From the IMG/VR virus record IMGVR_UViG_3300023179_008779, positions 5,250 to 69,249 of that record: a DNA stretch of 64,000 nucleotides; one strand, given 5' to 3'. The stretch is from a virus. Both the position numbers and the translations under genes were made by a program. Positions 1 to 64,000 of the stretch are shown here, one piece after another (the first letter of the stretch is position 1; each line of letters opens with the position of its first letter). A model generated the notes under the pieces. It did no database searches and was not told the DNA's origin. It saw only the letters and a list, made by a program, of their open reading frames with translations.

Positions 1-144
1 CATGTTGAATTGCTTGAATTCATCACGACTCAATATCACAATTTTCTTGAAGATGTTTTTTGACAAAGCATTGTCAACAAAGTTGTTACCAAAAGTACCC
101 GTTCCACCTGTGATTAAAACAGTTTTATCGCAATAGTCATTCAT
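1..144 (-). CDS. UDP-GlcNAc 4,6-dehydratase (PseB/FlaA1/CapD-like), 5' part, truncated by window edge
   Basis: Manual translation from ATG at 144: MNDYCDKTVLITGGTGTFGNNFV...IVILSRDEFKQFNM; GGTGxFG Rossmann motif plus the SRDE.KQ motif of the family. Confidence 0.8.
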   Translation of the reverse strand, partial: MNDYCDKTVLITGGTGTFGNNFVDNALSKNIFKKIVILSRDEFKQFNM

Positions 145-1069
145 AGATAATCCGCTGTAAGAAATCAAAAATCACTAGGTCGTCGCATGGATTTGCTAGC
201 TTTTCTTCTAAGGTAATTTCCTTATGTACCAATTTACAGAAATTTTGGTAGTAATCACTTGAAATAGATGTGAAGTTTTCTTTTTGTGGTTTGTAGTATT
301 TTTTTGAATAATCAGGTATGCTAAGATCAATAAATTCTCTATTGAGATGCACTAAATCAGTATAAGCTGATGTTCCAAGTCCAACTGAGAAATTGCTGAT
401 TATGGGTAGAAGTATCGATTCTGTTGGATACCAAAGATCATCGTAGAAAACATTTTCATATCCCTGCACGACGAGCTGATTTTTTAACCTCTGCTTGATG
501 CAAATTTTGTAACCCAAGGACTCAAGTCGTTTTTTGACCAGCTGAAAAATATCTTGTAATCCGCTCTCCGGATAAAAGAGCGTAGAAATCTTCTCAGACA
601 CGGGTACGCCGACAAGTCCAACATTGTCTATATAGAATTTCCAATCCCAAAAAGCTATTGGAGTGGGAGTTACTATTGCGCTTTTACCAAGCTTTTCTAG
701 TTCATTTTTGAAATATTCTTCTGAGACTAGATAAGTCGATTTTGACTTATCATGCAAAACGGTGTAATCAAACCCGTGCTGTATTGAATAACAATTCTCA
801 AAAACAATCCCACCTGTTACATTCTCAATGCAAAACAAGCTTTTTACATGGTCAATCTGTTCTACGTTTTTTACTGTTATGTTGTTGTCTCTGCATATTG
901 AAGCAAATCTACCCTTGTATCGATCGATTGAATTGTACTTGTGCAAATTTGCTTTTGAGTTGTACAGTAGAGGAACATCAACATTCAGCAAACGCTTTGT
1001 AGTTTTTATGAACGGGATAGCATACCTTAGAGAGGTCATATCTTCTACATAAAATGCGCCAATTGTCAT
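137..1069 (-). CDS. Hypothetical protein, possibly a glycosyltransferase-fold polysaccharide biosynthesis protein
   Basis: ORF 137..1117; likely start MTIGAF at 1069 (ATGA overlap with upstream stop); lies in the sugar cluster; no clear motif. Confidence 0.5.
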   Translation of the reverse strand: MTIGAFYVEDMTSLRYAIPFIKTTKRLLNVDVPLLYNSKANLHKYNSIDRYKGRFASICRDNNITVKNVEQIDHVKSLFCIENVTGGIVFENCYSIQHGFDYTVLHDKSKSTYLVSEEYFKNELEKLGKSAIVTPTPIAFWDWKFYIDNVGLVGVPVSEKISTLFYPESGLQDIFQLVKKRLESLGYKICIKQRLKNQLVVQGYENVFYDDLWYPTESILLPIISNFSVGLGTSAYTDLVHLNREFIDLSIPDYSKKYYKPQKENFTSISSDYYQNFCKLVHKEITLEEKLANPCDDLVIFDFLQRIIYE

Positions 1070-1671
1070 TTTTTGATTCCGTTGATAAAGCAATATTTGT
1101 AATGGGGGTTGCCCCACAGTGTAAGATCAAACCTTGAACTGAGTAGATCTATTGCGTTTTTGTAGTTTTTATTTGGCACATGCGAATTGTGGACTTCCAT
1201 CACAAAGCAATTCACAATATCAAAAAAACCTCCCTCAATCAACGAGTATTCTGCACCCTCAATATTGCATTTGACAAAATCTATCTGTGAAAAGATAGAT
1301 TTATAGTCATACACATTTACTGTCTTTTTAGTTGAAGGGCCATAACATCCATCCCTGTCTGAAAATAGATTTCCTGATTGATCGTTGTCATTCTCTAATT
1401 GGAAAAATTCTAATTTTCCACTTTTAGAACCCAAGACTCCGTCGATTAATCTAAGCTTTGCATTGGGATATTTTGATATTAGATTTTTGATGTTGGGTGT
1501 ACAGCGATCCGAAGGTTCGACAAATGTATAAGATGCTTCTGGATAATTGACTCCGAACAGCTCATACCCTTCACCGTATCGTGCACCCAAGTCAACGATC
1601 GATAAAGTAGATCGCCCTTCGTTGATCTTGTTGCATGCATCATAAATGTCTTTGTACATTTCATTTCTCAA
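1066..1671 (-). CDS. FkbM family methyltransferase
   Basis: IVDLGARYG, FVEP and IDFVKCNIEGAE...MEVH motifs. Confidence 0.8.
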   Translation of the reverse strand: MRNEMYKDIYDACNKINEGRSTLSIVDLGARYGEGYELFGVNYPEASYTFVEPSDRCTPNIKNLISKYPNAKLRLIDGVLGSKSGKLEFFQLENDNDQSGNLFSDRDGCYGPSTKKTVNVYDYKSIFSQIDFVKCNIEGAEYSLIEGGFFDIVNCFVMEVHNSHVPNKNYKNAIDLLSSRFDLTLWGNPHYKYCFINGIKK

Positions 1672-2287
1672 ACAGGGTTATCGTATACAACTGTGGAGAC
1701 TCAGGCCAAAGAAATCTATTGATTATCTTTTTGCAATCGTACGTCGTGATTCTAGGTACTTCTTGCCTGACAACGTCGAATAAAGAATCTGAATCTCTGT
1801 ACCCAAACTTGGGATTTTGCTTTACTGCAGACCAAAATTTTTGCACTTCTTGATCTTCAAGAAGGGTATCATTCCAAAAACAAGAATGAAGAAAATTGTC
1901 TTCAAAATATGCCGACTCATGCTCTCCGTCTCTAACCCATCCGACCTTGTAATTCTTGAACCGCCAGTGGTCTCCCAGACCCCAATCAACTAATGAAGAA
2001 CCCTGGGGGTTCAAGTATCTTTTAATCCTCAACACAAAGTCATCAGGATTTTGCGAAAAATAGGCACACCTTGTACAGATTATCAGGTCATAGTTCTGTG
2101 AAAGTTTCCATTCACTATTGATGTCCCAGTTTCCTAAGGTGACATCATAAAAATGCTTTTCATTCGCACGTAGTGTTTGAGTAAAGTAATTCTCTTGCTG
2201 GAATCCCAAGAATGCTATGGAGTTGGCTGCAACACCTTCTAGCGCTGATCTGTATTCTTGAAAAATGTAAGGATCAGATTTCCCCAT
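1661..2287 (-). CDS. Putative class I SAM-dependent methyltransferase-like protein
   Basis: YDLIICTR...F...YLNPQG resembles methyltransferase motifs II/III; motif I is degenerate. Confidence 0.5.
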   Translation of the reverse strand: MGKSDPYIFQEYRSALEGVAANSIAFLGFQQENYFTQTLRANEKHFYDVTLGNWDINSEWKLSQNYDLIICTRCAYFSQNPDDFVLRIKRYLNPQGSSLVDWGLGDHWRFKNYKVGWVRDGEHESAYFEDNFLHSCFWNDTLLEDQEVQKFWSAVKQNPKFGYRDSDSLFDVVRQEVPRITTYDCKKIINRFLWPESPQLYTITLFEK

Positions 2288-2295
2288 TGCATCTG

Positions 2296-2997
2296 TTACA
2301 ATAGTTCTTCAATAAAACAGAATTGTACACGTTGTCTATCAATCCAAGTTATTAATTGGCTAGCAAGGTCTTTGCTCAGATAGTTTTTGTCCCACTCACA
2401 AGCGTGATAAACAATCTCATTTTTTTCAAAGTGAGACAATGGGTCAAAGGGAGGATTGCAAGTGTAATAAACTACGTTGCCGAACGTATCATCAGACTTT
2501 GCATAAGTGCTTTTAGCATACTCCTTGGGCGATAGAGCAAGAGTCCGAATGCCAAAATCTTTTGCTGCTCTGATTGCATCGGGTGACATACGCCAGGCAG
2601 GAGGCCTAAACACAGGCTTGAAAACATCAGTTAATCCCGAATTAGTAATAACCTCAGATATTTGTGAGAATTTATCAAGAGCTTCTTGATAAGTCAGATA
2701 CTGGAATTCATCATTATCTGACTTGCCCGGTATACCATGGTAAAAACCATGCATGCATACCTCGAATGTTTCAGCGGGCAGACTTCTTATCTTGTTGCAA
2801 AATTCAGGAAATTTGTCAATCATCAATGGGTGCGGGGTTGCGATTCCGGGTCTAGTCGTCCGCCAGTATGCCACAGGTACAAACAACGATATTTTTACAT
2901 CAGGAAATGCTTCAATTATTGGAGCGCAATTGTCTAATACTTTGGTCGAAGAAAACGGGTGAGGTGTTACATCATCAATGCTGATATTGAGTTTCAC
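2296..2997 (-). CDS. Polysaccharide deacetylase (NodB/DUF2334-like)
   Basis: ISIDDV, EVCMHGFYH and FRPPAW motifs. Confidence 0.8.
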   Translation of the reverse strand: MKLNISIDDVTPHPFSSTKVLDNCAPIIEAFPDVKISLFVPVAYWRTTRPGIATPHPLMIDKFPEFCNKIRSLPAETFEVCMHGFYHGIPGKSDNDEFQYLTYQEALDKFSQISEVITNSGLTDVFKPVFRPPAWRMSPDAIRAAKDFGIRTLALSPKEYAKSTYAKSDDTFGNVVYYTCNPPFDPLSHFEKNEIVYHACEWDKNYLSKDLASQLITWIDRQRVQFCFIEELL

Positions 2998-3887
2998 TGC
3001 ATCGTCTCCATCAGGTTAACGTATTCTCTAGCTGCATCAAGTGACGTACGAGTAAGAGGCAATACCTGCAGAGGAATATTCCCCTCGCTGATTATCGTCA
3101 ATGCTTCCTCTGGTGTTGAATACTGGGCACCTCGACCTTTGCAGTATTCTGGGATGCTTCCACCATCTTTATGAAACAAGACGGGTAGTCCCAAGCCCAT
3201 TGCTTCAAGCACATGGTTTGCCCCAGCTTCAAACAAAGAAGCCGTGAAGTAAACGTCGTGTTTTGGTAGCTCTTTCACCAGCCCGCAAACATCGAGCGGA
3301 TTGATGTGGTTTGTGATCTGAAGGTCAATCGGTTTTCTTCCTATGAAAGTAAAAGAGAATCTGCCGTTGCTCTTGTTGCAGAGATCATCTAAACGCTTGT
3401 ATGTGTCAAACCCCTTCATCATGTTGTCAGACCAGTGATGTGTGACTATCTTGACGGTGCCATTACTCTCGGAGACGGGCTTAGGGCTTATGAAATCAGG
3501 TAGTGGAGCGTTGTGTATGACTATACCGTCGGGTCTAGTACCCAGACTTTCTTTGGCCCATGTGCTTGGAAAAACTACTGTATTCGATTCAAGAGCTAAT
3601 TCTTTTTGCAGCGTGAACAGTTCAGGTTTTCCGTGTGTCCCAAGATCACCGACTCGCTGTAGAATTCTGACACCCTTCTTTTTAGCTCTAATCAAGTCCG
3701 TATGTGATCCGTACTGAGTCGGCCGAGGGTCCATACAAAAAATGGTGTCGACATCAAAGAACGAAACTTCATTCTCAAAATAGACTTTGTGCCCCCTGCT
3801 AATACATTCATTGACTATTGAAGTCAGCATCTTTGACCCACCACCCCACGGTCCCTCTACGGGTTTTCTATTGAAATAGATCTTCAA
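2994..3887 (-). CDS. Glycosyltransferase, GT4 / GT-B
   Basis: GPWGGG N-terminus; SLFEAGANHVLEAMGLGLPV (E-x7-E). Confidence 0.85.
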   Translation of the reverse strand: MKIYFNRKPVEGPWGGGSKMLTSIVNECISRGHKVYFENEVSFFDVDTIFCMDPRPTQYGSHTDLIRAKKKGVRILQRVGDLGTHGKPELFTLQKELALESNTVVFPSTWAKESLGTRPDGIVIHNAPLPDFISPKPVSESNGTVKIVTHHWSDNMMKGFDTYKRLDDLCNKSNGRFSFTFIGRKPIDLQITNHINPLDVCGLVKELPKHDVYFTASLFEAGANHVLEAMGLGLPVLFHKDGGSIPEYCKGRGAQYSTPEEALTIISEGNIPLQVLPLTRTSLDAAREYVNLMETMQ

Positions 3888-4789
3888 GGTAACGTCTCCA
3901 AAAAGCGTCTATATCTCTGAAAGCTAGCGGGTATCTTTAGCAATTCCACTGAAGGGACGTTGGGTACTGCTAATTCCACATCGTCATTTATCGATTCACT
4001 GGGTAGAACATATGGTGCAATTCCAACGTTCCTTGACACAACAGGCACATCTAACAACCCACACTCGATCAGTGCTTGAGGACCACCTTCATACCTGGCT
4101 GTGACAGGATACAGGTCTAAAGTTTGATATAGTTCGTTTAGAGTGTGCTGATCAGGAAGTTCAAAATACGAGAAATTAACTGAGTTTTCTTTCAACCGTG
4201 AGATGACATATTGACGGCGCCAACCCGCCAGCACAACGTGTAAGTTATGACCTCCTAGTTTGTTATGCAGTTTTGTAACATAATCCGCGAATAAGTCCGG
4301 ACCCTTTTCAAGCTTAGGTGTCTTTAGATCAAATCCTTCGGTGTCTCTTTGAAAGGACCCAACAATGTACGCTCTTAGCGGAAGTCTGTACTTGTTTCGT
4401 AGTGTAGTTTTATCTGACGTTTTTTTCCACACGTCTTGATTAGCCCAATATTGCAATATTTGAATGGGTTTTTTAGATATTGACCTTACAAAATCGTAAG
4501 TGACTTGATTGTATACGTGATACGCTGTTACAAACTTATCTCTTTCGATGAAGTCAGCAAGCTTTAGATTATCAAACTTTTCGGGCACAACGTGGTGCAC
4601 CGTGACGACTACTTTCTTCTTTGATAACAACGCTGGTGATAGTTTTCTCCAACACCATCCCGCAAGGATCCATATCACGTCGGCTTCTTCGGGTACAAAA
4701 GTGGTAATATCACTATTACTTTCGGCCCACTCTTTGACGAATCGATCAACTACCCAGTCTTCATGTGCGGGAAGAACATAGACCTTCAT
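3884..4789 (-). CDS. Glycosyltransferase, GT4 / GT-B
   Basis: EKGPD; ARYEGGPQALIECGLLDVPVVSRNVG (E-x7-E). Confidence 0.85.
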   Translation of the reverse strand: MKVYVLPAHEDWVVDRFVKEWAESNSDITTFVPEEADVIWILAGWCWRKLSPALLSKKKVVVTVHHVVPEKFDNLKLADFIERDKFVTAYHVYNQVTYDFVRSISKKPIQILQYWANQDVWKKTSDKTTLRNKYRLPLRAYIVGSFQRDTEGFDLKTPKLEKGPDLFADYVTKLHNKLGGHNLHVVLAGWRRQYVISRLKENSVNFSYFELPDQHTLNELYQTLDLYPVTARYEGGPQALIECGLLDVPVVSRNVGIAPYVLPSESINDDVELAVPNVPSVELLKIPASFQRYRRFLETLP

Positions 4790-5157
4790 GACCTTTTCTT
4801 CACGGTGTGGACGAATATGGGTGCAAATGCTGTACCATTAAACATAGTTGCCAACATAGCAATTTCTCTAGTTTCGATATTTTCTAATTTTGCTCTCTTA
4901 TCAAATACGTTGGGATCAAGCTCTTGGGAATTTCCGTTATTGTCTCTTATGTTTATTGAATCGTAATACATCTGAGACACTAGATTCAATGCTTCATTCG
5001 AGAGATTTGCCTGTGTTTCTTGAAACACCTCTACTAAGCACTCAAAAATATCACGATAGATAGTCGTGCAAGTTTCTTTGTTGAGCCGACTGCCGTTGTG
5101 CTTCTCTAGTCTCTTGACGAGTAGTTGGCTTAGAGAATCATGGATCTGTTTCTTCAT
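4786..5157 (-). CDS. Hypothetical protein
   Basis: 123 aa ORF overlapping its neighbours in an operon-like arrangement. Confidence 0.6.
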   Translation of the reverse strand: MKKQIHDSLSQLLVKRLEKHNGSRLNKETCTTIYRDIFECLVEVFQETQANLSNEALNLVSQMYYDSINIRDNNGNSQELDPNVFDKRAKLENIETREIAMLATMFNGTAFAPIFVHTVKKRS

Positions 5158-6061
5158 TATTTCCTCTTACCATTGACTCGATAGCATCAACGTATCTCAA
5201 TGCTACTTGTCCAATGTCTATGCTGGATTCTATCTTATTCAAAAAAGAGTCAGCTGGGTTGAGCAGTGGTGGTGAATAAAGGTCAAGTGGTCTAAGATCC
5301 CACTCCGCGTCTTTTACGACGATTGCATTTGGACCTGCAATTTCTCGAGTCCCACCCGATCCTGCAACAACGATTTCACATCCTGAAGCTCGAGCGTCGA
5401 CTACTACGTTGGGACAATGGTCTAGAAAAGCTAGGTGTATGAATTTCTTGCATCTTTTGTAGATCGATATGCAAGTCTCCCACGACTGTTTTCCGACGTA
5501 TAGTATGTTTGGATCGTTGATTACGTAATCTGGGTTTTCACCCAAGACAATAAGACCTGCAGAGGCAGGTCGCATTTCTAAGAAGTATTCAACGTTAGAC
5601 TTTAGGCGTTTGTGTGGACGCCAAGAAGAAGAACAGCACCAGATTTCGCTAAACGAGTCTAGCCTTGTATGTTGTATCTTTTCAATCCTGCTGATGTCAT
5701 CTAGCGACGTTCCATTGCCTATCACTACTGACTTCTTCGATGATCCAAAGTATTTTTCTGTCAACCTCTTGTTGAAATTAGACTGATAAATGACTAGATC
5801 GGCTAAGTCATGCGAAGCTTTGATTGGAGTGTTCATGGCATTCCAATCCTGTCGTGTATTGAAATAGATGCCGTCTAGGCGAAGTGCTATCTTAGAAGCT
5901 AAGCGTCGATTGATTGATATGAATGACAACTGTGCATCGGGTTCTTTGAGTTCAACTGATGCTTCATGTCCCTGCCTCTGAAGCTCATTCATCAATTTTC
6001 TGCCAAAAGAGTTGGGTCCTGATGACGAACCTGGGTTGACATTGTCAAATAAAACTTTCAA
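5138..6061 (-). CDS. Glycosyltransferase, GT4-like
   Basis: SGPNSF, WRPHKRL, DHCPNVVVDARASGC (D-x7-D variant of the GT4 motif). Confidence 0.75.
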   Translation of the reverse strand: MKVLFDNVNPGSSSGPNSFGRKLMNELQRQGHEASVELKEPDAQLSFISINRRLASKIALRLDGIYFNTRQDWNAMNTPIKASHDLADLVIYQSNFNKRLTEKYFGSSKKSVVIGNGTSLDDISRIEKIQHTRLDSFSEIWCCSSSWRPHKRLKSNVEYFLEMRPASAGLIVLGENPDYVINDPNILYVGKQSWETCISIYKRCKKFIHLAFLDHCPNVVVDARASGCEIVVAGSGGTREIAGPNAIVVKDAEWDLRPLDLYSPPLLNPADSFLNKIESSIDIGQVALRYVDAIESMVRGNNEETDP

Positions 6062-6801
6062 CTGACAAACCCTCGTGCTCTTATTCTTTCTGCAGACATC
6101 TTTTGTCTGACTGACCTCTCACTAGTAAACAAATTCTTGTTTGTTAGATCAATGTTGTAGTGATACCCAACAATGGGTATAAATTGAAGCTTTTTTCCGT
6201 CTTGATTTGCAAGGTGCATCATTGGAAGAAAGACAGCTTGATCACAAGCAATCATGATGTAATTTCCATCGTCATCTTTGAAATTAGCTTCTGGGACCCT
6301 CTTTAGATGCTTACACCTAAAAGTCTTAAGATGAGAAGACACCCACGGGTGTTGGTACACCGTCTGGTTAGGTGAGAGATTCATGGGTCCTGATATGTTC
6401 TGAGTTGTGTACGACCACCGGTGGGCTGTCCATGCAATTGCCACATCAGGATCTTCGTATACACTATTGATAATATACAACAAGTCATTTTCTGTCAACC
6501 AGTCACCGCCGTCGAGCCGACATACAACATCATTGTCATCAATATTGCGTACAGTCTTTATTGTATTTCGCACTTCACCGTGCTTCTCTGTATTGTCGAC
6601 AAGCAAAAACTTACACTGTAGTTGAGGCGGTAACGATTCTACTGTTTCTTTGACGACAAGTTGAGTTTTATCGGTTGACATATCATTGATAAGAACTACT
6701 CTCCAGTCGTCATAAGACTGTGAAATGATTGAATATATCGTTTTTCTTATGTCTTCTTCACAGTTGAAGTATGGGATTATAAAGACAAACTTGTTTTTCA
6801 T
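6058..6801 (-). CDS. Glycosyltransferase family 2
   Basis: Start MKNKFVFIIPYFN at 6801; INDMSTD and LDGGDWL motifs. Confidence 0.85.
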   Translation of the reverse strand: MKNKFVFIIPYFNCEEDIRKTIYSIISQSYDDWRVVLINDMSTDKTQLVVKETVESLPPQLQCKFLLVDNTEKHGEVRNTIKTVRNIDDNDVVCRLDGGDWLTENDLLYIINSVYEDPDVAIAWTAHRWSYTTQNISGPMNLSPNQTVYQHPWVSSHLKTFRCKHLKRVPEANFKDDDGNYIMIACDQAVFLPMMHLANQDGKKLQFIPIVGYHYNIDLTNKNLFTSERSVRQKMSAERIRARGFVS

Positions 6802-8711
6802 GAGAGCTTTGGTTCGCCTCTCTTTACTTCGATGTGTGGCAATCTCTGTCCCTTCCATTTTCTATGCCAAATCCACCCACCCGTACCTTGTTTTATCTCT
6901 TCAGCTCTCTTCTCGATCATCTCATCTGTTACTTCACTCCATGGGACGTCAAAGAACATGTTGTTTTCTGCGGTATCTTCGACCTTCTTATCATAAAGCG
7001 ATAACCAATGCTTGGTCCAATACCCCTTATATGTCTTGATCTTTCTTGGCATGTTGTACCAAGAATAGTGGTGAACCCCAGGGATGTTGTCGACTACGTT
7101 ATTGAACCATTCACTGTATGCTCTTAGAGCGTCTGCATTCCCTTGAAGAGCAGCTTGTCGTGCATTTTCAGCGTCTTGATTGTGGAAGGTGACATGTGGC
7201 AATCTTTCTCCAGTTGCTGAATGAATCATGTCACATCCATCGGTACCCTCCAAAGCGTAAAGATTTCCCTCTGAATCAGTCTTTCGAAGCTCTTTTGGAA
7301 TTCCATGCGTAATGTGTGGTGCATTTCGTGATAACCTCCACTTCCACGGTTGGATATCACATCTTACTTTTTCAGGGCCACCCCAATATTCGATGACGGG
7401 AAGAGAGATTATGTCAGCACCGGTGGGCATCTTGGCTGCCAGATCAACAATCTTAGTTGCATCGATCTCATGTACAATTTCGTCTGAGTCCATCTGCCAG
7501 CAGAAGTCACCCGTGCACATCTTGCGTGCCTCTGCCTTCTGCATCCCATCGAATACCGCAAACCTCGGATGATTCCAGTCCCTCTCTACCCTCTTCACCT
7601 TCACCTTGCCGGATGACTCATCAGCGAGGGCCTGCAACTTTTCAAGTGTTCCATCCGTGCTCCCGCCGTCGACCACACATACTTCACTGCAGAATTGAAG
7701 CATGCTTCGGATGCTCACCTCGAAGGGATAACCCTGAGACACACAGTTGTAGGTGGTGGTGTAGCCGGAGATGCTGGGCTTGTATTCCATTATTGCTCTA
7801 ATTCCCTTCCAAAAAAGTCCGGGTGCAGAGAAGAGATAATCATGAATATCATCGAGATTGTCCGTGGCAAACCACTCCTCAGATGCATGCTGGACATTAT
7901 CATTGAGGTGCATCTTACAGCCCAATAGCTTGGCCTCAATTACCATCCTTGGGCATGTATCTGCGCCGGCAGGAAGATAAACAAATCCCTCTGCATGCGC
8001 CATCTTCTCAAGAACCTGATCGTATGGAAGATCCCAGACAACCTCGTACTTCTTTCCTTCGGCCTCGCACCAAGCCTTCGCAGCCTCAAATCCCTTGACC
8101 CAAGACTGAGAGCCAAGAACAATCCAACCCTGGCGAGGTGTGGAGGAGGTCTCAGCTTGGCCACGAAGCCACTTCAGAAGGCCCAGGGTTTTCTTTGAAA
8201 ACACCGATGATAGGACCACGTTGTCTTTTTCTGCCAAAAACGGGAATAGGCTGTGGTACCTCTGCTTTTGTCCCTCTGACATCCACCACAGTGAAGTTGC
8301 ACCGTAGTAGAAAGCAGAAACAAGCTTTCCTGTCATCTGTTCGTGGCAGTCACATGGAGAACCCGTGGCTGCAGTATGCTTTTCTGGGGATCTGAACTTA
8401 CAGTACTTGTAATCATATTCAAGAATGGCATACTTCAGATTGGCCACAATCGATGGGATCAGCTCTGGGTTGAGCTGAGCAAAATTTCCAAAGACCCAAA
8501 ATTTGTCCTTGCCCTGTGAGAGTGCAGATAGATTCACGTCTTTTGAATGAATTTTCTGGACTATGAAGGGTGCCTCCTCAACCAGGGCTTCGGTTGTAAG
8601 CTCTGCTCCGCCCGAATAATCATTGGCAAACAGATCTGCTACAAACACTATCTGTGTTTGACTATCAATCAGTTTTCGGGGATCAACAAATACTTGTTCT
8701 TTAAGATTCAT
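6798..8711 (-). CDS. Two-domain glycosyltransferase (GT-B-like plus GT2)
   Basis: N-half GGAE...DTCPRMVIEAKLLGC; C-half VVDGGSTDGT...QMDSDE. Confidence 0.8.
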   Translation of the reverse strand: MNLKEQVFVDPRKLIDSQTQIVFVADLFANDYSGGAELTTEALVEEAPFIVQKIHSKDVNLSALSQGKDKFWVFGNFAQLNPELIPSIVANLKYAILEYDYKYCKFRSPEKHTAATGSPCDCHEQMTGKLVSAFYYGATSLWWMSEGQKQRYHSLFPFLAEKDNVVLSSVFSKKTLGLLKWLRGQAETSSTPRQGWIVLGSQSWVKGFEAAKAWCEAEGKKYEVVWDLPYDQVLEKMAHAEGFVYLPAGADTCPRMVIEAKLLGCKMHLNDNVQHASEEWFATDNLDDIHDYLFSAPGLFWKGIRAIMEYKPSISGYTTTYNCVSQGYPFEVSIRSMLQFCSEVCVVDGGSTDGTLEKLQALADESSGKVKVKRVERDWNHPRFAVFDGMQKAEARKMCTGDFCWQMDSDEIVHEIDATKIVDLAAKMPTGADIISLPVIEYWGGPEKVRCDIQPWKWRLSRNAPHITHGIPKELRKTDSEGNLYALEGTDGCDMIHSATGERLPHVTFHNQDAENARQAALQGNADALRAYSEWFNNVVDNIPGVHHYSWYNMPRKIKTYKGYWTKHWLSLYDKKVEDTAENNMFFDVPWSEVTDEMIEKRAEEIKQGTGGWIWHRKWKGQRLPHIEVKRGEPKLS

Positions 8712-8768
8712 GTTTAAATTTTTCAGCTATTTAAGAACAGAATCTACAGTTAACAAAGGCAGCTGTAC

Positions 8769-9272
8769 ATGAAAAAAGTTGTGTCAAAGCTAAAAACTAC
8801 CCAGCAGCCAAAAACTGACGTCCTTGATGACATCCATAAAAAAATCCATAACAGCGCGGCTCTCAATGGTGGATTCGATGCTTTGATCCACAAGATTGAC
8901 AAGATAGAACACGGACAAGGCCAGCTTGTCAGCAAAGTCGATAAGATTCACGATGCAATCTATGATCCCAACGACGGTATTTTTTCTAGACTCAACGATT
9001 ACAAAATAGAAAATTCAGAAAAATTTGCTGAAATATCGCAACACATGTCTGAAATTAACGAATGGAAGAAACATCGTGAACGTGAGGATGTAAAAAATGA
9101 TGAATCGTTTGATGAGTCAAATGAAAAAGTCATACATCTTGAAAAATCCGTTGACTCATTAGTGAAAAGCAAGACAGCAACTTGGGCGTTCGTGAAGTGG
9201 ATCTTAATAGCCATTGGCGGCGCAACAGTCACATTGCTGTTCAATTGGATCGAAACCAAGCTGCATCCTTAA
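8769..9272 (+). CDS. Coiled-coil protein with C-terminal transmembrane helix (holin/XhlA-like topology)
   Basis: Heptad-rich body ending WAFVKWILIAIGGATVTLLFNWI. Confidence 0.55.
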   Translation: MKKVVSKLKTTQQPKTDVLDDIHKKIHNSAALNGGFDALIHKIDKIEHGQGQLVSKVDKIHDAIYDPNDGIFSRLNDYKIENSEKFAEISQHMSEINEWKKHREREDVKNDESFDESNEKVIHLEKSVDSLVKSKTATWAFVKWILIAIGGATVTLLFNWIETKLHP

Positions 9273-9304
9273 ACAACTGTCAAATGCTAGCTTAAAATAG
9301 CTTT

Positions 9305-10423
9305 GTGACTCCGCTACAAGAAGTAAAAAAGATTATTTCTGAAAATTTGAATGTCCATTCTTCTCTTAAAGAAGAGAAGGGGTCTAATCATTTTTTAAGT
9401 GGATTACAGCACTTTATTTCGCATAGACCTTCTACAAAAGCTCTAAAGCTATATGAACTAGTATTGACTAGTGCGTTATCAGCAGAACAATCTGCTCCAA
9501 ATGCTGGTATTGTTATGCTGCAGAAATTCGTGGGGGTGTCTAATAAACAACTTCTGCGACCTGTCTACAAGTCTGATATCGTTGATGGATTGCAACAATA
9601 TTCTTTTGATAAAGACGTCAATGAGTTACTTTTATGTGCCTTAGAATATAGTGCAAGCAATACAAACATTGCTATCAAAAAGTCAACTTCTAAAAAACAG
9701 TATGTAGAGATAGTTGATGGGTACAGATTTGAACTGAAGTGTCAACTTCCGCTTGAGAAAACAATTGCAATTAATAATTGCAAGTTGGTCAGCATTGATG
9801 GTTACGTCGAGTCTGTTTCTGAAATTCATCACTTGCTTGAAAGAGCAAGTGATAACAAAGATGCCATAGTGCTAGCGTGCCGTGGATTTAGTAATGATGT
9901 GCTACACACGCTAAAAATCAATCTAGATCGTAAGACTTTGCTGGTCTACCCGTACTATTCAAGTTTTGATGCTGAGTCTGCTAACACTCTTGTAGATTTA
10001 GCAATCATTGCTGGGTCTGACCTGGTGTCATCTTTACGAGGTGATCTCATATCTTCAATCAATCTAGATTCTTATCTGAAGCTGGAAGAGTGCATACTTT
10101 CAAGTGACGGAATCAGAATACGGAACAGGAATTCAAGCACACGAGCCGCTAAGCATGTGCTTGAGTTGAAAAAAAGAATTGTTGAAAGACCCGAGTTGGA
10201 TTCATATCTGAGCAAGAGAATTGCAACGTTAACAGCGCAGTGTATTGATATCGGTGTGCCTCAAGATATGTTTTATTACTCCAAGTCACTTCAATTAGAC
10301 ATGGGAATTAGATATATTTCTGCAGCTCTGAACGGAAGATCTTCAGTCGAAGATGCCGCTTCAACCGCCTACAAGAGCCTGCTGTCACTAATTGACTCTC
10401 TAGACATCCAGACTTTTACTTGA
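9305..10423 (+). CDS. Degenerate chaperonin GroEL/Cpn60-like protein
   Basis: IDGYVESVSEIHHLLE...LACRGFSNDVLHTLKINL...LVDLAIIAGS...LSKRIATL parallels the GroEL apical domain; no GDGTT motif. Confidence 0.55.
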   Translation: MTPLQEVKKIISENLNVHSSLKEEKGSNHFLSGLQHFISHRPSTKALKLYELVLTSALSAEQSAPNAGIVMLQKFVGVSNKQLLRPVYKSDIVDGLQQYSFDKDVNELLLCALEYSASNTNIAIKKSTSKKQYVEIVDGYRFELKCQLPLEKTIAINNCKLVSIDGYVESVSEIHHLLERASDNKDAIVLACRGFSNDVLHTLKINLDRKTLLVYPYYSSFDAESANTLVDLAIIAGSDLVSSLRGDLISSINLDSYLKLEECILSSDGIRIRNRNSSTRAAKHVLELKKRIVERPELDSYLSKRIATLTAQCIDIGVPQDMFYYSKSLQLDMGIRYISAALNGRSSVEDAASTAYKSLLSLIDSLDIQTFT

Positions 10424-10451
10424 ATCTGAAATTTGTTATGTTCTTTCTATC

Positions 10452-10670
10452 ATGGACAAATCAGATAACATCGTTAAAGAGTCAAGAATACTTGTTGATT
10501 CAGTCAAGGACACGTTAGCTTCAAATCTCCTGTCTGCTGTAAGAAGCAGCATGGTTAGCCTTCCTGAGTCTGATCTGAACAAGCTTATCAACATAGTCAA
10601 TCTTTCAGTGGATGAAGCTTATCAGAAAGCGCTGCCGATTTACCACCGGGCAGTCAAGAAACATACATGA
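10452..10670 (+). CDS. Hypothetical protein
   Basis: 72 aa ORF with ATGA overlap to the next gene. Confidence 0.6.
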   Translation: MDKSDNIVKESRILVDSVKDTLASNLLSAVRSSMVSLPESDLNKLINIVNLSVDEAYQKALPIYHRAVKKHT

Positions 10671-11155
10671 GGGGACAAAGACACCTCGTTTATTGTCGAT
10701 GTGTGTTACCGCAGTTTAAGTCATTACCTGACCCGCCAAAGCATCAATTTGTCGTGTTTTCCGTCATTGATGATGATGACAATGCAGTACCAAAGTATGC
10801 TCAATGCAATAACTGCGGATTAGTGCACAAAGTTGTCGACATATGCAAGTCTGAGATTCTTTCAAAGAAAGAATCGATCGCTTCTATCATTTCTATCGAT
10901 GACATAAAAACATCGCTTCCTCCCAACCTTGTTGACATTCTTGAGCGCCACAATGTCGAAATTGCTACATGGGAACAGGCTCAACACATTCTTGAAAACA
11001 AAGAGTGGGGTAGCTTTGTCACACTCACAGGAGAAGAGGAAGATGGCATGCGCCACGGTAAGTACGTAAGAATGATGTCTGAATCTTTCTTTAAGATTGA
11101 GACATTCTCAAGAGACAGCGTAGTCGTCTTAGATGAGGTGAAAAAAGATGAATGA
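10667..11155 (+). CDS. Hypothetical protein with putative Zn-binding motif
   Basis: CRC...CNNCGLVH...C. Confidence 0.6.
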   Translation: MRGQRHLVYCRCVLPQFKSLPDPPKHQFVVFSVIDDDDNAVPKYAQCNNCGLVHKVVDICKSEILSKKESIASIISIDDIKTSLPPNLVDILERHNVEIATWEQAQHILENKEWGSFVTLTGEEEDGMRHGKYVRMMSESFFKIETFSRDSVVVLDEVKKDE

Positions 11156-11402
11156 ACAATTTACTTACGGTGAGCTTCAATCAGAGAAGCTCACTACCGA
11201 AAGCAACATTGCGCGACAGATTGTCAAGGAAATCAACACGTTTGGAATCAACGATCGTCAGCGCTGGTTGATCATGTACTATCTTTCACTTGAACTAGAG
11301 ACCGTTGAGGACATGAAAGAACTGTCAAGCTTTATTCGTGAAAAGAAAGGCAATTCACTTTTTGTTACAAAGATTTATGGGCAGGAGGAAGACAATGGGT
11401 AG
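11148..11402 (+). CDS. Hypothetical protein
   Basis: 84 aa ORF overlapping neighbours. Confidence 0.6.
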   Translation: MNEQFTYGELQSEKLTTESNIARQIVKEINTFGINDRQRWLIMYYLSLELETVEDMKELSSFIREKKGNSLFVTKIYGQEEDNG

Positions 11403-11991
11403 GAAAGTTCTTGAATCAAAGTCAGAATCGAAGAAGAACTCTGAGGAGATGTTACAGATTGCTACTGTGTCTAATCCATCTGATTCTTCGCGACTAGTTG
11501 TTCTTCATGGAGATGTCAATGAGTCTTCAATCTCAATGGTCGTTGCCCAGATGCTTCATCTTGCTTCTATTAATCATAAGCCTATTCATCTTGTCATATC
11601 AACGTACGGGGGATCTGTTGATGAGATGTTCACTCTTTACGACACGATCAAATTCTTGCCATGCCCAGTGCACACAATAGCGCTTGGTAAAGTCATGAGT
11701 GCCGGTGTACTTTTGCTTGCATCAGGTACAAAGGGTAGGAGAATGATAGGTAAGAACGCTCGTGTGATGATCCATCCGGTGAGCGGCGGCGCTGGCGGCA
11801 ACGTGTTTGAAGTCATGGCGGAGTCAAAGGAACACAAACGACTCCAGGACCAGATGGTAGATGCAATCGTGGGTGAGACAAGGTCAACTCGTGAGCAAAT
11901 CGAAAAAATCATGAAGCGTGGACATGATGTCTATCTACTCCCCGAAGAGGCAATCAAGATGGGAATTGTTGATAAGATCATCGGAGTTTGA
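11395..11991 (+). CDS. clpP: ATP-dependent Clp protease proteolytic subunit
   Basis: ISTYGGSV; catalytic triad in VMSAG (S), MIHP (H) and HDVYL (D); EEAIKMGIVD; AGGAGG before ATG 11395. Confidence 0.9.
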   Translation: MGRKVLESKSESKKNSEEMLQIATVSNPSDSSRLVVLHGDVNESSISMVVAQMLHLASINHKPIHLVISTYGGSVDEMFTLYDTIKFLPCPVHTIALGKVMSAGVLLLASGTKGRRMIGKNARVMIHPVSGGAGGNVFEVMAESKEHKRLQDQMVDAIVGETRSTREQIEKIMKRGHDVYLLPEEAIKMGIVDKIIGV

Positions 11992-12032
11992 TGCGGTGCA
12001 AAGTGTATACCCTTTGGTATATTGTCTAAAAA

Positions 12033-13679
12033 ATGCCCACTCATGATTACCTGAAGTATTTCCCATTTCCCAACATTCGACAGGAACAGCGTAAGGCAAT
12101 TGAGTTTGCACTTGATGCTTACGAATCAGGAAAAAAAGCAGTACTTCTAGAGATGGGTACTGGTACCGGTAAATCAGCTACCGGTATCACGATTGCCCGT
12201 TACATGGAGATGCATGCTCCGCCCGTCCGAAATTCGGACGGAGATCTGATGACAGGAGCATATGTTATCACAACACAAAAGATACTTCAACAACAGTATC
12301 TTGACGACTTTGGTCCGCAAAGCGGCAAAGGATTAGTGCGATCGATCAAGTCGTCTGCAAACTACCAATGCAAGCATTACACCGATCAGACTTGTGCAGA
12401 ATCAAAGCGCGTACTTGTTAAAATGGGTAAACATCTTAAGGGTACAGAGTTCGAGAAACAGTGCAAGAATAACTGCACTTACTCATTAGAGAAACAGGAT
12501 TTTATTGAATCGCCAATCTCCATCACCAATTTCTCTTATTTTCTAGCGGAGACGACGTATGCAGGAAAGCTTGAACCTCGAGCCCTGCTCATCATCGACG
12601 AATGTCACAACATTGAATCTGAAGTTGGCAAGTTCGTTGAGGTCACATTCTCTGAAAAATTTGCACGTGACACATTGAAGTGCAAGATTCCAAGACTCGA
12701 TACCCAAGATGCAGTTCTTGAATGGGTTCGCATTCCTTACCGTAAGGCAGTAAGCAAATACATGCGTGAACTTGAGAAGAACATGGTCAAACTCTCAGAT
12801 CAGATAGAGGGATACGGGGAGTTTTCAAAGCAGTACGAGATGCTTGATAAGCATATCTGCAAAGTCAACCGTTTCCTTGATTCCTACACACATGATAACT
12901 GGGTCATGAATATTTCTTATCCGCCTGAAGGATCAAAGAGAGGTGCTCGTAAGTTCGAGTTTAAGCCTGTTGACGTCGCGCCTGAATCACAAGTGCTCTT
13001 CAAGTCAGGTGCACGACTTCTCATGATGTCAGCAACGGTAGTTGATAAAGACGTGTTTTGCACTTCAATTGGACTTGATCCAAGTGAAGTTGCGTACCTC
13101 AGGATTCCGTCTCCATTCCCAATCGAGAATCGACCTATCCATGTCGTACCTGCTGGATCGATGTCAAAAGACAACATTGACCGCACGTTACCCATCATGG
13201 CCGAGGCAGTCAAACTTCTCTTAGATAAACACCCCAATGAGAAGGGAATCATCCACACTACCAACTTTAAAGTTGCACGCTATCTCATTGAAAACATCAT
13301 GACAGAAAGATTTCTGTCACATGATTCTGCTAACCGTGATGAGGTCTTACGTCGGCATATAGAGAGTCCGGATCCGACAGTCTTGATCAGCCCATCTATG
13401 ATGGAGGGAGTCGATCTTGCTGACGATGCGTCAAGATTTCAGATCATATGTAAGACACCGTTCCCGTATCTAGGGGATCTCGTGGTCAAGAAGCGTATGG
13501 AACGCAACAAGATGTGGTACCCATACATGACAGCCAAAGCAGTCATCCAATCGCTTGGACGTTCGATCAGGAATGAACAGGATCACGCTGTGTCTTATAT
13601 CCTGGATGCAGATTGGCAACGTTTCTACTCAAGGAATCTGCACATGTTCCCCGAGGAGTTCAAGCTGTCCTTTCAATGA
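12033..13679 (+). CDS. DinG/YoaA/Rad3-family SF2 helicase
   Basis: Q motif RQEQ, GTGTGKS, DECH, SAT, EGVD, QSLGRSIR; Cys cluster. Confidence 0.9.
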   Translation: MPTHDYLKYFPFPNIRQEQRKAIEFALDAYESGKKAVLLEMGTGTGKSATGITIARYMEMHAPPVRNSDGDLMTGAYVITTQKILQQQYLDDFGPQSGKGLVRSIKSSANYQCKHYTDQTCAESKRVLVKMGKHLKGTEFEKQCKNNCTYSLEKQDFIESPISITNFSYFLAETTYAGKLEPRALLIIDECHNIESEVGKFVEVTFSEKFARDTLKCKIPRLDTQDAVLEWVRIPYRKAVSKYMRELEKNMVKLSDQIEGYGEFSKQYEMLDKHICKVNRFLDSYTHDNWVMNISYPPEGSKRGARKFEFKPVDVAPESQVLFKSGARLLMMSATVVDKDVFCTSIGLDPSEVAYLRIPSPFPIENRPIHVVPAGSMSKDNIDRTLPIMAEAVKLLLDKHPNEKGIIHTTNFKVARYLIENIMTERFLSHDSANRDEVLRRHIESPDPTVLISPSMMEGVDLADDASRFQIICKTPFPYLGDLVVKKRMERNKMWYPYMTAKAVIQSLGRSIRNEQDHAVSYILDADWQRFYSRNLHMFPEEFKLSFQ

Positions 13680-13734
13680 ATTGTTTACTTTTATTCTACA
13701 GAACCTATATTTCTGTCTGGAGGAATGATTTTCA

Positions 13735-13944
13735 ATGAGTGACGATAGCCCAGTTTTGAATAAGTGGAATGAGCTTAAGGCTCTAGTCGAGGCGCTTGAG
13801 CTTGACGTAGCAAAGAACGCCAAGGGAGTTGCCGCCGCAGGTGTCCGTGTTCGTAAGGGTCTTCGAGCTCTTGCAGCGGCTGCAAGAGACCTTGGCAAGG
13901 TGACCCTTGAGACTGATAAGGCAAGCAAAGAGTCAAAAGACTGA
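13735..13944 (+). CDS. Histone H1-like Hc1 family protein
   Basis: DVAKNAKGVAAAGVRVRKGLRAL matches the Hc1 K...GNxAAGxRxRK pattern; GGAGG upstream. Confidence 0.75.
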   Translation: MSDDSPVLNKWNELKALVEALELDVAKNAKGVAAAGVRVRKGLRALAAAARDLGKVTLETDKASKESKD

Positions 13945-14018
13945 CTTAAATTCAAGCCTACTTTGTTGCAAGGGAAGTGCGTATGTGTACTTCCCTTGTT
14001 TGTTATCGGAGAAAAACA

Positions 14019-14300
14019 ATGAGAAATAGAGAACTTATCTTACGAGAGATTGCTTTACACGATCTTGATCCCAATGTTAAGCATGTAATTCATAAAAACA
14101 AATTGACACCTGAAAAGAAGTCCGAAGCACCCCAGACTGCACCCGATTTAGAGGTGAAGGAAGAGCGCACAGTGTCTGTTTCATCTGTCTACGATAGCGC
14201 ACCCATTCAAGAGGGCGTATCTGAGAATGAAACTTCCGTAGATTCAGAAAAGAAGAAGAAGCCCAATCTTAAAAAGAAACCTGCAATTACGCCCGCATGA
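14019..14300 (+). CDS. Hypothetical low-complexity protein
   Basis: GGAG-preceded ATG at 14019; K/E/S-rich tail. Confidence 0.5.
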   Translation: MRNRELILREIALHDLDPNVKHVIHKNKLTPEKKSEAPQTAPDLEVKEERTVSVSSVYDSAPIQEGVSENETSVDSEKKKKPNLKKKPAITPA

Positions 14301-14559
14301 AGTTTCGAATCTTTTGGTATATCCCCTTTTCGATCTGACAAATTCGCATCCGTGTCAGTCCGTAAATCTTTCCAATTTCATTCAAGGTAAGAGGACCCTG
14401 TTGCGTCGTGATCAATAGGCAATTTTTGCCTTGCTCAAACTCAATCCACTTGCTACACTTTTTTCTTTGGCAGGTGCAAGAAGATTTGTCAATTGCTTCA
14501 TAGCATGTAGTCTCTGGAATAAGTTGTAGCTTCTTGTTTCTTTTTGAGTTGAGTTCCAT
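14287..14559 (-). CDS. Small Cys-rich protein with sigma-70 region 4 HTH
   Basis: PLTLNEIGKIYGLTRMRICQIEK (sigma4.2 pattern TLxEIG..xxTRERIRQIE); C-x8-CxC-x4-C N-terminus. Confidence 0.75.
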   Translation of the reverse strand: MELNSKRNKKLQLIPETTCYEAIDKSSCTCQRKKCSKWIEFEQGKNCLLITTQQGPLTLNEIGKIYGLTRMRICQIEKGIYQKIRNFMRA

Positions 14560-14623
14560 AGTTCTGTGTATGATATTTTCGTGAGGAACTTACTTTGTAT
14601 AAGAAAACCTCAAATTTCACAAC

Positions 14624-16018
14624 ATGAAAAAGACATATATCCTGGACACCAACGTTCTTTTGAGTGATCCCAACTGTTTGCGGAATTTTCAAGATAACGA
14701 TCTTGTCATCCCAATCCTCGTTCTAGAAGAACTTGATCGGCACAAGGGACGGTCAGACGAGGTCGGCAGAAACTGTCGAGAGATAAGCAGAACTCTTGAC
14801 TTGTTAGGCGAAACAGGCAGCCTCAAAGACGGTGTCAATCTGCCCAGCGGCGGGTTTTTAAGAATTATGTCTTCCTCTTCGGGATATGATGAGTTGTTGC
14901 CTCCTGAATTGACTAAGGGCTCTTCAGTCGACAACATGATCATTGGATTCGTGTTGAAGCTTCAGAAGACTGTGCCCAATGCGATTCTTGTCAGCAAGGA
15001 TATCAATGTTCGTGTCAAGTGCTCTTCGTTGGGTATTGAGGCACAGGATTATCTAAGCATTCGTGTATCAGATTCGATGGATTCTTTATACACTGGTGTC
15101 AAAGTCATATTGACCAGTGAGGATCTAATCAATGATTTCTATATGGGGGGTGCATACAAGGTGTCCGACGTCACGGAAGACACAATCTATCCTAATCAGA
15201 TTTTAGTTCTCAAGTCAGTAGATGCAGAAGGCAATACTATAAATTCAGTCTTGACTCGAGCTCTATCTGATATGTCATTGAAACAACTTACACGATACGA
15301 CGGCATATTTGGAGTTCGTCCTAGAAATAAAGAGCAGTCATTTTCAATTGAGTTGTTGATGGATCCAAGTGTGAAACTACTGACTCTGACCGGCCGCGCT
15401 GGTTGCGGCAAGACTCTCATTGCTCTCGCCGCCGGGCTGGACCAGCTTCAGTCAATCGGTCAAAATTCTGTATATCAAAAGCTCATCGTGTCCCGTCCCG
15501 TCCAGCCTGTCGGACGTGATATCGGATTTCTTCCTGGTACACTTGAAGAAAAGATGGAACCGTGGATTGCTCCAATCAGAGATAACCTAGAATTTCTTCT
15601 GGGAAATTCGGGATTTAGTAAAAAGAACCAGGCAACCCAGAAAAAAAAGAGATCTGAGGAGTCAATCGGAGGGTTCAAAGATCCGTATCTTGACCTCATG
15701 CAGCAGAGAGGGCTTATTGAGCTTGAGGCAATCTCTTTTATCAGAGGAAGATCAATCCCAAACGCTTTCATAATCATTGATGAAGCACAGAATCTATCGA
15801 TGCATGAGTTGAAGACAATCGTCACTCGAGCAGGTGAAGGAACTAAGATAGTATTGACGGGAGACGTTGAGCAGATTGACAATGTTCACGTCGACACATT
15901 CACTAATGGTCTTACTTACGCAGTTGAGAAATTCAAGGAATACGACTTGTCGGGGCACGTCACTCTTCTCAAGGGGGAACGTAGCGCTCTAGCAACTTTG
16001 GCATCGCAGATTCTTTAG
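14624..16018 (+). CDS. phoH: PIN-domain PhoH family ATPase (PhoH2/YlaK type)
   Basis: ILDTNVLL PIN start, SKDINVR, GRAGCGKT, GFLPG, RGRS, DEAQN, GDVEQID. Confidence 0.92.
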   Translation: MKKTYILDTNVLLSDPNCLRNFQDNDLVIPILVLEELDRHKGRSDEVGRNCREISRTLDLLGETGSLKDGVNLPSGGFLRIMSSSSGYDELLPPELTKGSSVDNMIIGFVLKLQKTVPNAILVSKDINVRVKCSSLGIEAQDYLSIRVSDSMDSLYTGVKVILTSEDLINDFYMGGAYKVSDVTEDTIYPNQILVLKSVDAEGNTINSVLTRALSDMSLKQLTRYDGIFGVRPRNKEQSFSIELLMDPSVKLLTLTGRAGCGKTLIALAAGLDQLQSIGQNSVYQKLIVSRPVQPVGRDIGFLPGTLEEKMEPWIAPIRDNLEFLLGNSGFSKKNQATQKKKRSEESIGGFKDPYLDLMQQRGLIELEAISFIRGRSIPNAFIIIDEAQNLSMHELKTIVTRAGEGTKIVLTGDVEQIDNVHVDTFTNGLTYAVEKFKEYDLSGHVTLLKGERSALATLASQIL

Positions 16019-16113
16019 AAATCGAAATTAGTAGCTGTGTTATCAAAGATTCTTTGACATAGCTGCTCATATGTCGGTCTGTGAAAGATTCCCGAAGTAT
16101 ATTTGTGTAGAGC

Positions 16114-17526
16114 ATGAGTGGAATTCTCAACAACCGTTCCAGAGTGATAGACGCAATCCTCACGTCTGAAGGTCGCCGCCAAATGGCAGCCGGCAATTTT
16201 GACGTTAAGTATGTCACGTTCAGTGACATGGGCGTGTCATATATTCCTGACCCCAGCAGTGGTCATGAAGATCCAACACCCAAGATATACTTTGAAGTAG
16301 CAAATTTGCCGCAGGATCAAATAACGTTTGAGGCAAATGATGAAGGCAAGTTAGTTCCCTTTCGATATCAAGACATAAAAACTAGTAACAATAGTACGAT
16401 TCCGTCTCTTACATCACAGGCCAGTCTTATCAACGGACAGCTTGTGTCATATCAATACCACCACGGACGGCGTGTTCAAACAAGCACTTTGCTTGAAAAT
16501 CCCAATGACTTGAACTGCGGATTTGTTTACAGCGATCTGAGCAACGTGACAGGCTCTGTGTTGATTGATCCTAAATTAGTCGCAGGAACTATAACCAAAT
16601 CTGGGCCTCCGTACGTAGCTTACATTGGAAGTGCCGGCGGCCTGGGGTCTCCTCAGTTTGCCTCTGCAATATCAGGTGCTATTGCTTCTTTGACAAACAT
16701 TGGCGGCCCTGATGTCAATTGCATTGTTTACAACAATTCAGTTTTTCTAGACACAGCTAAAGCTTTTTTGGGTACTAAAATTTTTCTTACTGGCACTCTT
16801 TCTTCACCTCTTATTGTTGAAGAAGGTGTGATTGGCGGCAATTTGCTTACGGATAGCGTTCAAAATGCAGATTTTGCTACGCAGATAAAGGGAATACTTA
16901 CATCTTCTTTCGATAACTTCAATAAGCAGCAGCTTTTAGCATCAATTGATCGATTTTACGGAGATCAAGATTTTGTCTTATCAACAAACAACATTCAATT
17001 TGATACTTCAAAGTTAGATAAAGACACGAGGCAAAGAGTCACCAATGTTCCCCAGTTGAACAATATTGATTCTATCTTTAACGATGGAAGATTTAGCCAC
17101 TTAGATAATTTCTTGTACCTACCACCAATTGTCAAAGTATCAGATTCTGTTGCTCCCGATAAGTCAAACGTCGACAGTCTAAAACCCTACTATTTGGGGA
17201 ACTATCCTTCTTGGGGTGACAATCACAAGAAGCTGAGCTTTGCTGACATTAAGCAACTCTTAACGGGACTCGAGTCTTCTAATCTAGAGTTTGTTATGAC
17301 CTCTAATTCAAACAACGTGATAGGGCAGTTATTTGAAGTCAATGGCACTGAGGTTACTAAATTAGATATTGTTGAATATGGCGACATATTGAATGCTGCT
17401 GACAGCAAACGTGAAGTGACAAATCGTGTATTTTTTGTTGGAAAGACGTACGTCGATGACCGCGGTACAAATGTGTTTATCAATATATTCACGCTTGTTT
17501 TCTCTAGGCCAAAGACAATCCGATGA
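16114..17526 (+). CDS. Putative virion structural (baseplate/tail) protein
   Basis: N-terminus IDAILTSEGRRQMA resembles that of the 26158 protein; first gene of a long structural block. Confidence 0.55.
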   Translation: MSGILNNRSRVIDAILTSEGRRQMAAGNFDVKYVTFSDMGVSYIPDPSSGHEDPTPKIYFEVANLPQDQITFEANDEGKLVPFRYQDIKTSNNSTIPSLTSQASLINGQLVSYQYHHGRRVQTSTLLENPNDLNCGFVYSDLSNVTGSVLIDPKLVAGTITKSGPPYVAYIGSAGGLGSPQFASAISGAIASLTNIGGPDVNCIVYNNSVFLDTAKAFLGTKIFLTGTLSSPLIVEEGVIGGNLLTDSVQNADFATQIKGILTSSFDNFNKQQLLASIDRFYGDQDFVLSTNNIQFDTSKLDKDTRQRVTNVPQLNNIDSIFNDGRFSHLDNFLYLPPIVKVSDSVAPDKSNVDSLKPYYLGNYPSWGDNHKKLSFADIKQLLTGLESSNLEFVMTSNSNNVIGQLFEVNGTEVTKLDIVEYGDILNAADSKREVTNRVFFVGKTYVDDRGTNVFINIFTLVFSRPKTIR

Positions 17527-17539
17527 CTGACAGAGAAGG

Positions 17540-20170
17540 TTGCTAAAGATGAAACTGTTTGTTAAAAGAAGTGTTGATTCAAGCATAGTTGCAAACTCTT
17601 CTGTACTGCGCGTCGATCCAGACACGTTTGCTGAATTAGTAGAGTTGAACAACGACCTTTACTATTTCAATTTTTCATTTAGCATTTTCTTAAAATCACA
17701 AAAGAAAAATCCGCTGGACTACGATAGGGTTGTAATCAAGGTATTGAAAACATCGTCTGGTATGCAATCAACACAAGCGACAAATGCGTATAAGCTTATC
17801 AATGATTCTAATAATGATAAATTTGCAAACGTTGCAAATGCCTTGCAACCACGATCAAATAACATCAGGCTCCAACCCAAATTTAATCAGAAGCTGAACG
17901 ACAAGATATTCTCTAGCGTGCAAGCTTTTAGCGATCTACAGAATAAAGACGAGGATCTACTCGCTGCAGTCGACGTCTCGATTGGCTCTCAAATAGCACA
18001 AGCACTACAAAGCTATTTCACATTAACAGAAGTTTATGCCCCTGAATACAAAATTAATCCAAAAAGTCTAAGAATCGAATCAAAGAATTTTAGGATGAAT
18101 CAGTTACAAAGAAACATGAAGGGTGATGTGGCACAGGGAGCTTCGGGCGCTGATGCATCAAATCAACTTGATCCTCTACATGTAATCAACAGAATGAATC
18201 ATGATTTAGTTGATGTCACGTCTGTTGTAACAGACTCGGTGTTGTCTCATTATACTTCTCAGACTGATTTAGACAACCCAGCGTATAAAAAACGCGTATT
18301 GGATATGGGCAAAAAAGAACTGCAATATGAGTCTATAAGATATCTTCTGGACTACATTGCTTCTTCACCCGAAGAGAACAAGATGGCCGTGTATGAGAAT
18401 AGAGTTACTACCAAACAGCTGTCTGATGTTATTGTTACATCCCAGGTACAGATAAAATCTGGCAACAAAAATGTACCTTTGATTGCAAGGTTTGAGTTAT
18501 ACAAAAAGAATGGTTCGATACCCGAAGAAAGCGTCGATGTTGAATTTACACCACTGAACCACGTAGAAGCATTTGACACGGTGTTGACACCGCCCGATGT
18601 CAACGTCCAGATTACGCATGCTAATTCAAAAAAGCTAAATACATCTCAGTATACGGCTGTCGTTACTGATAAAGATACTTCGGGACGTGTAAAGAAATTC
18701 AACATTTATCTTAAGGACATTGACACTAAGGGAAATTCTGGGAGATATGAGAAGATAGGCGTCTTAGAGAACGGTTCTGTAAATCATTTTAGCTTTTTGG
18801 CTAAGTCTAATCTCTCTATTCTAAGAGTTGTGCCTGTTGATCTGCATAACAGGGAAGCTTATGTTTACACAAACACGGTCGTCGGCGCAGGTCATGATGC
18901 CGTGTGCTCGTTGGCAATAGTCGTTAGTAGCTTTGTGAACTCAAGGACAAGAATAGACGTGTATGGAGTTCCTGACAATGCTTCTTCTTTGACGCTATAT
19001 AGACGTGACTGTACTCAACATGTTGACGAACTCTTCCAAGTTATTGACAGAATCGAGCAAGTCGCAAAAGGCACTTCTAATTTTTCATTTACTGATCGCT
19101 CATCGCAAGTCGGAAGAGTTTATGAGTACTATTGCATAGTTGGCGTGAAAAAAGGCAATAACGAAGTCACTATTCCATCAAACTATGTTTTATTTCAAAA
19201 CATACCATATTCAGCTGACAATAGCAAGGCAGTGAACGTTACTACTACATCTCCATTCAATGCAATTGACAGCGGTGGAAATCGATTTTGCAACTTTCAG
19301 ATAAACATCAGCGTACCATCATCTGAAAAACAAAGTATTACTGATTTTCTTAAAGAGCAATTGGGCGAATTATACGAGCAATACTTGAATCCTGCAAACA
19401 ACTTGTCGTCACCCTTAGGTGACGACGGTGGCATACCCGAGTATGCTGATCTTTTCTTTCACGAGGTAGTTCGTACAAACCTAAACACTTCAGAAAGAGA
19501 AGTGTTTGCGTTGGTGTCTAGTGGAGCTTTTTCTGATAACACAACTACGCAAAAAAAGTCTAACATCAAGCCGATAAACCCTCTGCATGATTACATTTAC
19601 AGCGTTTTTACGTACAGAAAAAATCCGATTGAGTTATTCAAAAACTTTATAGCTAAAGGTACTGATTCGCACGGTATTGAGTGGTTTTATTCACCCTACA
19701 AGTGGAGAAATTCATCAGCTAAAGCAGGGTATCTATACGCTGACGATCCAAGCACCAATATCCCGTCTATAAGTGCATATGAGAATTTTAGATCTGAGTG
19801 CTACGGATTGACAGCATCAGTAATGTCGATGGGGTCAAAAAAATACTCTGAATTGACACAGGTTGTAGCTAACAGAATTAATAAGAGCGCTGTGAAGATC
19901 TCTTGGAGCGTTCCTGACAACAATATCTATGATGCTTTTGTCGTTATGAAAGTTGTCAATGGTGTCAGGAGCTTGGTCGGAAGATCAAGAAAGAATTTTA
20001 TCTATCACTCGATTACGCCCCAAGACATTGGGACAGTCTATTATATTGTCGTGCCGATATCTTCCAATTTTGTTATCGACTCTCCTGGGTATACAAGTTC
20101 AATACTGATATTGCCCGACATGATTACACCTCGGACTGTAGCATTACCCAACAACACTAATGTCTTGTAG
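17540..20170 (+). CDS. Large putative virion protein with FN3/Ig-like beta repeats
   Basis: FTDRSSQVGRVYEYY and VKISWS...VYYIVVP FN3-like segments. Confidence 0.5.
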   Translation: MLKMKLFVKRSVDSSIVANSSVLRVDPDTFAELVELNNDLYYFNFSFSIFLKSQKKNPLDYDRVVIKVLKTSSGMQSTQATNAYKLINDSNNDKFANVANALQPRSNNIRLQPKFNQKLNDKIFSSVQAFSDLQNKDEDLLAAVDVSIGSQIAQALQSYFTLTEVYAPEYKINPKSLRIESKNFRMNQLQRNMKGDVAQGASGADASNQLDPLHVINRMNHDLVDVTSVVTDSVLSHYTSQTDLDNPAYKKRVLDMGKKELQYESIRYLLDYIASSPEENKMAVYENRVTTKQLSDVIVTSQVQIKSGNKNVPLIARFELYKKNGSIPEESVDVEFTPLNHVEAFDTVLTPPDVNVQITHANSKKLNTSQYTAVVTDKDTSGRVKKFNIYLKDIDTKGNSGRYEKIGVLENGSVNHFSFLAKSNLSILRVVPVDLHNREAYVYTNTVVGAGHDAVCSLAIVVSSFVNSRTRIDVYGVPDNASSLTLYRRDCTQHVDELFQVIDRIEQVAKGTSNFSFTDRSSQVGRVYEYYCIVGVKKGNNEVTIPSNYVLFQNIPYSADNSKAVNVTTTSPFNAIDSGGNRFCNFQINISVPSSEKQSITDFLKEQLGELYEQYLNPANNLSSPLGDDGGIPEYADLFFHEVVRTNLNTSEREVFALVSSGAFSDNTTTQKKSNIKPINPLHDYIYSVFTYRKNPIELFKNFIAKGTDSHGIEWFYSPYKWRNSSAKAGYLYADDPSTNIPSISAYENFRSECYGLTASVMSMGSKKYSELTQVVANRINKSAVKISWSVPDNNIYDAFVVMKVVNGVRSLVGRSRKNFIYHSITPQDIGTVYYIVVPISSNFVIDSPGYTSSILILPDMITPRTVALPNNTNVL

Positions 20171-20190
20171 ATGTTTGACGATGGAGCATT

Positions 20191-23100
20191 ATGAAATTTT
20201 CTAAATCTTCTACAGGAAACCCGACAAACCAATCGGCGGTCGTGTATCACTCAACCCCTGTCTCTAGCAAAAGTGATCCAAAGAGTGCTGTGTATTCATT
20301 GGCAAATCCAGTTTTAATAAGCACTTACAATGCTGTCGACAGGCATCTTGATGCTCCAACTGAAGCAGACAACATTGAAGTCTATTCACAAAATACGGGC
20401 ATGCCACAGGACAGGCCAATCATCTTGCTTCTGTCTGACTTTTCTCCACTATACGAAGGTGATGCTAGATCTAGCGTGGGAGACGCAGTCTTTCACAAAG
20501 AGGTTTCGAAGCTTATCACAGCCCGTGCAGCATGCTCAATGTTAATCAATGAAGAATCTTTGAATTTGGTCAAAGACAACAAGCAAGCGCTGCAGGATTT
20601 TGTATCTACTGAGAAGTCTTTTATACTTCAACTCAATAAATTGATGTCGGATGCATTTGACAGTCTCAACATCTTGACTTACAAAGATGTTTCTATCATC
20701 CCGGGATTTTATGGAATTCTTGCCGGCGCGGGGTATAGAAAATCTGACATACAAGTATATTCTGCAACCAAGCTTTGGCAACAGTCATTGCTTGAGTTGA
20801 AGTATAAGATACTGTCCCACACCCGACAGCTTCTGGTCGACACTTTCACACGCAACAATGTGATAACTGACAAAGATCAATATCAACTCTCTGACGTAGT
20901 TGTCGTATCCGACAACGTCAAGCGCTTGTGGATATATGACGCTCAAGACCTGGGATTACCAACCGCTGCTGCCCTGAGTGACAACACATACTCTGCAAAT
21001 AATCAGATTAAGTTGCTGAATGACTTCTCTAACAGTTATTTGATCAATATTGCAAATAGAGGGACAAACAAGGAATTTCTTTCCAACTCGTCTCTTGATG
21101 CTTTTCAAGCGTCCGGCAGAGACATAAGTGTCTTGGCAAATTGCCTCTTCAAAGAGTTCAGTTTCTCAGAATATCTTTCTAAGAAAGAAAATCGCGATAA
21201 CCTCATGGACGAATATGGTTACTCATATTCGAGTAAGGGAAATCATGCTATCTTTGATTACCTTATCGGCAATTTCAACAAGTCCGTTCTCTTGCCTGTA
21301 AAAAAGCCTGTTGGAAACGGAAAGTCTTTGGTTGGTCTATCACAGGACTACGTCTCCACAGATAAAAACACGTTCTACAACGTGTTGACGTTTGAAAATA
21401 CGTTTAATGATGAGCTTAAGATAACGCCTGGTTCTTATTACTATATCGATAGCTCTGTTTCTGTCGTGGGTGGGAATAGGTTTGACACCAGTCGAATTAC
21501 GAAGCTGGTTGACAGATGCAATGCTTCCCATGACGCACTCGCTACTATGGTCGATATGTTGGGTTATGACATGAACCCGCCGACCACTACGGCTCTTCTT
21601 AGCAATGGATTCAAAGCAAAGGACTCATATGTTGCTAAAGATCCCAACTCTTTGTCTTTGGGATCTGTCAAGAACAGTCTTTCTTTAGTCTCTAAGCTGT
21701 ATTCAAAACTGACCACTGTTTCAGACGGATACCTGTCTGGGATTGATCCTCAGCTAGTGAAGTCTAATGTTCCTCTTGGTGAACAAAATTCCGTTAGACT
21801 TGCTGCCATTATCTGCAAATCGGCAATTGAGCCACACACAAATTACGCTTCTGTTTCACAGACACTCAAGTACTACCTGTTTGCTTCGATAATGTCTGTT
21901 GTGTCACAGCAGGTTGATGGAACCAACAATTCCGTGCAAATCGATCAGTTTAAGGGAAAGATTGCAGGTCTCTTGCAGAAAGTTCTTGCTTCTGTCAGCC
22001 CTGATGATATATCTTTAGCTGCTTCAGAAGGAAGAACAATCGTAACAATTGCAGGCACAGCACCATCTGTCAATGAAAACGTGTACAACTATTCACAGTT
22101 CAGTGATATAAAACTTGAAAGCAGGGATGACGAACTTGGATGGTCTTGGACATCTCCCAATAAGACCTCGTACTACCAGCTTTTTGAAAAAGTCATGGGT
22201 CGACCGTTTAACCAAAAACAAGACGCACCCACCCGGGATCCAGACACTAATGAAATTTTGCTTCCGTTTGTTGATGAAATGAACGCGGAGATATCACAAG
22301 AGCGTCGTCAAGCTTATTTTGCATATACTGGTGCGACGTTGGCACGAACGTTTGCAATAGACTTTGATCGAGGTCTGTGGAAGTCTTTGGTTGACTGCAT
22401 GAGTACTGTCTACAAAAGCCCGATATACGACGGTGAGCAGACTTTCTATTCAGGCATGAATAGAACAGCTTACATGTTTGCATATTTCGACATGTTGCTA
22501 CGAATTGTTGCGGCTCAAACTCCCGAAAATCTTGCTGGTTTTTATACAACTGATTACAATATAGAGTCTAACTACATCACTGAAGATCCCAACGGTAGCA
22601 CATTAACAATCCACAATGAGGCGGGTTATCTTATCGATAGCTCAACTTCTGAGCAGGTAAATGAACTTTTTGAATACTCAGTCGGAGTTCAAGACACCAG
22701 TATCACACTTTCACCCAAGCGTGTAACATCTGCTGTGGCACAGCTCGATGCTAGCCTACATTCAACACTGAAAGACATTAGCCTAATAAGAAACTACGTC
22801 AATAGCGCTAGCAAAAAGCTAAAAGCTTTCAAAGATTTCCTAAATAAGTCATTTCAGACGCACATTGGACAAATTCAGCCGCTGTATGCATCAGACAAAT
22901 CACTCACTGAAGACCAAAAGAATGCTCTCATAAATCTGTCACTGACTGAAGAGCAAATAATCCAATCACAGTTTATTGGATCAGAAATATCAGATCGTCT
23001 GAACCCTGCAAGTGATCTTGAATCAAAATTACTTACAACTCCATATTACGCGAATTTCCCTACTAAGTTCACTGATTATGTGAGCGTCAACGACATTGAC

Positions 23101-24192
23101 ACAATTTCATATCCGTTGCTTTCATCTTATTTCAAGAGCGCTGATATGCAAGGTGTGCCTGCGTATAACAAGAAGATCATGTCCATAGGGATGCCACAGC
23201 GTCATTTGAGAGCTCTTCGAAGCATAACGGGTAATTTGACCAGCGCCGAGTCTGCCTTCAATAACGTAATCAAGCTGTATGTTTACAAGATAGATTGGCG
23301 TCATCCCAGCATCGTCTATTCACCAAAAAAGTTTCTTTTTGAGACAAGAAGATTTCCAACACGTGAACTTGTCAACTGGAAATTAGAGTTGCTCGATAGT
23401 AATGACACAAACCTGCTTGACATACCCACGAAGTTATTCACTGTCGATTCAGGATTTGTAACGTGCAAAGATTTCGATAGTGCATTTCCCACAAGTGTCT
23501 ATGGATCAAACAACTTCTTAAGTTTAGCTGAGCGCCAAGAGATCATTTCAAATCATGCAATGAGCTTTATTCTAGATGAATATCTCAGGTGGTTTACTGA
23601 CGCAAAGTTTGATGAGACGCGCTATACTAACTTTAGTCCGTTGTCTCCAAACATCGAAAAAGTAGAAATGCAGTATGAATCTTTTGTGAATTCAATCCCA
23701 AGGAACACGAACCCTAACAAGTCGGGAACAGCCATCGCTCTGTTTGAAAAATCTTCAAAACAAGTGATCTTGTCACCTGACAATCCACCTTCAGTACCTG
23801 CAGCTAATCAGCCCAACGGATCGCCCCCAGCACAAAATTATGTGATTCCGTCTGACTCCATTATTAGAGACCACTTTTACTATAACGACACGCTTCTATT
23901 AGATGTTGATTCATACAAGCGTAGAATGTTGTATCCAAAGAAGTTTGATAGAGTTTTCAACATTCTAATAGACCCTGACGATTTTTATGTAGATATTGCT
24001 AGCTCAAATTCAACCGAAACAGGTATTACTGAATTGAAGACGCTGATTGATGAAGGTGTTCTTATCAACATCAGTGAAGACCCCAACAACCCTCAATACA
24101 GGCATAGAGACACTAGTGACTCTGATGTCAGCTTAGATGAATATTTCGTTTCGGTAGTGAATTACGATTATTCAACACAATACGAGATATAA
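20191..24192 (+). CDS. Very large hypothetical (putative virion) protein, 1333 aa
   Basis: Uninterrupted ORF in the structural block. Confidence 0.55.
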   Translation: MKFSKSSTGNPTNQSAVVYHSTPVSSKSDPKSAVYSLANPVLISTYNAVDRHLDAPTEADNIEVYSQNTGMPQDRPIILLLSDFSPLYEGDARSSVGDAVFHKEVSKLITARAACSMLINEESLNLVKDNKQALQDFVSTEKSFILQLNKLMSDAFDSLNILTYKDVSIIPGFYGILAGAGYRKSDIQVYSATKLWQQSLLELKYKILSHTRQLLVDTFTRNNVITDKDQYQLSDVVVVSDNVKRLWIYDAQDLGLPTAAALSDNTYSANNQIKLLNDFSNSYLINIANRGTNKEFLSNSSLDAFQASGRDISVLANCLFKEFSFSEYLSKKENRDNLMDEYGYSYSSKGNHAIFDYLIGNFNKSVLLPVKKPVGNGKSLVGLSQDYVSTDKNTFYNVLTFENTFNDELKITPGSYYYIDSSVSVVGGNRFDTSRITKLVDRCNASHDALATMVDMLGYDMNPPTTTALLSNGFKAKDSYVAKDPNSLSLGSVKNSLSLVSKLYSKLTTVSDGYLSGIDPQLVKSNVPLGEQNSVRLAAIICKSAIEPHTNYASVSQTLKYYLFASIMSVVSQQVDGTNNSVQIDQFKGKIAGLLQKVLASVSPDDISLAASEGRTIVTIAGTAPSVNENVYNYSQFSDIKLESRDDELGWSWTSPNKTSYYQLFEKVMGRPFNQKQDAPTRDPDTNEILLPFVDEMNAEISQERRQAYFAYTGATLARTFAIDFDRGLWKSLVDCMSTVYKSPIYDGEQTFYSGMNRTAYMFAYFDMLLRIVAAQTPENLAGFYTTDYNIESNYITEDPNGSTLTIHNEAGYLIDSSTSEQVNELFEYSVGVQDTSITLSPKRVTSAVAQLDASLHSTLKDISLIRNYVNSASKKLKAFKDFLNKSFQTHIGQIQPLYASDKSLTEDQKNALINLSLTEEQIIQSQFIGSEISDRLNPASDLESKLLTTPYYANFPTKFTDYVSVNDIDTISYPLLSSYFKSADMQGVPAYNKKIMSIGMPQRHLRALRSITGNLTSAESAFNNVIKLYVYKIDWRHPSIVYSPKKFLFETRRFPTRELVNWKLELLDSNDTNLLDIPTKLFTVDSGFVTCKDFDSAFPTSVYGSNNFLSLAERQEIISNHAMSFILDEYLRWFTDAKFDETRYTNFSPLSPNIEKVEMQYESFVNSIPRNTNPNKSGTAIALFEKSSKQVILSPDNPPSVPAANQPNGSPPAQNYVIPSDSIIRDHFYYNDTLLLDVDSYKRRMLYPKKFDRVFNILIDPDDFYVDIASSNSTETGITELKTLIDEGVLINISEDPNNPQYRHRDTSDSDVSLDEYFVSVVNYDYSTQYEI

Positions 24193-24193
24193 C

Positions 24194-26050
24194 ATGCCAC
24201 AGTTTCCCAACGCATCTAATCCATCGAAATCTTTTGATGTTGTGCATGTGCCACCAGTCAAAAATTTCTCTACTAAGTTTGTATATAACTTTTATGTTGA
24301 TGATGAGAGACTGTCAGCTCCAAGAGCAATCGATTCCAGAGGCAACAGGTTACCGCTTTCAAAAATTGCACGATACATAACCCTGAACTGGTCCGCGCCT
24401 TCTTTGTCTGATTTCGAGCTTCAAAAACAAAGCGTTAGCAAGGTTGACAATTCATCAGAATTTTCAATTCGTAATCAGCACGAAAAAATACTGTCTGAAG
24501 TTGATTTTTTCAATTCAGGATTTGTGTCTGTGGTGTTTGCTGACCCTACACTCGTAGAAAAGTCAAGTGATAACATTGAGACAATCAGCCGAATACAAGC
24601 GCACGGTGTTGAAAGCATGTCCGCAATGGCCAAGGCACAATTGAAAGATATATCGACTCAATCAACTAAAAATGACAAAAAATATACTGACGCGCTAGAT
24701 GAATTGAGCAAAGCTTATTTGCAGCTGGCTGATTCTCCAAGAAATGCTCTCGGTCTCAGGATCTATGACGACCGCGGCAACGCAAAAGACAACGATGATT
24801 TTTTAAGATCAATTGCAGACAATCTTTCCCTAAACGTCAGAATCAACTCTAACGTCATACCTGATGTATTGGGAGAGTCTAATCAAAAATTGAATAGTGG
24901 GTTTAGAACGCTTAACAGTGCATATGCTGCATCTTTAAATGCAGCACAGTACAATTCTGAAGGTATGTTTGCAACCCCCATTTTTTATGACAAGAATGCT
25001 TCAAATGCCCTAAAAGTCCCAGTGCAGTTTGTGGGGTACATCATAGACAGATACAGGTATTCTTCAAAGACAAGCTCGTTTTTTCTAGAAGAGACTTTCT
25101 ATATTGAAGATCCACAGACCATGGGCATGGATGACACTTCTGTGCTCTATGGAGAGACATACGTTTATTCGATTAGATCTATTGCAGCCGTAAGGTTGCT
25201 AACTTACGTTCAAGACAGCACAAATTCGTCCGTGGGCGTTTATTACGTGAGTTCAAGAACTGTGTCAAGTTCTGCTGAGTGCTTTGAATATATCCCACCT
25301 CCCGAGCCGAATGACATCAGATTCATATTCGACTATCTAAAGAGAAGTCTACACATCGTGTGGGACACACCCGTCAACCCACAGGGCGATATAAAACAGT
25401 TCCAGATCTTTAGAAGATCTAGTATCAAGCATCCGTTTGAATTGATTGCACAGATAGGATTTGACCGCACAAAGTTAGGTCCCGGGACCGACGGAAGATA
25501 CAGGACGGGCGAGCTTGTTGATGCTAATAATTTGCTCGGTACACCCGCAGACTTGAAGTACTTGATTAGTGACAACGATTTTGCGCAATACTCTTTTGTT
25601 GATGAAGACTTTACAGTTGATCCTGAGCTTTACATCTCTTCGGATTACATTTACGCGTTATGCTCTATTGACGCCCACGGGATAATATCAAACTATTCAA
25701 CGCAATATCAAGTCACTTTTGATTCGTACAAAAACAAGATCGTGACCCGCACTGTGTGTGATGCGGGATCACCCCGTCCGTATCCCAACATGAACTTGCG
25801 CATGGACGCATTCAAAGACGTGTTGTCGCTGCAGGGTGATTCTACAAAGCAAGTCGATGTATATTTCAGCCCGGACTATTTCCGTGTTAAAGACAGCTCA
25901 GGACACGTGACGGATATAGTTGAGGCCCAGTACGATTCAGCTCCCTCAAAATCGTATTATGTCATGCAGCTTATCAATCTTGATAACCAAAAGACTAATC
26001 TTGTACAAATTTCTATACGTGATCCCGAGCGTTTAACAAACTCAGCTTGA
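24194..26050 (+). CDS. Putative virion protein with FN3-like domains
   Basis: DTSVLYGETYVYSIRS, PPPEP...WDTP...FQIFRR, YIYALCSIDAHGIISNYS. Confidence 0.55.
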   Translation: MPQFPNASNPSKSFDVVHVPPVKNFSTKFVYNFYVDDERLSAPRAIDSRGNRLPLSKIARYITLNWSAPSLSDFELQKQSVSKVDNSSEFSIRNQHEKILSEVDFFNSGFVSVVFADPTLVEKSSDNIETISRIQAHGVESMSAMAKAQLKDISTQSTKNDKKYTDALDELSKAYLQLADSPRNALGLRIYDDRGNAKDNDDFLRSIADNLSLNVRINSNVIPDVLGESNQKLNSGFRTLNSAYAASLNAAQYNSEGMFATPIFYDKNASNALKVPVQFVGYIIDRYRYSSKTSSFFLEETFYIEDPQTMGMDDTSVLYGETYVYSIRSIAAVRLLTYVQDSTNSSVGVYYVSSRTVSSSAECFEYIPPPEPNDIRFIFDYLKRSLHIVWDTPVNPQGDIKQFQIFRRSSIKHPFELIAQIGFDRTKLGPGTDGRYRTGELVDANNLLGTPADLKYLISDNDFAQYSFVDEDFTVDPELYISSDYIYALCSIDAHGIISNYSTQYQVTFDSYKNKIVTRTVCDAGSPRPYPNMNLRMDAFKDVLSLQGDSTKQVDVYFSPDYFRVKDSSGHVTDIVEAQYDSAPSKSYYVMQLINLDNQKTNLVQISIRDPERLTNSA

Positions 26051-26157
26051 GCAAATCGGCAGTTTAACGCGCACTGATATGTCATACCATGTTCTAAAGG
26101 TTGTCAAAAAAGTTTTGTTTCTGATATTTGTATGTTCAGATAGCGAGGTTCATCGAT

Positions 26158-26901
26158 ATGGGTTGGTTAGATCATTCAACTAATAACATCATTCTAGATG
26201 CTGTTCTTACCGATTACGGTCGCCAGCGCTTAGCAATGGCAAACAGCGCTTTTAACATCAAGAAATACGCTTTGGGAGACGATGAGATTGATTATCGTAT
26301 GATCAAAAAATACGGTAGAACAGTCGGAAAAGAAAAGATCGAAAAGAACACACCCATATTCGAAGCACTTACTAATCCGTCGATCGCGCTCAAGTATAAG
26401 CTTGTGGGCCGTGATCCACCCGGCAATGCTTCAATTTCGACAATCTACATGCCTGTCTTGACATATGTTAAGTCGCCCGCTTTGACCACGTCTACACCGT
26501 CTGATACTGTTACAGTGAATCTTTCTTACAACAATTCGCAAAATATTCCTGCTGAGTTAGCACAGACAGTGTACAAGATAAAGGTATCAGATCGGTTCTT
26601 CACGATCGATTCTCCCACCAACGGTACTTTGACTTCAGTGGATTCAGCGGCATCTAGTGTTAGTGCGGGTGACCCAAACAGGATTGCCACTTATACTTTC
26701 ACGACTTCTTCTGGCAAGATTGTCACGTCTATTTCTTTCAAAGTTTCTGCAAGATCAATAGACAACACGACACTTTCAGTGTATGGCAGAGCTTCAAGCT
26801 CAACAAACCGTCAAATAAATAGCTATATCACAGTAACCGGCGAAAGACACGGCTGCAGCGTTGATATACCCGTGACGTATACAGCAACACTTTCAACCTG
26901 A
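26158..26901 (+). CDS. Putative baseplate/tail structural protein
   Basis: Likely start MGWLDHS at 26158; DAVLTDYGRQRLA...YALGDDEIDY. Confidence 0.6.
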   Translation: MGWLDHSTNNIILDAVLTDYGRQRLAMANSAFNIKKYALGDDEIDYRMIKKYGRTVGKEKIEKNTPIFEALTNPSIALKYKLVGRDPPGNASISTIYMPVLTYVKSPALTTSTPSDTVTVNLSYNNSQNIPAELAQTVYKIKVSDRFFTIDSPTNGTLTSVDSAASSVSAGDPNRIATYTFTTSSGKIVTSISFKVSARSIDNTTLSVYGRASSSTNRQINSYITVTGERHGCSVDIPVTYTATLST

Positions 26902-26911
26902 CGGATCTTAC

Positions 26912-28261
26912 ATGGCTACAACTAAAGACATATCAGAGAGTGACAAGAAGACAACTCGATCATTCCTCAATCAGCTAATCGATGTACTGCAACAGGATAT
27001 TAGCTCTTCTGTTTCAAGAAGAAAATATCAGGTTTTCGTTACAGGGGGCGTCGGTCCCGGAGTAACGTCTTCCCTTTTTCAAACAGTATACGATCAAGAT
27101 TTCACGCTTCAGACAGCTAACCCTATATTCGATATCACTTTTGGATTGGCTGCACCCGATGCAGCCAAAGGGACTGATAACCCAGTCAATAACGCTGGTA
27201 CTCCAAACGCTGCGGGAATAGCTGGTGTTGCATCAACCGGCAAGGACGTAACAGGCAAATATCTGTATCGAAGCAGCTCTCTTATGATGAGGGAGAAGAC
27301 AGACATCTATAGCCAATTCTCCCAGATGCTTTTGGGGAATAGATCTAGAATGTTTAGGTTGCCCAAAGACGCGACTTTCACCACGGATATAACAAACCAG
27401 GTCGATATTGACGCTGCGGTGTTCATTGCCTTTAAGAGACTCTTTGCAAGAGATCAGATCAAGAGAGAGACTTTTGCAATGAGGTTCTATCAATCAGCGT
27501 CATATGTTGATAAAACCTTCAAGGGCGGCACTGGAAATGGCGATGAACCCTCATCCAATGATGCTGACAACGTGCCCAATCTATTTTTTACTTCAACGAC
27601 AGGATCAACGATATACACAGATATCGGTTCTTCAGACTCTAGATTCTTCGAAGTGGGTGGTCAATACGGGTATCTAGTTGACGCTTCAGCAGTTAGCAGA
27701 GCTGTCGGCCTCATGTTTTATGACAGCGGTATAGCAGTCCTTGATGCTAGCAGGATAACATCAGGTTCTCAGTTCATCTCTGGCACGATATCTGCAATGC
27801 ATCCACTGGGTAAAATTAATCTTGGCGGCCCGGGCACTGAAACTGCGTTCAAAGCCAAGGTCATACCCGACCTAGTTGTCTCCGCTTCTATAGATGACAT
27901 AGTTGATCACTTTTGCTATGCGAGGTTCGGTGACTCAAATCTCACGGCAATAACTTTCCAAAATGTCACCAACATCAATTCTTCTCTCGTGTTCTGTAGA
28001 GCCCTGCCTGATGACTTCAACTATTCATCAAATCCAACTTACATCGATTCAAAGACAGACTCTTCAACATCAAGCGTTAAAGGCCGCCTGACGATCTACG
28101 ATCCAGCACTGCCTGAAGAATCACAAGATACATTTACTTACATAACGACAATAGGACTCTACGATAACGACAATGGTCTTCTTGCCGTCGCTAAATTAAG
28201 TCGCCCTGTCGAAAAGAACCCAGGCAGAGATCTGACGTTCAGAGTAAGACTTGACTTCTAG
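26912..28261 (+). CDS. Putative baseplate/tail structural protein
   Basis: C-terminus YITTIGLYDNDNGLLAVAKLSRPVEK...VRLDF, tail-collar-like and shared with the next gene. Confidence 0.6.
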   Translation: MATTKDISESDKKTTRSFLNQLIDVLQQDISSSVSRRKYQVFVTGGVGPGVTSSLFQTVYDQDFTLQTANPIFDITFGLAAPDAAKGTDNPVNNAGTPNAAGIAGVASTGKDVTGKYLYRSSSLMMREKTDIYSQFSQMLLGNRSRMFRLPKDATFTTDITNQVDIDAAVFIAFKRLFARDQIKRETFAMRFYQSASYVDKTFKGGTGNGDEPSSNDADNVPNLFFTSTTGSTIYTDIGSSDSRFFEVGGQYGYLVDASAVSRAVGLMFYDSGIAVLDASRITSGSQFISGTISAMHPLGKINLGGPGTETAFKAKVIPDLVVSASIDDIVDHFCYARFGDSNLTAITFQNVTNINSSLVFCRALPDDFNYSSNPTYIDSKTDSSTSSVKGRLTIYDPALPEESQDTFTYITTIGLYDNDNGLLAVAKLSRPVEKNPGRDLTFRVRLDF

Positions 28262-28346
28262 TCAGCACACCTGGGTAACGTGCCGGGACTGATGAGATAT
28301 TTTTGTCGAGTCAACGTTCTGGCACCGTCTTATAGTTACGTGTAGC

Positions 28347-30869
28347 ATGTCGATCGTCAGAATCATACCCGCCAACGATATAGAGACCTTTACGCTGGTC
28401 ACAACTGCGCATAGAAGCTATATCTCAAGCTCAACTCTGGGTGTGACTGGGTCTATAAAGGTCAGGCCCCGACAATCTACTCTCGAGCGTGACACTGCAA
28501 AATCATTGCAGTTTAATGACATCAACGGTCTTGTAGTCGTTGATTCCTCCTATGATAAAACAGCCGAATCGTTGGTCAACAAGGCAAGGACACTTAGGGC
28601 TAGCGGTCAACCAATCACTTCACAAGCTGAAAAATTCGTTAGTTTGGCTAATGCAGTATCTACTCGAGAAACCGCTGTTCTTGATGTAGAAAGATTCACT
28701 CCAACGACGAGAGTTACCAAAAGGACTTTTCAAAAAAACAACGTAAAAGACATGCTAATGCCACATTACAGGGTTGAATACCCTCATGCGCATTGGGCAT
28801 ACACAAATTACAATTCTTTGAATTTTTTTACTTCGCACAGCGGAGCAAAGCAATTAGTTCCTGACTCTTCTGTGCTTCTATTTCCAAACGCAGTTGACGC
28901 CGATGTGCCGGGACAAGACGGATATGTTTCAGGGTCATATTGTCTTACGGGAGGGTTTAGCTTTGATTTCTACATCAACCCGAGATATACCTCAGACAGC
29001 TCTGACAAGAACTCATTCACTGCTGGCACGATATTCCATCTATCATCAAGTTATGCACTGTCTCTTGTTACAGGATCTAAGAAGGACTACAACGGTGTTG
29101 CGCAAGGGTACCGCATGCTATTGCAACTCAGTCACTCTGCGGATATAAAGCCCTCCGCTGCCTTGCCGGGCAACTACCCAAGTGACTTAGTTTTTCTTTC
29201 TGAAGACAATAGCTTACTGCATAACAACTGGCATCACGTCGTTGTGAGGTGGGGCACTTCTACCATTAATAACGGGACAGGTTCTTTTGTTGTCGATGGC
29301 GTCAATAGAGGAAATTTTGTTATACCAAGTGGTACGATCATGCCCCGTAAATTTGCAAATTCTCTTAATCCTGATGTCCTCAGCGTGGGCAATTACTACG
29401 AGGGTAAAAACCTAGGAACATCCGCACAAAGTATGTTCTTTGCTGCACGTACCGCTGAAAGAGAGGGTCTAGTTCAATTAACGGCTGACAACCTGCAAGA
29501 TGAACCCGATCATTACACTTTTGCCCACCCTCTTAAGGCTGAGCTTCACGACCTATCAATCCGTCGACACTATCTTTCTGACAGTGAACTTGATTACACT
29601 GGATCATTTGGTGTGGGAATTGCAGCATTGGATAAGCAAGATTTTGTGTTCTACATGCCGCCGTTTTTCGTGCAGTCATCTCCCATCAGAAAGTATGTCG
29701 GTGATCACGGAGGCATACTACAGACTCCTTTCTTTGAGGTCGACGGTACAACTTCAGATCCCTTCAACATTGCGATGTCGTTTGGTGTTGGAGGTCATTA
29801 CATCAACCTTGAAAACTTTACGAAGGATTTTGCAACGGGCCGTTTCCCTCGGTTGCTTAATCTGACGGGCACTGCAATCGATCACACGACAATTGCTCGA
29901 GAAGCAAATGCATTTTTGTATGATGACGGCGGCGTCGCAAAAAGAAATCTTACGATACTGCCCTGTGACGACGGCAACTTTGTACCGAACTATTCACTTC
30001 TTGCCATAGAGACGTATTCTGATAGGTTCACTGACTCCAACGGCGCACCCGATTACAGTTACATCAATCTTGAGAACATGCTCACTGGTGCTGTTGCACT
30101 CGATGCTGCGGGACTGGGTCAGCTCGATCCCGACAGCGCTTCGACCGATGCTTTCTTACAGACTCTGATCGGTCCGACACCTGATAACCCTGGGTTGGTC
30201 ACGGGAAGCGCATACTCAAATGCAATCAAGAAGATCCAGAGTGCAATTGATTCGGGCGATTACACAGCAGGAATCGAAAAGGGCGTACCGCTCACAATAT
30301 TCCAGCGCACTTTAGATCCATCATCTAATCAGGTCACGTTCTTCAATATCAGCAACTTGTACTATGGCCGTAGAATACAACCTGGGTCGTTCATGATTAG
30401 AGATGCATCGATCAGCGGATCATACGGTGCAATGTCGATCACCCTAAGGGATGACTACATGGGCAACTTGTATCGTGCTGATGCTACGACAACCCACTAC
30501 AAACAAAGTACCGTCGGCAACATCTTCTATGATGAAGGCATCGTCGTCATAAAGAATCCACACTTATATTTCTTTGGCAAAGAGCAGTATGAAGTGTCGT
30601 TCAACGGTGTTCAAAATCTATATACCACGAAGTATGAGATTCTTGCTGGGTCTGGGCTGTTGAATTCTTCATCTAACCCAACGTATATCAAGAACGTCGA
30701 TTCACTTAAACCGTCTCCCTCCCCCGTCGATAATGAGCCCTTTATCTACATCAGCGGTCTTAATTTTCACGATGAAAATATGAATATAGTTGCAAAGGCC
30801 CGCCTCGCGCAACCCGTAATAAAAAGAGAGGGTGATAAGGTCCTCTACAAGATAGCTTTTGATTTTTGA
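28347..30869 (+). CDS. Putative tail/baseplate protein with LamG/ConA-like domain
   Basis: FSFDFYINP...NNWHHVVVRW...FVVDG...LHDLSI (LamG); C-terminus IVAKARLAQPVIK...IAFDF. Confidence 0.65.
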   Translation: MSIVRIIPANDIETFTLVTTAHRSYISSSTLGVTGSIKVRPRQSTLERDTAKSLQFNDINGLVVVDSSYDKTAESLVNKARTLRASGQPITSQAEKFVSLANAVSTRETAVLDVERFTPTTRVTKRTFQKNNVKDMLMPHYRVEYPHAHWAYTNYNSLNFFTSHSGAKQLVPDSSVLLFPNAVDADVPGQDGYVSGSYCLTGGFSFDFYINPRYTSDSSDKNSFTAGTIFHLSSSYALSLVTGSKKDYNGVAQGYRMLLQLSHSADIKPSAALPGNYPSDLVFLSEDNSLLHNNWHHVVVRWGTSTINNGTGSFVVDGVNRGNFVIPSGTIMPRKFANSLNPDVLSVGNYYEGKNLGTSAQSMFFAARTAEREGLVQLTADNLQDEPDHYTFAHPLKAELHDLSIRRHYLSDSELDYTGSFGVGIAALDKQDFVFYMPPFFVQSSPIRKYVGDHGGILQTPFFEVDGTTSDPFNIAMSFGVGGHYINLENFTKDFATGRFPRLLNLTGTAIDHTTIAREANAFLYDDGGVAKRNLTILPCDDGNFVPNYSLLAIETYSDRFTDSNGAPDYSYINLENMLTGAVALDAAGLGQLDPDSASTDAFLQTLIGPTPDNPGLVTGSAYSNAIKKIQSAIDSGDYTAGIEKGVPLTIFQRTLDPSSNQVTFFNISNLYYGRRIQPGSFMIRDASISGSYGAMSITLRDDYMGNLYRADATTTHYKQSTVGNIFYDEGIVVIKNPHLYFFGKEQYEVSFNGVQNLYTTKYEILAGSGLLNSSSNPTYIKNVDSLKPSPSPVDNEPFIYISGLNFHDENMNIVAKARLAQPVIKREGDKVLYKIAFDF

Positions 30870-30878
30870 TCCGACGCT

Positions 30879-31283
30879 ATGCCTCCTAAAAAACGTAAGA
30901 GACAAAAGAGAAAAGGTCGCTATCATCGAGGCGAATACGTCTCTATCAAGACAGGGCAGGTTTGTAAGTTTCGTAGCGGGTGGGAAGAGAAGGTGATGGT
31001 TCACTTGGACGCTGACCCCGGGGTGGAACTCTGGACCTATGAGCAGACAGTCATCGAGTATCTCTCTAATATTCGGACAAAAAAGTTCCGTAGATACTAC
31101 CCAGACTTTTATGTCAAATATTCAGATGGTCGTGAAGAGATCGTAGAGGTAAAGCCCAAGAGAAAGCTTGGGCAGATCACCGTGAAGAAGAAGGCTAATG
31201 CTGCTCGAGAATGGTGTGCATCTCGCGGTATAGCTTTTAAAATCATTACAGAGGTCGAGTTGAAAGAGATGGGACTCTTGTAA
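30879..31283 (+). CDS. T4 gp4-like head completion / TnsA N-terminal-type endonuclease
   Basis: FRSGWE...WTYE...RRYYPDF...VEVKP...AAREWC...FKIITE. Confidence 0.85.
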   Translation: MPPKKRKRQKRKGRYHRGEYVSIKTGQVCKFRSGWEEKVMVHLDADPGVELWTYEQTVIEYLSNIRTKKFRRYYPDFYVKYSDGREEIVEVKPKRKLGQITVKKKANAAREWCASRGIAFKIITEVELKEMGLL

Positions 31284-31321
31284 GCATTTACTAGTGTGCA
31301 ATCTGTTGGAGGATTGCACAC

Positions 31322-31876
31322 ATGCCACGGTTGATTTTAGGGTTAGATGTTTCTACTTCTTGCACAGGGGTATGCGTCATTGATTCGGATGTGCAACCCG
31401 ACGACAAAGGAAGCCACATCATCTACCTTGATCGTATAGAATTCAAGGGATGCAACACACTTTTTGAGAAGGCCGATCGCATCCGTTCTATCTTACAAGA
31501 AAAGCAATCTTCAGGATGGAAGATTGACTTGCTGGCCTTAGAGGAACCTCTCATGGGATTTCAAAAAGGCATGTCTTCCGCCGCAACTATCACCACCCTC
31601 ATGCGTTTCAACGGCATCACGTCATACATCGGCCGTGACATTTTTAAAGTTGATCCAACTTACATCTCAGCTGCTCATGCTCGCAAGCTCTGCGGTATCA
31701 AGATGCAGCGCACTTCAGTCGCTGGGATGAGCGGCAAGGAGCAGGTCTTCAAGCACATGTCTGAACACGACCTGAAGCACGTGGTGTGGGCTACGAAGAA
31801 GAACGGTTTGCCCATCGATGCTTCTCGAGATATGACTGATGCGTATGTGATTGCAAGAGCGGCATCTTTGATGTGA
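31322..31876 (+). CDS. RuvC-like Holliday junction resolvase
   Basis: ILGLDVSTSCTG, LALEE and DMTDAYVIA RNase H-fold acidic residues. Confidence 0.8.
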   Translation: MPRLILGLDVSTSCTGVCVIDSDVQPDDKGSHIIYLDRIEFKGCNTLFEKADRIRSILQEKQSSGWKIDLLALEEPLMGFQKGMSSAATITTLMRFNGITSYIGRDIFKVDPTYISAAHARKLCGIKMQRTSVAGMSGKEQVFKHMSEHDLKHVVWATKKNGLPIDASRDMTDAYVIARAASLM

Positions 31877-31910
31877 ACCGCATACTTATAATCATCTCAC
31901 AGAGAAGAAA

Positions 31911-32291
31911 ATGAAGATAACAGTAAACCAGCTACGTAGAATCATCAAGGAAGAAGTAAAGAGATCGTTGCTCAGAGAGATGGAAGAAGAGGCAGATGCA
32001 TCCTTCGAAATTCCAGAGATCTCTGTACGTGCTGAAGGCGCAGACATGTCTGTTCATGAGTTCGTTGGCATGGTCAAGGGAATGGCAAAGAAGTACAAGT
32101 CCATCACGTTCGAACCGGCAAATGCCCTCGACAAGGGCGATGGATACTCCGCGGAGTATGATTCCCTCCTCTCCTACGGTAGCAGGTCTGAACTCAAATC
32201 TCTTGCTCGTGACCTCGATGAGGAACTCATGGGTGGTGCACAATCGATCAGTGATGAGGACAGCTTCACCAATTACGTCTATTCTGCCTAG
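31911..32291 (+). CDS. Leader-bearing putative internal head protein
   Basis: Begins MKITVNQLRRIIKEEVKRSLLRE; acidic body; ATACTTA at 31882. Confidence 0.7.
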   Translation: MKITVNQLRRIIKEEVKRSLLREMEEEADASFEIPEISVRAEGADMSVHEFVGMVKGMAKKYKSITFEPANALDKGDGYSAEYDSLLSYGSRSELKSLARDLDEELMGGAQSISDEDSFTNYVYSA

Positions 32292-32297
32292 AGGCAA

Positions 32298-32789
32298 ATG
32301 AGCATGAGAATCACGGTCAATCAGCTTCGCAGAATCATCAAGGAAGAAGTTCGACATGCTACGCTGAGAGAGGCTCTCGCCCCCATTGATTTCAATGTCG
32401 GTGATACCGTCCGCACGAAGAACAATCGTTATGCGGCGCCTCTCTACGGTGTGCGATCGAACGGAAGCCCAGACATGAGGGGAAAGATTGGTGAATTGTC
32501 TCCCACTGACATCGCCACGGTCGTATCCTTCGATCCCGCCGAACCCAATCAGGTGCTTCTCAAGCTTTCAGATGGCTCTGATGCATTCGTGTTGCATTAT
32601 ACACTTTTAGCTCCTGCTACAGGCCCAGCAAGAATTGCTCCTATTGGCAACGAGTACTACGTCACATATTATGACAGGGTAGGCAATTCCCGCAACAAAA
32701 AAATTCTTGCAAAGGATTTAGCAGCGGCTGAGATTGAAGCTCGGCGCCAAGCCAAACGTGGCGAAGAGATCGAAATAAGCGAAATATAA
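32298..32789 (+). CDS. Leader-bearing protein with SH3-like domain
   Basis: MRITVNQLRRIIKEEVRHATLREA, then FNVGDTVRTK...KIGELSP...VLLKLSDGSDAFV. Confidence 0.65.
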   Translation: MSMRITVNQLRRIIKEEVRHATLREALAPIDFNVGDTVRTKNNRYAAPLYGVRSNGSPDMRGKIGELSPTDIATVVSFDPAEPNQVLLKLSDGSDAFVLHYTLLAPATGPARIAPIGNEYYVTYYDRVGNSRNKKILAKDLAAAEIEARRQAKRGEEIEISEI

Positions 32790-32852
32790 TCTTCATGATG
32801 TATGAAGATTGAACAAGTGAACACTTGACTCTTCCCGTGTTACGTTTGGACC

Positions 32853-33836
32853 GTGGCCATACGCTCGGTCTCCGATAGCATAGCGTTTTACGAGTCTGTC
32901 TTTGGAAGGGGGCGCATATCTGCGAACGGCATCAACTTCGATGTTCGTTGCCCAATATGCGCCCCTTCCGATCCGTCAAAGAAGAAGCTGTCGATCAGGA
33001 CCGACACTTCGGCAAATCATTGCTGGGTGTGTGGGTTCAAGTCACGATCGATCGCTCCACTGATCAGAAAGTACGGGACTCAATCACAGCTCTCTGCTTT
33101 CAAGGAGCTGTTCGGATTGAACGATCAAGCGTCCCAGCTCGTCACGGGCGAACGTGAGGACGAAAGAAGGGCAGTCTTGCCACCTGACTTTCAACTGCTC
33201 ACGGTAGCACCAGTCTCAGACCCCGACGTCAAAGCTGCCTGGCGGTACCTCGTGGGGAGAGGTCTCACCGAGAAAGACGCGTGGTACTTCAAGTTCGGTC
33301 TGTCCAACGAACCGAGATGGAAGCGAAGGATTCTCATGCCCTCCTTTGACTCGTCCGGCAACCTCAACTACTTCACTGCTCGTGCAATCGACAAGGACAG
33401 GAAGCCGAAGTACGACAATCCCGACGTCGACAAGAACCCCGTCGTTTTCAACGACATCAATCTTGTCTGGACGAAACAGGTCGTCCTCGTCGAAGGTCCC
33501 TTCGACCTCGTGAAGTGTCCCGAGAACACCACAGCACTCCTCGGATCTGAACTGGACGAGAGGCATGAGATCTTCAACAAGATCTTGATCAACAACACGC
33601 CCGTTGCGTTGGCCCTCGACGGTGACATGTGGGACACCAAGACTCCCAAGATTGCCAAGAAGCTTGCAGAATATGACGTCGATTATGTGGTGGTAGACGT
33701 CAGGGCTTGGGGCGATCCAGGTAGCATGTCGAAGGCTGAGTTCGAGAAGGCCTTGGCGGAGGCATCACGTCCCACTTGGGAAGACGAATTCAGCAGAAAG
33801 CTTAAAAGAGCAGGACAAGTTAGTTTGCGTCTCTAA
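32853..33836 (+). CDS. DNA primase (DnaG/gp61-like)
   Basis: CPIC...HCWVC Zn finger; YFTAR, KYDNP, LVEGPFD and ALDGD TOPRIM motifs. Confidence 0.88.
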   Translation: MAIRSVSDSIAFYESVFGRGRISANGINFDVRCPICAPSDPSKKKLSIRTDTSANHCWVCGFKSRSIAPLIRKYGTQSQLSAFKELFGLNDQASQLVTGEREDERRAVLPPDFQLLTVAPVSDPDVKAAWRYLVGRGLTEKDAWYFKFGLSNEPRWKRRILMPSFDSSGNLNYFTARAIDKDRKPKYDNPDVDKNPVVFNDINLVWTKQVVLVEGPFDLVKCPENTTALLGSELDERHEIFNKILINNTPVALALDGDMWDTKTPKIAKKLAEYDVDYVVVDVRAWGDPGSMSKAEFEKALAEASRPTWEDEFSRKLKRAGQVSLRL

Positions 33837-33856
33837 GATCATGATATTTAGCGATC

Positions 33857-34906
33857 ATGAAGTCACCCCGCGCTAAGAAAAGACCCCAGATCACGGAATC
33901 ACAGCTACGTCGTATTGTTAGGAGTGAGATTGCGTATAGAGCACTTGTCAACGAGGGCTTTCTAGAAAAGCTCAAGGGTGGACTAAAGAAGATCGAAGGC
34001 TCCGTCAAGAAAAAAATTGCTGAGAAATCAAAAGAAGTTCTTACCAAGCTAAAAGACGGAACTGAGAAATTAGAAATTCCCGAAGGTATGAAGGAGTTCT
34101 TAGAGCAGATACCCAAGCAAGAAGGCGGAGAATCTCTTGACAAGATAACTGCTCAAATTTCTGGGTTTAAGGAAGCCAAAGCCAAATTAGAAAAAATGGC
34201 ATCTGTCGATCTATCTGCAGTGATGAGTTCAGGCGGCGGCAAGCCTAAGGCTGAGTCAATAAATCGAAGTGAACTTAACATGTTCTTCATTCTAGAAGAA
34301 GAGCGACTTGCTCAGAAAATATATGAAAATGATCTTCGGTTGGCAAGAATTTATGCTAAATCAGCAAATCTGATTAAGGAAGAGGTCGTTCTTGCTGCTC
34401 TAGCTGCTTGGTTTACTGCAATCAAGACTGTTTTTGCTGTTCTTGGTAGTTTTATTTTGGCATCTAAGTTCATGAAGTGGGTCTCAGGCAAATTGGGATT
34501 TGAAAAAGCTGAAAAGTTTTTTGAGCAATCAACTGAAGTGCTAGAAGAGTGGGAAAAAATGTTTAGAGACAAGGTCGCATTCCCACAACCGCTGCAGTAT
34601 GCAGCATACAGGGCTGCCGCAGCTGCCAAGGGACTACTGGGCAAAAAAGAAGACATACTTTCATACGACGATTTTGAGGGGTCAGACGCTCAGAAGAAGG
34701 TCGGAAAAACTCTACACTTTGCAGTTTTGATAGTCGGGTTTGTTGAAGCTGCTCATGAGCTTGGCGAGCACCTGCACGAGCTCATTGAAGATTTTGCTGA
34801 GGAGACTCTGAAGCATAGTGCGGGAGCTGCTGCGGAATTTGGTAAAGAGGCAATTGAGACAGGTGGCGAAGCAGTCAAGTCTTTAGCAAAGACTGCACAG
34901 GGTTGA
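33857..34906 (+). CDS. Leader-bearing protein with hydrophobic helices
   Basis: PQITESQLRRIVRSEIAYRALVNEG; hydrophobic VVLAALAAWFTAIKTVFAVLGSFILAS; ATATTTA 6 nt before ATG. Confidence 0.65.
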   Translation: MKSPRAKKRPQITESQLRRIVRSEIAYRALVNEGFLEKLKGGLKKIEGSVKKKIAEKSKEVLTKLKDGTEKLEIPEGMKEFLEQIPKQEGGESLDKITAQISGFKEAKAKLEKMASVDLSAVMSSGGGKPKAESINRSELNMFFILEEERLAQKIYENDLRLARIYAKSANLIKEEVVLAALAAWFTAIKTVFAVLGSFILASKFMKWVSGKLGFEKAEKFFEQSTEVLEEWEKMFRDKVAFPQPLQYAAYRAAAAAKGLLGKKEDILSYDDFEGSDAQKKVGKTLHFAVLIVGFVEAAHELGEHLHELIEDFAEETLKHSAGAAAEFGKEAIETGGEAVKSLAKTAQG

Positions 34907-34930
34907 TACAAGCCCACAGCCTAAGATAAT
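34903..34930 (+). promoter_or_regulatory. Possible sigma70-like promoter for the Mre11-Rad50 fusion gene
   Basis: TTGATA-N16-GATAAT, ending 10 nt upstream of ATG 34941. Confidence 0.3.
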
Positions 34931-34940
34931 AATCGTATGG

Positions 34941-37900
34941 ATGCGTATTGCTCACACAGCTGACATTCACATTCGTGCTCTTTCCCGTCATGACGAGTAT
35001 CGAGAGACATTTCAAGACTTTATAGACGATTGTCGATCTCAGCGTGTGGACCACATCTTCGTGGGCGGAGACATCTTCCACACAAAGACTACAGGCATCT
35101 CACCTGAGTACATTGACCTTTTGACCTGGTGGCTCAAGTCGATGGCTGAGGTTGCACCTGTGCATCTGATACTCGGAAATCACGACGGCAATCTTGTGAA
35201 CGCGTCCAGACAAGACGCTGTGTCTCCCATTGTCGATGCATTGGGTGATGACAGGATCAAGCTCTACAAGAAGAGCGGAGCCTACGAGTTGCAGCCCGGA
35301 TACAGCCTCTGTGTCTTTTCAATCTTTGATGAGGACGGGTGGAAAGATGTCAGTCCCGTCGACGGCTCGGTAAACATTGCTGCATATCACGGACCTGTCT
35401 GGGGTAGCCAGACAGAGACTGATTGGCTTGTTGAAGATGGTATGCGGACGGGTTTTTTCGACAAGTACGACTTCACCCTGCTCGGTGATATTCATAAGAG
35501 ACAAGATCTTCTACTGCGCGACGGGCGCCCGGTCATGTGTTACCCAGGTACCCTGATCCAGCAGAATTATGCAGAAGAATTAGTCCACGGGTATCTTATC
35601 TGGGATATTCAGAGTTCTTTAGACTGGAACGTCGAGTTCAGGAAACTAAAGAACAGGAAGCCCTATGTGACTATTGATTGGTCTGGAAGCGTTGATGATA
35701 CATTCACCGCTGCAAAGAGATATCCTAAAGGAAGTAGATTTAGATTCAGATTTCATGAACATGTGACACAAGATGATGTCCACCTTCTGTCAGAGAAAGT
35801 AAAGACTGCACTTCATGCTACTGAAGTGACGTATAAGTCTGATGCCCCTCCTGAGTCACGTGTGTCTCTACTAGACTCTGACAGTGAGGACTTTGCAGAA
35901 GACATTAGGTCACCCGATGCAATTGTCAAGCTTATCAAAGAGCATCACAGTGAAAAAGAGATAAGTGATGAAGACTTACAGATCATCACTTCTCAAGTCA
36001 AGACTTGTCTCTCTGCGGCTTCTACGGGGGAAGAGGTAACAAGGGGTGCAAAGTGGACCCTGAATCACATGAAGTGGGATAACGTGTTTGTCTATGGAGA
36101 AGACAACACCATCGACTTTGATAAGCTCAAGGGTATCGTTGGGATATTTGGGCCCAACCGTATAGGGAAATCTTCGGTCGTTGGTACCATCATGTATTCA
36201 CTATTCAACACGACTGATCGTGGTCCCATGAAGAACTTGCATGTGTGCAACATGAGGAAGCCGTACTGTTCTTCAAAAGTGATAATAACACACAATGGAA
36301 CACCTTACGTGATTGAGAGACAGACGACTAAATCTACCAACCGCCGCGGCGTGACATCGGCTTCAACTGATCTCAATTTATACCGAATTCGAGAAGACGG
36401 AGAATTTGAAGACATGTGCGGCGAGCAGCGCAATGACACAGAAAAAACAATCAGAAATTTGATTGGTAGTGCTGATGACTTTTTACTAACTTCCCTCTCT
36501 GCGCAAGGCGATGCAAATGCATTTATCTCACAGGGGTCATCGAAGCGCCGTCAGGTGCTTACTCGTTTTCTTGACCTAGATGTATTTGATCGTATGCATG
36601 ACGTCGCAAGTAAGGACCTAAACCTTCTAAAGGGTCAATTGCGAAATTTCCCTGAGCGGGATTGGTCGACGCTGGAGAAGGGCAACAAGACTGAGCTTGC
36701 AAGTCTGACTGACCTACTTGACAGAATCAACAGTGTATTTGAAGAAAACCAAAGTCGACTTACAATGTTGCGCTCTGAAATGTCGACGCACAATGCTAAA
36801 CCCGTGACCCAGCACGATGTTGAAGTGCAAGAAGAGAGAGTTTCTACTCTTGAAAAGAAGTCAGAAGACTGTACAGAGTTAATTGCAAACCTCACTGCTG
36901 AGAAGAATGATCTTGAGACGAAGCTCGATGCAATTGAGACTGTGATATCACGATATGATGTCACCGCCTTAAAAAGAAAGCAAGATGCTCAACGCACGCT
37001 TGAGAAAGCAATAGTTGAACTTCGCCATTCTGCTGATCGTGAATTGACTACTCTAACTCAGCAGAAGAAGTCTCTAAAGATATTAGACGAAGTTCCATGC
37101 GGAGACGATTATCCTACGTGCAAGTTCATCAAAGACGCTCATGGTATTAAGCTGAAGCTGTCTCAACAAGAGCAAGCTGTGACTCGGGCACAGGATGCCT
37201 TGAAAGAAGCTGAGACTGCAGCTGTAGCAGCTAAAGATGATACGATTGACGATAAATTGTCAAAGCATGCTAAAGCTTCAGATCTTGCAGCAAAGTTGCG
37301 GTTAGAGATATCACGCAAAGAGACTGAACTTGAGCGCCAGAGATCTACTTGTGATTCATGCGGTTCTTCGCTCGATGAGGCAAAGAAGACGCTTGTTGCA
37401 CTAAAGTCTGCCTTGAACGAGAAGGAGAGCAAGATCGTCTCAAGGATTAGGATCGAGATGGACGAGATATCACGCAAGCTTAAAGCACTAGAAGAGAAGA
37501 AGATCACGGCAATCGACTCTCGTAGTAAGCTCAAAGCAATGATTGACAATCTGCGTGTCGAGAAAGAAAGACGAGACGAGCTGCTTGCAAAAATGAGAGT
37601 CCAAGAGCTTGTCTCTACTGCTTTTTCTAAGAAGGGCATCCCGATGCTTATTACAAAGACTCAGCTGCCAAGGATCAACGCTGAGGTTTCTAAAGTCCTT
37701 CAAGGCATTGTTGACTTCACAATTGAGCTTGAGAATGATGAAGAGTCTGATGCTTTGGAGATTTACATCAATTATGGTGACTCTAAGCGGGTTGTAGAGT
37801 TGTGTAGTGGCATGGAAAAGACGATTGCTTCAATCGCCCTCCGTGCGGCCATGACCAACATCACCACACTTCCAAAACCTGACATCTTCATTATTGATGA

Positions 37901-38078
37901 AGGGTTTGGCACCCTGGACAATGCGGGCGTCGAGTCTTGTAATCGTCTTCTTGCATCGCTGAAGAATCAATTCAAGACTGTTGTAGTGATCACTCATGTC
38001 GATGGGATAAAGGACGCTGCTGATCACATCATTGAAATCACAAGAAATGAGAAAGATTCAAGAGTCGAGATAGCGTGA
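34941..38078 (+). CDS. Fused SbcD/Mre11 (gp47) nuclease and SbcC/Rad50 (gp46) ATPase
   Basis: ADIH, GGDIFH, GNHD and LGDIH phosphoesterase motifs; GPNRIGKS Walker A, coiled coil, CSGME signature, IIDEGFG Walker B, ITH. Confidence 0.92.
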   Translation: MRIAHTADIHIRALSRHDEYRETFQDFIDDCRSQRVDHIFVGGDIFHTKTTGISPEYIDLLTWWLKSMAEVAPVHLILGNHDGNLVNASRQDAVSPIVDALGDDRIKLYKKSGAYELQPGYSLCVFSIFDEDGWKDVSPVDGSVNIAAYHGPVWGSQTETDWLVEDGMRTGFFDKYDFTLLGDIHKRQDLLLRDGRPVMCYPGTLIQQNYAEELVHGYLIWDIQSSLDWNVEFRKLKNRKPYVTIDWSGSVDDTFTAAKRYPKGSRFRFRFHEHVTQDDVHLLSEKVKTALHATEVTYKSDAPPESRVSLLDSDSEDFAEDIRSPDAIVKLIKEHHSEKEISDEDLQIITSQVKTCLSAASTGEEVTRGAKWTLNHMKWDNVFVYGEDNTIDFDKLKGIVGIFGPNRIGKSSVVGTIMYSLFNTTDRGPMKNLHVCNMRKPYCSSKVIITHNGTPYVIERQTTKSTNRRGVTSASTDLNLYRIREDGEFEDMCGEQRNDTEKTIRNLIGSADDFLLTSLSAQGDANAFISQGSSKRRQVLTRFLDLDVFDRMHDVASKDLNLLKGQLRNFPERDWSTLEKGNKTELASLTDLLDRINSVFEENQSRLTMLRSEMSTHNAKPVTQHDVEVQEERVSTLEKKSEDCTELIANLTAEKNDLETKLDAIETVISRYDVTALKRKQDAQRTLEKAIVELRHSADRELTTLTQQKKSLKILDEVPCGDDYPTCKFIKDAHGIKLKLSQQEQAVTRAQDALKEAETAAVAAKDDTIDDKLSKHAKASDLAAKLRLEISRKETELERQRSTCDSCGSSLDEAKKTLVALKSALNEKESKIVSRIRIEMDEISRKLKALEEKKITAIDSRSKLKAMIDNLRVEKERRDELLAKMRVQELVSTAFSKKGIPMLITKTQLPRINAEVSKVLQGIVDFTIELENDEESDALEIYINYGDSKRVVELCSGMEKTIASIALRAAMTNITTLPKPDIFIIDEGFGTLDNAGVESCNRLLASLKNQFKTVVVITHVDGIKDAADHIIEITRNEKDSRVEIA

Positions 38079-38341
38079 TGGACTGGAAACCATACCTTAA
38101 AGATAGATTGATTGCAGAACACCGTGCTGGATTCTATGTAATAAAGCCCAAGTATGAACTTTCACAATCGCAACCCGTCTTCTGTCCCCTGTGTGAAAGA
38201 ATCATGAATTCGCATTATGACAACGAGGCATACGAAAAGTTCTGCGTGTGCGATCTATGTTCTTCAAAGTGGGCCAGACCCGACCCAGCAAGATGGGAAA
38301 GCGGATGGAGACCCGCAAAAGAAGACCTAATTAAATCCTGA
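38075..38341 (+). CDS. Small zinc-finger protein
   Basis: CPLC...CDLC; W-rich tail WESGWRP. Confidence 0.65.
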   Translation: MMDWKPYLKDRLIAEHRAGFYVIKPKYELSQSQPVFCPLCERIMNSHYDNEAYEKFCVCDLCSSKWARPDPARWESGWRPAKEDLIKS

Positions 38342-38374
38342 CGCTTTATATTTATGTAATGCAGGAGTCTCATA

Positions 38375-38758
38375 ATGCCTAAGACGATCAACATCAACGC
38401 CCTTGGCCAAGCCATCGATACGACCTGGGGTCGCTCTTCAACACCACACACGGCTTCATACTCAGTAAAGTTTACACTGTTGGGTGGTGACAGGATGCTG
38501 GCGTCTTACCAAGTGGTCACCAATTTCGTCTCTGAGAAAGAAATGATCCTTATGAAGCGTCAATGTCAGCGGGAGTCTGATGACGTCATCGCAGAGCATG
38601 TTAAGGCTGTCAAAGAAACATACAGGCAGCTTACAGGAGATAGTCTCACCGTCAAAGAAGATAGCTCCACTGATTCTCTAGAGATCATTGGTTTCAATGT
38701 CCACAATCCAAAGAGGACGGCATACTTTCGTAAAAAGACTGTATTTGAGCTTGTATGA
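38375..38758 (+). CDS. Hypothetical protein directly upstream of the terminase
   Basis: AGGAG RBS, ATATTTA at 38348, ATGA overlap with the terminase gene. Confidence 0.65.
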   Translation: MPKTININALGQAIDTTWGRSSTPHTASYSVKFTLLGGDRMLASYQVVTNFVSEKEMILMKRQCQRESDDVIAEHVKAVKETYRQLTGDSLTVKEDSSTDSLEIIGFNVHNPKRTAYFRKKTVFELV

Positions 38759-40389
38759 GTAGCAATCCGCAAGCCTCACCACCCATGTCTCGGCAGGCAA
38801 TTGTCGCCGAGATCTTGAAGTGCGGCAGGAATCCTGTGTACTTCATGAAAAAGTACTGCAAGATCCAGCACCAACTTCGAGGACTAATACCCTTTGAGAC
38901 CTATGACTTCCAGGATGACTGTGTCAACCAGTTTCAAGAGCATCGATTCAACATAGTCCTCAAATCTCGCCAGTTGGGTCTCTCCACTGTCACGGCGGCA
39001 TACTGCGTCTGGTACGCCATCTTCAAGAAGGACAAGAACATCCTCGTCATCGCGACGAAGCTTAACACGGCCATCAACTTCATCAAGAAGGTGAAGACGA
39101 TGCTGGACTCTCTCCCGCAGTGGCTTCTTCTCACTAAGTTCGAACCCACAAAACAGTCAATAAGATTCACCAATGGGTCTACCATCACTGCAGTCCCAAC
39201 TTCACCTGATGCAGGTCGTTCTGAGGCATTAGCACTGTTGATAGTAGATGAGGCAGCTTTTATTAGAGATTTTGATGAGATCTGGACGTCACTATACCCG
39301 ACACTATCAACCGGTGGTTCTGCAATCATCCTTTCAACTCCGAATGGTGTGGGAGGACAATATTACAAATTGTGGATGGAGGCAGAGAGCGGCGCAAACG
39401 ACTTCAATCCAATAAGATTGTCATGGAATGTCCACCCAGAGCATGATCAGGCGTGGTTTGAAAAAGAGACCAAGAACCTGCCAAAGAGGAAGGTTGCCCA
39501 AGAGTTTCTTTGTGACTTTATATCATCAGGTGACACGTTCCTACAACCCGGCGAATTTGAGAAGCTGAGGGGAATGCTTAAGCCACCCATAGAGAAACGC
39601 GGCCACCAAAATGGTGTGTGGGTGTGGTCTAAGCCTGAAGTTGGTAGAAAGTATGTTTTGTCAGCCGACGTCGCCCGCGGCGATGCTGCAGATTTCTCAA
39701 CTTTTCACATCATCGACTATGATACATGTGAAGTTGCAGTCGAGTTTATGGGCAAGATACCTCCCGATAAATTTGCTGATATACTCAGTGAATATGGCAA
39801 AGAGTATAATGACGCCCTAATATGTCCTGAACAGAATACGTTCGGATATTTTGCTTGTGTGAAGCTTCGAGATATGGGATATCCAAGGCTATATTACCAA
39901 AATCACACAGGTGATGCTTATGAATATCACTCTATCAATCCCGACGCAATCCCTGGTTTTTCTACACAGACAAAGACCCGTACTCAAATTCTTGCCAAGC
40001 TTGAAGAGCTTGTAAGAAATGGGAAATTGCGCACCTATTCACAACGACTTTTTGATCAGCTTCAAGCGTTTGTTTGGAACGGATCAAAAGCCATGGCTTC
40101 TAAAGATGCTCACGACGATCTTATCATGAGCTTAGCGATCGGTACGTGGATCGTTGCGGGTGATAGTTCATACAATGAAGCAGGTATGAATATGGCGTAT
40201 GCAATCCTCAAGGCAACGCAGCGTGACAATAGAGGCGTCGAGACTCTACCCGGTGGCATCAACGATGTACGACCCGTACCAAATCCGCACATGCAAGGGA
40301 TGACTCCCCAGAGTGTTTCAAGACCTCGACCGTCTGACCAGGCTGGTCATTACGGAAACATGACAGATTATTCTTGGCTCTTAAAGTGA
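38755..40389 (+). CDS. Terminase large subunit (T4 gp17-like)
   Basis: KSRQLGLS Walker A, LIVDEAAF Walker B, STPNG, ADVARG...DFS, HDDLIMSLA nuclease motifs. Confidence 0.95.
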   Translation: MSSNPQASPPMSRQAIVAEILKCGRNPVYFMKKYCKIQHQLRGLIPFETYDFQDDCVNQFQEHRFNIVLKSRQLGLSTVTAAYCVWYAIFKKDKNILVIATKLNTAINFIKKVKTMLDSLPQWLLLTKFEPTKQSIRFTNGSTITAVPTSPDAGRSEALALLIVDEAAFIRDFDEIWTSLYPTLSTGGSAIILSTPNGVGGQYYKLWMEAESGANDFNPIRLSWNVHPEHDQAWFEKETKNLPKRKVAQEFLCDFISSGDTFLQPGEFEKLRGMLKPPIEKRGHQNGVWVWSKPEVGRKYVLSADVARGDAADFSTFHIIDYDTCEVAVEFMGKIPPDKFADILSEYGKEYNDALICPEQNTFGYFACVKLRDMGYPRLYYQNHTGDAYEYHSINPDAIPGFSTQTKTRTQILAKLEELVRNGKLRTYSQRLFDQLQAFVWNGSKAMASKDAHDDLIMSLAIGTWIVAGDSSYNEAGMNMAYAILKATQRDNRGVETLPGGINDVRPVPNPHMQGMTPQSVSRPRPSDQAGHYGNMTDYSWLLK

Positions 40390-40426
40390 GCTGCATACAT
40401 ATACTTAGAACGTTATAGAGGAAGAC

Positions 40427-40729
40427 ATGCCACAGATCACACTAAAGAGACTTCAACAGATAATTCGCGAAGAGCTCAGCCTCAACGAAGGAGCAGATCA
40501 TGATTCTGCTGCTAAAGTGATGAGCAGCGCAACGAAGCTTCTCAAGGCAGTCGAGTCGTTCAAATCTGCTTCATCTGAGAAAGCTCGCTCTGAGATGGGC
40601 ACTCATCTGGATGAAATTGAAAAGATTCTTAACAGGGTTGTTGGATCACCCATGCAATATGTTGATGCAACGGAACCCGCAATGAAGAAGGTTACTTTAA
40701 AACCTGCCAAGGACGAAACAACGATGTAA
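40427..40729 (+). CDS. Leader-bearing small protein between terminase and portal
   Basis: MPQITLKRLQQIIREELSLNEG; ATACTTA at 40401; GAGG RBS. Confidence 0.7.
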   Translation: MPQITLKRLQQIIREELSLNEGADHDSAAKVMSSATKLLKAVESFKSASSEKARSEMGTHLDEIEKILNRVVGSPMQYVDATEPAMKKVTLKPAKDETTM

Positions 40730-40773
40730 AGTAAGCACCCAAGGGCTGCACCACCAATTGGGCAGCATACAAC

Positions 40774-43700
40774 ATGGCAAAGAAGAACGAAAATCTATTT
40801 CAAAAGCTTACAAAGCTCTTCAAGAGCGGACCGGTAGTAAAGAGGAAGATACGCAACCTCGATACTACCGTTGCAGTTCCTGATCGCACAAAGAGCTCTG
40901 GTGCCCTGCTCTTCCAGAAGTCGATGGCGCCAACTTATGCTACCATCACTGCAAACGCTTATAACCTCTCTGAGCGCCTGATGAGATACCAGGACTTTGC
41001 AGAGATGGAATACACAGCTGAGATTGCATCTGCAATGGATATCTACGCGGATGAAACTTGCGCACAAGATGATAAAGGGCGCGTCCTTCACGTCTACTCT
41101 GACAATGAAAAGGTTAGAGAGATACTTGAGGAACTTTTCTACAACACGCTCAACGTCGAGTTCAACCTCCGATCATGGGCGCGCAACCTCCCTGTCCACA
41201 AGGACACGGTGATCCCACTTCTCAACGGGACTGAGATCACGATAGAGAATCTCTCGAAAAGGATGAAGGAAGACCCAGCCTGGGTTCCGTGGGTTTACTC
41301 CGTGCAGGACGGGACACACAGGCTGGTGCCCGGCAAGGTGACCTGGTGCGGCCTCACACGGAGAGACTCGGAGCTCGTCAGGGTGTGGCTGGACGACGGG
41401 TCGTACGTCGACTGCACGCCGGATCATGAGTGGATTCTTCGCGACGGCAGCAGGAAGAAGGCCGAAGATCTCGTCACCGGTGACAGCATGATGCCCCTGT
41501 ATAGGGACGTCTCCTCGAAGAAGAAAGGACATCGTCTCGAGGGATACGAGAGGACGTACGATCCTGGTACTGGAAAGTACGAGTACACGCACAGGTTGGT
41601 GTCCGAGTCCGCAGTGCCGTCTCCCGAGAACTGGCACGTTGTTCATCATGTCAACTTCGATAAGCGCAACAATGCTCCCGAAAACCTCAGGAAGATGACA
41701 TGGAAGGATCACAGCCTCCTCCACATGAAGTCGTCGGATACCCTCAAGCGCCCCGACGTCGTCGAGAAGAGGATGTTAGGCATCGACAGGTGGCTCAGGT
41801 CCGAAGAACACAGGGCGGTAGCCAAAGGACAACTAAAGAAGCTTCAAGCTGCCGGACTCATGAAGACGTCGTGGTCGGAGTACAACAAGTCTTCCCTCCA
41901 CACGGATCACAACGCTGTCAGGTCGAAGTCGATGAAGGCTCACTGGTCGGACGAGGGAAAGAAGGCCCGATGGAAGGCGTCTCTAACAATAAAGTTCGAT
42001 GCACGATGCATCGACATGTTAGTCGATCGCCTCGAGCGTCTAGGAAAGTACGTCAGCCCTGTTGTCCTCGGGTCTCTCCTCAAGGAGGACGAGGAGTTCA
42101 TGGCCCACTTCAGGTCGATCAACGTCGCGACGGGCAGGGACCTGACCAAGTCACTGTCGAGCCACGCCGGAATCGAGTCCCTGCTCATGAAGGTCGGAGT
42201 TAGTTCTTATATCGGCCTCGTCAAGGATAGGCTTCCCACGATCGCGTCCACACCATGGTTCAAGCGAGCGGAGCGGAAGAGCCTCCGGATGACCGGCAAG
42301 GCTCCTGGTATGAGGAGCCGTCGATCGTCCCGAACGAAGGAGACGTCACCCGAGCCAGCCTATATGAACCACAAGGTAGACAGGGTAGAGAGACTGAGCA
42401 GCACATCGGACGTGTATTGCATGGAGGTGCTGGGGCCGACTGGGGAGCATGACAGACATAACTTCATGGTGCTCACACGTTTCTCCGACGGCACAACCAA
42501 CCTAAATAGTGGAATTTGTTCACAAAATTGTAAGTATGGTGACATGTTCCTCTACAACGACGTCTCTCCTGATCACGGAGTGATCAATGCATTTCCCATC
42601 CCCGTCAACGAGATCGAGCGGGAGGAGAACTACGATCCGAACGATCCCATGGCCGTTCGCTATCGTTGGGTCACCCTCGGCAACCGCACCCTGGAGAACT
42701 GGGAAGTCACGCACTTCCGCCTCCTCGGCAACGACATGTTTCTCCCTTATGGATCCTCCATCATCGAACCCGCCCGACGTATCTGGCGCCAGTTGATCCT
42801 CATTGAGGATGCAATGTTAGTGTATCGTGTCGTCCGTGCCCCAGAGCGCCGCGTCTTCTATATTGACGTAGCAAACATTCCTCCTGAAAATGTGCCGATG
42901 TACGTTGAGGAACAGCGGAAGAACCTCCGCTCTTCTCAGGTAATCGACAGGACTACCGGTCGAGTTGATCTTCGCTATAATCCCCTATCTGTAGATGAAG
43001 ACTATTTCATACCTGTCCGCGGCGGTGAGAGCGGCACAAAGATTGATACGCTTGCCGGTGGTCAAAATGCTGCAGCAGTTGAGGATGTAGCGTATATCCA
43101 AAAGAAGCTATTTGCTGCTCTTAAAATTCCCAGAGCGTATCTTGGATATGACGAGGCGCTATCGTCAAAGGCAACTCTAGCTCAAGAAGACATAAGGTTC
43201 TCGCGTACCATCAACGTCATCCAGAAGACGATCATTTCAGAGCTTAACAAGCTTGCAATCATCCATCTGTACGCTCACGGATTCGATTCTGAGGACCTAC
43301 AGAATTTCACACTTCGGCTTTCGAACCCGTCGACTGTCGCACAACAGCAGAAGCTTGAGTTGTGGAGAGCAAAGTTTGAGATTGCAGGCAGCGCTCCCGA
43401 AGGTCAGGTCTCGAAGGAGTTCATCCGTAAGGAGATCTGGGGTCTCAATGAAGAGCAGTGCAAACAGCTCGATGATCAACGACTCAAAGAGAAGCTTGTC
43501 GATGGAGCAATCGAGAATGCCAAACCTGATGAGGGTGGCGGTGAGGCTGCTGGTGGCGGTGAAGAGGCTGCTGGTGGCGGTGAAGAGTCGGGTGGCGACG
43601 AGGGCGGGGGCGATGATCTCTTTTCAGGTGATGACATCTCTCAGAAAGAGCCTGGTCTTGATCTTATTACTGCAGGGGATGACCCAGGTGATGATGAAGA

Positions 43701-44148
43701 CTTCCCGGTCAAGTTCTCTGTATCAGATATTGAAGTACCCGTCAAGGCACAGCGTCAACTTGATAGAGCTCTTTACAACAGGTCGAGGATCAAACACAAC
43801 GGTGCATCTAAGACCCACATGCCTGATTTCTTGAAGATGACGACCCAAAGTCGTCAATCGGATAATGATCCATATGATAGTGACTGGGTTTCTTCATATG
43901 TTCGTAATCCGTTCGGTGAATCGGTAGAGAGACGCACTGAGGTCTATAAGACTCCCATCAGCAATGACGTTATCTCAGCGTTGAGGATGATGAGCCTGTC
44001 TAAGAAATTCCAGAACCTACCGCAACAAGGTCAGCCTGATGCCCCTGCTTCACAAGTCTTGAATGAATCTATAGAAGAAGCAGATGCAAAAGAATTCAAG
44101 GAAGTATACGTGATAGATGAAGACGACGATCGGAGTGACGAAACATGA
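40774..44148 (+). CDS. Portal protein (T4 gp20-like) interrupted by an intein
   Basis: EDAMLVYRVVRAPERRVFYIDV, EDYFIPVRGG, TKIDTLAGG, YIQKKLFAALKIP; 446 aa insertion between WARNL and CKYGD. Confidence 0.93.
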   Translation: MAKKNENLFQKLTKLFKSGPVVKRKIRNLDTTVAVPDRTKSSGALLFQKSMAPTYATITANAYNLSERLMRYQDFAEMEYTAEIASAMDIYADETCAQDDKGRVLHVYSDNEKVREILEELFYNTLNVEFNLRSWARNLPVHKDTVIPLLNGTEITIENLSKRMKEDPAWVPWVYSVQDGTHRLVPGKVTWCGLTRRDSELVRVWLDDGSYVDCTPDHEWILRDGSRKKAEDLVTGDSMMPLYRDVSSKKKGHRLEGYERTYDPGTGKYEYTHRLVSESAVPSPENWHVVHHVNFDKRNNAPENLRKMTWKDHSLLHMKSSDTLKRPDVVEKRMLGIDRWLRSEEHRAVAKGQLKKLQAAGLMKTSWSEYNKSSLHTDHNAVRSKSMKAHWSDEGKKARWKASLTIKFDARCIDMLVDRLERLGKYVSPVVLGSLLKEDEEFMAHFRSINVATGRDLTKSLSSHAGIESLLMKVGVSSYIGLVKDRLPTIASTPWFKRAERKSLRMTGKAPGMRSRRSSRTKETSPEPAYMNHKVDRVERLSSTSDVYCMEVLGPTGEHDRHNFMVLTRFSDGTTNLNSGICSQNCKYGDMFLYNDVSPDHGVINAFPIPVNEIEREENYDPNDPMAVRYRWVTLGNRTLENWEVTHFRLLGNDMFLPYGSSIIEPARRIWRQLILIEDAMLVYRVVRAPERRVFYIDVANIPPENVPMYVEEQRKNLRSSQVIDRTTGRVDLRYNPLSVDEDYFIPVRGGESGTKIDTLAGGQNAAAVEDVAYIQKKLFAALKIPRAYLGYDEALSSKATLAQEDIRFSRTINVIQKTIISELNKLAIIHLYAHGFDSEDLQNFTLRLSNPSTVAQQQKLELWRAKFEIAGSAPEGQVSKEFIRKEIWGLNEEQCKQLDDQRLKEKLVDGAIENAKPDEGGGEAAGGGEEAAGGGEESGGDEGGGDDLFSGDDISQKEPGLDLITAGDDPGDDEDFPVKFSVSDIEVPVKAQRQLDRALYNRSRIKHNGASKTHMPDFLKMTTQSRQSDNDPYDSDWVSSYVRNPFGESVERRTEVYKTPISNDVISALRMMSLSKKFQNLPQQGQPDAPASQVLNESIEEADAKEFKEVYVIDEDDDRSDET
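41191..42528 (+). mobile_element. Class 3-like intein with HNH homing endonuclease
   Basis: Block A PVHKDTVIPLLNG, block B CTPDHEW, HNH segment YTHRLV...VHHVNFDKRNNAPENL, block F VYCMEV, block G SQN followed by Cys+1. Confidence 0.88.
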
Positions 44149-44999
44149 CTACGAAGACCCATAATAAGAAGAGAAATAGCCTTCTCATGTACGAGTTTCT
44201 TGTCCGTACAATCTCAGAGTCTTTGATCGATGGCAATAAGAAGAAGTCAGCAATTGCGCTGCGGATATTGCGTCGCCATTACAAGCCTGACACAGAGCTA
44301 TATAGAGAATTCAGGTTGATGAATGCTCTTGCAAAGACTACAGTTACTTCAGAGCATGTAGCTGCGTCTATACTCAGCGAGGCAAGGGCAGCAGCTATTG
44401 CACTCGATGAACACGCACTAGACCGAGAGAAATCTTTATTAATCAGGAACATAAATCATAGTCTGAATGATGAGAATTTCTATGATCAACACGTCAATGA
44501 ATACAGGACACTTGCTACCATACAGACTCTGATCAACGAGTGGCGATCAAGTGACAAAGACATCCAGCGTGTCGCACAATTTGAAGACGGGCTTATGAGG
44601 CACCTTATGTCTGAGAAGACACAAGGCAATGATTCAGTGATATCAGAGGATACAAACGGCACTGCACGCTTGTTGATGAAGGTCATGACTAAAAAGCTCA
44701 ACGAAAAATATTCTGATGTCCTAAACGAGCATCAGCGTAGTCTCATCAAGGCGTATGCTTACTCGACTGCCTCTTCGGATCAGACGTCGATACGCATGAA
44801 GCTTCAAGAGATCAAGGGTCAGCTTCTTGGCCTCATTGATAATTACGCTCAAGAAAATTCAACAGACTACGTTAATCCAAAGCTCCGGGAGACAAGGGAT
44901 GAGTTGGTGTCTGAGGGATTTGACGTTATCGATGATGAGACGGTAACAAGATTCATGCTTTATTCGCGGCTCGCAGATGAGCTGTCATCCAAGGAGTGA
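44145..44999 (+). CDS. Hypothetical head-module protein
   Basis: 284 aa helical ORF (HNKKRN N-terminus) between portal and protease. Confidence 0.7.
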   Translation: MTTKTHNKKRNSLLMYEFLVRTISESLIDGNKKKSAIALRILRRHYKPDTELYREFRLMNALAKTTVTSEHVAASILSEARAAAIALDEHALDREKSLLIRNINHSLNDENFYDQHVNEYRTLATIQTLINEWRSSDKDIQRVAQFEDGLMRHLMSEKTQGNDSVISEDTNGTARLLMKVMTKKLNEKYSDVLNEHQRSLIKAYAYSTASSDQTSIRMKLQEIKGQLLGLIDNYAQENSTDYVNPKLRETRDELVSEGFDVIDDETVTRFMLYSRLADELSSKE

Positions 45000-45003
45000 T
45001 ACA

Positions 45004-45618
45004 ATGGCACAGGACCTTAGACTACTCAATTCGTACGAAGTCTTCGATTACACTCCTGACATGATCAGGGAATCGAGGGAGAAGAACAACGGAAAGGTTG
45101 TCATGCGTGGCATCCTACAGAAGGCCGACACCCTCAACCAGAACGGTCGCATCTATCCAATTGCCGTCCTCGAGAGGGAAGTAAGGAACTATCAGAAGTT
45201 TATTGCTGAAAATAGAGCACTAGGCGAATTAGACCACCCAGACTCCTCAGTTGTCAACCTCAAGAATGTTTCTCACATGGTCAGAGAAGCCTACCTGGAG
45301 AAGGGCGTCGTCTACGGATCTGTCGAGCTTCTCGACACACCCAGCGGCAAGATTCTGCAGTCTCTCGTCGAGAGCGGTGTGAAGCTTGGTATCTCATCGC
45401 GCGGAGTTGGATCCACCAAGAAGCAAGGTGATTACCACGTTGTACAGGACGACTTTCAGCTCATCTGCTGGGATTATGTCTCAGAGCCTTCGACACCAGG
45501 TGCGTTCATGCTGCCTGAAGGCAAGCAGATTAGTTCGCACGAGCTGAAGGCAATTTTCAACAAGAGCGATCGTATTGACCGTATTGTTAACGATATTTTT
45601 GCCTCGAGGAAGCGATGA
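45004..45618 (+). CDS. Prohead protease (T4 gp21-like)
   Basis: NQNGRIYP, ALGELDHP, GISSRGVGS, DYVSEPS; AAGGAG before ATG 45004. Confidence 0.93.
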   Translation: MAQDLRLLNSYEVFDYTPDMIRESREKNNGKVVMRGILQKADTLNQNGRIYPIAVLEREVRNYQKFIAENRALGELDHPDSSVVNLKNVSHMVREAYLEKGVVYGSVELLDTPSGKILQSLVESGVKLGISSRGVGSTKKQGDYHVVQDDFQLICWDYVSEPSTPGAFMLPEGKQISSHELKAIFNKSDRIDRIVNDIFASRKR

Positions 45619-46037
45619 GAACGACAAAGACTGAATTAAAGCAACTCATCAAAGAGTGTCTTGTGGAGATATTGGCAGAGGGACTTGGGCCAACTCTGCA
45701 AAATGAGGTAAAGTCACCTAGGTTATCAACAAACACATTTTCTAATAAACCCTCGACACCATCTCGTGTTCCCGAGCCCCGCCGTCCGACTCCTGCATTA
45801 CGTGAGGCCATCCGCCGGGAGGCAGGCGGCAACAAGGTCATGGAGTCGATCTTTGCTGACACCGCTGCGACTACACTCGCAAGTCAATTAGCGAATGGAG
45901 ACGTATCGCCGACTTCGACATCCAAGCAATTAGTCCAGCAGGAGCAGATCAGCGGTACACCTGAGCAGATATTCGGCGAAGAGGCTACCTCAAAGTGGGC
46001 AAACTTAGCTTTTATGGATTCGCCTACAAAGAAATGA
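45615..46037 (+). CDS. Leader-bearing prohead-core-like protein
   Basis: MRTTKTELKQLIKECLVEILAEG; C-terminal KWANLAF. Confidence 0.65.
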   Translation: MRTTKTELKQLIKECLVEILAEGLGPTLQNEVKSPRLSTNTFSNKPSTPSRVPEPRRPTPALREAIRREAGGNKVMESIFADTAATTLASQLANGDVSPTSTSKQLVQQEQISGTPEQIFGEEATSKWANLAFMDSPTKK

Positions 46038-46089
46038 AAATTTCTCTGCAACACTATATTTACCGGGTAGACCCCCAGTGAGGATTACA

Positions 46090-46323
46090 ATGAGACTAAC
46101 AAACAGATTGCTACGTAGAATCATCGAAGAAGAAGTTGCCAAGTTTGGTGACATGCAGGATGTCGAGAAGGTCAAGGCCGACGAGACTGATGCAGACGAG
46201 TATGCAGATGCACTCGAGAAGAAGATTGATTACATGAAGGCACTCAAGGTTGAGGAGTCACGTCTTCGTCGCCGTATAGCAAAGATCAATGAGACCCGTC
46301 GTCGTCTAACACGCGGTCTATGA
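46090..46323 (+). CDS. Leader-bearing small coiled-coil protein
   Basis: MRLTNRLLRRIIEEEV; GAGG RBS; ATATTTA at 46056. Confidence 0.7.
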   Translation: MRLTNRLLRRIIEEEVAKFGDMQDVEKVKADETDADEYADALEKKIDYMKALKVEESRLRRRIAKINETRRRLTRGL

Positions 46324-46354
46324 TTATTTAATTTAAATTACAAAGGAGAACGCC

Positions 46355-46885
46355 ATGAGTGGACCAGGACAAGGAAGATACACAGCGTATGTTCCAAATG
46401 CTAGCGATAAAAATAAGATGCTTAGCAAGCTCTTTAACGAACGTTCTCCCAACGGACGTGGCGAAATCTATGGTGCAGCGTATCAAACAGATCCTGCTGC
46501 TGCAGCCAAGTCTACTGTTGACAGGGCTATCGCAAATGTCACCAATGGAGTCGGCGGAGTGATTCCTGCTGATGGAATGCAGACAGGTGACATCAACATG
46601 TTTCCCACAGGTGTCAACCTCAACTTTGAAGGCGGTCCAAATACCGGTGACGTCAAGTGGCAAAATCCAGGTGATCCTGCAAACGGTTACGTGCCTGATC
46701 TTTCGTCCCCCGGCGCCGGGCGCACCGACCCGACGCAGAAGGACGTTGATCCTGGTATCAAGCCTGCCGATGTCAAGCCCAATTATGTAGCGGGTACCCT
46801 TGGTTCAGGCACGCAGGCACCCAGCGCTCTTAGCGTCAAGTCGCCCATTGGGAAAAATTTAGTGATGGGTAAATCTTCAGTCTGA
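46355..46885 (+). CDS. Hypothetical Gly/Pro-rich head-module protein
   Basis: AAGGAG RBS; directly upstream of the scaffold gene. Confidence 0.65.
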   Translation: MSGPGQGRYTAYVPNASDKNKMLSKLFNERSPNGRGEIYGAAYQTDPAAAAKSTVDRAIANVTNGVGGVIPADGMQTGDINMFPTGVNLNFEGGPNTGDVKWQNPGDPANGYVPDLSSPGAGRTDPTQKDVDPGIKPADVKPNYVAGTLGSGTQAPSALSVKSPIGKNLVMGKSSV

Positions 46886-46903
46886 TTAGAGAAAGAACAA
46901 AAA

Positions 46904-48907
46904 ATGACTAAGCAACTGTATGAAGAAGCACTAGCAGACGTCAAGAAGCTCAAGGAGGTCGCCGAGGACAATGCCAAACGAGCTCTGCTCGAGGCAGTGA
47001 CTCCTCGTATCAAGGATCTCATCGAGAATCAGCTTCTCAACAAAGAGATTGCTGTTGACGACGATAATCTCTTGATGGATGAGATTCCCGTTGATGCATC
47101 ACCTGGCTTCGGCGATGCTGATGCAGCTGCTGATGCAATCTCCCTTCCCGACGAGGAAGGTAAGGTGACTCTTGATCTTGACGCTCTCAAGGTTCCGGGT
47201 GCAGATGAGTATGAACTCAGCATGGAATCTGCTCGCTCACTGGGTCTATTACAGACCGAAGGTAGCAACTTTGAGCGTAAGTTAGCATTTATACAGCGTA
47301 AGATAAAGCTGTTTGAATCGACGGGCAAGTTAGTCCGTGAGTCAAAGGGCTTTAATACTACTGTGAAGTCAACTATTTCTGAAGTGGAGCATATGTATTT
47401 CCACTTGCAGGACAAAATGAAGGACTCCAAGCTCAAGGGCAAATACGAGTCCATTCTAGAAAATTATTACTCAACCCTAAATGAGCTCACGGAGCAGAAC
47501 ATGAGAAGAAGGAATCTTTCTGAAGCAGACGTTACACTCAAGCTAACTGGCCTACCTGACGAGATCGATCTCGACTCTGTCGGCGTCGACCTTATCACTG
47601 GTGAAGGTGGTGAGGAAGGCGAAGGCGACGAAGAGGGTGGTGACGAAGACCTCGACCTCGGCGGTGAAGAGGGCGAAGATGAGGGTTCCGAAGAGGGCGC
47701 CGATGAAGACCTCGATCTCGGCGGCGACGAGGGCGAAGATGAGGGTTCCGAAGAGGAATCAGAAGAAGGAAGCCAGATGGAATCACGTAAGTTAAGCAAT
47801 AATCTCGTTGTAGAGATCGATGAGAACATGCTCCGTAGAGAGATCAAGCGTATGCGTACTCTTCGTGAAGCCGACGAGACGAAGCCACAGTCCTGGGGTC
47901 ACGGCGCCGGCGAGGTTGCCGATGGTTTCGAGGACGACGACATGGGTGATCCATTTGTCGACATCGATCTCCGTGAGGATCAGGACAGAGATCAGGCGGA
48001 CGAGGATCAGGACAACATGGACGAGCAGGAGGACGGTACTCTTACAATGGATGAGGCCGATGGCATGGATCAGGACAACATGGACGAGCAGGAGGACGGT
48101 ACTCTTACAATGGATGAGGCCGATGGCATGGATCAGGACGATGACGATCTTGATGAGCAGCAGATGGACCAGATGGATCAGGCCGAAGACACCATGCAAT
48201 ACGGCGGCCGTAAGGGTCGTCCCGGTGAGCAGTCCAACAAGCAGTCACGCCAGCCTGGCCAGACCGTAGAGTCTATCCGGCGCCGCCTCGCAGCTGAGGC
48301 TCGTCTGCAGCTTGAGGCCAAGAAGAAGGCCCAACAGGCAAAGAAGATGCAGGGCAAGAAGCAGCAGGAAGCCCAGCAGCAGGCCAAGAAGGGCCAGAAG
48401 AAGGGCGCCCAGCAGAAGAAGGCTCAGGCCAAGCAGATGCAGGAGGCCTATAACTTCTACGCACGTAAGTTCAACGAGTCGGTGCGCCGCAGCCGCCGTC
48501 TCCAGGGTATGCTCACAGAGGCATCCCGTAACGGTCGCACCCTCAATGGTGCACCAGCAAGGTCCGCGGCAGAGACCTCAACACTCCGCAATAAGTTGGC
48601 AGAGACGAATCTGTTCAACGCGAAGCTACTATTCACGAACAAACTCCTCCAGAATGAGTCACTCACCAAGCGCCAGAAGGCCGAGGTAATCGAGCGTCTC
48701 GACGAGGCAAAGTCTGAGCGTGAAGTGAAGCTCGTGTACGAGAGCCTAGTGAAGACCCTGTCGAACAACGGCCGTTCATCGGTGAACGAGTCGGTAAACC
48801 GCGGTGTCATGGGCTCATCAAGCCGCCCACAGACCTCAGCAGCTGCCACCCTCAACGAGGGCATCGAGGCAGACCGCTGGGCACGCCTGGCCGGCATCGT
48901 GAAGTGA
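46904..48907 (+). CDS. Prohead scaffold/core protein (gp22-like position)
   Basis: Directly before the major capsid gene; coiled coil with acidic low-complexity linkers; many LxE sites; LAETNLFNAKLLF; ends DRWARLAGIVK. Confidence 0.75.
   Translation: MTKQLYEEALADVKKLKEVAEDNAKRALLEAVTPRIKDLIENQLLNKEIAVDDDNLLMDEIPVDASPGFGDADAAADAISLPDEEGKVTLDLDALKVPGADEYELSMESARSLGLLQTEGSNFERKLAFIQRKIKLFESTGKLVRESKGFNTTVKSTISEVEHMYFHLQDKMKDSKLKGKYESILENYYSTLNELTEQNMRRRNLSEADVTLKLTGLPDEIDLDSVGVDLITGEGGEEGEGDEEGGDEDLDLGGEEGEDEGSEEGADEDLDLGGDEGEDEGSEEESEEGSQMESRKLSNNLVVEIDENMLRREIKRMRTLREADETKPQSWGHGAGEVADGFEDDDMGDPFVDIDLREDQDRDQADEDQDNMDEQEDGTLTMDEADGMDQDNMDEQEDGTLTMDEADGMDQDDDDLDEQQMDQMDQAEDTMQYGGRKGRPGEQSNKQSRQPGQTVESIRRRLAAEARLQLEAKKKAQQAKKMQGKKQQEAQQQAKKGQKKGAQQKKAQAKQMQEAYNFYARKFNESVRRSRRLQGMLTEASRNGRTLNGAPARSAAETSTLRNKLAETNLFNAKLLFTNKLLQNESLTKRQKAEVIERLDEAKSEREVKLVYESLVKTLSNNGRSSVNESVNRGVMGSSSRPQTSAAATLNEGIEADRWARLAGIVK
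47641..47756 (+). repeat. Imperfect 60-bp tandem duplication in scaffold (DEDLDLGGxEGEDEGSEE x2)
   Basis: gaagacctcga(c/t)ctcggcgg...gagggcgaagatgagggttccgaagagg repeated with period 60. Confidence 0.8.
48004..48139 (+). repeat. Perfect 63-bp tandem repeat in scaffold (DQDNMDEQEDGTLTMDEADGM x2 plus partial)
   Basis: Identical units begin at 48004 and 48067; partial third unit at 48130. Confidence 0.9.
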
Positions 48908-48937
48908 ACAAATTCAAACAACTTTAGGAGAACTACA

Positions 48938-50788
48938 ATGAAGTATTTTAGTCTAGATCATCTTGCCGCAGGTATCCGCGACAAGCACGTCGGCGCCGAA
49001 CGCGCCAGACTCACGGAGAAGTGGTCCCGCACGGGTCTTCTCCGCGGCCTCGACGGCACCCGCCGTGAGACCATGGCCCAGCTCCTGGAGAACCAGGCAG
49101 CACAGGTCCTCAAGGAGAACTCTGCTCTGTCCACCGGCGGTGGTAACCTCGCCGGCTCCGGTCAGCTCCAGGGCTTCAGCAACATCGCCTTCCCGATCGT
49201 CCGCAGGGTGTTCGGCGGCCTCGTTGCCAATGAGCTCGTCTCGATCCAGCCAATGAGCCTCCCCTCTGGCCTCATCTTCTACCTCGACTACACCTACGGC
49301 ACGAACGTCGGTACGCCAGCAGGCGGCTCCGGTTCGACCTACACCAAGGGTCAGTCGGTCTATAACAACCCAACCGGCAAGGGCGTCCAGTCGGGCTCAC
49401 TCGCAACCGGTGGTATGTACGACCTCGTCAACACGGGCTACTCCCGCGTTACGGGTTCTGCCACGGGCCTCACGGTCACGGCGTTCGGTTCTTGGGGCGG
49501 CGCAAACGCAACGTCCTGGGTCAACGGCCAGCTCCTGACCTCGGACACGGACTTCTCCGGTTCGAACGCCCGCTTCGCAGACTTCGACTCGCAGGTCCAG
49601 ACCGCACTCGCAAACGATGACCTTGATGCAGCATTCGCAGTCATCCCGCTCTCTTCCCTCACCAACATGGACAAGCTCGCATTCAACCAGCTCTCCGTGT
49701 TTGCCGGCACGTTCGCAAACTGCACGGCATGGGGCGAGACCTACCAGGGTGGCACGGGCGTCCTCAACCTCCGCCGCCTCAACAAGCGCGGTAACTGGTC
49801 GGCCGGCGTATTCACCCCCGATGCACTGAACGGTACCCACGTCCTAACGCTCGTCAAGGGCGCAAACAACGCGGCAATCTCCGGCACAGTCGCCAGTGTC
49901 GCATACTCGATCTCCACGTCCCTCTCGGTCGACGGCAACGTTGGTTCGACCATCACGGTCCCATCGTTCGAGTCTGACTTCTCGACCAACCCATCCCCCG
50001 CAATCCCCGAGATCGACATCAAGATCGAGGCAATCTCGATCACGGCCGAGACCCGGAAGCTGCGTGCAAGGTGGAGCCCCGAGCTCGCACAGGACCTCAA
50101 CGCGTACCACAGCATGGACGCCGAGGTCGAGCTCACCTCGATCCTCTCCGAGCAGATTGCTCTCGAGATCGACCGCGAGATCCTCAACGACCTCGTCTCC
50201 CAGGCAAACGGCGCCAACTACTACTGGAGCCGCAGCCCAGGCCGCTTCGTGGACAAGGTCACCGGCGCACGCCAGAACATGTCGAACTCGTTCCAGATCG
50301 GTCCGCAGTTCACCGGTACTGTCCGTGAGTGGTACGAGACCCTCATCGAGACCGTCATCGACGTGGCAAACACCATCCACCGCAAGACCCTCCGCGGCTC
50401 CGCGAACTTCATGGTCACGGGCCCAGACGTCTGCACCATCCTCGAGGCTTCGGTTCTCTACAAGCCCAAGTTCTCGATCGACGGTGAGGGCCAGGTCGCC
50501 TCTCCCTTCACAGTGGGCGCCGAGGCAATCGGCACGATCAGCAACCGCTTCACGGTCTACAAGGATCCTTACTTCAGCCGTAACAAGATCCTCGTGGGCT
50601 ACAAGGGCGGCAGCTACCTCGAGACCGGCTACGTATACGCACCATACGTGCCGCTCATCGTGACGCCAACAATCTTCGCACCTGAAGATTTCACACCCCG
50701 CAAGGGCGTAATGACCCGGTACGGGAAGCGTACTGTCCGTAGCGATTTTTACGGGACCGTCACCGTGCTCGACATGAACGTGATATAG
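48938..50788 (+). CDS. Major capsid protein (T4 gp23-like)
   Basis: KWSRTGLL...LLENQ, IVRRVFG, VSIQPMSLPSGLIF, RKLRARWSPELAQDL, EIDREI, YAPYVPL, GVMTRYG. Confidence 0.95.
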   Translation: MKYFSLDHLAAGIRDKHVGAERARLTEKWSRTGLLRGLDGTRRETMAQLLENQAAQVLKENSALSTGGGNLAGSGQLQGFSNIAFPIVRRVFGGLVANELVSIQPMSLPSGLIFYLDYTYGTNVGTPAGGSGSTYTKGQSVYNNPTGKGVQSGSLATGGMYDLVNTGYSRVTGSATGLTVTAFGSWGGANATSWVNGQLLTSDTDFSGSNARFADFDSQVQTALANDDLDAAFAVIPLSSLTNMDKLAFNQLSVFAGTFANCTAWGETYQGGTGVLNLRRLNKRGNWSAGVFTPDALNGTHVLTLVKGANNAAISGTVASVAYSISTSLSVDGNVGSTITVPSFESDFSTNPSPAIPEIDIKIEAISITAETRKLRARWSPELAQDLNAYHSMDAEVELTSILSEQIALEIDREILNDLVSQANGANYYWSRSPGRFVDKVTGARQNMSNSFQIGPQFTGTVREWYETLIETVIDVANTIHRKTLRGSANFMVTGPDVCTILEASVLYKPKFSIDGEGQVASPFTVGAEAIGTISNRFTVYKDPYFSRNKILVGYKGGSYLETGYVYAPYVPLIVTPTIFAPEDFTPRKGVMTRYGKRTVRSDFYGTVTVLDMNVI

Positions 50789-50818
50789 TACAATAATATC
50801 AACTACTTAGGTTGATCT

Positions 50819-50853
50819 AGAAGGAGCTTCGAAAGAGGCTCCTTCTTTCTTTT
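50819..50853 (+). terminator. Rho-independent terminator after the major capsid gene
   Basis: AGAAGGAGCTTC-GAAA-GAGGCTCCTTCT followed by TTCTTTT. Confidence 0.85.
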
Positions 50854-50888
50854 AATCACTTTTTAGTAAATGGTATATAGTTATTCTT

Positions 50889-51740
50889 ATGGTGCCATGC
50901 AAGGTTTGCAACAAAGAATTCGAGAACAACAAAGGGCTCTCGTATCACATCAGTCAAGTCCACAACATCAAGTTCTGTGACTATCTTGTGGAACATGAGC
51001 TAAATGGTGTATGGCCGCTATGCTCCTGCGGTTGCGGAGAAAAGGTCAACTTCTTCGGAGGAAAGTTTGCCAAACACATTGGAAGTCACGGTGTCATAGG
51101 CCTAAAGAGAACCGCTGAGACACGCAGAAAAATATCTGAAATACAGCGTGGTAGGAAACTAGCAGAAGAGCACAAGAATAAAATTGGTGCAGGTGTAAGG
51201 TTGCGTCTTGATGCAGATCAAACGATTGTAAAAAAGATAAGCCAAAAGCTAACAGGTAAAAACAAATCAGAACAGCACTGCAAAAACATCTCAGAAACAA
51301 GAAAGAAGCTGATTGATGCAGGAGAAATCGTCATAAACAGAGACAAGATCTCCGCCGCCATCACCCAGCGCTATCTTGACGGTGGATTCGAGTGGTCCAC
51401 GGGGCAATATACCTCCAGCAAGACAGGGGCAACCTGCAATTACCGCTCCTCCTGGGAGGCGGAGCTCATGGAGCTGCTCGATAGAGATCCTCGTGTGGAG
51501 ATGTGGCACTATGAACCACTGACAATTCCATACATCCATGAGGGAAAGACCCGACGATATATTCCTGACTTTCTCGTCGTTCTTGACGGGCAGGACGTGT
51601 TGGTGGAGGTGAAGCCACCGTCCCTTACAGATACCGAGATGAATGCGCTAAAGAGGCAGGCAGCAATGGAGTTCTGTGACAAGAACGGTTGGAGATATTT
51701 GGTTTGGTCTCCTGAGAATGGCATGAATTTTGGGGCATAA
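50889..51740 (+). CDS. Putative homing endonuclease: C2H2 finger, NUMOD3 repeats, TnsA/gp4-type nuclease
   Basis: CKVC...H...H, CSCGCG, TAETRRKISE/SEQHCKNISE repeats, YRSSWE...YIPDF...VEVKP. Confidence 0.8.
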   Translation: MVPCKVCNKEFENNKGLSYHISQVHNIKFCDYLVEHELNGVWPLCSCGCGEKVNFFGGKFAKHIGSHGVIGLKRTAETRRKISEIQRGRKLAEEHKNKIGAGVRLRLDADQTIVKKISQKLTGKNKSEQHCKNISETRKKLIDAGEIVINRDKISAAITQRYLDGGFEWSTGQYTSSKTGATCNYRSSWEAELMELLDRDPRVEMWHYEPLTIPYIHEGKTRRYIPDFLVVLDGQDVLVEVKPPSLTDTEMNALKRQAAMEFCDKNGWRYLVWSPENGMNFGA

Positions 51741-51741
51741 C

Positions 51742-53199
51742 ATGGACTGCAAGATCTGCGGACATTCTGACGAAGACCTCAAGAAGCTCACTAATCACAT
51801 CAAGTCGGCTCACGGACTCAGCTCTGAGGAGTACACAATCAACATTTTCCACGGCGGCATCAAGCCATCCTGCGCCGAGTGTGGAGCACCGACTCGATAC
51901 GTTTCTTTTTCCTTTAAACGTTACTGCAAAGACCACGCTAAATTGGCAATGAAAATCGGCGGTTCAAAGGGAGGATTGGCAGAAGCTTGGAACAGGGGTA
52001 AGTCCAAGGAGACTGACGAAAGATTGGCCGCACATTCTGCCAAAGTGACAGGTGCCAACAACCACTTCTATGGAAAAAAGCATTCTTCTGAGACCATCCA
52101 GAAAATCAGTTTAAAGAAGACGTTGGCAACATCATCTATTGAGGAAAGAATATTCCAGAGGCAATCTGAACTACGTCTTCTGACACCGCTTGATGAGTAT
52201 TATTCTCGACAGGCACAGTATCTGCAATTTGAATGCGTCAAGTGCGGAGAGCGGCAACCAAAAACACTTCAGGCATTTGAGCGAGGCAGTCGATGCTATA
52301 AGTGCCATCCCATCGGAAAATCCAATTGGGAACTGTCAGTCTACGAATTCGTCAAGTCTATTGCTTCAGACGCCGTCTCGGGAGATAAGAGTCAGTTGTC
52401 ACCCAAGGAGATAGACATCTACGTTCCTTCTAAAAAATTTGGAATCGAGTGCCACGGCCTCTATTGGCACAGTGAAGCCGCATCTTCGGACGAACACTTC
52501 GACAAGAACAAACACATGAACAAATTCAAGTTGGCCGAAGAGAAGAAAATTAATCTTTTGCAGCTGTTTGAAGATGAGTGGAGAGATAAAAGAGCCATCT
52601 GTGAATCGATGATCAGGCACAGACTTGGACTTGACCCCGAGAGATGCAAGACTTGGTCCACGACAGTCGTAGAACTCAGCACTGATGAGGAGAGAGAATT
52701 CTTTAATGCCACACACATCTCCGGATATACTCCCTCCAAGATTTGCTGGGGTCTACGTGACAGAAGCGGCAGAATAGTGGCCGCCCTGTCTCTTCGTGTT
52801 CCCCGTCACGCCTCCAAGTACAATAATTCAATTGAGATAGCACGATTCAGCACAGCCCGAGGTGTCAATGTACCCGGAGGTCTATCTAAGCTTTTAAAGC
52901 ATGCTCGGACGTGGTGCTCAAGTAAGGGATTTGAATCAATCATGACATATGTCGACCGCAGAATCGGCGCCGGGCGAGGATATGAAGCTGCCGGATTTAG
53001 TTTGACAAGTAGTACCGCGCCAGATTATTGGTACACAGACGGTGAACTTCGATACGACAGATTCAAATTTAGAGCCCAAGAAGGAAAACCAGAAAAGATC
53101 GTAGCAGCCGAGGCCAAAGTCTTCCGCATTTGGGGTTGTGGCTCTCAGGTCATGATATTTACCATCAACCAAACGGATGGAGAGCAATATCTCGAATAG
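51742..53199 (+). CDS. Putative homing endonuclease (Zn finger, NUMOD3, Hef/DUF559-like nuclease, GNAT-like C-terminus)
   Basis: CKIC, NHFYGKKHSSET, EIDIYVP...GIECHGLYWH, FEDEW; IEIARF...GGLSKLL...TYVDRR...GYEAAGF. Confidence 0.8.
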   Translation: MDCKICGHSDEDLKKLTNHIKSAHGLSSEEYTINIFHGGIKPSCAECGAPTRYVSFSFKRYCKDHAKLAMKIGGSKGGLAEAWNRGKSKETDERLAAHSAKVTGANNHFYGKKHSSETIQKISLKKTLATSSIEERIFQRQSELRLLTPLDEYYSRQAQYLQFECVKCGERQPKTLQAFERGSRCYKCHPIGKSNWELSVYEFVKSIASDAVSGDKSQLSPKEIDIYVPSKKFGIECHGLYWHSEAASSDEHFDKNKHMNKFKLAEEKKINLLQLFEDEWRDKRAICESMIRHRLGLDPERCKTWSTTVVELSTDEEREFFNATHISGYTPSKICWGLRDRSGRIVAALSLRVPRHASKYNNSIEIARFSTARGVNVPGGLSKLLKHARTWCSSKGFESIMTYVDRRIGAGRGYEAAGFSLTSSTAPDYWYTDGELRYDRFKFRAQEGKPEKIVAAEAKVFRIWGCGSQVMIFTINQTDGEQYLE

Positions 53200-53203
53200 G
53201 TGA

Positions 53204-53338
53204 ATCGCACCTTGTCTTCTAGGCAGTAAGCCTGATAAGATTCCACGACCGTGGGACGAGGCCAAGTGGGAGGCCGCGGCGCGCTTCTGTGAGGAGAAGG
53301 GTTGGCGGTTCGAGGTACTCTTCGAGGAGGAGTCATAG
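53204..53338 (+). pseudogene. Startless relic of a TnsA/gp4-type endonuclease C-terminus
   Basis: Manual translation LLGSKP...DEAKWEAAARFCEEKGWRFEVLFEEES*; in-frame TGA at 53201 and no start codon. Confidence 0.7.
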
Positions 53339-53417
53339 GGCTCTGTCAGAGAAACTCTTGGAAATACCGTGTGTGGAACAAGGGCGACATTCTCTGATTA
53401 TTGATTACGATACGGTC

Positions 53418-53424
53418 ATACTTA
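53418..53424 (+). promoter_or_regulatory. ATANTTA putative late promoter (representative copy)
   Basis: Same motif at 28332, 31882, 33844, 38348, 40401, 46056, 50877, 53418, 54116, 54662 and 56052, each intergenic and 5-30 nt before a start codon. Confidence 0.65.
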
Positions 53425-53430
53425 TTCCCC

Positions 53431-54096
53431 ATGAAGATCACAGTTCGTCAACTTCGCAGAGTCATCTCAGAAGAAGCCAAGCGCGTCTTCGAGGCGGCGA
53501 ACACCGTCAAAGACGCGCTCTCGGACAAACTCGCCCTCGCCGTCGTCGCCGGCGATCCAAAGTCCTTCATACTGTACGATCCAGAGCTGCTGATCAAGAT
53601 AATCGAGGCGGACGAGGACGACGACAGCAGGGCATACAAGGCCATATACGCCGTGGTCATGGTGAATCGAGACAAAGAGGCTCCTCAGTGGGGTGCGAAG
53701 ACTGTCAACGCCACTGCTGCCCGTGACGGATACGGACCGCTTCTCTACGACATTGCGATGGACGAATGTGGGGGTCTCGTGTCAGATAGGTCGTCTGTGT
53801 CTCCCCGGGCCAAGGCGGTCTGGAGATTCTACAGGGACAATCGGGAAGACGTGGTCAAGAAGCCCCTCGATGACATGGAAGATCCAAAGACTCCAACCAA
53901 AAAAGACGACACCGAAGAGTTACATCCCGGTGGCGCAAAGAACCCGTTGAACTACGCGTATTTCATCAATGGCGGTCCCAACACTTCGCGCTTAAAAGCT
54001 AACCATGCTGCTTATGCGAAGCAGTTCCGAAGGCTGGGCATCACTCAAGATCGACTGAGTTGGATTGCTCAGGAATTCTTCGATCGAAACTACTGA
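53431..54096 (+). CDS. Leader-bearing protein with GNAT-like domain
   Basis: MKITVRQLRRVISEEAKRVFEA; AARDGYGPLLYDIAM...LVSDRSSVSPRAKAVW; ATACTTA 6 nt before ATG. Confidence 0.65.
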   Translation: MKITVRQLRRVISEEAKRVFEAANTVKDALSDKLALAVVAGDPKSFILYDPELLIKIIEADEDDDSRAYKAIYAVVMVNRDKEAPQWGAKTVNATAARDGYGPLLYDIAMDECGGLVSDRSSVSPRAKAVWRFYRDNREDVVKKPLDDMEDPKTPTKKDDTEELHPGGAKNPLNYAYFINGGPNTSRLKANHAAYAKQFRRLGITQDRLSWIAQEFFDRNY

Positions 54097-54127
54097 CACG
54101 CCGTTCTCAGCAAGGATACTTACTCCC

Positions 54128-54640
54128 ATGAAGATCCGTCTATCCCAACTCCGTTCCATCATCCGCCAGACCATCCTCACCGAAGAGAAGGATCGCAAGC
54201 TCAAGAGTGCCTGGTGGATCACACCGACCGGCGTACCCGAGGAGTTCGCCGAGGGCTACTACCACACGGACATCGGCACCATGTGGGCTCTCGGTGAATA
54301 CACCGACGAGGAGACCAAGAAGCTCGCCTACGATACCGACCCTGACGAACCCGACTACGAACCCGACGAATACTCCTCTATAGACCACGAAAAGATGGAG
54401 ACCGACATGATGAAGACCAAGGGCTTCGCCAAGGCCCGCCTGTGGAAAAACGGCCGCCTCACGCTGGGCGCCTGGACCGTCACCGACGAGCACCTGGCGG
54501 GCCTCAAGTCGATTGCGGCCTCGTCCGGCCTCCGGGGCGATGCTCCCGTTGAGATCTCACAGGAGTCTCCCGGAAAGGCCGTGCAGCTCACCGTCAATGA
54601 CGTCAGGCGGGCATATTCCGCTGCTGATTTAGACTGGTGA
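54128..54640 (+). CDS. Leader-bearing hypothetical protein
   Basis: MKIRLSQLRSIIRQTILTEE; ATACTTA 5 nt before ATG. Confidence 0.7.
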   Translation: MKIRLSQLRSIIRQTILTEEKDRKLKSAWWITPTGVPEEFAEGYYHTDIGTMWALGEYTDEETKKLAYDTDPDEPDYEPDEYSSIDHEKMETDMMKTKGFAKARLWKNGRLTLGAWTVTDEHLAGLKSIAASSGLRGDAPVEISQESPGKAVQLTVNDVRRAYSAADLDW

Positions 54641-54674
54641 GTCAAGATCAAGCTTGAGGACATATTTACCCACC

Positions 54675-55637
54675 ATGAAGATCCGTCTGTCCCAACTCCG
54701 CCACCTCATCCGCGAGGCGATCGTCTCCGAGATCTCCCGCTCCACCCCTGAGTTCGCAGAGGGCACCAAAAAGTTCGACGACATCACCCCGTTCGGCCAC
54801 TATGGGGTCCTCCGTCCGCCCCAGACTGAAGAGGAGCGGGCGTTCGATGCCGAGTTCGTGGACTTCGCCGTGAAGAAGTTCGATGAGGTGTTCAAGACCG
54901 GCGGCTTCTACACGGCGAAGTTCCTCTCCCGCGGCCAGAAGGGGTTGCTCGTCCTGTGCGCCGACGACTACATCGACGAGGCATTCGGCGGGGACGTGGT
55001 CCACGCTCTGCTCCACGAGTCCACCATGAAGGGTGCCCACCAGCGCTTCAAGTTCCAAGGCCGTGATCCGGACCGTCCTGAGATGAACGACAACCTGTAT
55101 GAGATCCTCGTGTACTGGGTGCAGTCGGGCATGGACCAGGCGAAGAGGGTGGGCGCCGACAACTCCAACATTGCTGTCTCGATCGCGCATCGTCTCCCCG
55201 CGCAGCCCAAGCCGACCCTTGAGGTCGTGAAGGACTTCTTCAACCGCTACGGCTCGCAGTTCGAGGAGAGCCTCATCGACCAGTACTTCCCCGACATGAT
55301 CGACGAGCTGGGCGGCAATGAACCCGGTGCCCTGCCCCGCAACGTGCAGGAGGAGTGGCTCGCCGCGATGGACAACACGGTGGGCCGCATGGGACACGAG
55401 GGACGAGAGGGCAGGACCACGGCCCAAGCCTTCATCAACGAGGTGCTCCGCCGATTCATGAAGACTATGGGCGGTGATCCTTCTCTCGGCAAGGGCGCAC
55501 GGAAGGACTATACCTCAGAGTCCCATGCCGGGGCACTGATGGCGTGGTACAACCAGCTCCGCCTCAAGACCCAGGTCCTGTCCAAGAAGTACGGGATCGA
55601 GCTCACCGCGGTCCGCAGAAAGTTTGATAAGAAATGA
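54675..55637 (+). CDS. Leader-bearing hypothetical protein
   Basis: MKIRLSQLRHLIREAIVSE; ATATTTA 6 nt before ATG. Confidence 0.7.
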   Translation: MKIRLSQLRHLIREAIVSEISRSTPEFAEGTKKFDDITPFGHYGVLRPPQTEEERAFDAEFVDFAVKKFDEVFKTGGFYTAKFLSRGQKGLLVLCADDYIDEAFGGDVVHALLHESTMKGAHQRFKFQGRDPDRPEMNDNLYEILVYWVQSGMDQAKRVGADNSNIAVSIAHRLPAQPKPTLEVVKDFFNRYGSQFEESLIDQYFPDMIDELGGNEPGALPRNVQEEWLAAMDNTVGRMGHEGREGRTTAQAFINEVLRRFMKTMGGDPSLGKGARKDYTSESHAGALMAWYNQLRLKTQVLSKKYGIELTAVRRKFDKK

Positions 55638-56038
55638 AGCTAAGAATCTCCGACCTCCGTCACATCATCCGAGAGGTGCTGGAGGAGCAGGGTCTCACGT
55701 TCTACCACGGCACTCTGAAGGATGCTGTCCCATCCATATTGAGGACAGGCCTCCGTGCTGGACAGGGTTGGGGCGGCGCCGCCAAGCCGGGCGTCTTCTT
55801 GTCGACATCACCTGACTCTGCCTTATACTGGGCGAAGATGTCCTTCCTTACCCGGCACGGCCTACCAGCAGAGGAGTCTTCCTTCGATCGGGTGGACCCG
55901 TCGCAGCTCGTCGTCCTGCGGGTCGATGTTCCGCCCGAAGAGAGGTCCAACATCGTGCCGCGGCAGAGGAGCTACAACCTCGCAGGAGACTCTCAGTACG
56001 TGGGAAGCGTCCCGCCTGGGTGGATAAGCGTCCTATAG
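55634..56038 (+). CDS. Leader-bearing ADP-ribosyltransferase-fold protein
   Basis: MKLRISDLRHIIREVLEE, then FYHGT...SILRTGL...GVFLST...ALYWA...VLRVDV...YVGSVPPGWI. Confidence 0.7.
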   Translation: MKLRISDLRHIIREVLEEQGLTFYHGTLKDAVPSILRTGLRAGQGWGGAAKPGVFLSTSPDSALYWAKMSFLTRHGLPAEESSFDRVDPSQLVVLRVDVPPEERSNIVPRQRSYNLAGDSQYVGSVPPGWISVL

Positions 56039-56087
56039 TCTCAGAAAGTGTATAGTTATTATCCATGATCGATCAGGAGTTGAAGTC

Positions 56088-56750
56088 TTGAAGGTGCTGC
56101 TGGTCTCCACCACGACCAACGAACGACGGTCGTCCTCCCGTGCTGCGCTGGCGCTGGTCGAGCGAGCGCTGGAAGGCCGCGGCCACGAGGTGAAGGTGAT
56201 CGACGCCAACAAGATACACATCGTCAAGAATCTTTCCTGCTACGCGGACGGCGGCGAGCAGTGCGGTGACCCAGAGTCCGGTCCCTATCGATGCTGGGCA
56301 CACAAGCACGCGGAAGAGGAGCCCGACAAGTACGGCGGCAAGGATGAGATGCCGCAGATCTATGACGGTCTGGCCTGGGCTGAAGCCGTTATCTTTGCCA
56401 CCTCCGTGCGGTGGGGCAGCCACTCAGCCCTCCTCCAGACGATAATTGAGAGGATGAACACGCTGGAGAACCGCCACACAGTCTACGGTGAGCCCAACCC
56501 CCTGTGGGGCAAGAGGTGCGGCGTCGTGGTGACCGGTCAGCACTGGAAGGCTTCCGAGGTGGCCAACCGCCTCATCGAGGTGTTCGACCTCTACGGCTTC
56601 CACACATCACCCTCCGCGGTGCTCTCGTGGCAGCACGTGTCCGACATGGACGAGGAGCTAGAGGACAACAACGTCGATCCATTCCGCCGCGAGATGCGTG
56701 AGGAGCGGTGGCTCCCAGTACTCAATCTGCTCCGCGCTCTGGATCTGTGA
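56088..56750 (+). CDS. Flavodoxin-like / NADPH-dependent FMN reductase family protein
   Basis: DEMPQIYDGLAWAEAVIFATSVRWG...LQTIIER...GKRCGVVVTG; Cys cluster; AGGAG before TTG. Confidence 0.8.
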   Translation: MKVLLVSTTTNERRSSSRAALALVERALEGRGHEVKVIDANKIHIVKNLSCYADGGEQCGDPESGPYRCWAHKHAEEEPDKYGGKDEMPQIYDGLAWAEAVIFATSVRWGSHSALLQTIIERMNTLENRHTVYGEPNPLWGKRCGVVVTGQHWKASEVANRLIEVFDLYGFHTSPSAVLSWQHVSDMDEELEDNNVDPFRREMREERWLPVLNLLRALDL

Positions 56751-56781
56751 TCACGTGATTTTATATTTGTGGATCACACAC

Positions 56782-56799
56782 CATATATAAACTATAGAT
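56782..56799 (+). promoter_or_regulatory. Conserved upstream element, copy 1 (CATATATAAACTATAGAT)
   Basis: 17/18 identical to 61493..61510; each copy precedes one of the paralogous ParB-like genes. Confidence 0.65.
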
Positions 56800-56813
56800 A
56801 ACGGAGATTTTTC

Positions 56814-57794
56814 ATGAGAAAGAACCTGAATGAGAGTCGCTTGCGTAGCATCCTTCGTGACGCTGCCAGATCTGCCTTGAAAGAGAATAGACGCCGCCGC
56901 ATGTTTGAGGATGCAGATCCCAGCAAGATCGATTCGGATAAGTTTCCCAACAAGCTGAGCGCCGTCGATCGCTCCACCGCGAAGCAGCTCGCCTCGGGAG
57001 GCCTCGAGGACAACGATAAGAAGGACGACATCGCGGGGGCGGAGAAGGTTTCCCTCGCCGCCGCGGCCCTGAAGGCCTCGCAGACCACGATGGACTTCGG
57101 TAAGTTCGTGGGCATGGCGATTCAGATGATGGGCAAGCTGGGCAGCTTCTCAAGCGGCGCCGGGGGAGACCTCGGGGCGATCATATCGTCCGACAATCAC
57201 ATCATGGACGGTCACCATCGCTGGGCCGCCACGCTCATGGTGGATCCCAAGGCCAACGTCGGGGGCCTGAAGGTTCAGCTCCCGGGCGAGAAGCTGGTGG
57301 GCGTCCTCAACGTCTGGACCGTCGCCCACGGCGGCGCCGGCAAGCCCTCCGACACGGACCTTGCCTCTCTCACGAGCGACTCCGTCGCGGAGAAGTTTAA
57401 GGAGATGGCCTCGAAGGGCGGCAAGTTCCTTCCGTCCCCCGAGGAGATGCTGTCGGCCTTCAAGAAGTCGGGATTCGACTCCCTCGACGCCGCGGCCGCC
57501 CACGTCAAGAAGAACTGGGACGCCACGTCCAAGGCGCGCGCCGTCCTGGGATGGATGCCCGCCAAGGTCGACATGCCCGCCATCGAGCCCGATCAGCTGC
57601 CACAGGTGGCGTCGGACATTGCCTCCGGCAAGATGGACATCAATCCGCCTTACGCCGCGGACACAAAGGGTCAGGCGAAGGCCTCTTCGTCGGAGAAGGG
57701 GAGCGAGGCCTCCGTACAGAAGTCCGGATTCGACCGCGGCGGCGCCGTGATGGTGGAGCGCTGGCAGCGCCTCGCCGGTATCATCAAGGGTTGA
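56814..57794 (+). CDS. Leader-bearing ParB/Srx-like domain protein
   Basis: LKASQ...IISSDNHIMDGHHRWAA; N-terminus LNESRLRSILRDAARSALKE; C-terminus VMVERWQRLAGIIKG. Confidence 0.75.
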   Translation: MRKNLNESRLRSILRDAARSALKENRRRRMFEDADPSKIDSDKFPNKLSAVDRSTAKQLASGGLEDNDKKDDIAGAEKVSLAAAALKASQTTMDFGKFVGMAIQMMGKLGSFSSGAGGDLGAIISSDNHIMDGHHRWAATLMVDPKANVGGLKVQLPGEKLVGVLNVWTVAHGGAGKPSDTDLASLTSDSVAEKFKEMASKGGKFLPSPEEMLSAFKKSGFDSLDAAAAHVKKNWDATSKARAVLGWMPAKVDMPAIEPDQLPQVASDIASGKMDINPPYAADTKGQAKASSSEKGSEASVQKSGFDRGGAVMVERWQRLAGIIKG

Positions 57795-57808
57795 TCAGGT
57801 GTCAGATT

Positions 57809-57838
57809 GACGAAGGGCTGCAAGGGTGGCCCTTCGTC
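57809..57838. terminator. GC-rich hairpin, possible terminator or RNA stability element
   Basis: GACGAAGGGCTGC-AAGG-GTGGCCCTTCGTC, 14 nt after the stop; weak U-tract. Confidence 0.55.
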
Positions 57839-58078
57839 CACTCTTCCAGTAGCATTTTAGCAATATTCAAAGAATAGTTAGATCATGTAACTTTAGACAG
57901 GCTAGCTTCAGCCGACGCTGAGATCCGCACGACGACTCTTTTTATCTCGTGCTCTTCTGGCACTAACATCGACTATCAGGTGTTTTGTGGTCTTACCACA
58001 ATTCCCGCAAATAATTTTCTGCTTCTTACAGGATCAAACGGACATCCCGGCGTCGGCTGATGAATTATATTCTTGGGC

Positions 58079-58525
58079 ATGGAATCTTTGCCCGTTGTTA
58101 ACGATAGACCCTGTGGTCCCTGCACGGGCTGCTGTGAGGGTTGGCTCTCGGCCGACATCAAAGGCCACCAGATGCATCCAGGACGTCCATGCTTCTTCCT
58201 CGCTGAGGGCAAGTGCACCGATTATGAGGGTCGTCCTGCAACGTGCAGGACGTACAACTGTGCCTGGAAGGTAGAGGCATCCGTGTTTCCCACCTGGATG
58301 AGGCCCGACTTGAGTGGAGTCATCATCTCAAAGATCATCCTGCCCACCCGCCCGGATCTCGCGCACTACGAGGTCGCCGAGGCCCGAGGAAAGCTCGATG
58401 TGAAGACCCTCAACTGGCTGGTCCAATGGGCTCTGGACACGGGGAGCAACCTATTCTACCAGATCGACGGCAAGCACCACGCGATCGGATCTCAGGCCTT
58501 TAAGTCAGCCATGTCCGGGAGGTAG
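58079..58525 (+). CDS. YkgJ-like Cys-cluster (Zn/Fe-chelating) protein
   Basis: CGPCTGCC...PCFFL...KCTDYEGRPATCRTYNC. Confidence 0.75.
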   Translation: MESLPVVNDRPCGPCTGCCEGWLSADIKGHQMHPGRPCFFLAEGKCTDYEGRPATCRTYNCAWKVEASVFPTWMRPDLSGVIISKIILPTRPDLAHYEVAEARGKLDVKTLNWLVQWALDTGSNLFYQIDGKHHAIGSQAFKSAMSGR

Positions 58526-58530
58526 TTGAG

Positions 58531-59568
58531 ATGAAGAATGTGTTGGTGACAGGCGGCGCCGGATTTATTGGATCACATCTTGTGGACCACCTGCTCACTC
58601 TCAGCGATGTTGAGGTGGTCGTGTGCTATGACGCAACCACATATGCAGGATCGCGCTGGAACGTTTTTGATGCCTTCAAGGATCCACGATTCACATTCAT
58701 CGATGGTAACATCTGCGATAAGCATAGATTTTTGGAAGCCCTCCGACGCTTTGGCATCGACACCGTCTTTAATTTGGCTGCAGAGACCCACGTTGACCGC
58801 TCAATTGCCGGACCGTCAACATTCGTTCAGACCAATGTTGTGGGGACGCTTGCCGTCCTTGAGTCTATTCATGTACACACCTCCGACGGACGACCGTGCC
58901 GATTGATCCACGTCTCGACTGATGAGGTATACGGGACTCTTGAGGTCGGCTCCTTCAACGAAAATTCAACAATCCAGCCCAACTCTCCGTACGCTGCCTC
59001 AAAGGCTGGCGGAGATCACCTTGTTAGGGCATACAATGTCACGTACGGCCTGGACACCGTGACGACACACTGCTCCAACAATTACGGTCCCCGTCAGTTT
59101 CCAGAGAAATTGATACCTCTTGCAATCTCTCGTGCCGCATCCATGCTTCCCATTCCTATGTACGGAGATGGGCAACAGGTTAGAGACTGGATCCACGTTT
59201 CTGATCACTGTGCGGCCCTTGTTCAGGCTGCACTCAACGCTCCTTCCGGTTCAACCTACAACATCGGGGGCAATTGCGAGCTCACCAACAAGAGCGTCCT
59301 GAGTACAATCTGCGGCGTATTGGATCAATTACGACCCCAGCCTTCTCCATACAGCAGGTTGATCGCGTCTGTGCCCGATCGCCCCGGCCACGACCGTCGT
59401 TATTCAGTTGACACTTCCAAGATCAGCGCTGACATGAGGTGGATGCCTCAAATGAAATTTGAGGAGGGGATAGCTTCGACAGTCCTATGGTACCTGTCAC
59501 ACCCTCGGTGGCTTCTTGAAGTGTCAAAGCCCGCCGCGGACGCCCGCACCCGGAGCATCTATCAATGA
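58531..59568 (+). CDS. rmlB: dTDP-glucose 4,6-dehydratase
   Basis: GGAGFIG, AAETHVDRSI, STDEVYG, YAASK, NNYGPRQFPEKLIP, DRPGHDRRY. Confidence 0.95.
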   Translation: MKNVLVTGGAGFIGSHLVDHLLTLSDVEVVVCYDATTYAGSRWNVFDAFKDPRFTFIDGNICDKHRFLEALRRFGIDTVFNLAAETHVDRSIAGPSTFVQTNVVGTLAVLESIHVHTSDGRPCRLIHVSTDEVYGTLEVGSFNENSTIQPNSPYAASKAGGDHLVRAYNVTYGLDTVTTHCSNNYGPRQFPEKLIPLAISRAASMLPIPMYGDGQQVRDWIHVSDHCAALVQAALNAPSGSTYNIGGNCELTNKSVLSTICGVLDQLRPQPSPYSRLIASVPDRPGHDRRYSVDTSKISADMRWMPQMKFEEGIASTVLWYLSHPRWLLEVSKPAADARTRSIYQ

Positions 59569-60644
59569 GGGGTTTGATTCTCGCCGGCGGCAGCGGAACT
59601 CGACTCCGACCCATCACACACACAGGTGCCAAGCAACTTGTTCCGGTTGCAAACAGGCCAATAATCTTTTACGTGATCGACTGCCTCGCGGCAGCTGGCA
59701 TCAAGGAGATAGGAGTTGTTGTGTCGCATGAGACTTCCGCGGAGATCCAAAGCACAGTCGGCGACGGATCTAATTGGGATGTTTCCATAACCTACATCAC
59801 ACAATCGCGCCCTGGTGGTCTTGCCCATGCAGTCCTTGAATCAAAGGACTTCTTGGGAACCGATGATTTCTGCATGTTCCTGGGCGACAATCTTGTCGGG
59901 GATCAAATGCTCGCCACCGCTCTTCGCTTTGATGCCGATAAGTCTGTGTCAGCGTCCCTCCTGCTTAAGGAGGTCCCTAATCCAACCGCGTACGGGGTCG
60001 CAGAGGTCGACAGGTCAGGCCGCATCGTCGGCCTTGAGGAAAAGCCGAAGCATCCCAAGAGCGATCTTGCTCTAGTAGGAATCTACTTTTTTAGGCATGA
60101 TATTTTCGACGCCATAGCCAAGATAGGCCCGTCCCGCCGAGGCGAGCTAGAGATTACAGATGCAATCAACGTGCTGATACGTGATGGCAAGAGGGTCGAG
60201 TTCAGTGTTCTTGGATCCTGGTGGCTTGACACCGGAAAGAAGGATGATCTCATCCTTGCCAACAGCACGGTCCTCGATGACCGAGCGAGGAGATCCGTGC
60301 TCGGATCAGTCGATTCAATCTCCTCTATATCCGGCAGGGTCACTATCGATGCCGGTGCATTGGTGGAGGGTTCGATCATCCGCGGCCCAGCCGCCATAGG
60401 CCCATATTCCATCATAAAGAATTCGTACGTTGGACCCTATACATCCATCGATTCTGGCGCTTCGATAATCAACAGCAGAGTTGAAAATTCAATCATCATG
60501 CAGGGATCAGAGGTGGTGGGAGCCAACATTGCCGACAGCGTCCTCGGCCGCAGAGTGTCCGTCAGACCTGCAATGCAGAAGCTCAGCAAGTCTCTATGCC
60601 TCATGGTTGGAGACGATTGTAAGATTGAAATTCCGGAGGAGTGA
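59565..60644 (+). CDS. rmlA: Glucose-1-phosphate thymidylyltransferase (long form)
   Basis: LAGGSGTRLRP...KQLVPV, LGDN, EEKP, RGELEITDA, WLDTG; C-terminal beta-helix extension. Confidence 0.92.
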   Translation: MRGLILAGGSGTRLRPITHTGAKQLVPVANRPIIFYVIDCLAAAGIKEIGVVVSHETSAEIQSTVGDGSNWDVSITYITQSRPGGLAHAVLESKDFLGTDDFCMFLGDNLVGDQMLATALRFDADKSVSASLLLKEVPNPTAYGVAEVDRSGRIVGLEEKPKHPKSDLALVGIYFFRHDIFDAIAKIGPSRRGELEITDAINVLIRDGKRVEFSVLGSWWLDTGKKDDLILANSTVLDDRARRSVLGSVDSISSISGRVTIDAGALVEGSIIRGPAAIGPYSIIKNSYVGPYTSIDSGASIINSRVENSIIMQGSEVVGANIADSVLGRRVSVRPAMQKLSKSLCLMVGDDCKIEIPEE

Positions 60645-60645
60645 G

Positions 60646-61485
60646 ATGAAGACGTTGATATTCGGGAAAGGCATGCTGGGGAGGAGGATTGCTGATTATC
60701 TACCCGGCTCAGTTCTTTCTTCTGAGGACATCACGGATCCCATTGCTATAACATGGGAGATCATGAGGCACCAACCCGATGCCGTCATCAACGCCGCGGG
60801 CAAGACCGGACGTCCCAATGTCGATTGGTGTGAGGAACATCGTGAAGAGACCTATCGATCAAACGTTGTTGGACCGTTAGCTCTTGCAGAGGTCTGTGCC
60901 CACAAGAATCTTTACCTACTTCACATGGGCAGTGGCTGTATCTTCTATGGAAGATCACCCGATCCAGTTGGGTGGAGAGAAGAAGATTATGCAAACCCCG
61001 TTTCTTTTTACGCACGGACCAAGTATTCAGCAGATTTGATCTTATCAAAATTACCCAACATTTCGATCGTTCGCATAAGGATGCCGATCGACTCGTTACC
61101 TGGGTCCAGGAATTTGATCGACAAGTTGGTGCAGTATAAGAAGATCGTCAGCGCTGATAATTCAGTGACTGTCGTTGAAGATCTATTGAAGGTTATCGAA
61201 GGAGTTGTTAGTCAGAGGGCTACGGGTATATTTCATGCCACGAACCCAGGTGTCATGAGGCATGAAAATCTCTTGGGCCTCTATAAGCAGTACGTTGATC
61301 CATCACACACATGCGAATTTACGACTCCTGAGGATCTTTTAAGAGAAGGTCTCATCACCAAGGAGCGATCTAATTGTATTCTTTCTTCTCGACGCTTGGA
61401 AGAATTGGGGCTGGGCATGAGACATATCAGTGTTGCACTACCTGATGTCGTTAAGAAATATGCCGCGGTAGTTATTGGAACTTAA
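60646..61485 (+). CDS. dTDP-4-dehydrorhamnose reductase, NRS/ER-like (possible bifunctional 3,5-epimerase/reductase)
   Basis: Start MKTLIFGKGMLG at 60646; AAGKTGRPNVDWCE, GSGCIF, YARTK, RIRMPI, RSNCIL. Confidence 0.8.
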   Translation: MKTLIFGKGMLGRRIADYLPGSVLSSEDITDPIAITWEIMRHQPDAVINAAGKTGRPNVDWCEEHREETYRSNVVGPLALAEVCAHKNLYLLHMGSGCIFYGRSPDPVGWREEDYANPVSFYARTKYSADLILSKLPNISIVRIRMPIDSLPGSRNLIDKLVQYKKIVSADNSVTVVEDLLKVIEGVVSQRATGIFHATNPGVMRHENLLGLYKQYVDPSHTCEFTTPEDLLREGLITKERSNCILSSRRLEELGLGMRHISVALPDVVKKYAAVVIGT

Positions 61486-61492
61486 TTCAACA

Positions 61493-61510
61493 CATATATA
61501 GACTATAGAT
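61493..61510 (+). promoter_or_regulatory. Conserved upstream element, copy 2 (CATATATAGACTATAGAT)
   Basis: Near-identical to 56782..56799. Confidence 0.65.
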
Positions 61511-61527
61511 CAGCAGGAAAGACAGAC

Positions 61528-62652
61528 ATGAGACGAACACTCACGCCCAACAGACTCAAGATGATAATGAAGGCAGCGGCAAAGCGCACATTGCGTGAGG
61601 CTCGTGATCACTACGTAGATCTTGTCCTTGAAGAGGAGGACAAAGCCCCAGAACCAGAGGGTGGCTCAGAAGAAACACCTGACGTCGAGCTCGACGTTTC
61701 GAAGGGTCCTTCTGCTGCTGTTGCTTACCTCAATGGTCCCGGAGCTGACAAGAGAGTCAGGGCTTTGCTCGATGCAGGAAGGGACGACGGATCCGAGGAC
61801 GATGAAGCAGCCGCAGTTTCTGAAGGATCTGCAACGATCGGCGATCTCGTACCCACCCAGGTCGAGATAGAGTTGACCAAGTCCATTGCCTACCCCCTTG
61901 CAAACTTCAAGTCCATGAAGAAGATGATCAGCGGCGGCGTCCAGAAGATCGCCGACACCATGATCGTCAAGTCAGGGAAACTCATCGTCGACGGCCACCA
62001 CCGTTGGTCCTCCCTCTTCTCTGTCGCTGGTCCCAAGGGAGTGATCGCGGCGGTCGACATCTCGCTGCCCGAGACCGATGCTGCATCGGTCCTGGCCATC
62101 GTCCAGACAGCGATCGCAGCGACAACCGATGGCCCTGTCCCGAAGGCCAAGGCGGGCGGCATGAACATCCTCGGTAAGAGCAAGGACGAGCTTGTCAAGC
62201 TAATCACGTCGGCTGTCGGTCAGAGCGGTGAGGCAGGCGAGATTCTGTCTGATGATTACGTCTCCGCTTGCCTGTCGGATCCCGCTGTTTCGAAGCACTT
62301 TGGTCTTGCAGGCTCATCCGAGAAGGAAGAGACAAAGGCAGAGTCCCGCCGCAGAGGCAAGCTCCTTGAGGCTCAGGGCGAATCAGACGAAAAGATCGAG
62401 CAGGCTCGTAAAGCAATCATTGAAAAGGTCGCAGACAACCTCTCACAGATGAACCAGCCCGCCGAGGGATCTCCTCCACGCGTCGACATGCCGCAGCTCG
62501 ACAAGGCAGGCAAAGGCGCCCAGGGCGTCTTCGATGCGCTAAAGTCCGGTGAGGTCAACTACAAGGCTCCTTTCAAGGCTGAATCAAAAAGCCGTAGCGG
62601 TCAAGTCATGGTCGAGCGCTGGCAGCGTCTTGCCGGCATCATCAAGGGTTGA
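61528..62652 (+). CDS. Leader-bearing ParB/Srx-like domain protein (paralog of 56814)
   Basis: LVPTQ...LIVDGHHRWS; PPRVDMPQL; C-terminus VMVERWQRLAGIIKG. Confidence 0.75.
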   Translation: MRRTLTPNRLKMIMKAAAKRTLREARDHYVDLVLEEEDKAPEPEGGSEETPDVELDVSKGPSAAVAYLNGPGADKRVRALLDAGRDDGSEDDEAAAVSEGSATIGDLVPTQVEIELTKSIAYPLANFKSMKKMISGGVQKIADTMIVKSGKLIVDGHHRWSSLFSVAGPKGVIAAVDISLPETDAASVLAIVQTAIAATTDGPVPKAKAGGMNILGKSKDELVKLITSAVGQSGEAGEILSDDYVSACLSDPAVSKHFGLAGSSEKEETKAESRRRGKLLEAQGESDEKIEQARKAIIEKVADNLSQMNQPAEGSPPRVDMPQLDKAGKGAQGVFDALKSGEVNYKAPFKAESKSRSGQVMVERWQRLAGIIKG

Positions 62653-62653
62653 C

Positions 62654-63754
62654 ATGCCCACGCCTCGGTTCAGGGATCTGACACCCGAGGCTGCAGTCTC
62701 AGTGGTGGATGCCTTCCTCGGGGAGGCATCACCTCTTGAGTTCACAGAGAAGTTGGCGGGTCAGCATCTCACTGCCGTCATTCATCCCGACGGGTCTATC
62801 CGTTATTCGATCAAGCGGGGCTCCGAAGGTAGCGGAGGTTATTTCCCTGATGTTGAACGCGCGCTAAATTCATATCATCCACCCATTGATGCACCGCTCA
62901 AGTATCATTTTGAGATCCTACAAAGAGATCGTCGTCCTGATTACATAGACTATCCCCTCACCTCTGATGTCACTGTCGTTGAGTTTGGTGGGGAGATGAA
63001 GGCATCAACTGCTCGAGCCCTCAACTCCGCCCAGGACCGGGTTAGGTTCATGACTCGAGATGAGATACACAAGTCACTGCATGGCGTGATTAATGACCCA
63101 TCAATCCGTGGGAGACTTCTAGCGTTTAGGGAGCTAGCATCTAAGGGTCGGGTGCCAAAAGCTAGCATGATTGAGATCGAAGAGATCTTGATGGATCAAA
63201 TAGACAGTGGCCGGATTCCCTCCACACTCGGCGGACCGAGGATAGAAGGGTTGTTTGGGTCGTCCCCCGCTGCGGGGACATTCAAGATCCCGTCACGTTC
63301 GTATGCTGATGTCCAACGTCGCCAGTCAAAATTCTATGTGATGGTTCGTTCTGGTAAATCTAGCAAGATGCCCGAGCGATTCACGGCAGCTGTGGACGAC
63401 CCGTCGGGCGATCAAGCTGTGGCAGACGTGTTGGAGTACATCGACTACGTTTCTTCGACTGGAATACCTGCTGGATTCAAGGTGTTCTTCTCACCCAGCG
63501 AGATGCGGGATCTCAAGTCGCTCGCTGATGAATACAGATCTGGATCGGCTTCCGCCGGCGATTCACTTGCCCGTAGGTTCTTCACTCGTGTCAAGTCCCG
63601 AAATGGCTGGGTGTCTTCTAGCCTCAAGGAGTCACTCAGGGACAATCAGAGAATATCTCGAGATAATCGGAAGAGGATATCTGTGGAACAATATCAGAGT
63701 AATACCCTGAGGCTCATAAGATCGTATGTGAGATTGTATATCATCGGTGGGTGA
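62654..63754 (+). CDS. Divergent ligase/nucleotidyltransferase-superfamily protein
   Basis: Likely start MPTPRF at 62654; FTEKLAG (motif I-like), HFEIL, IEGLF, FKI. Confidence 0.5.
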   Translation: MPTPRFRDLTPEAAVSVVDAFLGEASPLEFTEKLAGQHLTAVIHPDGSIRYSIKRGSEGSGGYFPDVERALNSYHPPIDAPLKYHFEILQRDRRPDYIDYPLTSDVTVVEFGGEMKASTARALNSAQDRVRFMTRDEIHKSLHGVINDPSIRGRLLAFRELASKGRVPKASMIEIEEILMDQIDSGRIPSTLGGPRIEGLFGSSPAAGTFKIPSRSYADVQRRQSKFYVMVRSGKSSKMPERFTAAVDDPSGDQAVADVLEYIDYVSSTGIPAGFKVFFSPSEMRDLKSLADEYRSGSASAGDSLARRFFTRVKSRNGWVSSSLKESLRDNQRISRDNRKRISVEQYQSNTLRLIRSYVRLYIIGG

Positions 63755-63788
63755 AATCTGGTGTACCGGTAGTGTAGTGTAGAACTAC

Positions 63789-64000
63789 ATGTGGATCTTT
63801 ACTAATTTTGGTTTCTTTTCAACCGTCCGCCACCGCACAGACAAAGATAAGCTTCTCGTGAGAGGCAGGTCTCGAGGTGACATGATGGCGTTGATTGCCC
63901 GTTACGGCGACACTCTAGGGCTCAAGGAGTCTGACGTGAAGCAGACCCCAAGCGCTGATTATCTCTATCGGTTTACGGTTCTTGAGCACCGTTGGGCGGC
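63789..64000 (+). CDS. Hypothetical phage protein, truncated by window edge
   Basis: Manual translation MWIFTNFGFFSTV...LLVRGR...ADYLYRF, open to the window end. Confidence 0.6.
   Translation, partial: MWIFTNFGFFSTVRHRTDKDKLLVRGRSRGDMMALIARYGDTLGLKESDVKQTPSADYLYRFTVLEHRWA

Follow-up and report, generated by a model that had tools for sequence, protein, structure and literature searches.

In bacteriophage T4, the internal proteins IPI–III and Alt carry a capsid-targeting sequence (CTS) that the gp21 protease cuts away (Mullaney and Black 1996, as cited in PMC9026906, PMC3012670 and PMC5694885). That a single conserved CTS can mark varied internal proteins is established for the T-even phages, as these accounts describe it (PMC3012670, PMC9026906), and they suggest the CTS as a general loading route for varied proteins in T4-like phages (PMC9026906, PMC3012670, PMC5694885). 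In phages phiKZ, 201phi2-1 and SPN3US, the propeptides of head and ejection proteins are described as cut at (S/A)-x-E by gp175 or gp245 (PMC5694885, PMC9026906), and in phage P1 an N-terminal segment of DarB (30 residues suffice) is described as placing the protein, or a reporter, in the capsid to be delivered to the host (PMC9024508).

The window (the whole stretch of 64,000 nucleotides that was analysed) comes from an uncultured freshwater T4-like giant phage and encodes a modular N-terminal tag on dissimilar proteins, a tag that is distributed over related phages and linked to their head genes and protease. We think it rather probable that this leader is a capsid-targeting propeptide removed by the protease, similar to the T4 CTS in action and unrelated to it in sequence. 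As the principle of a conserved CTS is already known in T-even phages, the novelty lies in the leader sequence, in its scale and in a second tag; a literature search found no paper with the leader motif.

A leader shared by dissimilar proteins

The N-terminal leader has the consensus M-K-(I/L)-T-x-x-Q-L-R-R-I-I-(K/R)-E-E, in which the polar residues Thr4, Gln7, Arg9, Arg10, Glu14 and Glu15 are strongly conserved. The first-pass annotation had listed 12 ORFs with the leader, and all 12 start with ATG, lie on the + strand and have the N-termini that it quoted; the leader runs from residue 10 in the 33857 protein and from residue 2 in the 40427 protein.

31911..32291, + strand: leader protein of 126 aa with the canonical leader MKITVNQLRRIIKEEV..LRE (34.6 bits)
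32304..32789, + strand: leader protein of 161 aa, its body unrelated to that of 31911 (33.1 bits)
33857..34906, + strand: leader protein of 349 aa with a long hydrophobic stretch in the body (26.6 bits)
40427..40729, + strand: conserved leader protein of 100 aa, encoded between the terminase and portal genes, with a family of 42 among relatives
45615..46037, + strand: conserved leader protein of 140 aa directly 3' of the protease, with a diverged leader, family of 70
46090..46323, + strand: conserved small acidic leader protein of 77 aa, family of 72
53431..54096, + strand: leader protein of 221 aa, its body resembling viral hypothetical clusters
54128..54640, + strand: leader protein of 170 aa (leader profile, BLAST families, independent gene call)
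54675..55637, + strand: leader protein of 320 aa (leader profile, BLAST families)
55634..56038, + strand: leader protein of 134 aa with a predicted ADP-ribosyltransferase-fold body nearest Tpt1/KptA
56814..57794, + strand: ParB/Srx-like protein of 326 aa; its N-terminal leader is diverged and its C-terminus has the scaffold-type tail ERWQRLAGIIKG (nt 57756–57791)
61528..62652, + strand: paralogue of 56814, 374 aa; its leader is likewise diverged and it ends in the same tail (nt 62614–62649)

A profile built from the 10 strong leaders was scanned against the six-frame translation of the full 69,249-bp contig (1,141 segments), a check that the first-pass annotation had proposed; the 10 leaders scored 21.6–34.6 bits and the next best segment 4.1 bits. 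Leave-one-out profiles recovered nine of the 10 (12.9–31.0 bits, with unrelated sequence at 4.8 bits or below), the single failure being 45615 at 2.2 bits and rank 19; the orthologues of this protein in relatives, a family of 70, have canonical leaders (24–27 bits in the examples). Of the two further copies that had been called looser, 56814 scored 2.5 bits and 61528 was absent from the matches listed; among 120 homologues of 56814, however, a leader can be detected in 34. When 57 ORFs of the window were compared all against all over their 30 N-terminal residues, 13 of the 14 top pairs were pairs among the 12 listed genes, and the claim that the bodies are dissimilar holds, the 12 proteins falling into 11 BLAST families (E < 1e-4) with 56814 and 61528 as the only paralogues. 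Gene starts called independently coincided with the leader ATG in all nine leader genes looked up. The amphipathic character ascribed to the leader is weakly supported: the hydrophobic moment exceeded that of 95% of shuffles in only one of 10 leaders, but AlphaFold2 does give a helix, modelling the leader and the C-terminal tag each as a separate helix on a lower-confidence linker.

Eight ATAYTTA sites in the window end 5–27 nt before an ORF start.

53418..53424, + strand: ATAYTTA site
beginning at 31882, 33844, 38348, 40401, 46056, 54116 and 54662, + strand: the other seven ATAYTTA sites

Of the 10 sites on the + strand, seven stand shortly before leader genes and an eighth precedes the terminase operon, and ATAYTTA is a candidate promoter element common to head operons and leader genes.

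Payloads of ART-, GNAT-, ParB- and SH3-like type and membrane proteins had been proposed from the bodies. The ADP-ribosyltransferase (ART)-like protein at 55634 was borne out by its predicted fold: the AlphaFold2 model (pLDDT 81.8) gave 15 Foldseek matches in the PDB at E ≤ 0.001, the 14 listed all being Tpt1/KptA (best E 2.4e-5; TM by query 0.46–0.50 among the matches listed), with other ARTs following and the Atlas in agreement. No Pfam ART family matched at E ≤ 0.01; 16 homologues share Y24, H25, G26, T27 and further residues without variation. The ParB-like identity is moderately supported, in that 119 of 120 homologues have a DGHHR-type motif, but the match to Pfam ParBc_2 (13.9 bits) falls below the cut-off of 23.6. 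The best Foldseek match to the model had an E of 0.02, and the eight best VIA-align rows, which we take from their names to be ParB/Srx-type proteins, had Z values of 4.0–5.3, the next row having 2.9. The acetyltransferase (GNAT) identity of the 53431 body is a weak lead only. Among the larger cargo proteins, three of 61 match a Pfam family over cut-off; the cargo domains include a kinase-like AAA_33 and an RNA-repair HAD over cut-off and a tRNA-ligase CPD just under it, and some of the cargo looks, from such matches, to be of cytoplasmic type.

Head module, protease-type sites and the tail of the presumed scaffold

The head genes of the window include these four.

40774..44148, + strand: portal (T4 gp20 type; Portal_T4, 2.2e-70), split by an intein with an HNH endonuclease (HNH_3, Intein_splicing)
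44977..45618, + strand: prohead protease, Peptidase S77 (T4 gp21 type; PF03420, E 2.3e-24)
46904..48907, + strand: presumed scaffold, 667 aa, from its position between the protease and capsid genes
48938..50788, + strand: major capsid protein (T4 gp23 type; Gp23, 7.1e-76)

A gp21 homologue had been reported with a start at 45004; the homologue is indeed encoded, but its ORF is 44977–45618. It scores 86.4 bits in Pfam (cut-off 27) and is 31% identical to T4 gp21 (E 6e-22), with the GEL(D/N)HP and SSRG motifs aligned. Three tagged families, of 72, 70 and 42 members, have fixed places among the terminase, portal, protease, scaffold and capsid genes, and the 46090 protein stands, by position only, where T4 has small core proteins; gp67 and gp68 of T4 are described as sitting in this same head-gene region (PMC9026906). 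The orthologue of the 33857 protein adjoins the head module in one relative, G001.

The leader had been said to end in hydrophobic-x-E, and this holds: (L/I)-x-E occurs at residue 14 and usually a second time near residue 22. We counted sites in one representative per body family (n = 45), taking the expectation from the site rate at residues 29–60. (L/I/V/M)-x-E ends at residue 14 or 15 in 40 of the 45, a count that is partly circular because E14 belongs to the model that defined the matches. A second such site ends at residues 17–28 in 35 of the 45, compared with about nine expected, a four-fold excess in which the families are not fully independent, because the leader may be inherited along with the second site.

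The scaffold is presumed from its position only, an order that is kept in relatives; BLASTP found no similarity to T4 gp22 (E 5.2), and Pfam and PHROG searches gave no match. An internal copy of the leader had been proposed in this protein, and the island concerned (residues 303–322, nt 47810–47869) is kept in 13 of 13 scaffolds, but a profile comparison with the leader was not significant. The C-terminal tail of the scaffold, DRWARLAGIVK (nt 48872–48904), has the form (E/D)RW(A/Q)(R/K)LAGI(I/V)K and also closes both ParB/Srx-like leader proteins, 56814 and 61528. In three of 120 homologues the tail motif is found at the N-terminus, replacing the leader, and is then missing from the C-terminus, so that the two tags look interchangeable. 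The C-terminal coat-binding domains of scaffolds, such as that of P22, and the cargo-loading peptides of encapsulins are cases in which a short terminal peptide binds the interior of an HK97-fold shell, and cargo bearing a copy of such a peptide is co-encapsidated. By analogy, the RW(A/Q)(R/K)LAGI tail on the scaffold and the ParB/Srx-like proteins likely follows this coat-binding or cargo-loading logic.

Distribution among relatives and rival readings

The leader occurs throughout the clade. In relatives, its profile gave 202 matches in 82 loci, 80 of which were fetched via the protease, and one match in reversed controls; 159 of the 202 begin with Met at the first model position. The 245 leader ORFs across relatives make up 46 body families, and each related genome of 200–300 kb has 17–44 tagged genes. 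The co-occurrence with a gp21-type protease that the first-pass annotation expected was found, an S77 protease being encoded in each of the nine contigs that bear a leader and have a completeness of 51% or more. The leader genes are co-oriented with the protease in 201 of 202 cases; the same was seen for 17 of 17 in G001 and, in five further genomes, for every one listed. The motif is restricted to viral sequence, with at least 160 stretches containing it in IMG/VR and 10 occurrences in 596 Gb of cellular genomes, all of them in MAG records. In Flavobacterium phage immuto, a cultured relative, the scaffold tail is accompanied by one or two leader-like genes. In the relatives with 20–44 tagged genes, most of these genes stand in densely packed arrays a long way from the head module, an arrangement that would also suit early host-takeover genes, and the tagged genes of G001 at 47–87 kb lie in an accessory stretch with a sigma factor, lysozyme, transposases and metabolic genes.

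These dense arrays of small genes, and the accessory setting in G001, agree with a leader that is a shared N-terminal module, acts elsewhere than in the capsid and belongs to a family of small proteins for host takeover. It might serve as a helix that docks to a factor of the host or the phage, as an arm for oligomerization or for binding nucleic acid, or as a tag that governs stability or degradation. The cytoplasmic-type enzymes among the cargo point the same way, and the conserved polar residues would fit any specific partner. However, such a module leaves unexplained the three tagged proteins fixed in the head module, the replacement of the leader by a copy of the scaffold tail, the four-fold excess of protease-type sites just after the leader and the strict co-orientation with head genes, and we consider it unlikely. 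We give still less credence to a pro-peptide that is simply removed by the protease, keeping potentially harmful enzymes inactive until the head protease acts, without any addressing, while any packaging proceeds by other means. It would account for the two conserved protease-type sites and for the ART-fold and ParB/Srx (nuclease-like) proteins among the cargo, but the cargo is mostly small and non-enzymatic, and 14 conserved residues before the site exceed the needs of a three-residue cleavage motif. T4-type proteases are, moreover, described as acting inside proheads (PMC9026906), so that a substrate must be there in order to be cut.

Least credible of all, and very improbable in our view, is that the leader reflects common descent of whole genes with diverged C-terminal parts, or a signal in the nucleic acid such as a translation-start context or recombination site. 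The most similar leaders do lie in neighbouring genes (31911/32304 and 54128/54675), and the promoter-like ATAYTTA travels with the leader. The bodies, however, differ in length (57–390 aa) and in fold (ART compared with ParB/Srx), and one body can occur behind different N-termini or be set apart from the leader by inserts. Mean pairwise identity of the leaders is 53% and 64% at the first and second codon positions and 36% at the third, with the same codon used in only 146 of 297 same-residue pairs; the leader is thus conserved by selection at the protein level, because identity is lower at third positions. 

The capsid-targeting reading of the first-pass annotation is supported in part. At sequence level, each of its predictions that was put to the test came out as expected, namely the N-terminal position, the variable bodies, the (L/I)-x-E sites, the co-occurrence with the gp21-type protease and the presence on three conserved head-module proteins; the proposed internal copy in the scaffold found no statistical support.

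Proposed mechanism and known systems

In the capsid-targeting reading, we infer that the tagged proteins bind to the core, are packaged and cleaved, and are later ejected. The leader, as a portable N-terminal helix of about 14–23 residues, would dock its protein into the assembling prohead core of a T4-type phage, and the S77 protease would cut after I-x-E (residue 14), after (L/I/V/M)-x-E (near 22) or at both places, so that the cargo would be released within the head. The three tagged head-module proteins would be fixed components of the core, and the others, including the ADP-ribosyltransferase-fold protein and the two ParB/Srx-like proteins, fast-changing cargo that would leave the capsid together with the DNA; the scaffold-tail copy may be a second tag doing the same job from the C-terminus. 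A stronger form, which is possible if somewhat doubtful, is a polymorphic delivery system of environmental T4-like giant phages with two interchangeable tags, in which the products of up to 40 genes of a complete 284-kb genome would be loaded, trimmed by the protease and injected along with the DNA as a rapidly exchangeable arsenal for host takeover and anti-defence.

If the capsid-targeting reading is true, one short peptide labels the proteins that these phages, abundant in lakes and oceans, carry in the capsid and deliver with their DNA, and hundreds of 'hypothetical' genes become candidate injected effectors (anti-defence, nucleic-acid-modifying and cell-wall enzymes). The CTS principle that serves three to five proteins in T4 would then be scaled to dozens of cargo proteins and duplicated by a scaffold-mimic tag, and new tags would be at hand for packing foreign proteins into phage heads. 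Were the two-tag arsenal also true, the tag would be a sequence marker for injected phage effectors in metagenomes.

The T4 CTS, as the accounts cited describe it, is likewise a short N-terminal propeptide on otherwise unrelated proteins that ends in (L/I)-x-E, in a phage encoding a gp21-type S77 protease, and T4 Alt is an ADP-ribosyltransferase, as an ART-fold protein is among the leader cargo. The two have no sequence similarity: the leader profile had no match in T4 (none at E ≤ 10 over the whole genome), P-SSM7, RM378 or Mel-JY01, and the leader therefore has no homology with the experimentally proven CTS. The leader has 14–23 residues and two sites, compared with 10–19 residues for the T4 CTS in these accounts, and tags 12 genes on this fragment and 17–44 per related genome, compared with a handful in T4. 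Unlike the T4 CTS, the leader is also present on conserved small head-module proteins and is joined by a putative second, C-terminal tag copied from the scaffold. The DarB signal of P1 is described in its source for one protein, rather than as a motif of many proteins or a tag terminated by a protease site (PMC9024508). The giant phages phiKZ, 201phi2-1 and SPN3US are alike in that many internal head proteins are described as processed after glutamate by a diverged gp21 homologue, and SPN3US gp53 and gp54 resemble the leader proteins in having an identical 15-residue N-terminus and diverged bodies. The propeptides of these phages are, in the same accounts, mostly longer than 100 residues, with no single portable peptide, whereas here a short leader is found on dozens of unrelated bodies.

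Head module of the window and its surroundings

The window covers 64 kb of its source, a viral contig of 69,249 bp, and a 213-kb contig carries identical proteins. By Pfam and PHROG annotation, it encodes a T4-type head module comprising the following genes:

38755-40389: large terminase
40774-44148: gp20-type portal with intein and HNH endonuclease (Pfam Portal_T4, Intein_splicing, HNH_3)
44977-45618: Peptidase S77 prohead protease (Pfam E 2.3e-24; 31% identity to T4 gp21, E 6e-22)
46904-48907: presumed scaffold, 667 amino acids, acidic and coiled-looking, assigned by position only
48938-50788: gp23-type capsid protein

The presumed scaffold showed no similarity to T4 gp22 in BLASTP, and a relationship of the protein following the protease to T4 gp68 was rejected (BLASTP E 9). 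The nearest capsid proteins were those of LR756508.1, a 484-kb uncultured phage (49%), the Flavobacterium phage immuto (43%) and the Microcystis phage Mel-JY01 (35%); the head module gave no megablast match to cultured phages, and on these comparisons there is no close cultured phage. A tblastn search of the cultured-phage collection with a 77-residue protein and a 23-residue leader likewise gave no matches, these queries being too short and too simple in composition to be informative. The sequencing runs containing window DNA were lake and freshwater metagenomes, with no RNA run among the listed runs that hold the stretch. A freshwater Bacteroidetes phage clade with the same head-gene neighbourhood, in which a ribosomal protein S21 gene is typical, has been published, and the accessible part of that paper makes no mention of common N-termini (PMC9723584); S21 was not found in the one head-module minus-strand ORF that we checked.

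Several other features of the window were recorded. Two genes for TnsA-like endonucleases (30879 and 50889) and one for a large homing endonuclease (51730) lie in or beside the head module, and an SbcD/Mre11-type phosphoesterase and an SbcC/Rad50-type ATPase are fused in a single 1,045-residue ORF (34941-38078). A second protease gene, ClpP/S49-like (11338-11991; PHROG 'head maturation protease', E 5e-31), is far from the head module, with a helicase and PhoH as neighbours. Two large unannotated plus-strand proteins (26912-28261 and 28347-30869) share the C-terminal motif ..A(K/R)L(S/A)(R/Q)PV.K..G......DF and form the second-best C-terminal pair of the window in an all-against-all comparison. 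A minus-strand glycosyltransferase cluster occupies 137-8711. The G+C content varies between 37% and 60% over the contig, with the capsid gene and the block of leader genes at 54-58 kb at approximately 60%.

A shared leader on dissimilar proteins

The first-pass annotation had described a shared N-terminal leader on about twelve ORFs, named here by start coordinate, and this observation was confirmed: all 12 starts were correct. A profile built from the ten strong leaders (31911, 32304, 33857, 40427, 45615, 46090, 53431, 54128, 54675 and 55634) was scanned on 1,141 segments from the six frames of the 69,249-bp contig, where the ten stood apart at 21.6-34.6 bits and everything else scored 4.1 bits or less. 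Leave-one-out profiles recovered nine of the ten (12.9-31.0 bits, with unrelated sequence at 4.8 bits or below); the one missed, 45615 (2.2 bits), is counted as a leader protein because its orthologues in relatives score 24-27 bits. When the N-terminal 30 residues of 57 ORFs were compared all-against-all, 13 of the 14 top pairs were pairs among the 12 listed genes. The bodies behind the leader are as dissimilar as had been claimed, the 12 proteins falling into 11 BLAST families with 56814 and 61528, the two looser leader genes, as sole paralogues. Public gene calls begin at the leader ATG in all nine leader genes looked up; for 54128, the NCBI call has the leader start and the JGI call a longer form. 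Identity between leader copies at codon positions 1, 2 and 3 was 53%, 64% and 36%, which argues for selection on the peptide rather than on the DNA.

The consensus is M-K-(I/L)-T-x-x-Q-L-R-R-I-I-(K/R)-E-E, with L8 invariant, I12 almost so, and an I-x-E ending at residue 14. Sites were counted on one representative of each of the 45 body families with at least 60 residues. The hydrophobic-x-E ending held up, (L/I/V/M)-x-E ending at residue 14 or 15 in 40 of the 45, a count that is partly circular, as E14 helped to define the matches. In 35 families a second such site ends between residues 17 and 28, most often at 18 and 21-23, compared with approximately nine of 45 expected for a 12-residue span from the rate in residues 29-60 (26 occurrences across 32 positions). 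In AlphaFold2 models the leader is helical, at residues 5-18 in 55634 and 7-30 in 56814, with confidence below that of the body; its description as amphipathic was not clearly supported, the hydrophobic moment reaching p <0.05 in one of ten leaders.

The plus strand has ten ATAYTTA sites, eight of which end 5-27 nt upstream of an ORF start:

31882, 33844, 38348, 40401, 46056, 53418, 54116, 54662 (+): ATAYTTA sites near ORF starts

The ORFs behind them are seven leader genes and the head of the terminase operon, and 56814 and 61528 have CATATATA(A/G)ACTATAGAT upstream instead. There is no over-representation across the window (CATAYTTA, five against 2.6 expected; ATAYTTA, 12 against 9.4), and only the placement of the sites is striking. 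A promoter role is a guess; if the motif is -10-like, the mRNAs of the four genes with no more than 5-6 nt between motif and ATG would be leaderless or nearly so.

Candidate cargo proteins and distribution in relatives

The bodies had been assigned to several effector types, of which the ADP-ribosyltransferase stood best: 55634 has this fold, nearest to Tpt1/KptA (AlphaFold2 pLDDT 81.8; Foldseek E 2.4e-5), and Atlas agrees. Some 55634 homologues have other N-termini or an insert behind the leader; in four (P0009-P0012) the leader is replaced by an N-terminus ending in a glutamate run after L/F-x, which may be a further type of tag. For the ParB-like assignment of 56814 the likeness is modest, its eight best structural neighbours having Z 4.0-5.3; from their names, we take these to be ParB/Srx-type proteins. 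The GNAT-like 53431 resembles viral hypothetical clusters, and an acetyltransferase identity is no more than a lead. Against PDB chains, three payloads had no sequence match below E 0.5, and 15 proteins had none below E 0.09 in NCBIfam. Among 61 larger leader proteins of relatives, three had a Pfam family over the cut-off (YkuD L,D-transpeptidase, an AAA_33 kinase-like domain and an RNA-repair HAD domain), and a 2H/CPD domain fell just below its own. A leader-bearing cell-wall enzyme whose N-terminus shows no signal peptide would fit delivery from the virion; RNA-repair enzymes with the leader are compatible with either reading, delivered or not. Genes for an FMN reductase and for three nucleotide-sugar enzymes (dehydratase, nucleotidyltransferase and RmlD-like reductase) also lie among the leader genes (56088-56750 and 58531-61485).

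A protease search found 473 relatives in IMG/VR. We scanned 82 loci (1.12 Mb), 80 fetched by protease together with L001 and L002, and obtained 202 leader matches of at least 10 bits, compared with one in the same segments reversed; 201 lie on the protease strand, and 159 have Met at model position 1, in keeping with the expected N-terminal location. Together with the window, LR756508.1 and G001, a complete relative of 297,894 bp, these loci gave 245 leader ORFs in 46 body families, the predicted variety of bodies: 43 are small or single and three are large (72, 70 and 42 members). The large ones are those of 46090, 45615 and 40427, whose positions are constant: ahead of the scaffold, behind the protease and ahead of the portal, respectively. 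The profile also matched LR756508.1 (21) and immuto (2), and found nothing in T4, P-SSM7, RM378 or Mel-JY01. The leader-like genes of immuto are immuto35A_190 and immuto35A_198.

In G001, 17 leader ORFs reach at least 9.4 bits (47-87, 193-195, 214 and 247-268 kb), all on the head-gene strand, which holds approximately 64% of long ORFs. By Pfam, the 48 ORFs at 40-100 kb form a mixed accessory region with no hint of timing; accessory genes at 49-76 kb (L085-L086) include an IS200-type Y1 transposase and four OrfB/Cas12f1-like (TnpB-type) genes, of which one adjoins a resolvase-type gene. The leader occurs twice (residues 1-16 and 80-95) in a 308-residue minus-strand ORF at ~192.3-193.3 kb (L092), with a Cys-rich segment in between, as though two tagged genes had fused.

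A degenerate DNA pattern of the canonical leader found at least 160 stretches in IMG/VR, and 80 loci fetched with it contained 232 different leader ORFs, frequently arranged in tandem. Among bacterial and archaeal genomes (596 Gb), it found ten stretches, all in MAG records, and one of these MAG contigs equals an IMG/VR viral contig in length. Five large contigs from the pattern scan had 20-44 leader ORFs each (E<=0.01), and all five encode an S77 protease, as do ten of 25 further leader contigs, the other 15 being estimated at 14-44% complete. The proposed co-occurrence with a gp21-type protease is borne out by the more complete contigs, all nine at 51% or above encoding S77.

A scaffold-type tail and comparison with T4

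The scaffold ends in DRWARLAGIVK, and 56814 and 61528 end in ERWQRLAGIIKG. A profile of this tail scored 30.8-39.0 bits on these three proteins and 2.8 bits or less on the rest of the contig. In relatives it gave 62 matches of at least 10 bits, all but one lying 0-2 residues from the stop codon (reversed control, one match at 10.4 bits); the carriers are mostly scaffolds, plus four ORFs of 270-353 residues (two identical copies). In the cultured phages immuto and Mel-JY01, the tail is on the gene directly upstream of the capsid gene; in immuto it reads RWQKLAGIIK. Among the 120 homologues of 56814 listed, 119 have a DGHHR-type motif; 34 have leader and tail, 47 the tail only and 38 neither, and in three the tail motif lies at residues 12-17 and is absent from the C-terminus. 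Because the tail appears to copy the scaffold's end and can stand in the leader's place, it provides the best indirect argument that both tags point to the prohead. The internal leader copy that had been claimed for the scaffold did not survive comparison of the leader profile with the scaffold alignment (hhalign probability 0.25, one aligned column). The scaffold island VVEIDExMLRREIxRMxxLRE is conserved in 13 of 13 scaffolds, with invariant residues among 21 sequences; as a demonstrated leader repeat it was rejected, the likeness not being significant in hhalign.

The motif strings had no match in the full texts searched. Among the papers listed, none on capsid targeting in huge phages dealt with this leader by title or abstract, and none on the capsid targeting sequence (CTS) in cyanophages and T4-like phages did so by title. 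Capsid targeting is the best available reading of the leader, one that we infer with somewhat better than even confidence. According to three reports (PMC9026906, PMC3012670, PMC5694885), T4 internal proteins and Alt carry N-terminal propeptides of 10-19 residues, which direct them into the prohead core and are cut off by gp21 after (L/I)-x-E. Processing in T4 is blocked by Glu-to-Asp changes (PMC9026906). On every point testable in sequence, the leader system looks alike. The leader is not homologous to the CTS (zero profile matches in T4), is used on many more genes, also marks the small conserved proteins of the head module and is accompanied by a C-terminal tag. On this reading, the leader system would be a variation on the established T4 CTS kind rather than a new principle.
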